From Marsupella aquatica (lineage: Eukaryota > Plantae > Marchantiophyta): a DNA stretch of 64,000 nucleotides. Made by a program: the position numbers and the translations under genes. Shown here in pieces: positions 1-64,000 of the stretch. The stretch is taken from the NCBI GenBank assembly GCA_973895155.1, contig OZ316894.1, positions 2,868,457-2,932,456 on the forward strand, written 5' to 3'. The notes beneath the pieces were generated by a model that saw only the letters and a list, made by a program, of their open reading frames with translations, ran no database searches and had not been told where the DNA came from. Every line of letters begins with the position of its first letter. Position 1 is the first letter of the stretch.

Positions 1-3000
1 TGATGACAAAATATCTTTTGGTGTCGCACTGCGCGAACTAAATGAACTTTTTGCGTATGGTGACACCGAATTGCTCTTCGAAGCTTGGGATTGGGCAGAC
101 GGTGCTCGTTGAGGGCCTATAACAAGATTCGAACAGGCACATGTCAGTACTAGCAGTTTCAGTCAGCAAATCTCTGAACTTGGATCATACATCCAGAGAA
201 GCTACAATTGATCAATTTGAGGGCGTGGGTCTTAATGTAGAAGAGACATAAGACAATCTCGGACCAAAGGTCTGGCTCCATACAATCGACCAATGTTAGT
301 GTTTGTATAGATTTGGCTGATTTACAAGCACCAGGGAGCAATGAAAGAACTGCGATGAGATCGACGTATCAACCTGACATGTGGACAGTAAGAATGAAAG
401 AATGATTTTCAAAGTCATTCATTCTGGTCCCTCCTGGCAGCCCGCTTGTTAGGTGTCTGACCTCACTTCCTCTTTGTTCAATTGGAGTGCTTTATTTCGT
501 TGTGTACCAGATATTTCTTTGTGGTGAGTCATAGATTATTACCCAATGCGACCCTCAGTTCAATATGAGCAGTATAGAGTGAGAATGAATGATTAAATGG
601 TTTATAAGGTCAAGCCTCGGATGGTAGATGGTAGATGTTAGACCTCCCATCCCCCTGATTCAAGTTGGGAACTTCAGCTCAGTGGCATCAATCTATTTCT
701 ATCTGCACTAAATAGGGACACAAGGTGATTCTCTCTAGATCCATTAGCACGAGATTAGACATAGGCTTTAAAAGAGGAAGGAGACGGAAAAAATGAAATT
801 TAGCAAGGCGCATGATACACACCCGAAGATCTTGAGCTCTCCGTGCTTGATCGAAGAGAAGGAGTTCGTCGTTCAGTGAGCCTCGAACTATCAGAGGCGA
901 AATCCATAGAGGAACCCAACCGCCTGGTCTTGAGAAGCATTTTCGAATTATTATTCAAGTCATTTTTCGGATCAAACAGCGGCGTGGAGGGAACAGCAGA
1001 AGCACTTTTGTTCGAAGGGACCTTCTGTTTCGATAGTAATCCTGATCCTGCCCCTGCCCCTGCCCCTGTCTCTTTCCTTACGGACCGTTTGTGCTGTGGC
1101 GATGCTTCAGTCTCACTCAAAGTTGTCTCACGAAGACTTTTGCCAAATGGACTCTTGCTACCAGTGGTTGTACTTTGCGAGTTGTTCTCGCCACTTCCTC
1201 GCACAGTACTACAGGCACTGCAATGGGAGCCTAGCCTGTGCTCCGACAACACATTCGCAACGCATGAGCGCTCCCGAGTTGAGGGGTGGTTGAGACCTGA
1301 GGCTGGCTGCTCTCGGACCCTGACGGGAGATAAACCGAGAAAGGAAATGTCTAGATCAGTTCCATCCGATGCACTACAAGTCCTCGTGTGTCGAAATGCC
1401 AACCTTGGGCTGCTACTGCTCTTCTCTGCCGACTTAGGAAGGCGATAAATTCTCTCGGATTTCAATTTTCGAGCACTTGATGGCGGAGTGGTTGTGTTCT
1501 CAACGAGATGAGAATCCACCTGACTGCGGCCCTCCAAATTTTCCGAAAGATGCGTATCGTTAGCTTCTTCTACTATCTCGTTTCTCCTCCTGGAAAGTGC
1601 CAGCGACTTAGAATGGCCAAGAACTCTCTCGGATTTCAGTTTCCGAGCGCTGAATGGCGGAGTTGTTTTGTTCTCAAACAGGAGATGAGAATCCACCTGG
1701 CTGCCGCCTTTCACGATGTCCCAAGGATGCTCATCGGTGGCTTCTTCTACTATCTCGTTCCGTCTGGAGATTACCCGAGAACTCCGTGATCGCTTAAGCA
1801 TAACTGAAGAACTGTACTTCAGAGCTTTAGCAGAATGTGATTCTTTTTTCGTTACCATTTGGTCCTCTGCAATGCTCATGTTACTCCGGTCGTTGAGAGG
1901 AGACTGATGACGACCACCGCCACCACCCCTCCGATCTGGAGTTCTCACCACGAGAGGGACGCCCAAATCAACGGGATTCTCACTTTCAACAGGCTGTTGA
2001 GCAGTATGGTGTCTACAACTCACATGAGCATCATTTATGCTGTCTGATATCTTCTGGTTAACGTGCGCAAATGTCTCCTGGTCAATGATATCTTTAGGGT
2101 AAAGATCATCCAGACTCTTTTCGAATGCAGCCAGGAATTGGTCTTTGGACATGGCTGAGAGTTTGTCCAACATTTGGTCTTTGGTCAATTGATCCGGAGA
2201 GGACCGTGGAGAAGGCACAAACGGATTATCCTCGGCTTCCTGATGCGACGGAGGAAGATTATCGTGAGCATACTCATGGGATGGAAGGGGGATTTCCTCA
2301 CTCATAATCAGCTCCGATTGCTGGTAGGTGTCAGTTGTGAAATTCTCCGGATAAAGCATCCCGCCCTGCTGATAAGAGACTTCGGGAGATATCCTACTTG
2401 AACTTTCCTGCCTCGTGAAAACAGGGCCTGTATTGATTCCTTTTACACCTAGGCCTCCTCTCTCGCTGTTCAACCCACTCTTGTACCCATCATTCGAATC
2501 ATTTGCAGTGATGCCTTCCTTGGCCGTTCCCATGAATGATGACGATGAGAATTCGTCCCGGGCAGATCTGTTACCTTCACTTCTTTCAGCCATGGTGACA
2601 CCCTCTGCCTGTAGATCACTTCCGTCATCAGCCCTTTCTAAATCTCCACTAGTTGAAGGCTCAGCCGGAGGCTGAATTTCACGGTCAAGGAAGGCCTCAT
2701 GTTGCTTTTGCCGATGACCTAGTCTGCTTTCTGAAATGCCAGAGGAGGCATGCTCTGTTTGCTCGTATTTTTCATGCGTCCCTGTCTCTGAACTGGGAGC
2801 AGTACCACTGTTGGCCAGTGCTCCCACATCTACAGCAAGATGTTCCTTTCTCTTGCTTCGTATTGATCTTCCCACCACTCTCCACCGATCCAAAAGGCTT
2901 TCAACATATATCTCATGCTCATCTGCCAGTCCCACCGGTTTGCGGATGGTCCTCTGAGTGGAATCCCCCGACCCTGAGCCAAACATCTCTACTTTGGTTC

Positions 3001-3355
3001 CCTGCATAACTTTCAGCATTTTCCTCATCTCATCGAGCTCTGTGGCGAAATCCGGAGTGAAGCAGACGGAGTCCATTCCTCCTTTCCTAACAGTCCGTTT
3101 CCTTAATGTTGCAAACTCTCGATCTCCAGGAACTGCTGGTCCGTGCACTTGCAGTGGTGACTTCTCTGCAAAACGAACTCGACGAGACGAAGGGATAGAT
3201 CCATCTCTGTCTCCTACCTTCTGAACGTTGTCCAAGGTCTGAGGAGAAACATCGAGCTGCAACTGGGACAGGGAGGAGACGATGAAGTCGTGGGGTAAAG
3301 CCCCGTAGCCTAGAGCGTGTAGCTCCTGACGAAGCTCCGCCATTGTAAACGCCAT
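1..3355 (-). CDS. Large Ser/Arg-rich, mostly disordered protein; exon 1 3355-823, intron 822-117, exon 2 116-<1, continuing off the window. N-terminus is reminiscent of the HYLS1-like centriolar protein (tentative).
   Basis: 851-codon ORF. A phase-1 GT donor at 822 and AG acceptor at 117 give an in-frame continuation (GPQRAPSAQSQASKSNSVSPYAK). N-terminal helix FTMAELRQELHALGYGALPHDFI. A ~56-aa internal duplication (SRRNEIVEEA...SARKLKSER) lies at ~1450-1770. Product identity is not confirmed because the C-terminus is outside the window. Confidence 0.7.
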
Positions 3356-5897
3356 TGTGGATCGACAAATAAATCAAACCAGAGAAAAAACCTACTACTA
3401 CGAGACTTGCCACCAGCGTCTGAAGGCACACTAAAAACAGGATGCACACTAAAAACTATACTACACCAGAAGAATACATCTTGGAGTCAATTAGCCTCCC
3501 GAAAGAAATGAAGGGGGTGGAACACAGCATTGAAATTGCAGCCTCGAAAGATGAACAGCAATGCGCAGCAGCAGTTTGTGGGTATGAAATAGCAGATAGT
3601 GCACTACTTCTGTCTGGAGGCTCCAGTGTTGATAAATCCGGAGAGGACGCCCGCAGCCGCATTGTAGGTAGAGAGACAATAATTCAGCACCGAAAACGTA
3701 CAAAGATGTCGGTGGTGGCTGTGGAAAAGCAGTACTATACAACGAGTCGGCAAGGGATGGCAAGGCAAGAAATGCAATTTTGGACAGGCAGCACTGAAAA
3801 CGACCAAAGCAATCAGATCGTTTTCAGAATTCCGGAAAGCACTAAGAGCAGATCACGCGCCATCGTTTTCACTCTCTTCAAAGAATCTCAGCTCCGGCCG
3901 ACGCGAGCCCCTCTCATCTCAGCTATCGCACCATGACGTGCACAAAAAACGAAATGTACTGTGCTGTTTTGCCGGCTGCTGCTGCTGCTGCTTGGATCAA
4001 AATCAATGCCGGCCTCCACCACTCCTCTACGCTCGCACCAGTCTCCTACCTAATCGACCGAATTCAAATCCAGAAAATAGACCGTTACAGTGTGATGAGT
4101 CGTCAACAGCAATCGGACGAGGTCCACCACCGATCGAAATTCGGAGGACCGAGAATCAGAGACGGACAGACAGGACCACAGTAGCAGTTCAACGCATCTG
4201 TATTGTACCCAGCGGAGAAGGTGGAGGAGTTGAAGTGAAGTGGACGAGATCGTGCAGAGCGAGGAGGAGGAGGAGGAGGAGCAGGGAGGACTACAACGGA
4301 AATCACGAAACAGTAATTCAAACGGGTGAATGGCGGGGAGCAAGACTGATGTAGTAGTAGAATATACAAAGAAAAACCTCAGTTCAAGTTACATTATGTT
4401 AAGTTACGTTTTTTGCAGTCGACCTCGTCTTTTCTGCACAAATGTCGAGGGATCTTGGAGAGTTCACAGGGAGGAAACGGGAAGGAATCAAATTCAAGCT
4501 TCAAATCAAATGCCAACCACTTCACGAAAAAAAAGGTTTAAAAAACTCAACCCAAGAAGAACGATGGACGATCAACGACGATGCACAAGAGGGAAGGAGG
4601 AAGGAGATGGATTGGGACGACGGATTCGAGGGATGGGAGCAGAGGAAGAAGGGGCGGATGTGGAAGGTCCAGAGCTTTCAATTCAAGCACAAGAGTGTGG
4701 AGGGGAGAGCGGGAACTCGGGGCCGAACCGAAGCCCGAACAAAACCCCGGGGCGAGGGACGAACGTGATCGACCGTCCGAGGCTGGATCGTGAGTGTACT
4801 GACGGGAGTCGTGTGTCGCCGAAGCTGGGTAATGAGTTGTCCAAGGGAAGTCGTGCGGGCCGAGCCGAGGTGGCGAATAGGAAATGAATGCGTCTCGATC
4901 TACGTGGACATTTGAATTTTGGACATTTACTGTAGTCTGGAGAATAGTTTTTTCCTAGGAGCGCCCGTTTTACACTTCCGGAGCAGTAAAGTTGACTCTC
5001 TCTAAGTGCAATCTCTTGTATTATCGGTTGCTTTCCTTTAGAAGAGCACACCCCCTAGTACGTGCACTTATCGATAAGTGCGCATGATACCAGGGATTTG
5101 ATACCAAGTTGTGTTGGCTATTGCAGATTCAGCATCACAAAGTGATTGAACAACCATAGGGATTCCAAAAGCCCCCACACACATTGTAAATACTATAATA
5201 TAACCAGATCACACCAAGGATCAGTGAGTAGCCTTGTACCTCTTATCCCTGCCCTAATTCTGTGCCCTAACTCCTTATGTGCATTCTAACTCTACTAAGA
5301 ATGGACATGCATTTATCAGTAAATGCGATTCAAGGGTTTGTGCTTTTATTACGGACCCCACTAGAGGTCCCTTCCAAAATTCCTGGCACCACATCGTGCC
5401 ACGTCAACAACAACCGCAACAAACAAGACTCGTCAATTTTGTGAATCAAACTTATAGTTTTCATTCGTGTTTGTGTCAATTTGGGTGTAAATTTTGGGAC
5501 GTTGTGCCGTAAAAAGAAAAATAAAAACATTGGAAATGCAAAGAACAAGACGGTTAAAACTGTCACTATGTAACCATTTTAGTTACATTTTCAATTTTAA
5601 AACTTAAATTCAAAGATTTATAAAAAGTATTTTTCATATAATAAATAATGACTAATAACTAACTTGATAACTTCTTTGTTAAAACGCAACTCCCGGTATG
5701 TAAGGACCTCTCGTATTGTACGGCCATTAATGCTCGGAAGAGCACATAGAAACCCAGGATTGGGGAGGAGGAATGGCTGGAATCTTGAAAGTTCATTCTC
5801 AAAACAAAAAATACCCAGTCGTAGATCTCATTGAGATCTTTCTTTTGCACCCTAGATCGCCTTCTAACATGGATGAATAAGATTTCTAGAGACATTA

Positions 5898-6264
5898 TGT
5901 TGAGCATAGACGACGATCGCAACGGCAAGCCCATGAACCATCCAACGCACAATAGTCGACACAAGATATACGTGGTTCACCTCCTTGAGGCTACGTCCAC
6001 GGGAACACACAAGAGAGCTTTACTGAACTCTAAGCCCGTCGGCTATACCGAGTCTCCATAGTGTAAGCTCTCCCTATCTCTCAAGTGGCTCCATAACAAT
6101 GAGCCTTGGTTCTTCCTCTCCAAGCACACATGCCTCTTATGATATAGTGTGCAACTTAGTTGTACCTAACCACATAGTTGTACCTAATCACGTAGTTGTA
6201 CCAACCCACGTTGTTGTACCAACCACGTCATACCTAACCTAGACGTAAGAGTAAATACCCAACA
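5898..6264 (-). repeat. 3' LTR of the copia element
   Basis: TGTTGAGC...CCCAACA; 363/367 identical to 34265-34631 by manual comparison; abuts the PPT. Confidence 0.97.
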
Positions 6265-6277
6265 ATCTTCCCCTTGA
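6265..6277 (-). promoter_or_regulatory. Polypurine tract (PPT)
   Basis: Minus strand reads TCAAGGGGAAGAT immediately before the 3' LTR. Confidence 0.85.
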
Positions 6278-6454
6278 CTCTGGTCTAGGGGAGAGTAATA
6301 CTGCCAATGTATATGATCCCTTAGCGAAAAGTTCTGGACAAAAACCAAACCGGTTTCCCTCTCTAACTAGAGCAAACCATAACTAAGCCGTAGCCTAATA
6401 CATAGGAATGAGGAAGAGCATATATCAGTAATTACAATGAATGTTAAGAAAACT

Positions 6455-8575
6455 CTACTTGTGATGCAATTGCAAAACCTGCAATACGTCACGGTGTCTA
6501 GAGAAACTCTCCAAAGGAATCACTTTGGTAAATGCGTCAGCCGGGTTGAGTTTACCATCAATCTTGACTAGCTCAAACAAATTATCAGACATAGCCTGCC
6601 TGATAAAATGGTACCTGACGTCAATGTGCTTCACTCTGCTGTCCATCACCTGGTTCACAGCAAGGTGGAGCACACTTTGACTATCACAATGGAGCTTCAC
6701 ATTCCCCTGTGGCAATCCCATTTCAGTGATAAGTCTATCCAACCAAATCGCTTCATTTGCTGCTTCCGCAGCTGCAACATACTCCGCTTCTGTAGTAGAC
6801 TGAGCAATACACTTCTGCAAAGTAGACCTCCAACTTATGCATCCACCGCCAAGTGTGAACATGTATCCTGTTGTTGATCTCCTTCGGTCCAAATCTTGTC
6901 CATAGTCAGAATCAACATAGCCAATCAATGATTTAGCATTCTTTGCATTCGCATCAAATAAAAGACCATGATCCACGGTACCCTTCAAGTACCTGATAAT
7001 CCACTTCACTGCTTCCCAGTGTACCTTCCCTGGATTTGACATGTACCTGCTCACCTTGCCCATAGCCATGGCAAGATCAGGTCTAGTGCAAGTCATCAAA
7101 TACATGAGACTCCCCACTGCCTTGTCATACGGAACCTTTGACATCAACCCCTTCTCTGTGTCATCCGTAGGACAGAACGCTAATGATAACTTGAAGTGTG
7201 GAGTCAACGGGGTACTTACTGGCTTGCTATTCCCCATGTTGAACCTTGCAATTACCTTCCTCGCATAACTGCTTTGCGTCAACCATAGCTTGCCAGCCTC
7301 CAAGTCCCTAGTGATCTCCATACCCAAAATCCTCTTAGCTGGCCCTAAGTCCTTCATCTTAAACTCTGCACTAAGCAATGTCTTGAGCTTAACAATCTCA
7401 GACCTATCCTTGGCTGCAATTTAGCATATCATCCACATAAAGTACTAAAATAATGAACCCAAAGACAACATTCTTTACCGGTTTCAAATACACACAAGGG
7501 TCAAATACACTTCTGTGAAAACCTTGTGACCGAATCCAATCGTCAAACCGCTTGTTCCACTGTCTTGGTGATTGCTTCAACCCATACAAGGATTTCAGCA
7601 ATCTGCAAACCAATTCCTCCTGTCCTCTCTTCACAAAACCTAGCGGTTGTCTCATGAAGATCACCTCTTCCAATGTGCCATAGAGGAAAGCTGTGACAAC
7701 ATCCATCTGATCTAGCAGCAGACCAAACATTACAACAACTACACACAATAGTCGTATTGTAGAGTACTTAGCAACTGGTGAGAAGACCTCATTGTAATCC
7801 ACACCTTTCTCTTATGTGAATCCCTTTGCTACCAACCTAGCCTTGTAGACCTTCGATCCACCTCCTATGGAATTATCCTTCAGCTTGTAAATCCACTTGT
7901 TGTCCACCACTTGCTGACCCTTAGGCAGCTTAACAAGCTCCCAAGTTTTGTTGTCCTTTAGTGACTGCATCTCCGTTTGCATTGCTGCAGTCCACTTTTG
8001 CTTCTCCTTTGAAGCACTTGCCTCATGAAATGAAGAAGGTTCCCCTTCTTCCAAAATTAACGCATCACCCTCATCATCAGCTGTAAAATCATCCTCTTGC
8101 AGTTGAAATGAATCAACCCACTGTCCATACCTTGGTGGAGCGCGTACAGTGCAACCAGATGTTCTTCTAGCCGATGACTTCGGTTGATCTGCGTGTGTTG
8201 GTACAATTTGAAGCTCAACAGCATCCACTTGCTGCTCACCAGCATCAATAAACTCCTCTGGTTCCTCTGGCACAGGAACCAGCTCCATAATTGGAGCAAC
8301 TCCTTCTCTCCGGTCATGCACCTCATAACCAATCTCCCCCTCAACGAGATCCGGGATAGGAGATTTTCCTTTGTCAGTACGGGAGACCTGAGTATTCTCC
8401 CCCTCCTTCAATAATCTGGATTCATTGAAGGAAACATCCCTACTGACAACGAGCTTACAGGCAATAGGATCCCATAGCCTATAGGCTTTCACACCACTCT
8501 AGTACCCAAGAAAAACACATTTCTTGGAGGTAGGATCCAACTTGGTCTTATTCTGCTTTCGGTGTGAGAGCATAT
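6455..8575 (-). pseudogene. Copia pol 3' part: integrase C-terminus, reverse transcriptase (RVT_2) and RNase H; disrupted
   Basis: Motifs KLDPTSKKCVFLGY, YKARLVAKGFT, QMDVVTAFLYG, SLYGLKQSPRQW, LYVDDM, GYVDSDYG, STTEAEY, KHIDVRYHFIR. In-frame stops near 8500 and at 7812-7814; frameshifts near 8558 and 7420. Confidence 0.93.
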
Positions 8576-8792
8576 AACCCCAATTTAAGGAATACTGAAG
8601 TATTAGATTAATTCCAATTTTATCTAAATATTATTAGTTAATGAATGATCAACCTCTTTAACATTTGGTGGGATAGTCAAAAACTTCAAATGTTTTGTTG
8701 CAAGATCTTTATAACAATGCATCACTAAATGACATGAAGTACCTCTTGATCCATGCACAAATCCTTAATTAAACTATCATTCATTGTTTCAA

Positions 8793-9368
8793 TTGTCTAT
8801 TTAATTATTATAGGGTTGAATACAAAAAAGATTGACACGCACCAGGGTGCGTGACCTACAATCATAGTAAGTACCACCCTTTAATTAATTAGTTTCTTGA
8901 CAACAATTAATAGGATTGTTGTATATTACAATGTCTACTGGACATTCATTTGAATGTCAATAATATCATGCCTTAATATCACCAAACTAAGGGCCCACTA
9001 ACTAATATTATATCTTAAATAAACTAACCAACTAACTAACTTGTCTATTTAATTACTATAGGGTTGAATACAAAAAAGATTGACACGCACCAGGGTGCGT
9101 GACCTACAATTATAGTATCACCCTTTAATTAGTTAGTTTCTATTGCTTTGACTCAATCAAGCATGGAACCATATAAAATCAGAAATCATTGAAAGTTGAG
9201 TTCACTTGAGGGTGTAACTATAATTATGATTTATTAATAGGATTGTTGTATATTACAATGTCTACTGGACATTCATTTGAATGTCAATAATATCATGCCT
9301 TAATATCACCAAACTAAGGCCCCACTAACTAATATTATATCTTAAATAAACTAACCAACTAACTAACT
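8793..9368. repeat. Subterminal direct repeat, ~248-bp unit x2, each copy carrying ACGC-ACCAGGGT-GCGT
   Basis: TTGTCTATTTAATTA... starts at 8793 and 9041; the second copy has an ~80-bp insertion. Confidence 0.9.
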
Positions 9369-9463
9369 TAGACGATAAGACTTGTCTAAACTTGAGTTCT
9401 CTGGCTACTACTATTCTGAGTTGCCTTTTAAACTGTATGCTAAACTACATGCTTCATTACTGT

Positions 9464-12400
9464 CTAGGATTTGTCACTTGCTATGCATGTCAAGAGATAG
9501 TCTCTTGCCTTGACAGCAACATTCTTTGGAATTCCTACCAGCCCTGTCATTGGTCCTTTGCGTGCTTTGAAACACCACAAGGCAGAGGAAACATCTATTG
9601 TCTCAACTTCCTTGTATATTGGAGATGGATCACGTTCCCATTTCTTATCCCAAGAATCTGCCCACCGCTCTCTTGGCTGCCAGTCTGATTGACCACGTTG
9701 CTTCTTTGCCATAAATGGTCTAAACCACTCAACGCCACATACATGAGTAAGAAGGTTTTGTTCATTCACTGGTCCTTCTACCACATCTATAACAACTAAC
9801 CCCATATGGACGGGATAAACATCCAGGTCTGAGTCGTCCGGCCGTACCAACACATAACAGCCCTTCACAACATCAACCCTAGGGTTAAAACTCTCAGGAG
9901 GTTTATCTTTTGCTGGTCCCACATAATCCACTGTTGCCTCCAACTCACATGCCACATTTCGATATTCTGGTGGAACGTGCTCTCTCCATATTGATAAAGG
10001 CCAAAACCCGTATTCCAAGTTGTGTGCACCTTCAGGTTCATGTTGCACCTGCTCACCCTGTAGAGTATCTACAATGTCATTCCAATAATTGATGAGAGTT
10101 GTCCAACGTCGCTTTGGTTCTTCCTCTTTTGTTCGCTTTAGAATAAACTCAAAGAATGACACATGCTTCTTCAACCCTGTCAGCACTTCAGGAAGCATTT
10201 TCAACTCCATCATTGGTAGCCGTTTGGGCACCCCAATTGGGATGTGAGGACTTTTGTCATCTTTCCATGACCACATTTCAATACCTTCCTTGGGTAACCA
10301 TCCCTGATCAGTTGACTTCATTTTGTATTGGAAGCATGGCATACTATCATGACGAACATAGAACCTAAACAGCCTGGGTTTTAAATGCCCCACCAATGCC
10401 TCAGGGCCCTTCAACATGAATGGAGCTAAGTAGTTTTTGAAATTTGGGACCTCCTGTAGAAAATGTGGGACTGCATTGGGTGTCCTTGCTCTCATGAACA
10501 AGGACATTAACTCAGGCAATGAGTATGTGGGGTTATGCATCATAGACTCTGAAAAATTCCCGAACATACCGTCAACGTCCTCATGAGTATGCCCAACCAC
10601 CATAAAACCAAGATGAACCTCTTCAAACACCTCCCTTGCCGTCAACAATGACAAATAAGCCATCATATATTTGTTCTTGTTGTCTGAGGCACAATTATCC
10701 AGTTGTAGCTTCAATACTCGTGGAAGGGGCCTGAACTTTGGTGCCTCAGGTGCTGCATCACAATGTAACAATCTCAGAATGCTTTTAAATAAAACCCTAG
10801 TCAGACCCTAAACCCCAATTTAGGGTTTAGGGTTTAAACCCTATTAATGAAACCTTGGCTAGGAGGAGCAACAACTACACAAAGTAGAGTGTCAGTGTGT
10901 GTGAGCTTATATTATTAAATAATAATAAATTAAAGGATTGTGAGTAAAGTACCTAGGCTTGAGATGTAGGCAATGTCATCCTCAAATGCTCTAAGGACAC
11001 TTGCCTCCAAGATATCTGCTCTCCCAAAAAGGAGGTCTTTAAAAAGACTTGTCGAGTCTGGCCCCTCCACAAGTGATTTGATCATTGGATTTGGGTTTTC
11101 CAACATCCTTAGTATTGAATCAATTGACCCAATAGTGATGTTGACATCACCTGGCCACACTCCAACATGATATTGGGCTATGGCCTTGGGACCATGACCA
11201 TGAGTAAGGATACCAGTGACAGTAATTGGGAACTTTTGGGCACCATCCACATGCTTAGGATTGAAGGGCATTCTTGGGAGAGCTGTCTTTGAATGATCCA
11301 TCTTATCATGAATAAGGCATAACACTTCCTTTGGACGATGGATGGACTCATATCTCCAGGTATGATAGCACATTCTTTGTTGTGTGTGGTCTTGGTGATG
11401 TTCCTCCTCGTCACGCCTTAGGCCCTCTAACTCTTCCTTAGCTCCTGTAAGGTTTGCTTTCCGTTGAAGCAACTCACTACAAGTTGTACACTTTGAAAAG
11501 TTGTTGCCCTTTTTGTGACGTGAGAACTCCCTGAAATACATCTTATGTAAATGACTCAAGGTGGGTTGGAAAATTGGAGGAAGACCAGCCTCCTGGTTGA
11601 CAACATTAACCCTGTTTCTAATATTCTCCCAAGTAAGATTTGTTGGCAATTCCCTCAAAACCATCCTTGTATTATCTGCCATGGTTCTCAACTTGGCTGG
11701 ATGATGATCAGCTGCCTCCTCAATAATCTCTTTCATTGACATGAACGCTTGAGATACTTTCTCGGACATACGCCTTTTTCCAGCATTACCATGGGTACCT
11801 ATGTTCATTCCAGCCATCACAGTCTTCTTCAAGGCATAAAATTGAGTCTTTCCTCTTGAATGAATGATTCTCCATGCCTCCAAGCACAATACTTTGCCCT
11901 CCACTGCTAGAATCCTTTCTCCAGTACCCAAATGTATTGTATTTTTAATAGCCTTGATTTCCTCCTCCTTGCGCTCCGCAAAAGATTTTGACCACCACTT
12001 TTGCCTAATTGCCATAGCCAAGTTGCGGTCCAAATATTGGCAACAATGTTCACTACAACAGTCCTTAGTGTTTATCAACAACACATCTTGACGTGCCAAA
12101 GATGTGTCTCTTCTAGATGTCTGGGAAGATGGACTCTTTCTTTTCCTACTTTTATGGACGTAGGACCGCTTGCCACTTGTTGGAGATGTGTTCCCTCCCA
12201 CAGCTTGCCTGATGTTGTGGAAAGACAACAAGTTGCCATCCTTGGCAATGAGTTGGTCCATCGACCAAGCTTTTAAGCAATCTCTATGCTTCAGATGATC
12301 TATGGTAGCTCCCTCGACAAAATCGTTGATCAGAATTCCCACATGTGTATTCCCAAGGGTGACATCCCCAAGCTTGACTATAGGATCTAGAACATGTATA

Positions 12401-12840
12401 GTTGCCACTGCAAATATCAACTTGTTCTCATCCACCACCTTTACAGGCATGCCCATCCACAAGGCCTTTGGTAAAACTACTTCCACACCAGACCGACTCT
12501 CATTATGGTTGTTCCCATCAGAATTTTGATTGACTGGATCTTGATCATCACCAACAGTGCCAAACACATCCTCCGATTCCATGGGAGCTCGAAAAAGCTG
12601 ATTCCTTTCCCATACAAGGTAACCCCCAATCATGTCCTTCAAAAGTTTGCCATCTTCGCATAGAATGGTCTCGTCAAAAACTTCCTCCAATAGAAGAAGA
12701 ACTCTGTCCGCCCCAAGAGGAACATTGTGACAAACCCTGGAAGGATCAAGACTTATCACGCGACCTTTTCCAACCTGTTTCTCACGTATGCCTATAATTA
12801 CTTGTCCGCCTTCCCTGATCCAGACTGTCGATGTCACCAT
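9464..12840 (-). CDS. DDD transposase (Sola1-like), ~1058 aa; exons 12840-10953 and 10752-9464; the true start may lie in an upstream exon
   Basis: A phase-1 GT-AG intron (10952-10753) joins the 644-aa and 435-aa ORFs in frame. Motifs: CTTC...HHQDH, LIHDKMD, LKLQLDNCASDNKN, FMVVGHTHEDVDGMF. Two N-terminal repeats resemble TNP1/Transposase_23-type barrels (VGKGRVISLDPSRVCHNVPLG...YLVW). No stop codons seen. Confidence 0.85.
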
Positions 12841-13239
12841 AATAATTATGATCCTGCACATCAAAGAATATCACTGTAAGCGTATAGTCCTGTCACGTCC
12901 GTCAATTTCACTGCATTGTCCTGTCATGTCGGTCAATAAGCAGAATGTAGTCAATGCACTGCGCTACACGCGACTGGTCGCGTGACCCTAGAGGTACCAC
13001 ACATACCGGCAACAGACTATGCATGGTCCGTCAGTCATGTCAAATGAATGAGAATGACCACAATCGATTACGATCAATCATTTCACATCCACTCAGAACA
13101 AATGAGTGGACAGTCAGTAACTACTAAGGACAGTAGTGCTAATAAGCGCCAGTAAAACGTCCGTGAACTGCATTGTCCTGTCACAACCGTCAATAAGTAG
13201 GCTGAATGTAGTCAATGCACTGCCCTGCACGCGACTAGT

Positions 13240-13690
13240 CGCGTGACCTTAGTCAGAGGGTGTACGGATAACAGGGTCTACGACGTAGAAGCTAGAAGGC
13301 TAGGCCCAAACTCTAGCTCGTACTTGGTACTTCATAAGTAAGATACGATTGCGCGTGAGACAGGAAGATACAATTACGGATCTAAAGGCATGTCGCGTGA
13401 CCTTAGTCAGAGGGTGTAGGGATAACAGGGTCTACGACGTAGAAGCTAGAAGGCTAGGCCCAAACTCTAGCTCGTAATTGGTACTTCATAAGTAAGATAC
13501 GATTGCGCGTGAGATAGGAAGATACAATTACGGATCTAAAGGCATGTCGCATGACCTTAGTCAGAGGGTACAGGGTCTACGACGTAGAAGCTAGAAGGCT
13601 AGGCCCAAACTCTAGCTCATAATTGGTACTTTATAAGTAAGATACGATTGCGGGCGTGACAGGAAGATAAATTATGGATCTAAAGGCATC
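13240..13690. repeat. ~154-bp tandem repeat x3 upstream of the transposase, embedded in a larger duplicated block (~12900-13840)
   Basis: CGCGTGACCTTAGTCAGAGGG (third copy CGCATG...) starts at 13240, 13394 and 13548. Confidence 0.9.
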
Positions 13691-14163
13691 ACACATACCG
13701 GTAAAGATAATGCATGGTCCGTCAGTCATTTCAAGTGTGAGAACGACTACAATCGATTACGAACAATCATTTCAACTCCACTCAGGAAAAATGAGTGGAC
13801 AGTACCAGTTTACAAATGAGTGGACACCGGACAGTCAGTAACTATTGACCTTCATAAGAAATCTCAGTACTTCACTAGCAATCAGTATTCCCGGGGCGGT
13901 CGCCAAACGTGAAATTATAGTCATAAATAGAGGATAACTGAAATTCCTGCCAATTCTAATACGCGCCAGTCAAACACGCACCCTCTTCTAGAAACCACTA
14001 TGTACAATGACTAGTGGAGACTAAACAGTATAAAGCATTGAGATGATCTCTATTGCTCATTCCCCCACGCATTCCACTTTCTGGCTACTGGATAATCTAT
14101 TTGCACATCAGCTCTCTCATTTCCAATTCTTAGTCTCGGTTAGCATCTCTTGTTTGAAGGGCG

Positions 14164-14706
14164 ATGACTACTCCGCTGAGCTCGAAGAATGAGGATGTTT
14201 CGACGGACGATTCAGAAGGTTCGACATATCGAATTCGTGGTACTCCTTACAGAATGTGTCAGCGATGTAATATAATGTTTACGGTGACTAAATCGGGTCA
14301 AATGTTTTGTGAGAGATGACATTGTTTGCCACATTTGTCGATGGAAGATCAGATGGAGACCAATCCGACAGAGATGACTACAAAGATGGCATCAGGGGAG
14401 AAGTTAAAGGGCAAAGCCCTCGTGGAATCCGTTTCGAGGGGGGAGAAGTTTAAGGCCAGAGCATGCGTCAAATCCATTTCGGGGGAAGCAGCAACAGACG
14501 CTAAGACAGTCAAGAAGGAGGCCAAGAAAGTGGACGCACCGAAGAAAAGGCAATTAGAGATGAACAAAGATTCTGATTTGTATTACAGAAAAAGCAAGCC
14601 GAGAAAATCTATGGACGTTAGGACTTGGGCAAAGGAAGAATTTTTGGATTCAAGGGAATCCACACCAGACACCGATGAGTGGATGCCTTCATCTTGGAAT
14701 GACTGA
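14164..14706 (+). pseudogene. Small (~180 aa) cargo ORF with a Cys cluster and Lys-rich tail; one premature TGA
   Basis: ATG at 14164 is in frame with the listed 14326 ORF: MTTPLSS...RMCQRCNIMFTVTKSGQMFCER*HCLPH. TGA at 14317-14319 is probably derived from CGA. Confidence 0.5.
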
Positions 14707-14801
14707 CTCGATCGAAGTCAACAATATTTTGAGTAGTTGAAGATTAGAACTACAGATTCAAGAGTAGTTCAAGTTAGAACTTGTTATAGATACTGTAGCT
14801 T

Positions 14802-15245
14802 TCGACTACAATAAACACTATCAAAAGACATGAGATAAATTGGTTCACGCGACTGTGCGCGTGACGAACTACATGTGTAACCAAAAAATAGGTCATCCTA
14901 CTAACAAGTTGAGATCAGGAAGATCTCTGAAATAAAGGGCGATTACGTCTAAGAGTGCAGAACTTTCGCTGACCTCTAAAACATTAACGCGACCGTGCGC
15001 GTGATGAAATGAAGACGTTGGTTTTAAAATAGATTTCTGGCCAATTCGCTAGGCTGTCGACTACAATAAACAATATCAAAAGACACGAGATAAATTGGTT
15101 CACGCGACTGTGCGCGTGACGAACTGCATGTGTAACCAAAAAACAGGTCATCCTACTAACAAGTTGAGATCAGGAAGATCTGAAAATGGACCTCGATTAC
15201 GTTACGTTTTGCTAGGCCGTCGACTACAATAAACAATAGCAAAAC
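14802..15245. repeat. ~255-bp direct repeat (about 2 copies) carrying ACGC-N8-GCGT sites
   Basis: TCGACTACAATAAACA at 14802, 15057 and 15220; motif at 14847, 14987 and 15102. Confidence 0.85.
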
Positions 15246-17760
15246 GTACGGACAACTATACGCGTATGCCATACAATTATAGACTAGAGAATTCATTCGG
15301 ATCCTCTACTAGTACTTCTGATACATTGCTTCTGTATTGGACTTGAAACACGGATTGATCAAACTCGAAGTGAGAAATTGGTCCATAACTTCATTGACTC
15401 AATTCATGCATTGAATGCGTGATTTAAGGCAACTACTCTCCTCATTTATTGTGGAATTAATGCTGATTGATACTTACAAGTTATTCAGTTGTGTGTGGTC
15501 TCAGCAATGTTGGCGGCAACCCTCTAATGTTGGCGGAAACCCTCCTCCCAGCCAAGCCTCTTCCTTCCAGCGTACCCTCCTCGTCCCAGCCAACTAAGCC
15601 TCCTCCTTCGAACTCCAATTTCCTTGAGTATCATGATCGAATCCCACCACCAGAGAATGACAACTTGTTGATCGTATCAAGATCAAAATCCTTGACCAGA
15701 CTGTGATTTCAGAATAGCCGCTCTTTGTTGGTCCGCTAGAATGCTTCGATGAATGAGGCAGACTATGGAGGTTCTAAATGTTTGTCGTCTTGCTTCGTCG
15801 CAACTCTCCCGCTTGATCGGATGTGCTCTCCCCAAGATTGAAGGTGATACAACAAGAACTGCGCCAGCGTTGCTTGAATGAGCTCCGCCTTCGACTGGAA
15901 TAGTCGAATGATCCAATCTGCTCCACCTCAAATGTGCCTTGGATCAGCCTCCGCTGAGAGCCCAGCTAGTATCCTGGTCAGGAGAAACTGAAAATGAAGA
16001 ATGATCCGTGAGCAATAAGATCAGTCTATTGACTCCATGGAGGATGTGTTCATCTGGACTCGATTTTGATTTTGAAAATTGGTTGAGTCTCCAGTCATGA
16101 GAATCATTGTACAGGATTGATTTTGAATATCGGTTCTCCCCGACCGTGAGAATCGTTTTACGTTGTTTAGAGTAAGGGTTTGAATTGGTAAGATAGAGAG
16201 TGGAGTACGGATCCGGATCCAATGGTCTCCACTACCAAAATGGAATGATTTTGAAGTTTGCCTCCACTACGTGATGGAACGATCGTGAGAAAGTTGTCGT
16301 TCGTTCATATTTTGGATTTGAATTGGCAGATATAGTGAAGATACGGATCCGGATCCGGATCCGGGGGTCCCCACTAACAATCTTTCGCAGTTGCATAATT
16401 ACCGGTTTAAATTTCAAATTGGCCATCAAATAGAAATCTCCTTTAGTACGGAAAATCAAAAGGAATCCGGTAATCTTTTTTTCACGATTGCATAGTTTGT
16501 TCAGTCGATGGTGGAGTGTACGGAGATCATCTGGAACCTTCCTGTCGCTAGGCTGTTATTAGGGTTATGCTAAAACAATACCCTAATTAGTCCTTCCTTA
16601 GTGTCGGCGCCCACGGTCTCGAGTTCATTGTTCATTGTTGTTGTTTCTCGCTCCCTAGACTTTTGCGCGCCTGCTCTTGTCGCTCTCGCTCTCGCTCTCA
16701 TCGCTCTCACTCTCGTCGCTCTCGCTCCTGCCCTGGATTTCATTTTTGTCGTTGCAGCTCGTTCGTTGTGGTCAGGTGCTTGTCGGCGCGTTGCAGCTCT
16801 TAGTAGTTGTCCATCGTTTCGACCAGGAGCTCGTTGGCGCATTGCAGCTCGCATTTATAGCTCGTATTCACTTCTAGTTTGCTAGTTCGTTGCAGCTAGC
16901 TTTTTGGGAGTGCTTGTATCAGCTCGTGTCAGCCAATTTTAAGCTCATATCAGCTCAATCAACGTGTTTCAGCATTTAGGTTTGTTTCACCTCTTTGAAT
17001 CTTCAGGTTTAGTGCGCTTTTATTCATGCTCAGTTTGCCTATCCACAGCTTTGATTGTACTTCTGAAAGAGTCTTTTTAACTTGACATAATGAGCTCCTT
17101 AGCATTAAGCACATGTTATTCAATAGGTGGCAGCGAAGCTCTATGTATAGAAGTATAGAAGCTATGTTGTTATTGCTTAGCATATTAATATCTTCAATCT
17201 TATATTTACTTTCTGGAATGCCGCAGCAAGGTGTTCAAGTGCTTGGACGTCAATCTCTCAGACGATTACATCAATTTTTCAGAATTCAGGTGTAATTTCT
17301 ACATTTTCTGCTGGTGTTGATTGTGGTTTGCTAAAATTTCTCTTGATTGTTAAGCACAATTTTCATAATGCGGTTTGTTTGTAAACTCAAATATGTGTGA
17401 ATCATACAAACTCACTAATTAAAATACAACCTGAATCGTCTTAAGTAAGTCATTACAAACTTGCACGCTGTGAATTTAATCATATAAACTCTCATGTTAT
17501 GTGAATCTCATTACACTGAATCCTTTAATTGACGAATACAATCAGTAGACTGCTAAATTGAATCATCTTAGCTGGATCATTCTCTAAACTTCTAATATAT
17601 AATAGTTTCACAATGACAGAGCTCAAACATCTGAATTATTGTAAAGTTCATGAATGAATACAAATGAATGATTATGCTTCCTCGGATTTCCTTGTTCGTA
17701 CGGGTCAGTAATCACAGTTGTATCACTGTATTATCCTATTGTCCAAAAGTTGTTTCAGCT

Positions 17761-18530
17761 ATTGACGCAACCAGTCGCGTGAAAATACTATGAGGTTCCT
17801 TTTAGGACCAGTTGACGCGACCAGTCGCGTGTGAGAAGGAAACTGGATAGATTTATTGAGCGCGTACCATATCCAAATCTCCACAGAAGGTTCAGTGGAT
17901 ATAGTTGTTTAGGTTCAGTTGACGCGACCAGTCGCGTCTGACGTAGATCTCTCATTGACTCGCTCTGTTAGAGGAGGTAAGGTTCCTTTTAGGACCAGTT
18001 GACGCGACCAGTCGCATGTGAGAAGGAAACTGGATAGATTTACTGAGCGCGTACCATATCCAAATCTCCACAAGGAAGGTTCAGTGGATATAGTTATTTA
18101 GGTTCAGTTGACGCGACCAGTCGCGTCTGAGGTTGCTCTCTCATTGACTGGTTCTGTTAGAGGAGGTAAGGTTCCTTTTAGGACCAATTGACGCGACCAG
18201 ACGCGTGTGAGAAGGAAACTAGATAGATTTACTGAGCGCATACCATATCCAAATCTCCACAAGGAAGGTTCAGTGGATATAGTTGTTTCGGTTCAGTTGA
18301 CGCGACCAGTCGCGTCTGAGGTAGCTCTCTCATTGACTGGTTCTGTTAGAGGAGGTGGGGTTCCTTTTAGGACCAGTTGACGCGACCAGTCGCGTCTGAG
18401 GTTGCTCTCTCATTGACTGGTTCTGTTAGAGGACGAAGAAACATTTATGATTTCACATTGTGACCCGAAAAAATCAGTCTCTCAAAGAATTGTTTATGCA
18501 TTCTGATTTGTAGACGCGACCAGTCGCGTG
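17761..18530. repeat. 189-bp tandem repeat (~3.3 units), each with two ACGCGACCAGTCGCGT palindromes
   Basis: Palindrome at 17765, 17815, 17922, 18002 (1 mismatch), 18111, 18191, 18300, 18380, 18514; spacing alternates ~109/80 bp and the intervening sequences are themselves repeated. Confidence 0.93.
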
Positions 18531-18675
18531 AAAATAATCTCTGGGATATATCATTTGGCTGAAAAAAGTCATGGGCGAACCTGGTCTGGAGAGCTTCAGA
18601 TGTCTATGCCCAATATTTGACGTTTTGGACAGAAGCCAAGATGGTCTACTTGCGGGATATTATGTATTTGTTGAA

Positions 18676-19170
18676 ACACTACTACCTGGACTTCCAGATT
18701 TCATTGTCGCGGAATTGATATGGCCTCGGATCTAGGAGACTTTTAATTCCTCGGCTAATGCAGGAAATTTCTCAATAAAGGAATTGGATGAGTTTGTAGG
18801 ACTATCTTCGGTGTGTCGTAGATGGCGCCACCTTGTTGGGAATACCTATCTTCTGGGTGTAATCAAGTTGAGTTTATTAGATTTGGCTTTCCCAGGAAAT
18901 CCTACTAAACCGATCGGAAATGAGTCTCTCTCATCGACAGTTCAAAGTTTCTTCCAGAAATACCCAAGAATTAAATTCATGTGGTCAATGTCCAGAGATC
19001 TTAGGGAACTCTTCACGAAGACTTACGATGCTCTTCACCCTCTTGAAAAATGGAAATTTACAGTCAGATGCCACGAAGTTGGATACCTTGAGGGTGACAT
19101 CTACGCTTTTAAGGAATTCTAGTTAACTTACGTGATGAAGCGCGTCGTATGTCTTCTAACAATGTTTTGT
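18676..19170 (+). pseudogene. F-box-like cargo gene, copy 1 (disrupted; start uncertain)
   Basis: TLLPGLPDFIVAELIWPRI*...FVGLSSVCRRWRHLV; TAG at 18733 is in frame with the 18784 ORF. Confidence 0.65.
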
Positions 19171-19187
19171 GATATGATAAAAGCAGG

Positions 19188-19775
19188 ATGAGCCAACTTT
19201 TGAATGAGGCTTGAGATTTCCTTTCATCTCATGAAAAGAAACAGAAAACAATATGGGATACGCTAGATGAAACCTCCTCTAGTCTCATTGGAGGAATACC
19301 AGATGTTTTGGTCATTTCAAATATTTGGCCAATACTCTACGAACACTTTATTTCAATTGAAAGATTGCGTGGATATCGACACCTCGATAACGATTTGGTT
19401 ATCGATAGGGTCCGAGACCTTATTCGGCTTGGAGCTTGTAGCAAGAAGTGGAACTTTTTAGTTACAAATACAAGGTTATGGGCTATCCTCAAACAAGCAA
19501 ACCGGATTGTCGATGTCGCAAATGATGCTCTTTACGACATACCCGAAACTGAGGAGTTGGAGTTTGACTCAGTCTATCGAGTTATTTGACAGGATATTTC
19601 TATGCTTCCAGAAATATCTGTTCTTGGGACTACTACTTCTGACGAAATCGCATTGTTTACGAACAAATATAGGAATTTAGATGAGGAAGAACGAGATGTC
19701 CTAATCGAAAGGTTTGGTAGATTTTCTCAGAATCTCGGTGGTCCCAGTTCTTATTGGATAGGTTCTTGTTCTTAA
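19188..19775 (+). pseudogene. F-box-like cargo gene, copy 2 (two in-frame TGA stops)
   Basis: SLIGGIPDVLVISNIWPILYE...LIRLGACSKKWNFLV; after the TGA at 19587 the frame continues DISMLPEISVLG...LDEEERD, paralogous to the copy 3 C-terminus. Confidence 0.65.
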
Positions 19776-19806
19776 TCTTTTCCATATTATGCTGTAGTCC
19801 TTTGAC

Positions 19807-20319
19807 ATGAATCAAAAATCTCATCGTCAAATGATGATGGAGCGCATTGCACGTGCAAAGGTTATGAACCGAAACATGATATGGAGTCAAGCTGAAGACC
19901 TGATACCCGGTCTTCCGGACGATATTGTCGAGAAATATATTTGGCCATTAGTCAAAGAGTTTTTCCACTGTCTTGGGAATTTGTCGGATACTGTGATTAA
20001 AAATTGGGTCATGGACTTGATCGCCATTCGAACAGTCAGTAAGAAGTGGTGCCACATAGTTACTTATAGTAGTACATGGGCGATGGTCACCTTGGTAGCT
20101 TACGACTTCACTGATAGACCAGGATATGAATCGCTTCGAAGGCATTTGACTTCACGGAGTGTAGCATTAAGATTTACAGAATCCATCAGAACTCTCCCGC
20201 CGCTGGACATTTTGGGTGGATTTGAAGGATCTGAACTTGACACGTTTAGGAACCTTTGGTTTTGGTTAGATGAAGATGAGCGAGAAGATTGGGTCAGGAT
20301 AAATGTTCCTAAAATGTAA
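19807..20319 (+). CDS. F-box-like cargo protein, copy 3 (intact, 170 aa)
   Basis: DLIPGLPDDIVEKYIWP...LIAIRTVSKKWCHIV matches the plant F-box pattern (LIPGLPDD...VSKxW) with an internal insertion. Confidence 0.7.
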   Translation: MNQKSHRQMMMERIARAKVMNRNMIWSQAEDLIPGLPDDIVEKYIWPLVKEFFHCLGNLSDTVIKNWVMDLIAIRTVSKKWCHIVTYSSTWAMVTLVAYDFTDRPGYESLRRHLTSRSVALRFTESIRTLPPLDILGGFEGSELDTFRNLWFWLDEDEREDWVRINVPKM

Positions 20320-20394
20320 TTCGGCAAGACGCGACCATGCGCGTGTTAGTATTTTATAATAAATGTTTAACTTTCAATATTTGTCTGTTTCAGA

Positions 20395-23300
20395 ATGGAT
20401 CCTATCGGAACCTCAAAGCAGAAACGAGACTCGTCTAAAGCTGCTTCTCGAAAGAAAGCCAAGACAAAAATGACTCCCGCGGAGACATCCATACTTGCAT
20501 ATCGAGGAAAGTCAATCAGAGAGAGAACAACGGAGACAAAGAGTATCCATCTCTTTGAATCGACTGAGATATCCGATTTTGGAATAGTCGTTCGCAATGG
20601 GGCTGTCCGTCTTGTGGTGGCAAGAAATGATAAAGCTACAGTTTTGGAGAGATCAAAAATTCTCGGGTGTTTCGTTGAGAAGAACATGAAAGTTAAAGAG
20701 TGTACAGAGGGATTGGTTCTGTTAGTCAGCGACGACCAGCAGGAAGACAAAATAAGCATTTGTTTGGATCGAACGCAATATGTAACCTTCAATCAGCCCA
20801 GAATCGATGATCTTCTAGGTGCAAGGCATGCCTTGGAAAAGGTTACTAGTGTGGGATATCCTTCCGATCCAGAGGCATCAACGGGAGATTTGATTTGTCA
20901 ATATATTATTGACGTACTTGAGTTCCAGAGAGTTCCTTTCAACCAGGGATTTCGCTTGGGAAAGGCCCCGCCAGTGAGCAAGGTTGAAGTATACTCGGTT
21001 GAGAATCTTCCGAAAGTAATTACCTCAGCGAATGTCGGGGCTCTGTTCGATTCTTTCCTCAAAGAATATAGTGCTGTGAATATATTTAACAACAAGTCAT
21101 TTTTTGTTGAGACATCACGTTGTCATCTTGCACCGGACCACATCAAGTGCCGAGAGTGGAATCAGGATTACACAGATAGGCTAAAGAATTCACTCCTCTC
21201 TCATTCGGCTATAAAGTTCGAGAAGCGATGCTGCTTTTTAGTCCCTGTGAAGTGGGTTCAGTCGAAGGCCGACAGAGATCCCGACTACAATGGGACGCCC
21301 TACGATTCATCGCCAAAGGAGGAGGACATTATGACCAGTCATTTCTGGATACTCGGAGGCCAGCACACAATAATGGCGTACAAATTGCTGAGAGAGGACG
21401 ACAAAGTCAGCCAAGTTGTACGAGACGCTTGCGGTACTGTAGAAGCTGTAATGTTTTGGGCAACGCTCAACAACGACAATAATGTTCATTTGATGGGATT
21501 ATCGAAAGCTCTGAACCACTGTCATCAAACATAAATGGAAGAAGGACAGTTTCTCACCATTGTACGACAGTGTCGTAATATCTGGAACTCATTTGGGCGG
21601 CCTGGATCACATTATCGTCATCCAAATTGGAAGGTATATAAATAACCCTCTTCGATCACATTATCGTATAAACTTTTGTCACACAAACGGTTGCGTCAAG
21701 CTTAGAATTGTCATGTTTCCATTGTTTTTCAGGTATTTATGAGAGCTACGAGTTTTGTCTGCCCATGGGCTCAAATGGGGAAGAACAAAATGATGAAATT
21801 TGGAGAATTGGCTCCGTTTCTCTTTACAATGGAGGACGAAACATTCAAGAAGTGGATGGAGGTCTACGAACGATCAAGGATAGGAGAGCTTGTAATTTAC
21901 AACGGAATTTTACAGAGGGACGCCGTCAAAATTGCGGATAATCCGTGTGCTTATCATCTTCTGAAGAAGACGTTCCGTTCTTGTCAAGGGTGCTCAGACT
22001 CAGTTCTTCGAAAGGCAGCGGAATATATGTTGAGCGGAAGACTGTCTATACTCAAAAACCGAAGTATCAAAGTGAAATCTGGAAAGGCAAGGAAGTCCTC
22101 TGAGGCTCCAGTGTTGTCAACGACCAGCATGAGTTTGGAGCAATTCTGTATAAAGAAGAAGACGAAAGTTGAGTTTGAGATTTTATTATTGAGTAAACTC
22201 AACGGGGAAACATCCACCCGGACGGAGCTGAAAAGTCTAATAGATTCAGCGTGGAAATTGCGGGTCAAAGGAATGATTGATCGCTTTAAGCTTGACAAGA
22301 TGGTGCTGAAGCAGTTGAGAGATGCGTTGAGTGGTTATCTGAAGAAGTGCTTAAATGTAAATATTAGTAATGATAATTTTTTGAAGGAGATCGACCCTAT
22401 ATTCTACAAGTTGGTCGAAGGAATACAGAAATCAGTTGATAGTCAAGGAAACCAACTAGTGCGGCCGGTCGGTGAGAGGCTGAAATTGCGATCCCTGCAG
22501 GATATACAAAATGCTGGGTTTGCAGACTGTATCATACGTGAAGACAAGAACCTTGCGAGCTTGATTTATTTTGATCCCTCATCAATGGGAGATTTGCGTC
22601 CACCAAATTGCTCATTCTATGAGGGGTTATTTCGTGCTACTAGCGAGATAGGGGCAAAACCACACCATGTGGTTATTATTGTAGCCTCTCCCGTTGAGTC
22701 TTACTTAATCAAACGGGAATTAGGGAAGTATACACACTACGTTGCTGTCGATAGCCATTATATTCAGAGGAGGCCGAAGGAGAAGAAGCTTATTGTAACC
22801 TACGCTTTTCACAGCTTGGCCTTCAGCACAATGGGCGATCCACAAGCCCTCGAGTTCCAATTGGTCTCCAAATATCAGATTGAAAAAATATCCAATTTTG
22901 AAGAGAGCGACGAGTTCACGACACCTTCCCCAGAAAAGATACTTCCATTCTTTGAAAGTATTGTTAGTCAATTCGTCCAATGTGGGGAATGGGCTATATG
23001 CTTCGGTGAGGGAACGAACTTGATCCAGTGCTTAATGGTAAGTTTTGAGATTTATATTTTGGGGTTTTGATTTTAAGATTATTTAGATTATTATATTCTC
23101 AATCAATATTGTGAACTAATTTTCGGCTTTTTTACAGGATGCTGGATCCAATGTAAAATATTACTGCCCTATGGCAACGCATAGGGAGTTGTCTTGTTTC
23201 TTGCAACACACCACGGCGACAATTGATACAACGCTATCATTGATTGACCCAGTACGGGCTAGTATAGAAAAATGTATAGATAAATTAATGAAGTACCGTC

Positions 23301-23605
23301 CATCCGTAACTGCTCTCAGGGCTGATGTTTTGGATGTCCTCCACGAACAACATATCCCTGATAATATTTGTAATCAATTATTGCAAGAGTATGCACTCTC
23401 TGAAGATTCCGATCGATTGTACATTCGACCAACGAAGTACCCTAGTGGGCCAATCCAAGGTACGTTACTTTTGAAACCTCTTACTTTTTATTGCGTCACG
23501 CGAACATGCGCGTGGACATTCATAACATTTCTTTTCACGCGTGAGTCATTCTTATCAAATCATCTGATTTTATTCAGATCAAGTCGACTGCGGCTTCAAT
23601 GTTGA
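20395..23605 (+). pseudogene. ~950-aa ParB/Srx-like domain + degenerate beta-class amino-DNA-methyltransferase-like cargo gene; exons 20395-21633, 21733-23037, 23138-23459, 23578-~23605; one premature TAA at 21532
   Basis: GT-AG introns join the 379, 443 and 144 aa ORFs in frame. ParB-like: CREWNQDYTDRLKNSL...FLVPV...FWILGGQHTIMAYK. MTase-like: SLIYFDPSS (DPPY position) followed later by EKILPFFESIVSQFVQCGEWAICFGEGTNLIQCLMDAGSNV (FxGxG position). Gene structure is well supported; domain identity is inferred. Confidence 0.65.
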
Positions 23606-24124
23606 GGATGCAGGGAGCAATGGTGATGCGGATGGTGAGAGGGAATGTAATGCTGTACATTCGTTAGAAATGATGGAAATTTTATAAATTTTAAACTTTT
23701 TCTAACTCAAGGTACAATCTAGTTACCTTTTGTAGCAATTTAGATCAACTGAACACTTAACCTAATGTTATGCTTCATCGGAGGCTATTGTATTGGACAA
23801 GGATCGCCAATATAAAGCCGTGCTCTTTACATGCTACCAAGAAAGAAGACTGGACATCATTGGAGAAGCAATGCAGACTAGAAGATTCAAGAACCGGCCT
23901 CCAAAACACTTTTTCAACAAGAATGAGCTCTGTATACAATTATCACAATCAGCCGATCTCTGCTATTTTAGTTAAATAGCTATCATGGTCAGAAAAGTCT
24001 CATACTTTTTCAGGAGGTAGTAGTTGCGTAGTAGAATCATCCCTGCAAGTTTCATCTCAAACCGACATGTGGTTTGAAAGTTAGAATTAATTTAGTTTTG
24101 CTGTTTTTCGCATAGCCGCGACTT

Positions 24125-24745
24125 CGCCGACGCTTTGTGAAGCGTCCATTGTATTTTTGGACGCTTTGAAAAGCGTCCACCCAAAGACCACGACGCTTTC
24201 TGAAGCGTCCACCACCCAACCAGTTGTACTCCGACGCTCTGCAATCCACATGAGGAGCGACGCCCACAGAAGCGTCTGCTACCCCGAAGGTGACCTCGAC
24301 ACTGTGACGCCCACTGAAGCGTCCCGCCCGGAGCCCAGAAGACGGACGCTGCGACCAAACCTCGAAATTCAGCCGACGCTTTCTGAAGCGTCCACAAAAG
24401 TCCTTTGTAGGTTTGGACGCTTTCTGAAGCGTCCACTATGTTCCCGACACTTAGAAAATTTTTCAGTTTTCGCACTTTTATAACACTGCACCACTTTTGC
24501 CGATTTATTTGAGACACTTAGAGATCTTAGAAAAGTCTGAAACTTTGCCAGCATATAGACTATATGTAGTAGAGTACCCTAGAAAAGTTTCAACTCCTTC
24601 CGCCTCTTAGTTTAGAAGTTAAAATTAGATTAAGATCACTGTTTATTAGTTTTACCGCAAACACCGACGCTTTGCAAAGCGTCCGCTCAAACCTCGACGC
24701 TTTGAGAAGCGTCCCCTGCATTTTTGACACTTTCAGCAGTGTCCA
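24125..24745. repeat. Cluster of GACGCTT-N4-AAGCGTC-type palindromes
   Basis: ACGC-N8-GCGT at 24130, 24161, 24193, 24260, 24307, 24376, 24417, 24667 and 24697, plus a decayed copy near 24727. Confidence 0.9.
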
Positions 24746-25677
24746 TTCACTTTTCAAGGATGATCGTCATTAAGTTTATTCAAGACCCTTTAGATATGAA
24801 AGGGCATGTCCTTTCAGTATCTCAGTCTCCTTGGGTTCCTGCTAGCCTATATGAAGTAGAATTTGTGTCATTTTCATGTGTGAAGAAATAAAGTAGTGCC
24901 TGTGGCATGTGTTGCAGCACTGGAATCACCTTTGCTTGCAAATGCAAAAGGAATTCTTCTCCCTTCCTTGGTCTGAATGATTGAGAGTTTAGATCATTGA
25001 AGTAAAATTACTTGTATGAAGTTGAATCTCAGAAGTATGAGGGAATAGATTCCTTAAGTGGTGACAACCCATCTTCTTGAGTTCTTGATGCATAGTTTTT
25101 GGCGTGACATTGCTTGTGCATGGGATGCAAAGATTGTTACTCACCAATTACCTATGACTTCAATTTGATCATGATGGTGTTTATTATTCGTGACTCAGAG
25201 TACCGACTGGATATCGAAGTGATTGATTACTAGTTTCTTCTGAGTACCTTTGGAAGGAAAAGTTGAGACGTGTTGACGGCATTTTAGTAATCATCCTAGT
25301 ACAGTAATCCATTCCAAAAATGTTCTTACGGATATACCACCCAAATCACATCAAATGAAGTATTAATGAGAAGTTACCTTGGTGTTTTCCAGACTCCCTC
25401 ATCATACCTCAAGATTTCATTGTGTTTTGTTATTTGTTTCCATTTTATTAATTGCATTTACAATGTTAAGCAAACATTCAAATCTATGCCTTGCTGAGCA
25501 ATCATAGTAAAAGGGTCAAACCTGTGCTTTTTGTGACCTTAGTCATTCATAAGTGTTAAACGATAGAAAATCATTCCTTTCTTGTTCTTCCATGAGATCG
25601 AATACCGAGTTTTGGACATTAAATGCTGATTTATGTCCTTAGTATAATACTACAGGGAAGGTGACGCGGAAGGTGAC

Positions 25678-28600
25678 ATGGATGGGGATTTCAATGACCA
25701 AGATCCAGAGTGGATGACCGATACGCAGAACGACGTCGGAGATTCCGACAATAGAGGAGATGAAGAGAGTGACGGAGAGGAGATGAAGGATGCTGAGGAC
25801 GCTGATGAAGAGGACGAGGAGATGGAGGGTTCCGAGGATGCTGAGGACTCTGATGAAGAAGCCACACAGGAGCCTCGACGTGAGGTGGACCAAGAGGAGG
25901 CGGCCCGGAAGGAGGAGGCCAGAGAGGAGGCGGCCCGGCAGGAGGAGGCCCGGCAGGAGGAGGCCCGGCAGGAGGAGGCCCTGCACGAGGCGGCCCGGCA
26001 GGAGGAGGCCAGGCTGGAGGAGGCAAGGCTGGAGGAGGCCCGGCAGGAGGCGGCCCGGCAAGAGGAGCTTCAAAAGAAGGAAGCGGCCCGGCAGGAGGCG
26101 GCCCGGCAAGAGGAGCTTCAAAAGAAGGAGGTGGCCCGGCAGGAGGAGGCGGCCCGACAAGAGGCGGCCCGCAAGAGCAGCTACAAAAGAACGAGGTTAA
26201 GAAGAAAAAGGCAGCAGCTAGAAAAGCAACTGCTGCGAAGAAGAAGGAGAAAGCCGAGGCTGAGAAAGCGGAGGCCGAGAAAGCCCAGGCGGAGAAAGCG
26301 GATGCCGAGAAAGCCCAGGCTGAGAAAGCGGAGGCTGAGAAAGCCCAGGCTGATAAAGCCCAGGCTGAGAAAGCGGAGGCCGAGAAAGCCCAGGCTGAGA
26401 AAGCGGAGGCCGAGAAAGCCCAGGTTGAGAAAGCGGAGGCTGAGAAAGCGGAGGCTGAGAAAGCCCAGGCTCAGAAAGCCCAGGCTGAGAAAGCGGAGGC
26501 CGAGAAAGCCCAGGCTCAGAAAGCGGAGGCCGAGAAAGCCCAGGCTGAGAAAGCGGAGGCCGAGAAAGCCCAGGCCGAGAAAGCCCAAGCTGAGAAAGCC
26601 CATGCGGAGAAAGCCCAGGCGGAGAAAGCCCAGGTTGAGAAAGCGGAGGCTGCGAGAGTCCTTTTAGTGACAAAGGAAAATAGGGCCAAGGCGGAGAGTG
26701 AGGCGGCTGAGAGGCTTCTAGCCGAGAGGATGGCGGACGAGACCGCAAGACCTGAGAGGGTGGAGGCGGAGAAGTTGGAGGCAGAAAAGGTGGATTCCGC
26801 AAGACTGGAGAGAGAAGAAGCCGCAAGACTGGAGGCAGCAAGGAAGGAGGCCGAGAGGGCCAAGGATCTTTCGCTTATTCCTTAGGCACAACGTCTACCA
26901 AAAATAAGGCTGAATTTGAAGAAGCCTTCTTCACCCTCAGTTGCAGTTAAGAAGAAAATATTAGACTATTTTCTTCGCCCGGAGTTTGAATTTAACAATC
27001 CACCCTTAAGTACGGTCTCGTTGGATGATTGGAATAAATATTCACCAGCGCAACTCCGAGTCCAGGCAGTCCTTGCTTTGCAATATTGGAAGGGTCTTTT
27101 GATTACCGAGGAGAAGACTGCCACTGCATCCAGAATGGAGACAATCATCAATAATGTGCGCTTTTCCGAGAATCGAGTGCAAGACCTGGGAACGTTTTTG
27201 GCACCAGACTCGGCTCAAGTCATTAAGAGACTAACAGCTGACTTGACGCGACCGGGTTCGTGGTCTCGATCCCGATATATTGCAGAGGTGACTCGCGCAG
27301 AAATTGTGGCACCGGATATTTTGGAATCGGATTCCCAGATTGTGGAATATTTGAATCAAATGCCACAACCATTTGAAGGTCTTCCCGCCTCATCGCTCCA
27401 ACCTTCACAAACTGGTCCGGTGGAGCGATCACTGCGGTCTCGAGGAGGGCTGAAGGATGTTGTTGCGATTGAGGCACCCAAGAGATCAGCTGCGAAAAGG
27501 CCGGATCCACCCAATCCAAAGGTCATTCGCAAGCTATAAGCTTAAAGTTTCTATTATAGACGTCATTATTTTATTATTGATCCGTTATTGTTTCTGTTTT
27601 CTGAGGCTACAACCCTTAGGCTACAACCTCAGTACGTTATTTGAAGGCGTTCTGAAATCTCTGTTTTTTGCAGTTTTTTGAAAATTTGGCTAGTCGAATA
27701 GATCAATGCCTTGATCCTTCTAAGGATATGGAAGAGCTATTGACCAAGTTCTTACAACACTCGATCAAGAGGAAACATATGATGTGTCTGAGACCGCGCG
27801 AGTTGCTCACCGATGATATAATTAACGCTTATTTGAGTTTTCTCGAACTGATTCTCGATAGAGTTGGAAAGTCAGACCTTGTCAAATTCTTCCAAACACA
27901 CCATTTTGAGCTTCTCTCCATGGATCCTACCATTTTCGACGAGGAGAGAGCAGCTTGGACAAAGGAGTTTCCGCTAAAAATCAGTGAATATGAGAAACTG
28001 GTCTTTCCAGTACACAATGCTGTGAAAGAACATTGGTCATTGGTAGTCTTGTATCCGAAGGAGAAACGGCTGGAGTACCTAGATTCTCTAGTTCATAATC
28101 GACAAAATCCTGGGGTGCTAGATATTGTTGGGAAGTACTACGCCGACGAAATTGGCTGGAGAACTGGTGTCAACTTGGATCTCTCAGGTTGGGAACGGAT
28201 ATATCGGAATGATATTCCTCACCAGAGTGACGGCCACAGTTGTGGTGTGTTTATCTTGAGATACGCCAAGTGCTTGTGTCAAGGAAACGGAATTAATTTT
28301 GCCGCGGATCAAATTGAGAAATTCCGTAGGGAGATAGTCTTGTCGTTATTTGACATGGACTTCCGCAAGCCGACGTCCGCAAGTAACCTAGTTACCGGGA
28401 TCCGTGCTGCTATGATTGACATTTCCGGCAGAATTCCAACACTGAACGACCGTCTTGTACAGGTAATACACTTCATTTCAGTGTCTCTCTTTGTAGTCAC
28501 GCGACCGTTCGCGTTATAAACTTATTTTCATTTCTTAATGTTTTACAGAAGCCTATCCCGAAACCCCCTGATCGAGTATCAAAGGCACCAGTCCGGAAGT

Positions 28601-29454
28601 CCGGTGATTGTCCGAAGGCGGGAAACAAACAGACCGTTCTAGTACGTTCTCCAAACCCTGCGGCACAAAAATCACAGGTACAGATGGCACCTAATCCATC
28701 GGCAAAGAAGTCACCGATTCAGAAGAGACTTGTAATTTTTGATCTGAATCGGGTACTTATCTGGTCAGAGAAGATCAGCCCTGGGATGCCCATTCGGTCA
28801 AGGGGTGTGAGACAGATGCACAAGGTTATCTATCCAAGGCCTGATTTAATGGAATTTCTTGAGAAGGTGGCAGATCTATACGACATTGCGATTTGGTCGT
28901 GCATGTTCAAACGGAATATTCTATCTTGTGTAAGGCTGATACTTCAACCCGAAGTTTTGAAACGTATTAAATTTATATGGGGACAAGAATCAACTCGACT
29001 TCTTGGGAAGAATAATAATGACATCCCTTTATTTGTCAAATGTCTCTCGGACATTGCCGCCGATATTAAAGATTACAACATCGAGAATGTCATTCTTATC
29101 GATGACGCTGCATATAAGACGAGCCTTAATGACTTCTATTCATCGCTGTATCCCGATGCATATTCTGGGCTCGATGATGACCTATTTTTTAGAAAGAAAC
29201 AATATCCATATCTATGCGACATGTCAATTGACAAGTTGACATTCCGCGAGCTCCTTAGTGGATATGGGATTCCAACGTTCTCTCAAGAAAATCTTGAGAA
29301 AGATTATATTGATAAGACGAATCTTTGGAGGAGAAATGTGATCATTCGTAATCAGGGGAATAAAGACCATTTAGAAAAGTTTGACGAATTTATGAAATAC
29401 TTATCTACCGAAAAAGACCGTGCTATAGAAGCCCGGGATAAGTCCAATAAGTAA
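25678..29454 (+). pseudogene. Multidomain cargo gene: acidic tract, EEARQ/AEKAQ coiled-coil repeats, Ulp1/SENP (C48) protease and FCP1/NIF-like HAD phosphatase domain; 1-bp frameshift near 26170 and TAG at 26883
   Basis: Introns ~27522-27672 and 28463-28548 link the ORFs in frame. C48 triad intact: EHWSLVV, YLDSL, QSDGHSCGVF. NIF-like motifs: KRLVIFDLNRVLI, YPRPDLMEFL, IAIWS, NVILIDD. Confidence 0.8.
25890..26650 (+). repeat. 15-bp coding minisatellites (CGGCAGGAGGAGGCC, then GAGAAAGCCCAGGCT / GAGAAAGCGGAGGCC)
   Basis: Directly visible pentapeptide repeats EEARQ and EKAQA/EKAEA. Confidence 0.92.
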
Positions 29455-29579
29455 ACGTTTATTGTTTATTATCAATTATTATTTATAAATTGATTAAAAT
29501 TGAACTTTTGGGAGTGACGCGCCCGGTTACGTGGTTGTTTGCAATTGCATAATATGAGAATCGAATTGTTCATTTATAG

Positions 29580-31102
29580 GTGTCTAAGTGGAGCAGGTCG
29601 CGTCAACTTCTAGTTTTAGGACTGGAAAACTTCCTATGCTCTGTTTCAAAATATACTCCTCAGCTCAAGTCGGCACCCGGAATTCGTATCGGATCTCTAT
29701 GTGTCGTTCCGAGGCCGCATCTTCATGATCTTATAAAATTCTGTTATGATCATTTTGATGTGATGGTCTGGTCTATTCTCGACGATAAACTGGTTTATCA
29801 GATACTTTCAGAAGTGTTGTCGAGCACCGACCTGTCGCAGCTGATATATGTGTTCACGCGGGATCATTGCTGGAATCTTGGTTATGTGAAGAAAAATTAT
29901 AAGACTGTTGTCTTCAAATCTATCGAGAGACTACGTGATATGTTTCAAGATTATCGACCAGAGAATATAATCCAGATTGATGCCTGTCCTTCCCGTACAT
30001 GCCAGACAGCTGTATGCGGATTATTGTTCGCTAAGTCGTTTCAAGGATCGTTGGATGATGTCTTTTTGAGGGATGACCTCATTCCATATTTACGAAAGCT
30101 ATCAAATTCAGGGCTTTGTCTTGCGTTCGCTAACAAGTTCGATTATCCCATCTGGTTGATTAGAAATCTACATCGAGATTGGGATCTGAACGAGGATATA
30201 TGGGAGCATCTGTACGTGCAGAGACATGCGGATCAAGTTCTTATCAAGCACTTCAACAGACGTCACTTATCAATGGCCAGAGTGTAGAGGATGTTTTCTC
30301 TGTAATATGTGACGCGACCATTCGCGTGACTACATCCATACGGGCTCATGCATCTTCTTGTGTTTCTCTACAGGAGATTCATTGCAGCAGAGAAAACGGG
30401 CTCATAGTTTTAGACGTGGAGCATCTACTCTGTTACACTGCACCGCATTCCCGACTGATGGCGGTCTCAACTGGAATTCGGATTGGGAATATATACATTT
30501 TTCCAAGGCCTCATCTTCATGAATTCTTGAGATTCTATTTTGAGAATTTCGATGTAGGGATCTGGTCCTCTCTTGGGAAGAACCTTTTAGATCAGATTTT
30601 AGCATCTATTTTTACTGCGATGGAAATGGCCTCATTTAAGTATATTTGGGATCAGTCTAATTGTTACTTATGCGATGGGGTGACATCAAATAAGCGGATA
30701 TTTTTGAAGTATTTTGAGAAGGTTGGAATTTATACGAAGGCGTATCTGCAGCAAAATATAATGCTTATCGAATCCGATGCATTTCATGCTTGTTTAGATC
30801 CTGTTGTTGGATCATTATTTCCACCCAAATATTTTGGGTCGGTCGACGACAGTTTCCTGATTAACTTGCTAATTCCGTATCTTAGCAAGCTAGCAAACTC
30901 TTGTGAGCCGCTTGTCATTGCCAATGGAAGAGATTATCCAAATTGGTCAGTTAAATCTATTTTTAGAGATTATGATTATAATCATACTCTATGGGAAGAC
31001 CCTGTGATTCAGAGGCATGGAGATAGATATCTAGTAGAGCAATTTAACAGACGCCCAATTTTGGACGCTTCCAAAATAATAGTCGGCATGAGATCAGATT
31101 AA
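29580..31102 (+). CDS. Two further tandem FCP1/NIF-like domains with degenerate catalytic motifs; exons 29580-30281 and 30374-31102; may continue the upstream Ulp1 gene
   Basis: QLLVLGLENFL...VVPRPHLHDLI...VMVWS...NIIQID and GLIVLDVEHLL...IFPRPHLHEFL...VGIWSS...NIMLIES; a phase-0 GT-AG intron at 30282-30373 joins them in frame. Confidence 0.7.
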
Positions 31103-31370
31103 TTTGTCTTGTCGTTCTAGAAACCATTTGTAAACTCCTTATATATTGGTTATCATATATAAAGGATCTCAAAGATTTATTTCTCTATTATTATTATTCG
31201 CGTGAGCATGTCTCTTGGTCCCATCAAGTTGGATTGGTTAAAATATGACGTTGCAGTCATTTTCAGGGTTTCACGCGCAGCCACGCGTCATGTCGCCCCC
31301 TTTTTATTAAAATAATAATATTTAGTGATTTTCGGAATTTCCAAAGTTTGGTTTTCCTTAAATTGGGGTT

Positions 31371-32528
31371 ATATGCATCACTTCCAAAAACTACCAAGCC
31401 ATGATAGTCTGCTTGCTGCTTATAGCGCATCTCAAACGGTGTTTTGAAATTGATAGCACTAGAAGGAGAAAAATTTACCAAATAAGCTGCGGTATTGACA
31501 GCTTCTGCCCAAAATTCTTGTGGTAAACCTGATTGGCTCAACATACTCCGTGACCGCTCCAACAGTGTCCGATTAAGCCTCTCAGCGACACCATTCTGCT
31601 GCGGAGTATAAACTATGGTGAGATGGCGAGTTATCCCCTGTTCTGAACAGTACTCTTCAAATTCCATTGAAGTGTACTCCCCGCCATTGTCTGACCTCAG
31701 ATTCTTCACCCTTGTATCCAAACACTTGATCGTGTTTCCAGTCTGATTCTCCACCTGGGCCTTCCACTTCTTAAAAATGGACAAGACATCAGACTTATGC
31801 GTCATGAAATAAATCCACACAAATCTTGAGTAATCATCAATAAATGATACATAGTACAACTTTCCAGAGTGTGAGAGAGTCGGGGATGGACCCCACATGT
31901 CACTATGTATGTACTCAAGAACCGCTTTGGAACGATGAGTTCCAACACCAAAAGCACGACGATGCTGCTTTCCAAGAATGCAATGCTCACAAAACTCTAA
32001 TTTATAAGATTGCAAATCAGAAATGAGTTCATTCTTCCGTAAGATAGCCAAACCCTTCTCACTCATGTGGCCTAGCCGTGAATGCCACAGTTGAGTCATC
32101 TCCTCGTGAGACTTGGTTACATTGGCCTCTCCACATACAATATTGCCCTGTAACACATACAAATTCTTTTGTCTACTCCCCTTCAAAATCACTGTCTCTC
32201 CTGACCTGACTTGAAGTTCACCATCAATAACGCTCCATTGATGACCATTTGAATCCAACACACCGAGTGAAATCAGATTCTTACGCATACCAGGTACATA
32301 CCTGACTCCGGACAATGTGTGCACAGCGCCATCAAACATTTGAATCTTCACAGACCCAATTCCCTCAATTTGACAAGAGTGATCATTTCCCATCAGAATT
32401 GAACCGTTTGAAACAGAGTAAGAACTGAAAAACTCACGAATGTAACAAATATAAAAAGAGCAAGCACAATCAAGAATCCACACATCATCTGCTCTCCTAG
32501 ATGACGTGCACAGGGCATACCCCCGGCT
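31371..32528 (-). pseudogene. Copia pol 5' part: aspartic protease (degenerate), GAG-pre-integrase and integrase core
   Basis: WILDCACSFYIC, LWHSRLGHMS...CEHC, FIDDYSR, LRSDNGGEY, QQNGVAERLNRTL; truncated by the DNA transposon after FGSDAY. Confidence 0.93.
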
Positions 32529-33371
32529 TCATAAAACATACTCATCATTGAGTAAATCAGCTTCTCCATCAGCCCTAGCCACATTTGCCGATGAAGTTTC
32601 TGCTGCCTTTCCCTTACAATCTCGCTTGAAGTGTCCAACTTGGTTGCACTTCCAACATGTCACCTGCCTACTCTGAGGGGATTTACCCTTGGACTTAGAT
32701 CTGGATTTAGATCTAAACTGGGTTCTACGGTCCCCAGTTGGTCGCTGCATACTCCTCCCACGGTTAACATTGAGGGCAGCACCAGATGATGAAGGCTGTG
32801 ACGTGATGTGCATCTTCTGCTGAAGATCATCACTAAGCAGAGAACTTACCACGTCATTGTATGAAATGGTATCCCTATCACGATGCAACAACACTCGTGA
32901 TAGGGACTGGTAAGATGGAGGCAATGAACTAAGAAGCTGCAGAGCCTTCGTCTCATCATTCAAAGTCTCCCCAAGGTTTTCCAAGTCAACGACCATGTCG
33001 TTGAAAGCATCCACATGGTCTTGCAACTTCGTACCGGATTCCTTCATCCTGAAACTCATCAGTTTGTAGGAAGTGTAGAGCCGGTTCGACAACTCCTTGC
33101 GGTGATACTTGCTCTGCAATTCCGCAAACAAGGATATGCAATCCTTATGTGCACCCAACTGCTTGATGATGGGAGGCATGAGATAGAGTGTAACACACCA
33201 CACTCCCTGCTCCTGCATGCGGTCCCATTGTTTCTCATCAACATCGTCTTCATGAGGGCTCAGCAGTTGGCCCATCCCTGACGCATAGAGCACTCCCTTC
33301 ACCTGCTTCTCCCATAGCAAGTAGTCAGAGCGCCCATCATACTTTGTCACTTCATACTTGGGTCCCCCCAA
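32529..33371 (-). CDS. Copia gag with CCHC zinc knuckle (start uncertain, possibly further upstream)
   Basis: YDGRSDYLLW, LLSSLPPSY, CWKCNQVGHFKRDC. Confidence 0.9.
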   Translation of the reverse strand: MGGPKYEVTKYDGRSDYLLWEKQVKGVLYASGMGQLLSPHEDDVDEKQWDRMQEQGVWCVTLYLMPPIIKQLGAHKDCISLFAELQSKYHRKELSNRLYTSYKLMSFRMKESGTKLQDHVDAFNDMVVDLENLGETLNDETKALQLLSSLPPSYQSLSRVLLHRDRDTISYNDVVSSLLSDDLQQKMHITSQPSSSGAALNVNRGRSMQRPTGDRRTQFRSKSRSKSKGKSPQSRQVTCWKCNQVGHFKRDCKGKAAETSSANVARADGEADLLNDEYVL

Positions 33372-34250
33372 GCTTGAAAGTCCCCATCTTCTTCTTTGGC
33401 ACTACCGTGAGCTCCGGTAGTAGTACTGCTTCCTCCACCACACGCCGCACCAGTGATGGTATCGGTGTCACCTGCTCTTCCTCCTACTCCTCTCTCTGCC
33501 CCTGAAACCTCCACGGTGATCCTCGTGCTTCAAGTTCCATGTCTTCAAAAAACTCTTCCGAATCACTCATATGAGAAAATCACAAAAAATGTTGTTTTTC
33601 ACAACTTCTCAAAAAACTTGAAACTCAACACCGCCGCGTAGTCCACAAAGCTAGGAGTCCAATACTGAAAATCAAAATCAAAATCAAAATTTGACGGAAA
33701 AGTTATTCAAATTTCGGTCGAGGTGGGTAAAACCTTGGGAAACTCCCCCGGTTTGACCGCCTCAGGGAATAACCGAAATACCAAGTACAACCCGTTGTCG
33801 GAATTGCGATGTGATTGGTGTGCCGCATTACCAACTTCAATGCCTTGTCAACAACGAATGTTGATCAATTGCACTTGGTGCCGTCACCAAGTCCAACAAG
33901 GTAATTGATTTTGCTTAGCCTTCCTCTTTGCATCAAAGAGCCAATCCCGGACTCAAAACAATCGTCTTGCCTCAATCTCTCCGTTGAGTCAAAACACTTG
34001 ACGCTTCTCCTTCCGAGTCGATTGCCAACTTTCTTCAGAAAATCCAGAACGAAAAAAACTTAGATCTCTCTGCACCACGAGCTCCGTTCAGCGATTTTTT
34101 CACACCGTTAGAAAGCTCTTGCCCTGATCTATCCGTTGAGCCCATAAACTCCAAGTTCCATGCGACGGAACTCCAGGAAATCCACTGACACTCAACGCTG
34201 GAAAAACCGTCATGAAATCCCATCACGAACACACGTCACCTCCCAAGCAT

Positions 34251-34262
34251 GCTCTGATACCA
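34251..34262 (-). promoter_or_regulatory. Primer-binding site complementary to initiator tRNA-Met
   Basis: Minus strand TGGTATCAGAGC, 2 nt from the 5' LTR. Confidence 0.93.
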
Positions 34263-34264
34263 AT

Positions 34265-34631
34265 TGTTGAGCATAGACGACGATCGCAACGGCAAGCCCA
34301 TGAACCATCCAACGCACAATAGTCGACACAAGAGATACGTGGTTCACCTCCTTGAGGCTACGTCCACGGGAACACACAAGAGAGCTTTACTGAACTCTAA
34401 GCCCGTCGGCTATACCGAGTGTCCACAGTGTAAGCTCTCCCTATCTCTCAAGTGGCTCCATAACAATGAGCCTTGGTTCTTCCTCTCCAAGCACACATGC
34501 CTCTTATGATATAGTGTGCAACTTAGTTGTACCTAACCACATAGTTGTACCTAATCACGTAGTTGTACCAACCCACGTTGTTATACCAACCACGTCATAC
34601 CTAACCTAGACGTAAGAGTAAATACCCAACA
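34265..34631 (-). repeat. 5' LTR of the copia element
   Basis: 367 bp, TG...CA, followed by TSD CATTA. Confidence 0.97.
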
Positions 34632-36410
34632 CATTACAAAATGGACGGCAAAGATCGTAAACTCAACAAAATCAACGGCTAGGAAGGCTTGGATTTGTTT
34701 AATTTGTCATTTGAAAAATATTAACCCATTTGCGAAACGGACAGAACCCATCCATAGCTCTATTTGAGATCTTTCTTTTGAGCCATAGATTGGCCATTAT
34801 GATGGACGGACAAGATTTCCGGAGATAAGAAATGGAGACGGCTCAGATCGACTCTTCCCCTGATTTTATTAGCCAAGGGGTCCACGAACTAATTGATAAG
34901 AGCATACAAACACTTATCAAGAGTAAGTGCTTATAAAGTATGGTTTAGCCAAATGATTCCAGCACTGTGTGCTCTTAGAAAATACGCTTCAAAAGCATCT
35001 ATCCCGTGTTAAACAAAAAGGGGAGAAGAGAATGCCCTGCGCTAATTGAGGGTAAGCATTTATGGAGTGTGTGTTTAAACAAAGCCCATTGTATACGGTA
35101 ATTTGTTCGTATCTCTCAGGTCCCAGATGGTGGGCATCTGGGAATCATGACAGAATCCAAGTAAGCCTAACATTTAATGAAACATTTACTGATATGAGAG
35201 GGGAAACAAGTAACCTACTCTTCAAATTCATACTCACATTTTATCATTCAAATAAGTCACACCTCATGATATGCAATCTACAATATGTGTAAGCAATCTT
35301 TGATGTCTGAAAGCTTTTTACTCCCTTTGAAATATGACATTTTGTGCCTATCTGCAAACATTACCCAAAAAAAAACTTTAATCAAAGGAAAGCTGTTATT
35401 CTTGATTTTCTTTTCATTTGCATGTCTTCACAATAAACTTGTTTTTTCACCATTTTTGGCGTTGCCATGTGCAAAATATTTCAGACAAAGTAAGCATTCC
35501 ACCTAGCATTTAGGCCCATCATTTTTCCATGTAGGGTGAATAGTCACCATAAGTGAATGGCCCCCAAATTCTTGTCAAGTGAACTACAACCATTTTCATG
35601 TAGCATCCTAAATAAAAAGGTCTTTCATTATACTTTCCACATTTAATCTCAAAAGGGAATCTTGCCTATATGTTTTGTAAAGATGATAGGTAACATTTCC
35701 AAGGGATTGCATTGGTTTCACTTCGAAACAAATCAAACCTACTTTTTTCGTTTAAATTTTTTCGCTTAAATTTTTTCGCTGTTCACTGCGTTAGAGTTTA
35801 GTCTTTGTGTTATACGTACTAATGATGTGTACTCTACAAGGCATCATTATGTATCTGGTTAAAAGCGCCCTGTCCATGACAAAACATGGATCCCTAGATA
35901 CCATTTTTAGTATCTTTGCCCTGAATTTGTGGACCAAAGTCTCACAGTAGAGGAAAAAATGTGAAAAAGGGAAAAGTCTTGGACACTTCTCCTTTTATGG
36001 GTCCAGTGGTGGTTAAAAGTCAACAAGAGTGCCCTTGCTTCCAGCTTCATCAATCTTACATGCATTCTTTCCAATGCAACTCGCTTCATAGTGGCATGTT
36101 GGCTAATCAGAGCATAGAATGTGGATAAACAGCTCAGTTGATATTAAGGGATTTGCATGAATGCATTGAAGTTCAGTTCAAAAGGCTTTTGGTGGGGAGT
36201 TTATTTTTAGGACAAGTGCCCGCTACCGTTAGAATTGTCAAAGCATGTTTGGTTGGTTAAATGTAACCTCAAGGCATTCCAGTTCTATTGTAAGTTGGAT
36301 GTGTACTTGTTATTACTGTCTATGGAGTTCAATTGGCAGAGTATTGATTGTCATTGTACAAGACAATTGTTATCAAACAATATTGCATTGACTACTAGTA
36401 TTTATATGGG

Positions 36411-36890
36411 ACAAGCTCAATCCCCGTGCGTTGCACAAAAGATGTCGTGACACTCAAGATATCGATAAGAGAAAAGATGTCATGACGCCCAAGATGTAGT
36501 TAAGAGAAAAGATGTCGGTCACCCAAGATGTCGTTAAGAGAAAAGATGTTATTAAATACAAAGTCATCCATAATTAAAGTGATGTTGTTAGTCATATATG
36601 TTGTCAAGTCTCCGTTGCACGAAATATGTTGTTGCGTAAATACATTGTTGCATTTAAAATATTGTTAAATAAAAGATATCGTTAAGTAAATATGTGGTTG
36701 CTCAAAAGGGGTCGTTGCGCAAGAGATGTAGTTTACTAAAAGATGTCGTTCGGCAAAAGATGTCTGCGTAATAGATGACATTGTGCTAAAGATGTAGTTG
36801 AAAAACATCATGGTGCAAAATATATCTTTGGTAGAAAGATCTCATTGCGGTAAGAAAATTGTCGAGTGAAAGATGTCATGACACAAAGAG
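36411..36890 (-). mobile_element. Possible decayed Helitron 3' end with an adjacent degenerate AAAGATGTCGTT minisatellite
   Basis: Minus strand reads GTGCAACGCACGGGG-ATTGAG-CTTG|T, close to the plant Helitron hairpin + CTRR|T terminus; many degenerate AAAGATGT units follow. Confidence 0.35.
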
Positions 36891-37799
36891 AGGCGACAAC
36901 CACCACCAAGTACAACAAAATGAGAATGAATGTTTTAATTGTTTTTGTAATTTATATCTTTTTAACTCTTCCTTCTTTTTCACTATTTTTCTTGTCTTGT
37001 CTTTGTCTCATTGATTAGATTGTGCACTATTTTCTTGATTATGTAATATATCTGTCATTAAACTCCTCTCATGATGTCACCATGCAGCACTTCCTTTGCA
37101 TGGATGATATGGCATGGGGCATAGTATGGCATGCTGGTAGAGGCAGGAGCATGGGGTAGCATGGATGGTAAATGGGAAGATGTTGTACTTTTATTGCTTG
37201 GAAAAGTGGGTTCACACAAAACATAATTATATTCTCTTATTCCTTTCTCTTTTTACAGTTACCTTTTCTTTCACTCAAAAAGCCTCTCCAAATTTGAATG
37301 ACGATCACTTTAAAAAGTGGAGCAACTGTGTATTATAGGAGTTAATGGATCCCTGCTGGTTTTCACTCATGGACAACAAGCATATTGCTTGTGATTACAA
37401 GAATATGGTTTAAAGAAAGCACACAAGTCCCACTTCTTTCTTCAAATAGAAAAGCTATGTTGACCCATGTATGCAGGGAAACGTAGGATTGGAGAGATCA
37501 TATGCCCCCTAAAACTGTATGTATGACTTTCCTCATATTTTCAGGGCTGATGGATGTTTATGAGGGTACCGTCTGTACCTCACTGCTTGTGTATCTTCAA
37601 GGCATATATAGTGGTATCAAAGGTACACAAGAGACACTTGACACTTTTACTGAGACATAATTTTTTCACACGTGGAGACAACTGAGTGGGCAAGGAGCTT
37701 GAGATATCAACACACTACCTTAAAGTATACAAAGCAAAACATAGGGTCTAGGTGTTACCCGAGCACTCAAACATCTTCAATCTTGACAACATCTGGTAA

Positions 37800-38085
37800 C
37801 TCTACTTTCTCCCAGTCTTCCTTCTCTTCTCTTCTCTTCTCTTCTCTTCTCTTCTCTTCCTCTTTCTCCCTCTCCTTCCCCTCCTCCCTCTCCTTGTTCT
37901 AGCTCCTCTCCTGCTCTTCTTTCTCCTCCCACTCCTCTCTCTCTCTGCTGACTCTCTCTTTCTCCTTCCCTCACTCTCTAATTTCTCCCTCTCCTTTTTT
38001 TTTTCTCCCTCTCCCTTCTTCCTTCTTCCTCCTTGCTCTCGCTCCCCTCCCTCTCCTATTTCTCTTACCTCTCTCTCTTCTTCCC
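37800..38085. repeat. ~285-bp polypyrimidine/polypurine (CT-rich) low-complexity tract
   Basis: Almost exclusively C/T on the + strand; includes (TTCTC)n. Confidence 0.9.
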
Positions 38086-40014
38086 ATCAATGAATCCAAT
38101 TTTTCATTGTTCAGGTCAAAACTATTTATTTAAAACCCTCCGGTACCTCTCCACTGGCCGATCTCTGGAGTTGTGTTGCTCCTTCTGTAGTAGTCAAATG
38201 TCTTGTTTGGCTCCCTTGGTGCCAGCCTTTCCGGTCCCTTTGGTCCTGCTCCCCTCCCAAAAAAAAACCCAAAAAAAAAACACTGTGCCCACCCGTGGTG
38301 TATGTTGGTTTTTTGAATGAATTTCAATGAATTTTTTCGAGGGGGGAAAAACAAAACATAGGCCGGGAAAGAACTCGCCCAACTACTGTACTTACCAAAT
38401 GCGATAAAAGATTATTGGGATGTCTTTGGTGCGAGACTGCGAGGCATTTTTGGTCAGGTCACCTACAGACCGGAGCCCTGTTTGTGGGGGGAATCTCCAG
38501 CAGCACCTGTCTTGAATCAGAGGACCGAATTCCCAGTCAGTAGTTGCTCCATCTACCGTCTGCTTCGTCCAGGTGCCACGCCGACGGTGCACATCGATTT
38601 TGGCTCATCTAACGGGTGTAGTGGTCAAATATTCCCAAAGAAAGATCTAGACCTTCCATTTTCTCCATATCGATTTCGACGTACGATACCAATTTCCTCC
38701 TGCAGTCACGCCAACGGCGTACATGATCCCCTATGATCCAACGGCGTGAACGATCCCCTATGATCCAACGGGTTTAGATATCAATCACTCTCAAGGAAAG
38801 ACCTACACCGTTTATTTCATCGGTATGACTGTGATGAAGATACCGTCGACATTGAGGGCATGGATTGTGTGAGATCTAACGGTCATTGCTGTGAAATGTT
38901 ATCGTAGGAAGATCGTGACCGTTTCGTCTCGCAGGGTTGAAATGACTGCATAGAGATGCACCGTCGTTCGAAATCGTCCGAAGGAGTGACTGCTCGACGG
39001 TGCTTCGACGGGGCCCGGCCCAGTGGCTGCGTGACAATTGGCGGGTTGCGATTCTTGGAGGGAGGTAGGAGTGGGGGGAGGGGAACGAGAGGGAGAAAGC
39101 GAGAAAGAGAGGGAAAGGGTGGAGAAGACGACGAGAAAGTTGAGAAAAAGGAAGGGGGAGATGTTGGAGAGACGGGGCAAGGAATCTCAGCGGGGCAGCG
39201 GGGCTGGCGAGGCGGAATGTGTGAGGAGGACGGGCGAATAGTGAACGCAGAGATTTTTGGGAATGTTGGCATTGCCGAGATCAGGAAGATGTGCGACGAT
39301 TCCCGGAGGCGTTTTCGAGGATTAATTTGCAAATTTTCCTAGCGAAAACATGAGAAACTAAATACGTCTGAGAATGAATAGTCAATCAATTTCGGGCTGG
39401 AGTAGGGCTGATTGATTAGTAGTGCGGGAAGGGCAGACGGCTTTGAGGGCGCTGTATTCGACTGCATTGAGTGCACACTGACTAAGTACAGGGCTGGCAG
39501 GCATTATTTAAGGTTTTCTGGACTGTTGTTTGTTGATTATGATTGTTTGTCTGGTGGGGAATGAGACCGGAAGGGGATTGTTCCATTTATGTGCTTTTCC
39601 TGGTCGGTGTCTGATACGATCGAGGAGAAAAGCAGTGACTGCCCAGTGAGTCCAGTGATCATCATACTCCTGGCGTTTCGATTGGTGCAAGGTTTATTTA
39701 AGGGCAGCAATTTGGGGTTTCGTGAGATCGACCTGCAACCAGTTGAATCTCAACGACAGCAAACGAGAGTTTTGCAGCGTCTGTCTGTCTCTGTCTGCCT
39801 CCCTTCGTTCTTCGTTCTTAGGAGTTCGAGCGTAGCAGAGATGGGTGTTGATAATTATGGGTAGTAAGGGGTAGTAATCCCCTTCCGTTAATTCAAACTG
39901 AAGTCTCGTTTGAGTTCGCTCGTTCAGATTCTTATAGAGAACTGGATTCGTTCCGCAGTGAATCAGTGAGAGAGAAATATTGTCTGTGAAAGAGAGAGTA
40001 TCATTACTATCATT

Positions 40015-43000
40015 ATGGCATCTGCACTGATGTTATCTTCTCCAGTACATGCACCTTCTGCAATTGTGTGCCGAACGAACCAGTTGGACATTAGACTCAA
40101 TTCCGCCTGTAACTTGCAATTGTGTCGAAGTGCGACCTCTGTTCTCTTCAACAACACCCTGAGAGCCCACAAACAATTGCAGACGAGAACAGCGGGGAGG
40201 AGTAGGAGCAACGTGGTGTTTAATGTCATCAGCACTGACAGGCCTGGCTCTGGGTGGGAGGCAGTCGAGGATCACTATCCTGACACGACCGAGGACGAGT
40301 TTTCTAAAAAATTCAAGCTTCCTCATGTCACTGATCTCTTCCCGGCCCAAGCTCTTCGCTCCACTTTCTGTACCAAGAGCAGGTAATCAACCAACATTCT
40401 CTTTTGGCTTGTATTGGACCGATTTGGAAACACCAGAATTTTCACAACAGCTTGTTTTGGTATATGTATCGACCAATCACTCAACTTGGCCTTTAGGGCT
40501 AGTCTAGAGTATAATTTTGAGAGCGGAGGATGGAATTCTGTGTCATCTTGTGCGCAATTAGAGCCCGAATCAGTGTGTTTGATGTGCTGTGCTTTAACGA
40601 GTTTTCGGTCTAAATCATTTAAACCTCCCTGAAGATACCACACCCAGCCTTATTGACGAGTCGTCTTGCTTGCTAGCATCTCCGAATCGATAGTTTCGTC
40701 ACACACAAGCACCTGAAGTAGACACTGCAGCCACTAGAATTTCATACTTACGTCATTTATGTGGGTCGAGTTTCTTCCCAAGAAAGTGCGTCATTGTCAC
40801 GTCCTCATGAATGATTTACTACACGCATTCTCCACTCCGACTCTGGAATTCGCCAAGGTGGAACAATCCCTGCAGTCATTGTTGTAAGCAGGCTCTCAAC
40901 GGAGCATTAGACGTCGGTGAATTCTCCAGAATATTTGTCTCCAGAGAGTCTCAAAGACGGAGGAACAGAACTTTTATTACCTAGTACGCATGATTTGAAG
41001 AGAGGCAGGTTGAGAACGTTAGTTTGGTCAGCGTTGGTCATCGATCTTCAGAAAGCGTGGTAGACGTAATGAATTGTTGCAGGATACAGGTAGGAAATTC
41101 AGGCTTACTCAAAAATCTCAGTTCGCCCAGGTCTAATCAATTGATCAAGAGTCCAGTTCCACATGATGTGGAACTAACTTCATGACTTTTTGAAGGGTTC
41201 GTAGAATATGAGGTAGTTTAATTGCTGGCTCGTGCTACTGAGAATTTACGCGAGCGTTTTACTTTCAGGATTGCTTTCAAGTGTAAGGCAATCAGTGCAG
41301 TTCTGTATACACAGATGGAAACATGCTATCGACAATGTGGTACTCATGTTTGGGACGTGATGGAACTATAATTGAACGTATGAAGTGTTCTCTCTATAGC
41401 AAATGTGTTTGTGCCATACACTTTTCAGAAGAGAAGGTTTGAAGGAACGAATGCATGCGCAACATAACCGAGCTGGAGAGATCGAGCGAAAAAAGACCTC
41501 CTCACGGAAGGCAAAGCAACCACTGATTGTCAGCTCACTAATAGAAGTTTGTTTCTCTCGCGGTGTCGTTGAGCAGCTGCCCGCTGCCAGTTTCACCTGT
41601 TGATGTCTTGAACAGGTGGGAGGACCTGGGCAAGGTGTTCGTGCACGACGAAGATAGAGTCCTTCTCAAGGTGCGAATTCCATGCCATAATTTTCTTCAC
41701 CAACTTTCTCTCTCTGCCTGTCTGTTTCGATCTTACATACTATAATGTAACTTACACCCCATAAACTACACATTGTCGGACCGAGTCGTTCACCCTATTA
41801 GTCTGTAGTCTGTACTGTATTCGGCCACTTTAACCGCAGTTAAATGGGTAGGTTTCAGATCGACGGTTCACTGTCGACTTTGAGCATATTTACCGCCACC
41901 ATCACCGTTGATCTTTGTCAAGTCCTCCGCTGGGCAGACCTAACACGCGCGGTCAAAAGTGTTGAGCTACCCCGTGCATGCATGGAGGGCGTCACTGGAG
42001 TTCCGTGGGAACCGTCGTGTTCCATGGAGGTTCCGAGCGTCACCCTCTGTTTGAAGCATTCTTCACGCTGGTCATGGGAGGGAGGAGTGTGACTCTGTCC
42101 TGCTTGTGTGATTTTCCCTTTTTGCTGCCCTTCGTCTGTTGGGGTTTGTCTCCTGCTTTTGTGATGTCCCTAATTTTGCTGGCCTTTGTTTTTTGTGGGG
42201 TCCCTGGGTCCCTGGGTCTCTTGTTTTTTGTCTTTTTAGTTTCCCCTTCTTAGAAAAGCTGGTCACTTACAGTAACTATTTGTCACCTTTCCACAAGCTA
42301 TATTCTGTTTCGTCCCAAGTTTATATTTCTGTTATGTACTCTCAAAAATCTGGTAGAATATTTTGGATTACTGGTTCCAGTTTTGAGATCCCATCAAAAC
42401 CCACTTGGTTCGAGTCAATCAACTATGAAATATTGTTGTCTTACGAGTTATTCTCACATGCAACCAACCAAACTCCGGCACGTTTGGTTATCAACGCATA
42501 AGTCTGAAAAACCTAGGAATCTCCTCTCTCTCCTGGGATCCCCCCTCTACGATGCTATATTCCTTGTGGCAAAAACCTCTCCCCTTGATTTCAATTCAAA
42601 CCGTGTGCTAGTGTTAGCTTTTCTTGGAATCCCCTGCAGAATTGGCAGTATCCCCAAATTTCGCTCCTCACATATTTCTGTAGACAGAACTTGTTCGACT
42701 CAGGCATTCACTATCGTTAGTGGGGCCAAAGGTTATTGGTTTTAGTGCTTCTGGACAAATTACTGTCTAGGACACTCCTGTGCAGTGTACTCCATAACTC
42801 TACCAGACCTTCAATTTGTTGCTCCAAGACTTTTAGATTTTTTGTTATTGTCGGGGCTGAGATATATAATTGATCACCCTTAAATTGAAAAGTGTTATTT
42901 GATGGACCTCATAGCCCCTTGAAATTTTGGGTTTGTTGATCAACGGTCTAGATCACTCGTGGGGTCCATCAAGGAACACTTTTTATTTTAGGGGTCCAAT

Positions 43001-46000
43001 CAGATATATTCCTTTCTGTTGGGGCTCGTGTACTTTTTTGGCTTTCTGATCTTCGTTGTGTTTTTTCCTGGTTTTCTCCCCTTTACTGGGTGGTCCGCCT
43101 TTGGGATCTTGTCTCCCAGTTAGGCACTTTTTGTTCTTTTGCTGCAAGAAACATGTTTTGCTGGGTGGCTAATATATTTTTATTTGAACCCCTTAGGAAT
43201 CTGCTTCTGCGTAACTTGATGTACCCCATGAGTGATCCAGACCATTGATGAAACTTACATCCACGTACCCAAAATGTCATGGGCCTCATGAGGACCACTA
43301 AGTAATAGTTTTCAATTTTGGGGTTGATCCCCTTCGGAATCTACTTCTAAATTGTCCAATTGTAAACTTCTTCACCCCCTAGAGATTCGGCCTGTGTAGT
43401 AGACTTCTTGAAGGGTCAGCTGAGTTTTCAACTTTCTCAGTGGGGCACATCTGGTGGGAGAAATCACATTCGACCGAATACTTGAATTACAAAGTACCAA
43501 GTCAGACGATTCTTTGGAAGTGTTTCTCGAACTCCAGATTTCGGATTTGAGAACTTGAGATCGACAGTGAAGATTTTCACATGGGGTGAAGTTAGTACCC
43601 CCGTCGTCGATTGTGACCCTGTGGACAAGTTTCACAGGATGGAAAGCTATTGCAATTCTGATGCTCGAAGATTAGAGACTGTAGTGCTCTCCATTGCATA
43701 CAATCATACATATTCATAGCATGGGACCGAATGTGAACCCAATTTCTCGTAGGAATCTCGATGCTTCGATTACAATCGTCGATGTCCAGTGAGAGGGTGT
43801 AGGGCGCCGGATCTCCATTGCTATGGTCGATGATTGTTTCTGTGAATCGATACTCGTATGGGGGACTGTTGACATCGATCTTGACTCCCATTATCTGCAA
43901 TTAGAAGAAGAGCTCGATAAACTTTACTGAAGCGCTGGACATGTGGAAGCGAAGTCGAAAGCATAAGTCACATAGATATGTGAAGATACTGGCAATGAGA
44001 CCCGGGTTTTGCATTGTGTGCTCGGAGATTTCAGTTATCTCGAACCTTTGTTAGAGTAATCTGCCTAGTGCGTTCCCCGTGACAAATACAAGTCGCTGGA
44101 TTCCTGAGCTCCAAATCTGTGGAAGCAAAATCCATAACAAACCATTGAAGGACTACGACGGAGTTTTCATGATACGTCTACCTTCGGTGAGAACTTTTTG
44201 TTCTCGTCACTTGGCTGATCTTGCTATCGATTGGCGGAGAAAGATCGAGTTTCATGCTTGCGTTCCTTCTCCTGGTTTTTTGAGCTCTTGGCCGAAGGAC
44301 ACTTGTTGGGCTCTTCCAGATGCTTTGCACACTATACCAATTTCAGCTTGGGATTGTTTCGTTACTTTTGGGGCGGATTGTGGTCGTCCATCCTGTTGAA
44401 AACCTTGGTTTTGAGTCTTGTTGATATGTCGCACAGATGAAATCTATAATAACCCTGGAATAATATTATCCCAATGGAAAACGTAAGATTCAAAGCTGGA
44501 AGTCTATAAATAGTCCATCGGCCCCTCGACTTTGGAACAGAAATTGTAATACTAAGGAAAGCTTCTTGTTAAAATCTTTGTAAAAGTACAACATCGAATA
44601 TTTTGTGGCTTCTGTCGTAACATTCAGGAGTTGCATGTAAAGAGAGATGGAGTGAATACATTGAATGGGATTCAAACCACAGGTCGTGGACCAGAAAACA
44701 GTACCAGTCACTTCCAAAAATGAGCTTCCATTGCCAGAAAGGAATCCCAAGCAAGCAGACTTGAAAGATGTGGGTTTCCTGACTTCCTCAGGCAGTGACG
44801 ATCCCTTGACTCTGTACTATGTTACAGAAATCTGCTAAAGAACCTCGGTCTAAGAAGAACGATAGAGAATGAACCAAACCAACTCAAACAAATTCTCTTC
44901 TTTGTTATAGAACAGGACAAGACAGCATCTGACTAACTGCAATGTCTTGAGCACACTTTGCAGACGATAAAATACGCCAATCCCACATCCTCTGGGGCGG
45001 ATTGTGTGGATGGCAATTGCAGTTTCGTCCACCAATGGTACGTTCCTCATACAACGCTCCTCTCTGCAATTTATATACTAGTGAGCTTTCATCGATTCTC
45101 TAGTCCGATGATTTGACCGCTCGAAACATATTGCCTCCTTTGGTCGGGTGAGGAATATATGCAGCTATCGACAGCGCGGGCGTTAACGTTTCTTCCCTTC
45201 TTGCAGGGTTGCACGGGCTGGTCCGAGGTCCAAGATCTATTTCGAGCCGAAGGAAGTGAAGGCGGCCATTGTGACATGCGGGGGCCTATGCCCTGGTCTG
45301 AACGATGTAATTCGACAGGTATTGCTGTTGCTCCTTCCAATTCTCATTTGACAGTTTAAGGATTACAGCTTACTTCATAAGAAATCCGTTCGATACCGAC
45401 CGCAAAAAATGAATTGCTTCAAATAGAAAAAGGTTAATATACTCTTCGTCCACGAAAGCAAGAACAGTCGGTAGAGCTCGATGACCTGCGAGTAAATTTA
45501 AGTTGAGGACAATCAGCAGGTATCATTCAGGGTACGTTCCAAGTCGGGAATCCGACTAGCATAAGTTTACTTCAACCCATTCACAGATGGTTCCATTACT
45601 TTAGAGTGAGACTTTATGATTTTTTAGATGCAACGATCGTTGCTGTCGGTACCTGTCGTTTGAGATGATTAGCGTTAAGCTTTCAGTGCGAGGTTTTGAA
45701 TGGTTCGCTCTTTGTTTGTCCAACGTGCAGATAGTGTTGACCCTGGACGTGTATGGAGTAAAGAGTATGCTGGGAATCACATATGGATATCGCGGGTTCT
45801 TCGAGAAGGCCCTTGAGCCAATCGTTGTAAGTCTACTCGCATCGCAGAGCCATGCACAAGAATCGGGCTGACGGATTTTATCTTTTCTGGAGATCAAGAG
45901 TTTCAATGTTGGACTTGTTTAGTCGACATGAAGGACAGATGCCACGGTTAAAAAACCACAGACCAGAGATTCTCTGTTTGCTTTGAGTGAGTGGATGTTC

Positions 46001-48421
46001 TGAATGCAGCGGAGATTCTCATCTCTTGAGGTCGGACCTATTTGACAATTATTTTGCAGTTGACGAGAACCGTTGTACAAAACATTCACCTAAATGGAGG
46101 AAGTTTACTTGGCGTATCTCGTGGAGGCGCCAAAACAAGCGACATTGTTGATACTTTACAGGCATGGATCTGTTCTCCTCCCTTCCTTGGAAGCTTTCAA
46201 TATTTTCTCGTTGTCTCTATGTCAGACTTGTCTCAGATTGAGAGCGCGACATGAGCTGTAGCACAAGGGCGAAATCGCTGCCCATTCCGTCCCACGTCCT
46301 CACAAATTGGTCTCTGATACTGCAGGCGGAAGGTATCAACATGCTTTTCGTATTAGGAGGAAATGGGACCCATGCCGGGGCGCACTACATTCACGAGGAG
46401 GTAGCTCTCAGCTTCGATCGCATCGAAATTACTTTCTCCTCTTTGTCGCTAGTCCACCATGATGTTTTCGCATGGTGTACGAAGGATAGACAGTGAAGGC
46501 TTGCTCCGATTCTCGTTCGGGTTGTAGTACAATTTCCGGTAGATTGACGTCCGTCCTGTTAAACCCGTTGCGATGCAGTGTCGAAAGAGGCACATGAAGG
46601 TGGCGGTGGTAGGAGTACCGAAGACCATTGATAATGACATTTTACTCATGGACAAAACATTCGGGTTTGACACTGCCGTAGAAGAAGCTCAGAAAGCAAT
46701 CAATGCTGCATACATAGAGGTTTGTCCACACATTTTGATTATTGTGAATTTCTGTATGACTTGCGCTTCCCAAGGTCTTCAATTCATGAGATGAGGGCAG
46801 CTTGAATCCCAAACTATGATTAGAACTTTCGCGCTTTTTTACGGAGGTCGATTGTGATGCAGGCAACCAGTGCCTACAATGGCATAGGAGTTGTGAAGCT
46901 CATGGGCAGATCGAGCGGCTTCATTGCTATGCACGCTTCTCTCGCGAGTGGTCAAGTTGACGTTTGTCTGATACCAGAGGTACGCTGACAACATTATCTC
47001 TCGACATTATCCTAAGCCCAGACGACCAATGATTCCATCGTCATATGTCGGTCATCTTGCGTACATAACTCTGTGTTCTCAAATTGTTCAGTGGATGTTG
47101 AGCAATCAAGTCTTATCATCAAATTAGAGTAATTCATCTTGCGTACACAACTTTGTTCTCAAATTGTTCAGAGGATATTGAGTAATCAAGTCTTCTCAAA
47201 GAATCAGAGTAATTTTCTTGTCAGTTCTGTCGAATATAATTGCTGTTTACAGGATATTAGTGGATCTTACTGATCTGCCATTGTCCGCATGTCATTCAAT
47301 ACCCTGGGCAGGTGCCATTTTCTCTTGATGGGCCTAACGGCGTGTTACATTATCTTCGACATTTGGTCGAGGAGAAGGGAAAGGCTGTGGTCTGCATTGC
47401 CGAAGGAGCAGGGCAGGTGAGAATTCGTCTGGACTGTAGGTTTAACGCACTTGTAGCTGATTGACTGACTCTTACAATTTGACTCCATTCTTGTGCTTGG
47501 TATGAACGCATGTAAATAGAATCATCTGACAATGCGAGAGGCCATTCTTAAAGAGTAACAACTATTGTAACAAGGGGAAGGATAACCCTCCAACAGTCAT
47601 ATTCTCGAGTGGTTTCCTTGAGATACCTCTAAGAAACCACGCATGGCAGTTAAATGGCCTCCCGGAAAGGAAAACACCACCGCCTTTCACTGTTCTGACT
47701 TCATATGTTTTTGTGTCATTGTAGGACCTGCTACCCAAAAAGAATGAGACAGATCCATCAGGGAATCCAGTATTGGCTGATGTTGGAATTCATCTTCAGC
47801 GACAGGTTGGATTCCAGCAAGACCTTGTTTGTTTACTGTCAAAATTTATTGCCATTGAAGCATCCTTGGAATTTACAACAAACAGTAAATAGTGATAGTG
47901 GTCAAACCTTAGCTCTAGACGAAGTTATATGGACTACAAGAATTCTTTCATTGTCATGAAGAAAACTACAGAACTGAAAGATGAAAATACTCTGCAGATC
48001 AAAAAGCACTTCAAAGAGGCCAACGTCCCAGTCGATGTGAAATACATAGATCCAACATATATGATCAGAGCATGCAAGGCCAATGCTTCGGATAGCATTC
48101 TTTGCGCCATTCTGGGTCAGAACGCGGTATTCCACTCACCTATCTCCTCGTTTTGAGATTTCTGTCATGTCACACTGAAAGTTTTTGCTTTTGTTACTCG
48201 CTCGTCACTGGCTATGACTAAGATTTGTGACTTCTTTCTCGCAGGTCCATGGAGCTTTTGCTGGCTACAGTGGAATCACAGTTGGTATTTGCAACAACCA
48301 TTATGTGTATCTGCCCATCCCAGAAGTCATTGCCCATGCACGGAATGTCGACCCTGATAGCCGCATGTGGCACCGTTGTCTGACCTCCACTGGCCAACCT
48401 GAATTCCACTCCCAAACCTAG
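40015..48421 (+). CDS. PFK5: ATP-dependent 6-phosphofructokinase, plastid-type (PFK5-like). 13 exons, approx. 40015-40382, 41618-41670, 44964-45037, 45207-45318, 45731-45826, 46060-46161, 46326-46400, 46579-46719, 46863-46979, 47312-47416, 47726-47804, 47998-48126, 48245-48421
   Basis: Transit-peptide-like N-terminus; [104 protein letters not shown]; splice sites preserve the frame. Confidence 0.95.
42857..43018. mobile_element. MITE-like fold-back element in PFK intron 2
   Basis: Imperfect ~50-bp inverted arms (ATATAATTGATCACCCTTAAATTGAAAAGTGTTATTTGATGGACC versus the reverse complement of the right end); a related element lies at 57275-57485. Confidence 0.55.
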
Positions 48422-51400
48422 ACATCTCTGTTCTGGCCCTGCCATTTAACAGGAATCAGCAGTCCTTCCTCGGTGTTCTACCTTCAACCCATGGCATAGG
48501 GAACCGACTCAGTTCACCAGCTTAACCTCCTATACAATATTTCATAGACAAGACAGCATTCTTAGCGACAATTTGTGCTGGCAGTCGGCCTTCCGTCTGA
48601 CCTAATTCTGGATCTCCATCTTCAAAACCTTTGATATAACGTCATCTGGCACCCAGAGAGACTCTCCTCTGGACGACTATCCCTTTAGAAATTCAAATAA
48701 TTGCGCACAGAAGTTGACCTACCCTCCAGCCAATCTACAGATTCTCTCTCAGGTTCTGTCCTAATCCCAACTGGAGGCAGCTATTCGTCTGACTATCAGC
48801 CGTTTTCTGAGGGCGCAGCTGGACCGTATTCCAGGTGATGAGTATCTACAAGCCAGAACAACTTGTAACGTGGATGATGGTGGAGACACCCATTACTGTG
48901 TAAACAATGGCACGTCATTGTGTGCTGTTGTCTAAAAAGAAGGGGGTAGGAAATGTCCAGTCAATGCTACATTTATCAATTGTTACGAGCCATTCATAGA
49001 AGTACCTGATTTTCCCCACTGGGAATTGTGGAAAACTCAACCGTTTCTACATCGTTGACGTGGAAACTAGGACAGGGACTCTAGTTTAACATCACTCCCC
49101 TTGAACAGATAAATCTATTCATTCACACATTATTTTAGTGTGCTCAATCAATAAATGGGATTTCATTGTTCAACTTAGCTATTTAGCAGTAGGCAAATGA
49201 AGTAAAATGAGCACGTCCAATGCAGGGGGCTTAGACCGTTGCCCTGCATCAGGCAACCCATTGGTGTCATATCCGCGTTAGGCATGCTCTCGTGGACATA
49301 TATGTAAATGGCATTTGGAGCTTTCGTACAAGGATTGAACGCCTGATGAATATTCCCGTTTTGAGTCTCATGGAACTCATTTACGTCTCCTTGTTGCATG
49401 ATTGATTACTTGCAGCGAACTCTGTCGCAAATCACTACGTTCAATCTAACAATCTTGACTTATACCTAGGCCACTGTTTGTACGTAGTCTATATCCGATG
49501 TTCTTGCCCTCATGGACCTGAAGAGTGTGTTATCAATGAGCGTCAATGATGTCCCTTTTGTTGTCTCTTCTAACGTCGACAACCAAATTTCTTCTCAAGA
49601 TTGCTGATTAAGACAAAGCCCAGTACCTCTCCTGGTGCTCCTCACTCGATTGTATTGACCAAATAGTTAGGAGATTGAGAAACAGATGTAGAACTACGGT
49701 CACTAGCAGGACAAAGTTGTTCAATTGGTCGCGGACTTGCTGGGACTCACTTGAAGAGAAATGGCGGGCATTTCGAGCTGAATGAAGTTATGTTAACTCC
49801 GAGAGTGAGAGCAACAAAGCAAAACGGAAGGTCAGAGTTTGGGGCTCCCAAACGCACTTAAAAAAAGTGGTGAGAAGTGCTGCATTCATCGATACTGAAT
49901 GAATTTATCAAGTTATCTATGTAGCCCCCAAAGTAGTCGAAGTGATGATATGATGATACACAAAATTCTATGTCCTAGTGCAGATTCTGCGCTTGCCATA
50001 GGGATCTTTGGATGTCACAAAGCTCTAAATGCTACAAAGTACAGCAAGAGCAAGCGTCAGCATGATAATGCAGCCGGGGAAATAGATTTGGTGTAAAAAT
50101 TCCCCATGAAGTTCAAAGTACTCATTGGAATGATTCCGAACAGCACAGAGAGGGTCAGCCTTGCCGAGTTGCAGCCGAGGAAGCACGGCTCCTCCATCAC
50201 CTCCTGTCCAGGAGCTCCCTCCGAATTCCTCACACGCCTCCTAAACTGAGAGTCGGCTGTGGTCCAAGAATCCGGTGATGAAACCTGCAGTTGATTAGTT
50301 GATTACCTGCATCGCCTGCCAGACCCGTCTTTCGACTGTTGACATTTGAAGAGGGAAAGCTGATATGAGACCTTCCCTTTCTTCAGTTTGCCGGCAGGCA
50401 GGAGGTCGGTGCTCAATGAGAGAGCAAAAATTAGCTCGAACCAAGGTCGCAAACCAATTGCAACGTCGCTTTGTGAGAGGTTTCTTGACGCGGCCAAGTC
50501 AGCAATACCGCCAGGGACGACTGGTTCTATTTCTTTTTGCACAAGGACCCAAATCAAGGTCGCAAACCAAGCACCAGTTCTGGAACGAAGGCCCGTCAAG
50601 CCTTCCTACCTCGTCCCTACCGCGCTCTGCTCCATCAGATGCGTGGCGTCTAAAAAACGTTGGGCTCGTGGCAGATTCTCAGTCAGCTTTTGAGTATTAT
50701 TACCCGGTACACGGGTCACACCCAACGTTCCAGGTCGCAACGTCCAAACTCGGTGCGCACCGCGAAGATGCGGGGTCCTTGCGCAGACATCCAACATCGG
50801 GAACTGCTGAGGAAGGCGTGACCGAGTACGACCATATCGCGTTGACGCGTTGGAGAGATCCGGCATTGTTGCCGCGCATCATTCTGTCCGTATTCCTCTG
50901 ATTTTTGTGAGCTCCACACTTCAGGCCGTGCTGAGACTCCTGCGGGGTACATATAGCGATATTGCCCCTCCATATTTCATCACACCCTCAGTGGCAGCGA
51001 CATAGAGGAGTACTGTTGTGAGAGCCGAAGGTAGTACGGTTCTGAGAGCTCATAGAGATATTGTTTCAGTCGTTGAGAAGCATCGAAAAGGACGTTTGGA
51101 TTCGGAGATTTGGGAGGCTATGTGAAGCGATCTCTTGCGTCTCTCGTGGAATTGAGTCACTGATACGGGACCAAGTTGTCGAGGGTGGAGCATTGAAGGA
51201 GGTTTTGATACGGGGGTTTGGGAGGCTTCTCTACAGCGATCTCTTGCTTGGGGATTGATTTATTCGGACGGGACTAGACTTGTCGAGGGTCCGTGTCTTC
51301 TCTTCTTCGAGGAGCCTTGAAGGAAGTTCGACTGTGGGGTAGATAGTAGTTTTGAAGCGATTTGTTCTTTGGGAATTGATTCATCAGGAGGGGATTATTC

Positions 51401-51434
51401 AGTACAGCGTTAGGGTCAAGAAAAGTTAATCGAG

Positions 51435-52052
51435 ATGAGTCACCACGGTCATAACCACCACGGTCATCATCACCACCACGGTCACCAGGAGCAGCAAAGC
51501 TATGCTGGATATCCGGGCAGCAATTCCGGCTATTACGAAGCGGGATATCCACCTCAAGCGCCTGCTTATGGATACCAACAACCACAAGTGGGATATGAGG
51601 GCTATGGATACACGGAGCAACCTTCCTATGGCGGAGCAATGCAGCCTTACGGAGGCTATGGATCTGGTCAGTATTCCCAATACGGTGCGATCCAGCCTTA
51701 CGGACAGAATGGCGGCATGGAATCAGTGAACCACCTCCTTGCTCAAGAGCAGCACCATAAGACTCAAGAACACAGGGCCGAAGCAGTCGCTTTGGGAGCT
51801 GCGGCGTTTGCAGCTTATGAACATCACGAAGCGAGGGTCGACCCTGCACACGCTGCGAGGCATCGGCGGGAAGAGCATATGGCCGAAGCCGTTGCGCTGG
51901 GTGCTGGAGGCTATGCGTTGTACGAGCATCAGCAAGTTAGGCACGATCACCAGCAGCTCCAGGCGGCGGGTTACTATCCTGAGAGTGGTCATCATCACAA
52001 TAAACATGAGAATAGACATGAGAAGAAACATCATCATGGACTTTTCCACTAG
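51435..52052 (+). CDS. ABA/WDS-domain (ASR-like) stress protein with His-rich ends and a Gly/Tyr/Gln-rich N-terminal half
   Basis: EQHHKTQEHRAEAVALGAAAFAAYEHHEARVDPAHAARHRREEHMAEAVALGAGGYALYEHQ is the ABA/WDS signature; C-terminal KKHHHGLFH; single exon. Confidence 0.9.
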   Translation: MSHHGHNHHGHHHHHGHQEQQSYAGYPGSNSGYYEAGYPPQAPAYGYQQPQVGYEGYGYTEQPSYGGAMQPYGGYGSGQYSQYGAIQPYGQNGGMESVNHLLAQEQHHKTQEHRAEAVALGAAAFAAYEHHEARVDPAHAARHRREEHMAEAVALGAGGYALYEHQQVRHDHQQLQAAGYYPESGHHHNKHENRHEKKHHHGLFH

Positions 52053-54552
52053 ATGGATCTACAACTTCACGTATAGCCCTGCCGTCTCTTCATTCCTTCG
52101 TGGTGCAATTCAGCCAATTGAAGATACAGAAAATGTCTCCGAAGCACGAGGGAGTTGCGTCTTCTAGAGAACCAGTGATTGTTTCGAGCATGTGTCAAAT
52201 CCTTTGCAGCAAAGTTTTGTAGTGCTTTGTAGAATTTTTCTTTTGGTCTAGAAATAGCTAGTAGCTGGGCTTCGGGAGGTCATAGCAACTATTGAGAAAG
52301 GAGACGGGGAAGTAGGATTATTAAGAGCTTGCACGGCCTCTCCGCGAATGTATACGTTTGGAAGCAATTCTTGAATATCCACAATGTCGTAATTGTTCAA
52401 AGCATCACCAGATGTTTATTTTCCCGATGTAAAACACCATTCAAGACCTTCTTCCTCTTCCAGTTTTGCCCAATGTAGGCGAGGATCAACACATCTGTTA
52501 GTGGTTGTGCAAATGACGCCGATTCTAAAGTGAGCCAGCCGAGCTGAGCAGTAGAATCTGGATTGATATGAGTGGCTCGATCGTAAAGTGTCGTGTCAGC
52601 TAGAATAGCAACATATAACAATGTCACAAATGTTGAGGAATGAGGATTCTGAGTGGCGCCGATAGGTACGACTAGCAACTGTACTTGAGTGAACTCTAGA
52701 TTGTGGTCATATTGAAGTGCGCTGTGAGAGACGAAAATAACGTCTGTGCAAAAGAAGGCGGGATGAGCGTGTAAGTGGAGCAATGAATTTGGCATAAGCA
52801 ATCCTGTGACATGGATTTTGAAATTACTTATTTGGAGTTTGGCGGAGATTCTTCCATATGGTTGTCCACTACTTGATTGTGAAACGCACGAAATCCCACC
52901 ATGTACTACTCGACAACTCTCATGGAGGTCTTTATGACTTGGATAAATTTTGCGCCCACACGTGTAAATGAGCTTTGTTGCTCTTACATTGAAATTGCCA
53001 TTGCACGGATACCTCCTCAAGGTTCCAAAAAATAACTTCAAAAATCGCGACTCACATTGATACTTGCTCTAACTGTTACAACTTCTCCTCGATCAAATTG
53101 ATTCTTCAAGGCGACACATTGAACGATATGGCACGTTCGTATTTGTGGCACGTTCGTATTCTTGTCTATGATGTTGGGTGCCAACCGTGGGCACTCGGTG
53201 TATACCTGTTTGAGGAGAGTAACTGAAAGGAAATTGAAACTGAAGTTCAGTCGACAAAATGCAACCTGGCTCGAATTCAGACTAAATCCGTTTACATGCA
53301 TCAATCGCAAGGAAACACTGTAGATGAGGCGACAGAGAGCATTTCGGATCGGAGAGGTAGATCGCCAGAACATGCTCAATTCATGTGTATTCATGACTAG
53401 AATATAACTTTTGCAATAGATTTGTGGACTTCCAGTCCGCTCTGAGTTATTCAAGTATAGAAACTCACATTCTCAGATACTACGACTGTATTGTGGAAAA
53501 CATAAGCTTCACAAGACGATCAAAGGACATCCAATGCTGTGAACGTTTTACCGGAAGTTGAACTGGTGTGGAAGATGAGCCAAATGTGTGTTTTTCGTGT
53601 TTCGTGGATTGCAATACTGGACATGGGTCTTTTAAAACTTGTTGGAAATATCACTACCTCAATATGATTTCAAGTTATACACCACTATGTCAAAGACAGT
53701 CCCATGATTGCAACTACGGATTGATCAAAGTCAAATGTGTACTCAAGGATAATCTTCCGATTCCGCTGTAATTCAATGTTAGTATAATGTTGAAGTGTCT
53801 TCGTGATGTCGTATAATCGCTACTCTGAATTGATCAACGCTGAATGTGCGCTAAAAGACGAGTTTCCTATTCCAATATCATTCACTGAAATGTCTTCGTG
53901 GTATCTCGGCATGCCTGATGGATACATGTCCTTTCCGAGGAGGATATGAACAGAAATCTAAATATACCATCAACGGAACCTTCAAATGACGTCGCACAAC
54001 ACCATCCAAAATGAATGTTTACTTTACACTAACTCCCTGACAACAAGGTTTAAACGAAGGATGAACAGTCAAGTGTTTTATTTTTGTTCCGAGAACGCAA
54101 GGTATGAGTGATGCTTCTATTGAAGAATATGTATTCTTTTTGACCCCAATCCAACTCAATAAAGTCACCACCACCAAAGCAACGCTGAGATCTGCTCAGC
54201 AGCCGCACATTACACCAGCAATTGTTTAGACCTAAAAGAGTACAATTGCTTCGGTATACAGAATACGATCGACTTTACATACTCTTGAACTAATCTAATG
54301 CAGAAAAGGAATCCGCGCAATATATTACATACCCTGTTTAAACGCTAGTGGTGAACTCTCAAAACGACTCGAGCAAGAAACTATTCCGATTATATACGCC
54401 TAATTTGCCATTAAGACGGCCTCCAAATTTCAAGAGCAGCAATAGGAAAATTCGCCTGTGTACAATGAATGACGTCGATTCACCACGGGGTGAATTTATT
54501 GGAATCAGACTTCAAGGACTAGAAAAATCAATCCCGGAGTGGACACGATCGC

Positions 54553-55482
54553 TTAGATCGAGTGTGCTGCACAGGCAAGTGCTGTCACCAGTGCCACAGC
54601 AGGGGAAGGAGCAGACGCAGCAGGCTGAGACAATGCCACAGCAGGGGAAGGAGCAGATGCAACAGGGTGAGGCAATGTTGGTGCAGGACAGCATACACAG
54701 GCCTCCGTCCTCACCACAGAAGGAGATGCAGTCTGCTGGGCTAGTTGGGCTTGCTGGGCCCATCCCATATTGGTAGCAAGATCTTCGACAGAAATTTTGA
54801 CAACATCCTTACGAATTCCAATGTCCGTTGCATATCGATAGAAGAAATACACCCCTGCTGATGCAGCTGCCATGCCCCAAGGATTTGTCATCATGAACTT
54901 CAGAGGGGATGAAACTACTGCAGCGAATGGCGCTCCTAGAAATGATGCAGTCTGTCCACTTCGCCCAATGAAAGTGTTATCGACTGCCAACAGCCCTGTT
55001 TTACAATAAATAGCGAAGTCCTCACAATTGTTGTGGAAGAGATGGTACAATCCGAAACCATTGTCGTACAAATACTTGGCGCGGTGAAGTACAACCTCGG
55101 CCGTATCTGCCACAGCCAAGGTGCAAGTTCCTCCTCTTGCCTTCACCAGGAAAGTGACGGTGTTTTCCCCATACTGAAATCGGTAGAGTGGGCAATCCGC
55201 CAAGAAGCACTCAAGACAGGAAAGCACAACGCCATTGCTCTCCCCGCTCAGCCCACAGTCTGTACATCTTCCATCGGTTGAAGCTGGTCTTGAACTGGAG
55301 AGGAGGAAATCTATGTATGTACCTGTTCCCAACTCCTCATTTCGACCTCTTGTGAAATGAATTACTCTGTTGTCAGACACATATATCCCATGATGAGCAT
55401 AAGTGTACGCCGATCGCCAAGAGTAAATGTGATCGCCGTGCTTCAAATCCTCCTTCCGAATGCGATTGGAAAGAATACCCAT
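54553..55482 (-). CDS. LRAT/NC-domain (permuted NlpC/P60) protein, similar to plant LEAD-SENSITIVE 1
   Basis: GDHIYSWRSAYTYAHHGIYV, VIHFTRG, YHLFHNNCEDFAIYCKTG, RYATDIGIRKDVVKI; single exon, 309 aa, with a short Ala/Pro-rich C-terminal repeat. Confidence 0.92.
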   Translation of the reverse strand: MGILSNRIRKEDLKHGDHIYSWRSAYTYAHHGIYVSDNRVIHFTRGRNEELGTGTYIDFLLSSSRPASTDGRCTDCGLSGESNGVVLSCLECFLADCPLYRFQYGENTVTFLVKARGGTCTLAVADTAEVVLHRAKYLYDNGFGLYHLFHNNCEDFAIYCKTGLLAVDNTFIGRSGQTASFLGAPFAAVVSSPLKFMMTNPWGMAAASAGVYFFYRYATDIGIRKDVVKISVEDLATNMGWAQQAQLAQQTASPSVVRTEACVCCPAPTLPHPVASAPSPAVALSQPAASAPSPAVALVTALACAAHSI

Positions 55483-57274
55483 CCCTTCTTCTCAGACTCT
55501 CGTCACTTGAAAAACGCTCGAGGGAGAAGACTGGAGCTCTAGTTCCAACACGAAACGCGCCGAGAAAAACTCCACTTGCTTGTTCCTTCACTTCACGTAA
55601 ACCAGCGGTGTGAAGCAAAAGCCTTTCCCCTCCAGACGAGAGAACTTGCGTTAGAACGTCTGATGGTACCACCACGACCTCTCGAAAACCCCAATTCAGA
55701 CAGAGGGGCTGCAACGCCCTATCTCACTCACGATCCGATAATGGAATCAATCAGGGCGTGACAACAACATTCACTCTGGTCCTTCGCTGGCTCCTGGCTG
55801 CCTCTCTCCCTCCCCTCTCTCTTGCTAGGAGCGATGACAGGGAGCCCAGAAGCGGACCTCGAGCGAGTCACTCATCAACCGGATGAAAGCCTCCCCAATT
55901 CCTCACCCTAATTTGAACCGTTACTCCCACCCCGTCTCCGTCCTATGCTCCAACTCCTCAAACCCCCTCAATTCCTCGTAACAACCCCGATCACGCCCAA
56001 AACGCAACTATATAATTATCAGCCACTTTCCGACACGCGTGGCTGTCTGGCACTCGAGCGAAATCCGGAAGGGAGTAGTAATGTGCTGCAGATCCCTACA
56101 AGACAACGCTGTCGAAATCGAACCCAATCTACTCCACTCCACTCCAGTCCCGTGACAATCATCACATGCCATCCGGAAGTGAATTAGATTCCGCGGCAAA
56201 GCGAAACGTCGAGAGGAAGAATGCTGCGTGAAGATTGAAGAAGTATCGAGGTGGGAACGGGAATGATGGAAAGGGAAAGTGTGGAGGAAAGGAGGAGCAG
56301 TGGTTACGTTGTGCAGTGAGTGCCACCAATCCACCATCGCTCGCTCGGCGCTCGCTCTGTCGGTGACTCGGTGGTGTCGAACTGTGGCAGTGGGACAATT
56401 TTTGGAGTCAACCGCAAGAAACCGACAAACGACAGCACCACGCCAGGCAGCGTTTTTTTAATGGCGAAAATTCGCCAAATTCCACCTCACTGCAGGAAAA
56501 TTATGTTCCCATGTACCACAAGGTTGGTTTTTTTAAACCCCCATGGACCACAAGGTTGATTTTTTTAAACCCCCATGGACCACATTTATCAAAATTTCAT
56601 TTCACTTTAATTGTAACCACGCCCGTGACCAAAGAGATTTGGTCACAAAAGCTGAAATGTTATTGTTGCAAAATGTTTCTCTTGAGAATTGTATACTCTA
56701 TTTTGGAGAATCTTCTACTCGAAATTGTATGCGCAAAACAAGATTTGGAGGCATTTTTGGGCCCCATCACAAAGCTGAACTGAAAGTTCAGCCAATCATT
56801 CCATGCTCATAAATTTCACTTTTATTTTAGTTTTGAGGATGTGCTAGAGGAGGGGAAACTGATATCCTCATGTACCACAAGGTTGGTCTTTTCAAACCCC
56901 CATAGACCACATTTATCAAAATTTCAGTTTGATTGTAATAATTCCATGCTCATAAATTTCCAAAAAACCTTAGTTTTGAGGATGTGCTAGAGGAGTAAGT
57001 AAGCTAAAATTCTATCGTTGTGACAATGAATTTTTGGCCATTTTAGTTGAGTTATTCTTCATGGAATAAGAGGGGTAAATTTTATTAGATTGATTTTCAT
57101 TGTCTTAATATGAAACAGGCTTGAGTGTTTTTAAGTCTCATCCTTCTCTACTTACTTTGCAGATGGAAAACTAAAAAACATTTTTAAACTCATAATCATC
57201 AAGTTATAAGCCAAAAACTGCCATGGACCACAAGTGTGTCCAAACATGGTGGTCCATCAGGGTCTCACTTTCCA

Positions 57275-57485
57275 CTGAAGGGAGTATCTGTTTGATGGAC
57301 CCCCAAAATGAAAAATGGTAGTCAATGGCGTGATCTAGACTGATGGACCCCCAAAATGAAAAATGGTAGTCAATGGCGTGATCTAGACTGTTGATAGACG
57401 TAATATCATAAGTAAGCAAGATTTCATGGGGTCCATTGAGTAAGACTTTTCATTTAGGGGGGTCCATAAGCATATTTCTCCACCG
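57275..57485. mobile_element. MITE-like element related to 42857-43018, with an internal 48-bp tandem duplication
   Basis: TGATGGACCCCCAAAATGAAAA...TTTTCATTTAGGGGGGTCCAT inverted arms; TGATGGACCCCCAAAATGAAAAATGGTAGTCAATGGCGTGATCTAGAC occurs twice. Confidence 0.5.
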
Positions 57486-57977
57486 AAGGCCTCCAATTGA
57501 GATGATCTAAAAAATGGACCAAGCATGCCATTTCTATTTGAGGGGGCTAGGGCATTTTAACTTTAGTGTGTTCTAACTTTAGTTGTAGTGGGACACCCCC
57601 AAGAACCTGACTACATACTAGGCACTGTTCTTTTTAGTGGCAAACATTTTCCAAATTCCACCTCAATGAAGGCTTTTGGAGAAACGACGACATCACCATG
57701 CCAGGCAGTGTTTTTATTAATGGCATTCCACCCCACTGCAAAATTTTGGATAAAATTAGCCACTCGTGATTTTTCAAAGCCTTCTGGGAGAAGATTGTCC
57801 GGTTTAGATTTGGATCACCATTTTCCACTACTGTTACTAAGATTATTAAAAATAAAAATCTCTCAGATCTTTAAGTGTACGAAGGTCCTTTTTCCAGAGC
57901 ATTGTGGGCAATATTAACCCCTCAAAACTATAGCTGAAACTCTAGTTTTCCCTGGGTTTTATCAAGGCATTGTATCC

Positions 57978-58294
57978 CACAATGTCCTCTAAAGTGGACA
58001 TTACTATACACTTAAATCCATGGTGAATTTTACTCTTTGCATATTTCTGAACTTTATATGAGTGAGCCAAATCTTGACTGTGCGTTCTTTCTCCAAGACT
58101 GCCTTGAAAATTAAAAAGAGAAAAAACTTCACAAAGGGCATTGTGTAAGAGAATGACCTGCCTAGCACATACATTGCAGGGCATTTTGAGATTTTCATCT
58201 ACTTGTTTCTTGGCAAAGAAAGTAGGATCTAAACATCATTGAAATTCAGGTTCATCTGTTAAGTGTATAGTAATGTCCACTTTAGAGGCTTGTG
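57978..58294. mobile_element. ~317-bp MITE-like element with a perfect 30-bp inverted repeat
   Basis: CCTCTAAAGTGGACATTACTATACACTTAA (57986-58015) and its exact reverse complement (58259-58288); outer CACAA/TTGTG. Confidence 0.7.
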
Positions 58295-59690
58295 ATCGAA
58301 GCTGAAATGGTATGCAATATCAATTGATCTAGCACGGAAAAGAATTATATGTTGTTATTCTAGAGACTGAAACCATTGTAGACAGTGGATCAAACAAGAG
58401 AAACTATCTTATGCTGTTCATCATCCCCAACTTACAATGAGGAACTAAGTCAATCCTTCCAATACTACATAATCATGAACTGAGTAGAGACATAAGGCTA
58501 TTAGATTTTGACAGAAAATGAGAGAGTAAATAGTCAGAATTAATGTCCCCATTAGATCTGACTTTAATTTGGACAGGAAAGGTTTGCAAGGGCCAGTTAG
58601 AGGCTGGGCATTTCACAAAATGGACCTACAAGTCACAATATGCATCAAAAAAATAGTGTTTAAACCGGTGAGAAATATCAAAGAAACAATTTCCAAAATT
58701 TTGCGTAACTATTTGGGAAGAACAAGGGAGGGGCAAGACTTCCCAAAAAGCTACTGAGGTAGACTGTAGAAACTGAAGGGGGACATGAGTGAACGTGTAT
58801 GGCCCTGAACACTTTAACATACGTTACAGAGCACTCTTCGGCTATGAGAGGAGTGTTTTCTCAAAGACGTCCCTAACTGTCCTTCGCTACTAAAAGTGAG
58901 AATTTTAGTGTACTATTGAAAAAAATGGTCATCTCACTTAAACATCTATTAATGTGTAAATGAATGCTATTCATGTAAATTTTGAATCATATTCATGTAA
59001 TATATTCTAATTGCTACATTAATTAAATAAGTACGTTTTTGTGGCTGCTCATAATAGACCAACCAGAGCATGCATTGGGATGGGCATTTAATAAGTCGAG
59101 TCTTAACTTGGGTATTTATTTAAATGTGTAGTGCACTTTTAGTATTGTGGTGGAAATCACTCCAATGAGTTGATTATTTCACAGAATCAAAGAGAATAAA
59201 TTACACACTAGATATCTATTTATTCCAGTCTATTGGATAAGTTGATTAAGTCATGAAATCAAACATTGGATATTGATTTGTTCTGGCATGTTAGATAAGC
59301 TGATTATTTTATGGAATCAAAGACATAAAGTACACACTACATATTGCTTTATTTTGGTCTATTGGATAAGAATATCAACACGTAAATGTACCTTTCATAT
59401 TTTTAGACTACACCTTGTCTTCAATGGTTGATATGAGGCATGGACAGGGAGCTACTATCCACAATTGGGTGAATATATATACAAACTTATGGAAGATCTC
59501 TTATTTGAAACCAATCAGGGATTGAAGTGAAGATGTGAAATTTGCACAGCAATTGGTTGATGTTGCCAAAGGGTTACTTCTAGCAGTGGTTGAAGAGGAT
59601 TTGGATGTTTTTGTGAAAGCATACAAAGATTATTCTGAATTTGATGCTGCAATTATAGAAATCATTAACTAAATGAGAAAGCCAACAAAT

Positions 59691-60034
59691 TGTTGAGCAT
59701 AGACGACATTCGTAACTGTAAGCCCATGAACCATCCAACGCACAAGAGTCGACACAGAGAGATACGCAGTTCATCTCCACATGAGGCTACGTCCACGAGA
59801 ACACACAAGAGCTTTACTGCACTCTAGGCCGAACGGCCATACCAAGCATCCACAGCACAAGCTCTCCCTATCTCTCAACTAGCTCCGTAACAATGAGCCT
59901 AAGTTCCACCAGGGTCTGGCATCAGCCCTAGCTATATGCACAACAGCACTATCGCTAATATTAGCTAAGTCCTAACCCAAGTTAGACTAATTGTGGTTAG
60001 CTCATGAGTCACAAGACTAGAGCAATATCTAACA
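59691..60034 (-). mobile_element. Solo LTR of a family related to the copia element
   Basis: TGTTGAGCATAGACGAC...CTAACA, 344 bp, flanked by 5-bp TSD CAAAT on both sides; the first ~210 bp are clearly homologous to 5898-6105. Confidence 0.9.
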
Positions 60035-60164
60035 CAAATGTTATGGAGACTTTGAGCAAATTTGCTTCCATTGGAAAACTACGGTCTGAAAAGAAGTTAT
60101 ATTTCTCATTCCTTGATTCTGAATGTGATGACAAGACAAGAAATAGCTTCGGATGAAATTTTAC

Positions 60165-63100
60165 AAGGTCACTTTGAAAACAAGCTTTTCGGATGGATTT
60201 CAAAAATTGGGCAAGCTTGTGTTACTAATGTTGAAAGGTGATGCAGCTATCAGAAGAATAAAGTAAGTCATAGCAAAAGGCTTCTTCAAGCAACCAATAA
60301 AGGCAAAACTAGAAATTTGTTGTAATGAGAGAACCATCTTTGAGTGGCAGTTTTGTTCACGAAAGCCAATTGGCTGTTATATGTAACTTTCATATTTTTG
60401 GACTACGTACGTCTTGTCTTCAATGGGACCGATTGGTGAAGACTAGGGACCAAATTCTCCTCCAACCTCTTCATTCATAAATATAATATGCATAAGTCAT
60501 GAACTTGGAAGTCTCCAACAAGGTGCAATAATCAAATTGAAAATATTTTTGAATGTCTTTTTCTTCACACACATGAGATTTGCCACCCTGGTAAAAAAGT
60601 AAATCCTTAATAAGCATATATCTTTTCATGAAAATACTGTCAAGCTGATCTTAACTGCTGCAAAGCAGATATATACTAGTATATTATATAGCTGGCCTAT
60701 TCTAAGACCATGCTATTTTAACTTATTAACAAGAAACTTCATTGCACTCTATTTAGAGTATTGATTAGCTTAATGACTGGCTTATGAAATAAAACGATCC
60801 CATTGTATTCAAATGTATTGAAACAGATTTCACAAAAATAAAAAAAATAAAAAATGCACACCTTTATAGTAAAGAAAGGTACTGTATGTTTTGGGTCACA
60901 TACAAGTATATTATATTAAATGTATAAGTCGATGTACCTTAGGTACCAGTATTGGCATATTGTATTTGTGATTGAAAAAGAAATACTCTAATTTGATAAA
61001 TATACTACTTTTAGAATCTAGTTTGAGAGGCTCTCAATTAGGTAAACCTGTTAATGTATAAACCATAAACATTGGAAAAAATTTGACCAATAGATATATA
61101 AATTATAGTGCATCTTTTGATTTTGTCCATGTTCAGCCTGGTGAGGTAAACCGCGTCACTCACCCAATAATAAAGAATTTTAGAAATAAATTATTAAAGA
61201 AAGAATAAAAATTTAGTATCAATATAGATATATTTTTAATAAATCTTAAGGATTTGAAAAATTAGAGAGGTAGGAAAAACAGCTAAATTAAACATAATAT
61301 AGAGTGAAAGCATAGACCTTGGGAGGTTGACTATCAATTCAAAAATCTTAGGAACCATGTGCAATCCATAATAAGTATTTTTGATAGAAATTAACTAAAT
61401 TTTTAAAAACCCTAGGAGACAAAAGAAGATATTATAAACTCATTTTTATAGAATATTTTCTAATATATATATTTCATAAAGTAAATTGGTTATTAATATC
61501 AAAAATAGTGAATATTCTTGGAATATTTTTATAATAAAATATGTTTATTTATATTAGGCTAGTATCGCACATGGCACCCCAAAATATACACTTAATTAAC
61601 CCCCCAAGGCGTAGACTAAATCATATATATATAAAAATACTTAACCATATCTTCCAATAAGACAAGATAGGGAGAAGATGTCTCTATATATAGCACACTC
61701 AAAAAACATATAGCATGTTCATCCTGAAACATGCTTTGTTCTTTGTCTTATAGTGATATGTGTAAGAGATCTAATTTTCTTACAATAAAATATAATAGTA
61801 GAAGCAGAGTATATGAAAAAAGAAGTATCTTTTAACAATGAGTGAATTAAATACAAGTGTAGAAGTAAAGCACAAGCAAATAAATACACATATGATCAGG
61901 CAAAGTACAAGTCTCCATTCTTAATTTCTTGGCAAAAAACAAAGAAGTTCTATGACTTATTGTTAGTTTTTTTAAAACTGCGTCACCCTTCAACATGAGT
62001 AACCCAAGCTTACCAATTTCTGAAACCAATCATAAAAGCTTGTTTTCAAAGTGAAACCCATTGAAAAAACTTGTTTATATGTCAGTTTCAAACTGCTTAT
62101 AGGCTTCCACACACACTAGCTAGTCACCCTTCAACATGAGTAACCCAAGCTTACCCAATTTCTGAAACCAATCATAAAAGCTTGTTTTCAAAGTGAAACC
62201 CATTGAAAAAACTTGTTTATATGTCAGTTTCAAACTGCTTATAGGCTTCCACACACACTAGCTAGTGTGCGCGACTAATGCAATGATAGCTCATTCTGAA
62301 CATACAAGCTTTCTCATTGCACACCTTCACCAACCATCATCGCATGTCTGAAACCAATTGCAAGGTTGGTGACTACCCTTTCAGTCTGAGACAAGCATCT
62401 GACAGTAGTCTCAGTTGTTACTTGAGGATCATGGCACATAAATTCCATCTCATCAAATGCCCTGAGTATGAGAAATGTACCAATCTTCCTTTTGACATTC
62501 TGAGCGGAAACATCTTCTTCATAGGATGTGCAACATCTTCCTCATAGGATGTGCAACCTTCAGATGACAACATCTTGCAAAATTGTCAAATTTGTTCTTT
62601 GGCACAATTGCCTTGGGGTCATTAAAGCATGCCCCTCTAATTTTTCAAATCCTTAAGATTTATTAGATATGTTAGAAATATATATTGATACTAAATCTTT
62701 ATTTTTCTATAATTCCTTTCTAAGATTCTTTATTTTTAGTTGGGTGACAAGGTTTACCTCACTAGGCTGAAGATGGACACAACCAAAAGATGCGCTATAA
62801 CTTATATATCCATTGGTCAATTTTTTTAATGTTTATGGTTTATACATTAGTAGGTTCACTTAATAGAGAGCCTCTCAAACCAGAGTCTAAAAGTAGAATA
62901 TACACAAAATTAGAGTATTTTATTGAATCACAAATACTATAGCCAATACTATACCCCTCACTATACCCCTAATATACATTGACTTTAGTTATATATTCAA
63001 TATAATGTACTTGTGTGTCACCCACAACATAGAGAATCTCTCCTCACCATTTTTTATTTCTTATTTTTTTAAAATCTATTTCAATACATATGAAGACGAT

Positions 63101-63950
63101 GCGATAGCTTTTATTTCATAAGCCAATTACTTTTATCAGTACTCTAAAGAGAGTACAATAAAAAATTTTGTCAATCAGTTAAAATAGTATGGTATTAGAG
63201 CGGGCGAGCTATATTGCAACTCGTTGGAGACTTCCAAATTGGTGACTTGTGCATATTATATTTATGAACTGAGAGGTTGAAGGAGAATCTGGTCCTTGGT
63301 CTTCACGAGTTAGTCCCATTGAAGACAAGGTGTAATCCAAAAATATGAAAGCTACATATTACAACCAATTGGCTTTTGTGAACAAAACTGCCAAAGATGG
63401 TTCTCTGATTATGGCAAATCTCTACTTTTGCTTTTCTATGACTCATTGTTATTCTTGTGACAGCTGCATCACGTTTCAACATTAGTAACCTGAGCTTACC
63501 CAATTTCTGAAACCAATCAAAAAAGCTTGTTTTCAAAGTGAAATTCATTGGAAAAGCTTGTTTATAAGTCAGTTTCAAACTGCTTATAGGCTTCCACACA
63601 CAATAGTGTGCACGATCAATGCAATGACAACTCATTCTGAACATACAAGCTTTCCCACATACTGCACACCTTCATCCAACCACCATGACATCTCTGGAAC
63701 CAATTGCAGGGTCGATGACTACCCTCTTAGTCTGAGACAAGCATCTGACAGTAGTCTCAATTTTACTTGAGGATCATGGCACATAAATTCCATCTCATCA
63801 AATGCCATGGGTATGAGAAATATACCAATCTTTCTTTTGACATTCTGAGCAAAAACATCTTCTTCATAGGATGTGCAACCTTCAGATGAAAACATCTTGT
63901 GAAATTGCCGATTTATCCTTTGGCACATTTGCCTTGAGGTCATTAAAGCC
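60165..63950. repeat. Complex repeat: inverted duplication with ~1-kb arms (60165-61270 vs 62635-63545), direct copies (61960-62630 vs 63450-63950) and a near-exact ~140-bp tandem duplication (61983-62262)
   Basis: Matching anchors: GTCCATGTTCAGCCTGGTGAGGTAAACC (~61126) vs the reverse complement at ~62751; AAATCTTAAGGATTTGAAAAATTAGAG (~61241) vs ~62636; CACTTTGAAAACAAGCTTTT (~60170) vs ~63520. Confidence 0.8.
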
Positions 63951-64000
63951 TATTGGTTTGCGGATTTTGAGCAAAATAGCAAAAAATGTCAAGCGTTGCA

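Follow-up and report, generated by a model that had tools for sequence, protein, structure and literature searches.

The gapped palindrome ACGC-N8-GCGT (16 bp) is repeated at 29 exact sites inside a 22,795-bp DNA transposon found at positions 8576 to 31370 of the window (the whole 64,000-nucleotide stretch analyzed here), and a complete scan of the window showed the 41.2 kb of flank, host genes included, to be free of it. Its abundance is not a product of chance and, within the window, it is confined to the element. On sequence grounds, we give about an even chance to the reading that this word is the family's binding site for a dimer of a predicted ParB-like protein, which would likely keep the cargo of the element transcribed and unsilenced. 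Among the possible readers, this cargo protein is placed first and the transposase second.

All 29 coordinates were checked, and every one given in a first-pass annotation of this DNA was correct, as was its less exhaustive observation that the flanking DNA holds no copy. The element's own 4-mer counts predict 0.18 sites, and 100 dinucleotide shuffles of the window gave 0.23 ± 0.45, with a largest value of 2. Among all 256 x 21 gapped palindromes tested, this one ranked first. Comparison with other spacer lengths (0 to 20; the annotation had proposed 6, 7, 9 and 10) showed that ACGC and GCGT are paired inside the element only at spacer 8; the three pairs with another spacer in the whole window all lie outside it. 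Unpaired half-sites stay at background (3.1 per kb inside the element and 3.2 outside). Much of the count of 29 is local duplication, and the independent units number 10 when sites are grouped into clusters separated by more than 400 bp, or approximately 20 when flank contexts are counted. Enrichment of the 10 clusters alone has a P value of 5e-11 to 3e-8 after correction for 5,376 motifs, and tandem amplification of a single unit does not explain the sites, as had been claimed, although local duplication inflates their number. The four one-mismatch copies reported earlier also exist, at 18002, 21681, 27246 and 29517 (the last two had been placed near 27247 and 29518). However, one-mismatch sites at spacer 8 (seven) are no commoner than those at other spacers (two to nine), so that as a class they are not evidence.

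The half-sites and their spacing are fixed, as first described, but the spacer is not free to vary. The sites form three classes, each with its own inner arms: class A (18 sites, half-site mostly ACGCGAC), class B (9 sites, GACGCTT) and class C (2 sites, ACGCACC). The inner arms pair at 0 to 3 of 3 positions while the outer half-sites stay constant; pairing is complete in 12 of the 29 sites and lacking at all 3 positions in two. The fully paired sites, and the many that lie in local duplications, would suit hairpins, formed in RNA or in single-stranded DNA as signals for splicing or processing, or readerless by-products of repeat turnover. We find this improbable, as the outer sequence and spacing are invariant even where inner pairing is lost and the outer arms have not changed to compensate, isolated sites are present in unrelated flanks, and both spacers and introns are occupied. 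Fixed outer half-sites combined with weakly pairing inner arms fit recognition of a duplex better than a hairpin, and a protein dimer would read both ACGC half-sites on double-stranded DNA.

The element is apparently of the Sola1 type, judging from its terminal repeats, 4-bp duplication and DUF7869 transposase, in a comparison with Pfam and with unnamed or liverwort homologues. Its terminal inverted repeats are short, beginning AACCCCAATTTAAGGAA, and the ATAT target duplication is located at 8572 to 8575 and 31371 to 31374. A 4-bp AWWT duplication is a hallmark of Sola1 (PMC3845634), and this type was found on both sides of the window element (ATAT) and at a related element, L054. The transposon is inserted in the integrase region of a copia retroelement (5898 to 34630, right end approximate, minus strand), which we regard as young; a comparison of 360 bases of its LTRs shows 4 differences, and it contains no site. 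For the empty copia site, loose ends at 31371 appeared in three of four runs. The transposase gene (9464 to 12870, minus strand; two long frames; Pfam PF25273, E 8e-37) has its closest named relative in Calypogeia fissa (65%), is CpG-poor (CpG/GpC of 0.41) and is free of sites.

The placement of the word is entirely noncoding. All 29 sites lie in short introns, intergenic repeats or the two element ends, and none of the 10 clusters falls in coding DNA, though it makes up 56% of the element (P 2.6e-4). Near the left end, the two C-type sites (8837 and 9085; 8837 to 9100) lie in a 248-bp duplication and contain four of the five CpGs of positions 8576 to 9463. Five A-type sites (12968 to 15117) are found in 255- to 261-bp duplications located between the start of the transposase and the cargo, and eight further exact A-type sites, with the one-mismatch copy at 18002, occupy a 189-bp tandem array, which has two sites per unit, and its surroundings (17765 to 18529). 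On the plus strand, which encodes the cargo, three short frames (18736 to 20315) gave weak F-box matches (Pfam E 0.001 to 0.01, below the cut-off), and the third continues in frame into the ParB-like exon across a predicted 78-nt GT-AG intron (20316 to 20393) containing A-type site 20329. The next part of this spliced gene (20395 to 23459) includes the predicted ParB-like domain, with a GGQHT motif, and then a helical and an alpha/beta region; a stop codon at 21532 breaks it in this copy. After it come a predicted 118-nt intron (23460 to 23577) with A-type site 23498 and a 2-kb noncoding stretch in which nine B-type sites form a modular block (24130 to 24712). An acidic and 15-bp-repeat coding region, damaged by a frame shift and a stop at 26883, precedes a Ulp1-type protease exon (25648 to 28462 together; Pfam PF02902, E 4e-18). 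Removal of a predicted 86-nt intron (28463 to 28548), which contains A-type site 28499, joins this exon in frame to the first of three NIF (FCP1-like phosphatase) domains (28549 to 31102; Pfam PF03031, E 4e-10 to 4e-14). One-mismatch site 29517 lies ahead of the second NIF domain, in a gap whose flanking frames do not join, while exact site 30312 lies before the third in a 92-nt in-frame predicted intron, so that each of four short predicted cargo-gene introns contains one exact site. The last A-type site (31273 to 31288) is 82 bp from the right end. The B-type block, one of the three repeat families of the first-pass annotation, probably belongs to a repeat that was amplified separately, and its reader may therefore differ from that of the other sites; under the ParB-like reading, its sites would be recognized by the same ParB-like protein or by a related family's paralogue of it.

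Related elements from metagenome contigs lack ACGC-N8-GCGT but have palindromes of their own in comparable positions, a finding new in this analysis. The prediction that sister families would have a different motif was thereby borne out, both by the GTGGCCAC clade and by L021, which carries a different 22-bp palindrome. GTGGCCAC occurs 143 times in 615 kb (0 to 11 times for ten control palindromes), with 38 sites inside and none outside 24 element ends, and none in the transposase core. In L054, a full 11.3-kb element with an ATAT duplication and NIF cargo, 20 sites lie inside and 1 outside, and in L012/L019, which has a ParB-like plus NIF gene, three sites occupy the noncoding gap between the two. 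The different palindromes at like places fit an element-encoded reader, and together with the noncoding, 29-copy word they make it likely that the word is the landing site of an element protein. A host transcription or chromatin factor, the sites of which had been collected by the element, is the least probable reading that we considered: noncoding placement and CpG retention would suit any protein reader and one sister word is constant across its whole clade, but sisters use unrelated words at like places, the 41 kb of flank with host genes has no site, and we know of no plant factor whose site shares this arrangement of half-sites (orientation and spacing).

Placement, fixed spacing and sister words agree with the dimeric, element-encoded reader suggested in the first pass and leave more than one element protein as a candidate. 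The transposase stays a candidate because compact sisters such as L060 (4.6 kb, 4 sites), which gave no ParB, NIF, Ulp1 or F-box match, also hold sites. Sites recur at distances from the right end of approximately 65 to 89, 202 and 315 bp, as would suit a transposase, and in the gap just upstream of the transposase core. Across a clade whose transposases are 48 to 99% alike, one sister word stays constant, as does the end repeat. Transposases can be sequence-specific activators (10.64898/2026.08.24.746577), and this one might bind the word via a domain other than the end-binding one, for transpososome assembly or self-activation. We nevertheless consider this rather unlikely: in the window, 26 of the 29 sites are over 2.8 kb away from both ends, cargo introns hold several, the transposase gene holds none, and the word bears no likeness to the end repeat. 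In addition, TnpA and the AtMu1 transposase bind at termini (10.64898/2026.08.24.746577), and the compact elements could have arisen by deletion and depend on proteins supplied in trans.

The annotation had spoken of a ParB-MTase-like protein. The ParB part is suggested by weak matches and a motif pattern: PHROG ParB matches in 4 of 21 homologues (all E 0.05 or worse), an Atlas ParB_N cluster at rank 27, and a putative Box II. In the 21 aligned homologues this motif is GQH or GQR with T, S or N as the next residue, and never GxxR. PDB and Pfam searches gave no ParB match, and the model of the folded ParB-like region is of low confidence (pLDDT under 50). The GxxR arginine of Box II, missing in all 21 homologues, is required for nucleotide binding by ParB (PMC12704722). 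The 16 element frames scanned (at least 100 aa) gave no match to a ParA partner. The methylase label is unconfirmed. Gapped palindromes are typical methylase targets, and the word might be where an active N4-cytosine or N6-adenine methylase acts, marking the element that encodes it. The catalytic motif of such enzymes is (D/S/N)PP(Y/F). An alpha/beta region in the exon-2 model would be compatible with a methylase, and the Sola1-1_Ec32 element of Ectocarpus encodes a ParB and N4C/N6A methylase gene (PMC12477816). This reading is also improbable, since neither the window protein nor three homologues matched a methylase family and the motif is absent from four aligned exon-2 sequences, the putative equivalent position reading DPSS, DCSV, DSTL and DST.

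Under the favored ParB-like reading, the protein would act in trans from intact copies, the gene in this copy being broken, and would load at sites that spread through local duplication, like VANC motifs. It would probably keep the cargo region unsilenced and transcribed, the element recognizing its own copies via the word and likely keeping them switched on. The Ulp1, NIF and F-box parts, probably in the same spliced chain, might act on the chromatin or transcription machinery near the sites. VirB, an anti-silencer of the ParB family, shows that this fold can counter silencing (PMC10245682). A close parallel is Sola1-1_Ec32, also a Sola1 element (approximately 21.5 kb) with a ParB-like accessory gene opposite the transposase; the product of this gene was suggested to bind the element that encodes it and to modify that DNA (PMC12477816). 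A methylase domain is predicted there, whereas the cargo described here adds F-box, Ulp1 and three NIF domains and the host is a land plant, probably a liverwort. The main text of that study uses "palindrom" 0 times, and its relevant passages name no binding word. The Plavaka PAG cassette of Bostrychia is likewise a giant DNA transposon with a ParB-like accessory protein, but of another superfamily and with a 2OG oxygenase as the partner domain; tandem arrays of inverted repeats beside PAG3 were proposed as its target, without a binding test, while our word is scattered through introns (10.1101/2025.02.11.637652). The passages describing these two algal proposals give neither a word nor a test (PMC12477816, 10.1101/2025.02.11.637652), and the present locus offers a precise, falsifiable site (sequence, spacing and three variants) in a land plant with CpG methylation, with sister elements bearing other words as matched material for swap tests.

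In form, the palindrome repeated on the same DNA and the predicted ParB-like domain resemble bacterial ParB/parS (PMC12704722), but here the homologues lack the GxxR arginine and no ParA gene was found. VANDAL elements of Arabidopsis also have a family-specific word in introns, spacers and ends that multiplies via tandem duplication and differs between sister families, but they are Mutator-type with nonpalindromic words of 8 to 9 nt (PMC5735166, PMC10398659), whereas the window element has a DUF7869 transposase and a 4-bp duplication. Binding and demethylation have been shown for VANC and would apply here by analogy; the VANC passages report no ParB-like fold (PMC5735166, PMC10398659). Spm TnpA and the AtMu1 transposase similarly read clustered family words and activate cognate copies, as may happen here, but with terminal binding and nonpalindromic words (10.64898/2026.08.24.746577). 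Should the ParB-like protein be the reader and relieve silencing, it would be an independently evolved counterpart of VANC derived from a bacterial fold; if the transposase is the reader, transposase-driven self-activation would extend to Sola elements with internal sites. A bolder and more doubtful version is that, in giant transposons of non-seed land plants, a ParB-type clamp of bacterial origin, lacking the canonical arginine, delivers a deSUMOylase, a CTD-phosphatase and an F-box to its own element, through a family-private word present in every intron and spacer, with reader and word diverging together between clades and with compact elements and the B block copying the word and being served in trans. 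Eukaryotes would then have a parS-like code for self-recognition. Sequence-specific anti-silencing would have arisen along a third independent route, besides those of VANC and TnpA, and such elements would supply DNA readers programmable by family.

CpG content is a mixed and indirect sign of demethylation or activation in trans. The CpG/GpC ratio reaches 1.10 in cargo exons, against 0.41 in the transposase exons, where sites are absent (P 5e-8), and 0.62 in the copia, but in the sister clade it is flat (0.30 to 0.36) at every distance from a site. Because the cargo keeps its CpGs but the surroundings of sister-clade sites do not, anti-silencing can only be inferred. The two left-end sites of the window retain their own CpGs, while those of their neighbors have been lost. 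Among 40 listed of the 83 variants in window-family copies, none fell in 72 half-site bases and 5 fell in 72 spacer bases (P 0.02 and 0.06). Some family copies have deaminated sites, and one contig is gapped within site 24667.

The palindrome ACGC-N8-GCGT tags the element, and this tagging is real and specific. A regular-expression search of the window returned 29 exact sites, with coordinates identical to those in the first-pass annotation, and none in the 41.2 kb of flanking DNA, where none had been noticed by eye. The fixed 8-nt spacing also held, with all other spacers from 0 to 20 giving only three sites in the window and none inside the element. The expectation from the element's own 4-mer counts was 0.18 sites, 100 shuffles gave a mean of 0.23 and a maximum of 2, and the word ranked first among 5,376 gapped palindromes tested in the element. 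Taking site clusters (groups more than 400 bp apart; n = 10) as the counting unit, the corrected P was 5e-11 to 3e-8. Half-sites were paired in 58 of 128 cases within the element, the remaining 70 occurring at the flank rate. The one-mismatch copies described earlier are present, but one-mismatch sites as a class show no enrichment at a spacer of 8 (7 versus 2 to 9 at spacers 4 to 13).

The limits of the element (8576-31370; 22,795 bp) were set by its inverted ends and an ATAT duplication, AWWT target duplication being a Sola1 hallmark (PMC3845634). In three of the four public runs, the copia junction without the insertion was seen in contigs as loose ends at 31371. As the copia LTRs differ by 4 mismatches in 360 compared bases, the insertion of the element is probably young. 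Thousands of contigs matched the element (7,247 in public run X2), with identities from 99% to less than 90%, which indicates a multicopy family with diverged members. Elsewhere in the window we observed a third partial copia LTR copy (59685-59906; 82 to 90% alike), long inverted repeats about 1.4 to 3.9 kb apart (60-64 kb), and two host genes, encoding an ABA/WDS-induced protein (51414-52052, plus strand) and an LRAT-domain protein (54553-55491, minus strand).

The transposase, on the minus strand, matches DUF7869. Among 31 hits, the nearest relative with a name comes from the liverwort Calypogeia fissa (65%), pointing to a liverwort as the probable source. The gap between both transposase frames (10808-10930) is free of CpG and has a short telomere-like run of AAACCCT units, and in the spacer between transposase and cargo lies a short open frame (14343-14706), basic and acidic in composition, with no family match passing the cut-off. 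The plus-strand cargo comprises three weak F-box frames, the ParB-like exon set, a repeat-rich stretch, a Ulp1 protease, and three NIF domains. Of the seven predicted GT-AG introns, five connect the adjoining exons in frame, one does not, and the last has an unassigned downstream frame. These joins, together with a distant homologue (P0075) in which a single chain has both the ParB-like region and a weakly matched NIF domain, suggest that the cargo is likely one long spliced gene, with stops at 21532 and 26883 in the window copy.

No site falls in coding frames, which, as assigned in this analysis, cover 12.8 kb or 56% of the element (P = 2.6e-4 for 10 clusters). Four short predicted introns contain one exact site each, 13 to 38 nt from the donor, and the other three have no exact site, two of them holding a one-mismatch copy. 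In one set of family contigs, the gap preceding the second NIF domain is bordered by an exact site (joints between 28494-28514 and 29550-29565), a weak observation, as one side has only 21 letters. By inner arms the sites form classes A (n = 18), B (n = 9), and C (n = 2). Outer arms and spacing are constant in all 29, while the inner arms are paired at three of three positions in 12 sites and at none in two, a combination that would fit a dimer on duplex DNA better than a hairpin. A structural role or an origin by repeat turnover is improbable, and we consider it quite probable that the word is read by a dimeric protein encoded by the element. At position 17769, three runs have G at almost full depth, restoring the commonest A word. 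Three 154-bp units in tandem (13238-13689) begin within site 13229, so that the later ones start with the right half-site only; each unit has a stretch that we take to resemble the I-SceI cleavage site (about 15 of 18 letters), probably by chance.

The sites had been assigned to three unrelated repeat families. The three classes exist, but class B may have its own history. Depth in run X1 was 44 to 97 over 23.3-25.8 kb versus 1 to 28 in other internal bins, numerous contigs align over about 24500-24686 alone and then diverge into other sequence, and a single contig in each of X5 and X1 jumps over 24090-24784, with ambiguous letters in between. On these grounds, the B block seems to belong to a different repeat. 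Among 40 listed of its 83 variants, none fell in 72 half-site bases and five in 72 spacer bases (P = 0.02 versus uniform; P = 0.06 for half-site versus spacer), with counter-evidence on site conservation from gaps in site 24667 in one contig and deaminated sites in some copies. A tenth B-type unit (24725-24744) has both CpGs altered as by deamination (ACAC ... GTGT).

The ParB-like protein would bind the word as a self-recognition and anti-silencing factor, the likeliest reading, to which we give an even chance. At E ≤0.001, the profile of its first exon collected 62 representatives. In 21 aligned homologues, G102 and Q103 never vary, and a proline upstream of them and an asparagine downstream are conserved, a pattern that presumably resembles ParB boxes. 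PHROG ParB families weakly match four and one of the 21 homologues (E 0.03 to 0.5), and the Atlas ParB_N cluster (0.91) ranks 27 of 30, behind DUF3723. The box-like pattern and weak fold matches lend weak support to the ParB-like assignment of the first-pass annotation, but the GxxR arginine, needed for nucleotide binding by ParB (PMC12704722), is absent from the 21 aligned homologues. The N-terminal 110 residues of the exon (20395-20820) have a confident beta-rich fold with weak PH-domain rows. VANDAL sites bound by VANC have a similar anatomy (PMC5735166, PMC10398659), although the window element is not a VANDAL element, and its closest kin by content are Sola1-1_Ec32 of Ectocarpus and the Plavaka cassette of Bostrychia. 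For the latter, arrays of inverted repeats next to a ParB-like gene have been put forward as the target of its product (10.1101/2025.02.11.637652). This kind of system, a ParB-like protein with a target on its own element, has been proposed before, and our case would be a new variant; no published report of ACGC-N8-GCGT or its sister words was found, supplements aside.

Sister families had been predicted to carry other words, and they do. Among the best 80 of 442 loci confirmed by transposase alignment against metagenome contigs (59 after merging near-identical ones), ACGC-N8-GCGT appears in two, one copy each. A clade of 54 loci (the 59 minus L001-L004 and L021, on other branches), with transposases 48 to 99% alike (median 62%), contains 143 copies of GTGGCCAC in 615 kb versus 0 to 11 for ten control palindromes. 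These peak on both flanks of the transposase core, with none in its first kilobase or at 1 to 2 kb before it, and 42 of the 54 loci carry one or more copies between -6 and +4 kb. Right ends, found in 24 of the 54, have 38 copies in the last kilobase inside and none in the first outside. The word is often extended as TGGTGGCCACCA and lies in subterminal repeats of ~113-bp period and in non-coding gaps. Besides 40 further loci, the stamped Sola-type elements include L054 (675-11947), a full element that is flanked by ATAT at either end, agrees at 27 of 30 end bases, and has NIF cargo and 20 internal sites, with one more outside and no ParB match when looked for, and L060 (about 7782-12423), a compact 4.6-kb element with four sites and no matches in a cargo scan. 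In L012 and L019, three sites occupy the gap that separates a ParB-like exon (E 2e-18) from NIF exons, the neighboring transposase possibly belonging to another element. In the third clade, L021 carries a 22-bp palindrome built on ACGG-N8-CCGT in 10 copies (regions 52-690 and 2837-2977; eight of them upstream of the transposase frame and two downstream), which has the ACG-N10-CGT outline of the window word, on a CpG-rich contig (123 CpG, 142 GpC). Since the match of words to transposase clade and to the presence of ParB is imperfect, either protein could be the reader; we regard the transposase as a doubtful candidate and retain the ParB-like protein. That the word is a site for a host factor seems very unlikely. 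Clusters of eight to nine TTCC-N4-GGAA sites with unrelated flanks, ~9 kb from the transposase (L014:14009-15386 and L011:17288-18668), are probably another palindrome-tagged repeat, and 12 TAGG-N3-CCTA sites between transposase and right end (L065:6516-7993) are possibly a nested repeat.

CpG and GpC counts are 327 and 298 in the cargo exons, 51 and 124 in the transposase exons (P = 5e-8), and 164 and 264 in the copia (P = 8e-6), with a ratio of 0.88 to 0.89 in host DNA. From base composition, it is a fair inference that the cargo has been under long-term low methylation. The methylase label of the candidate protein found no confirmation in the tests made on it, and an active methylase targeting the word is unlikely. 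In the CpG-rich part of the element, the ratio is 1.13 within 100 bp of a site and 0.84 to 0.99 farther away, while in the sister clade, whose word has no CpG and whose copies may be dead, it is flat with distance (0.30 to 0.36). The slight gradient and the flat sister clade speak against local shielding by the sites. The rich part starts at ~12.5 kb, adjoining the first A sites, and four of the five CpGs in the 888 bp of the left end lie within the two C sites.
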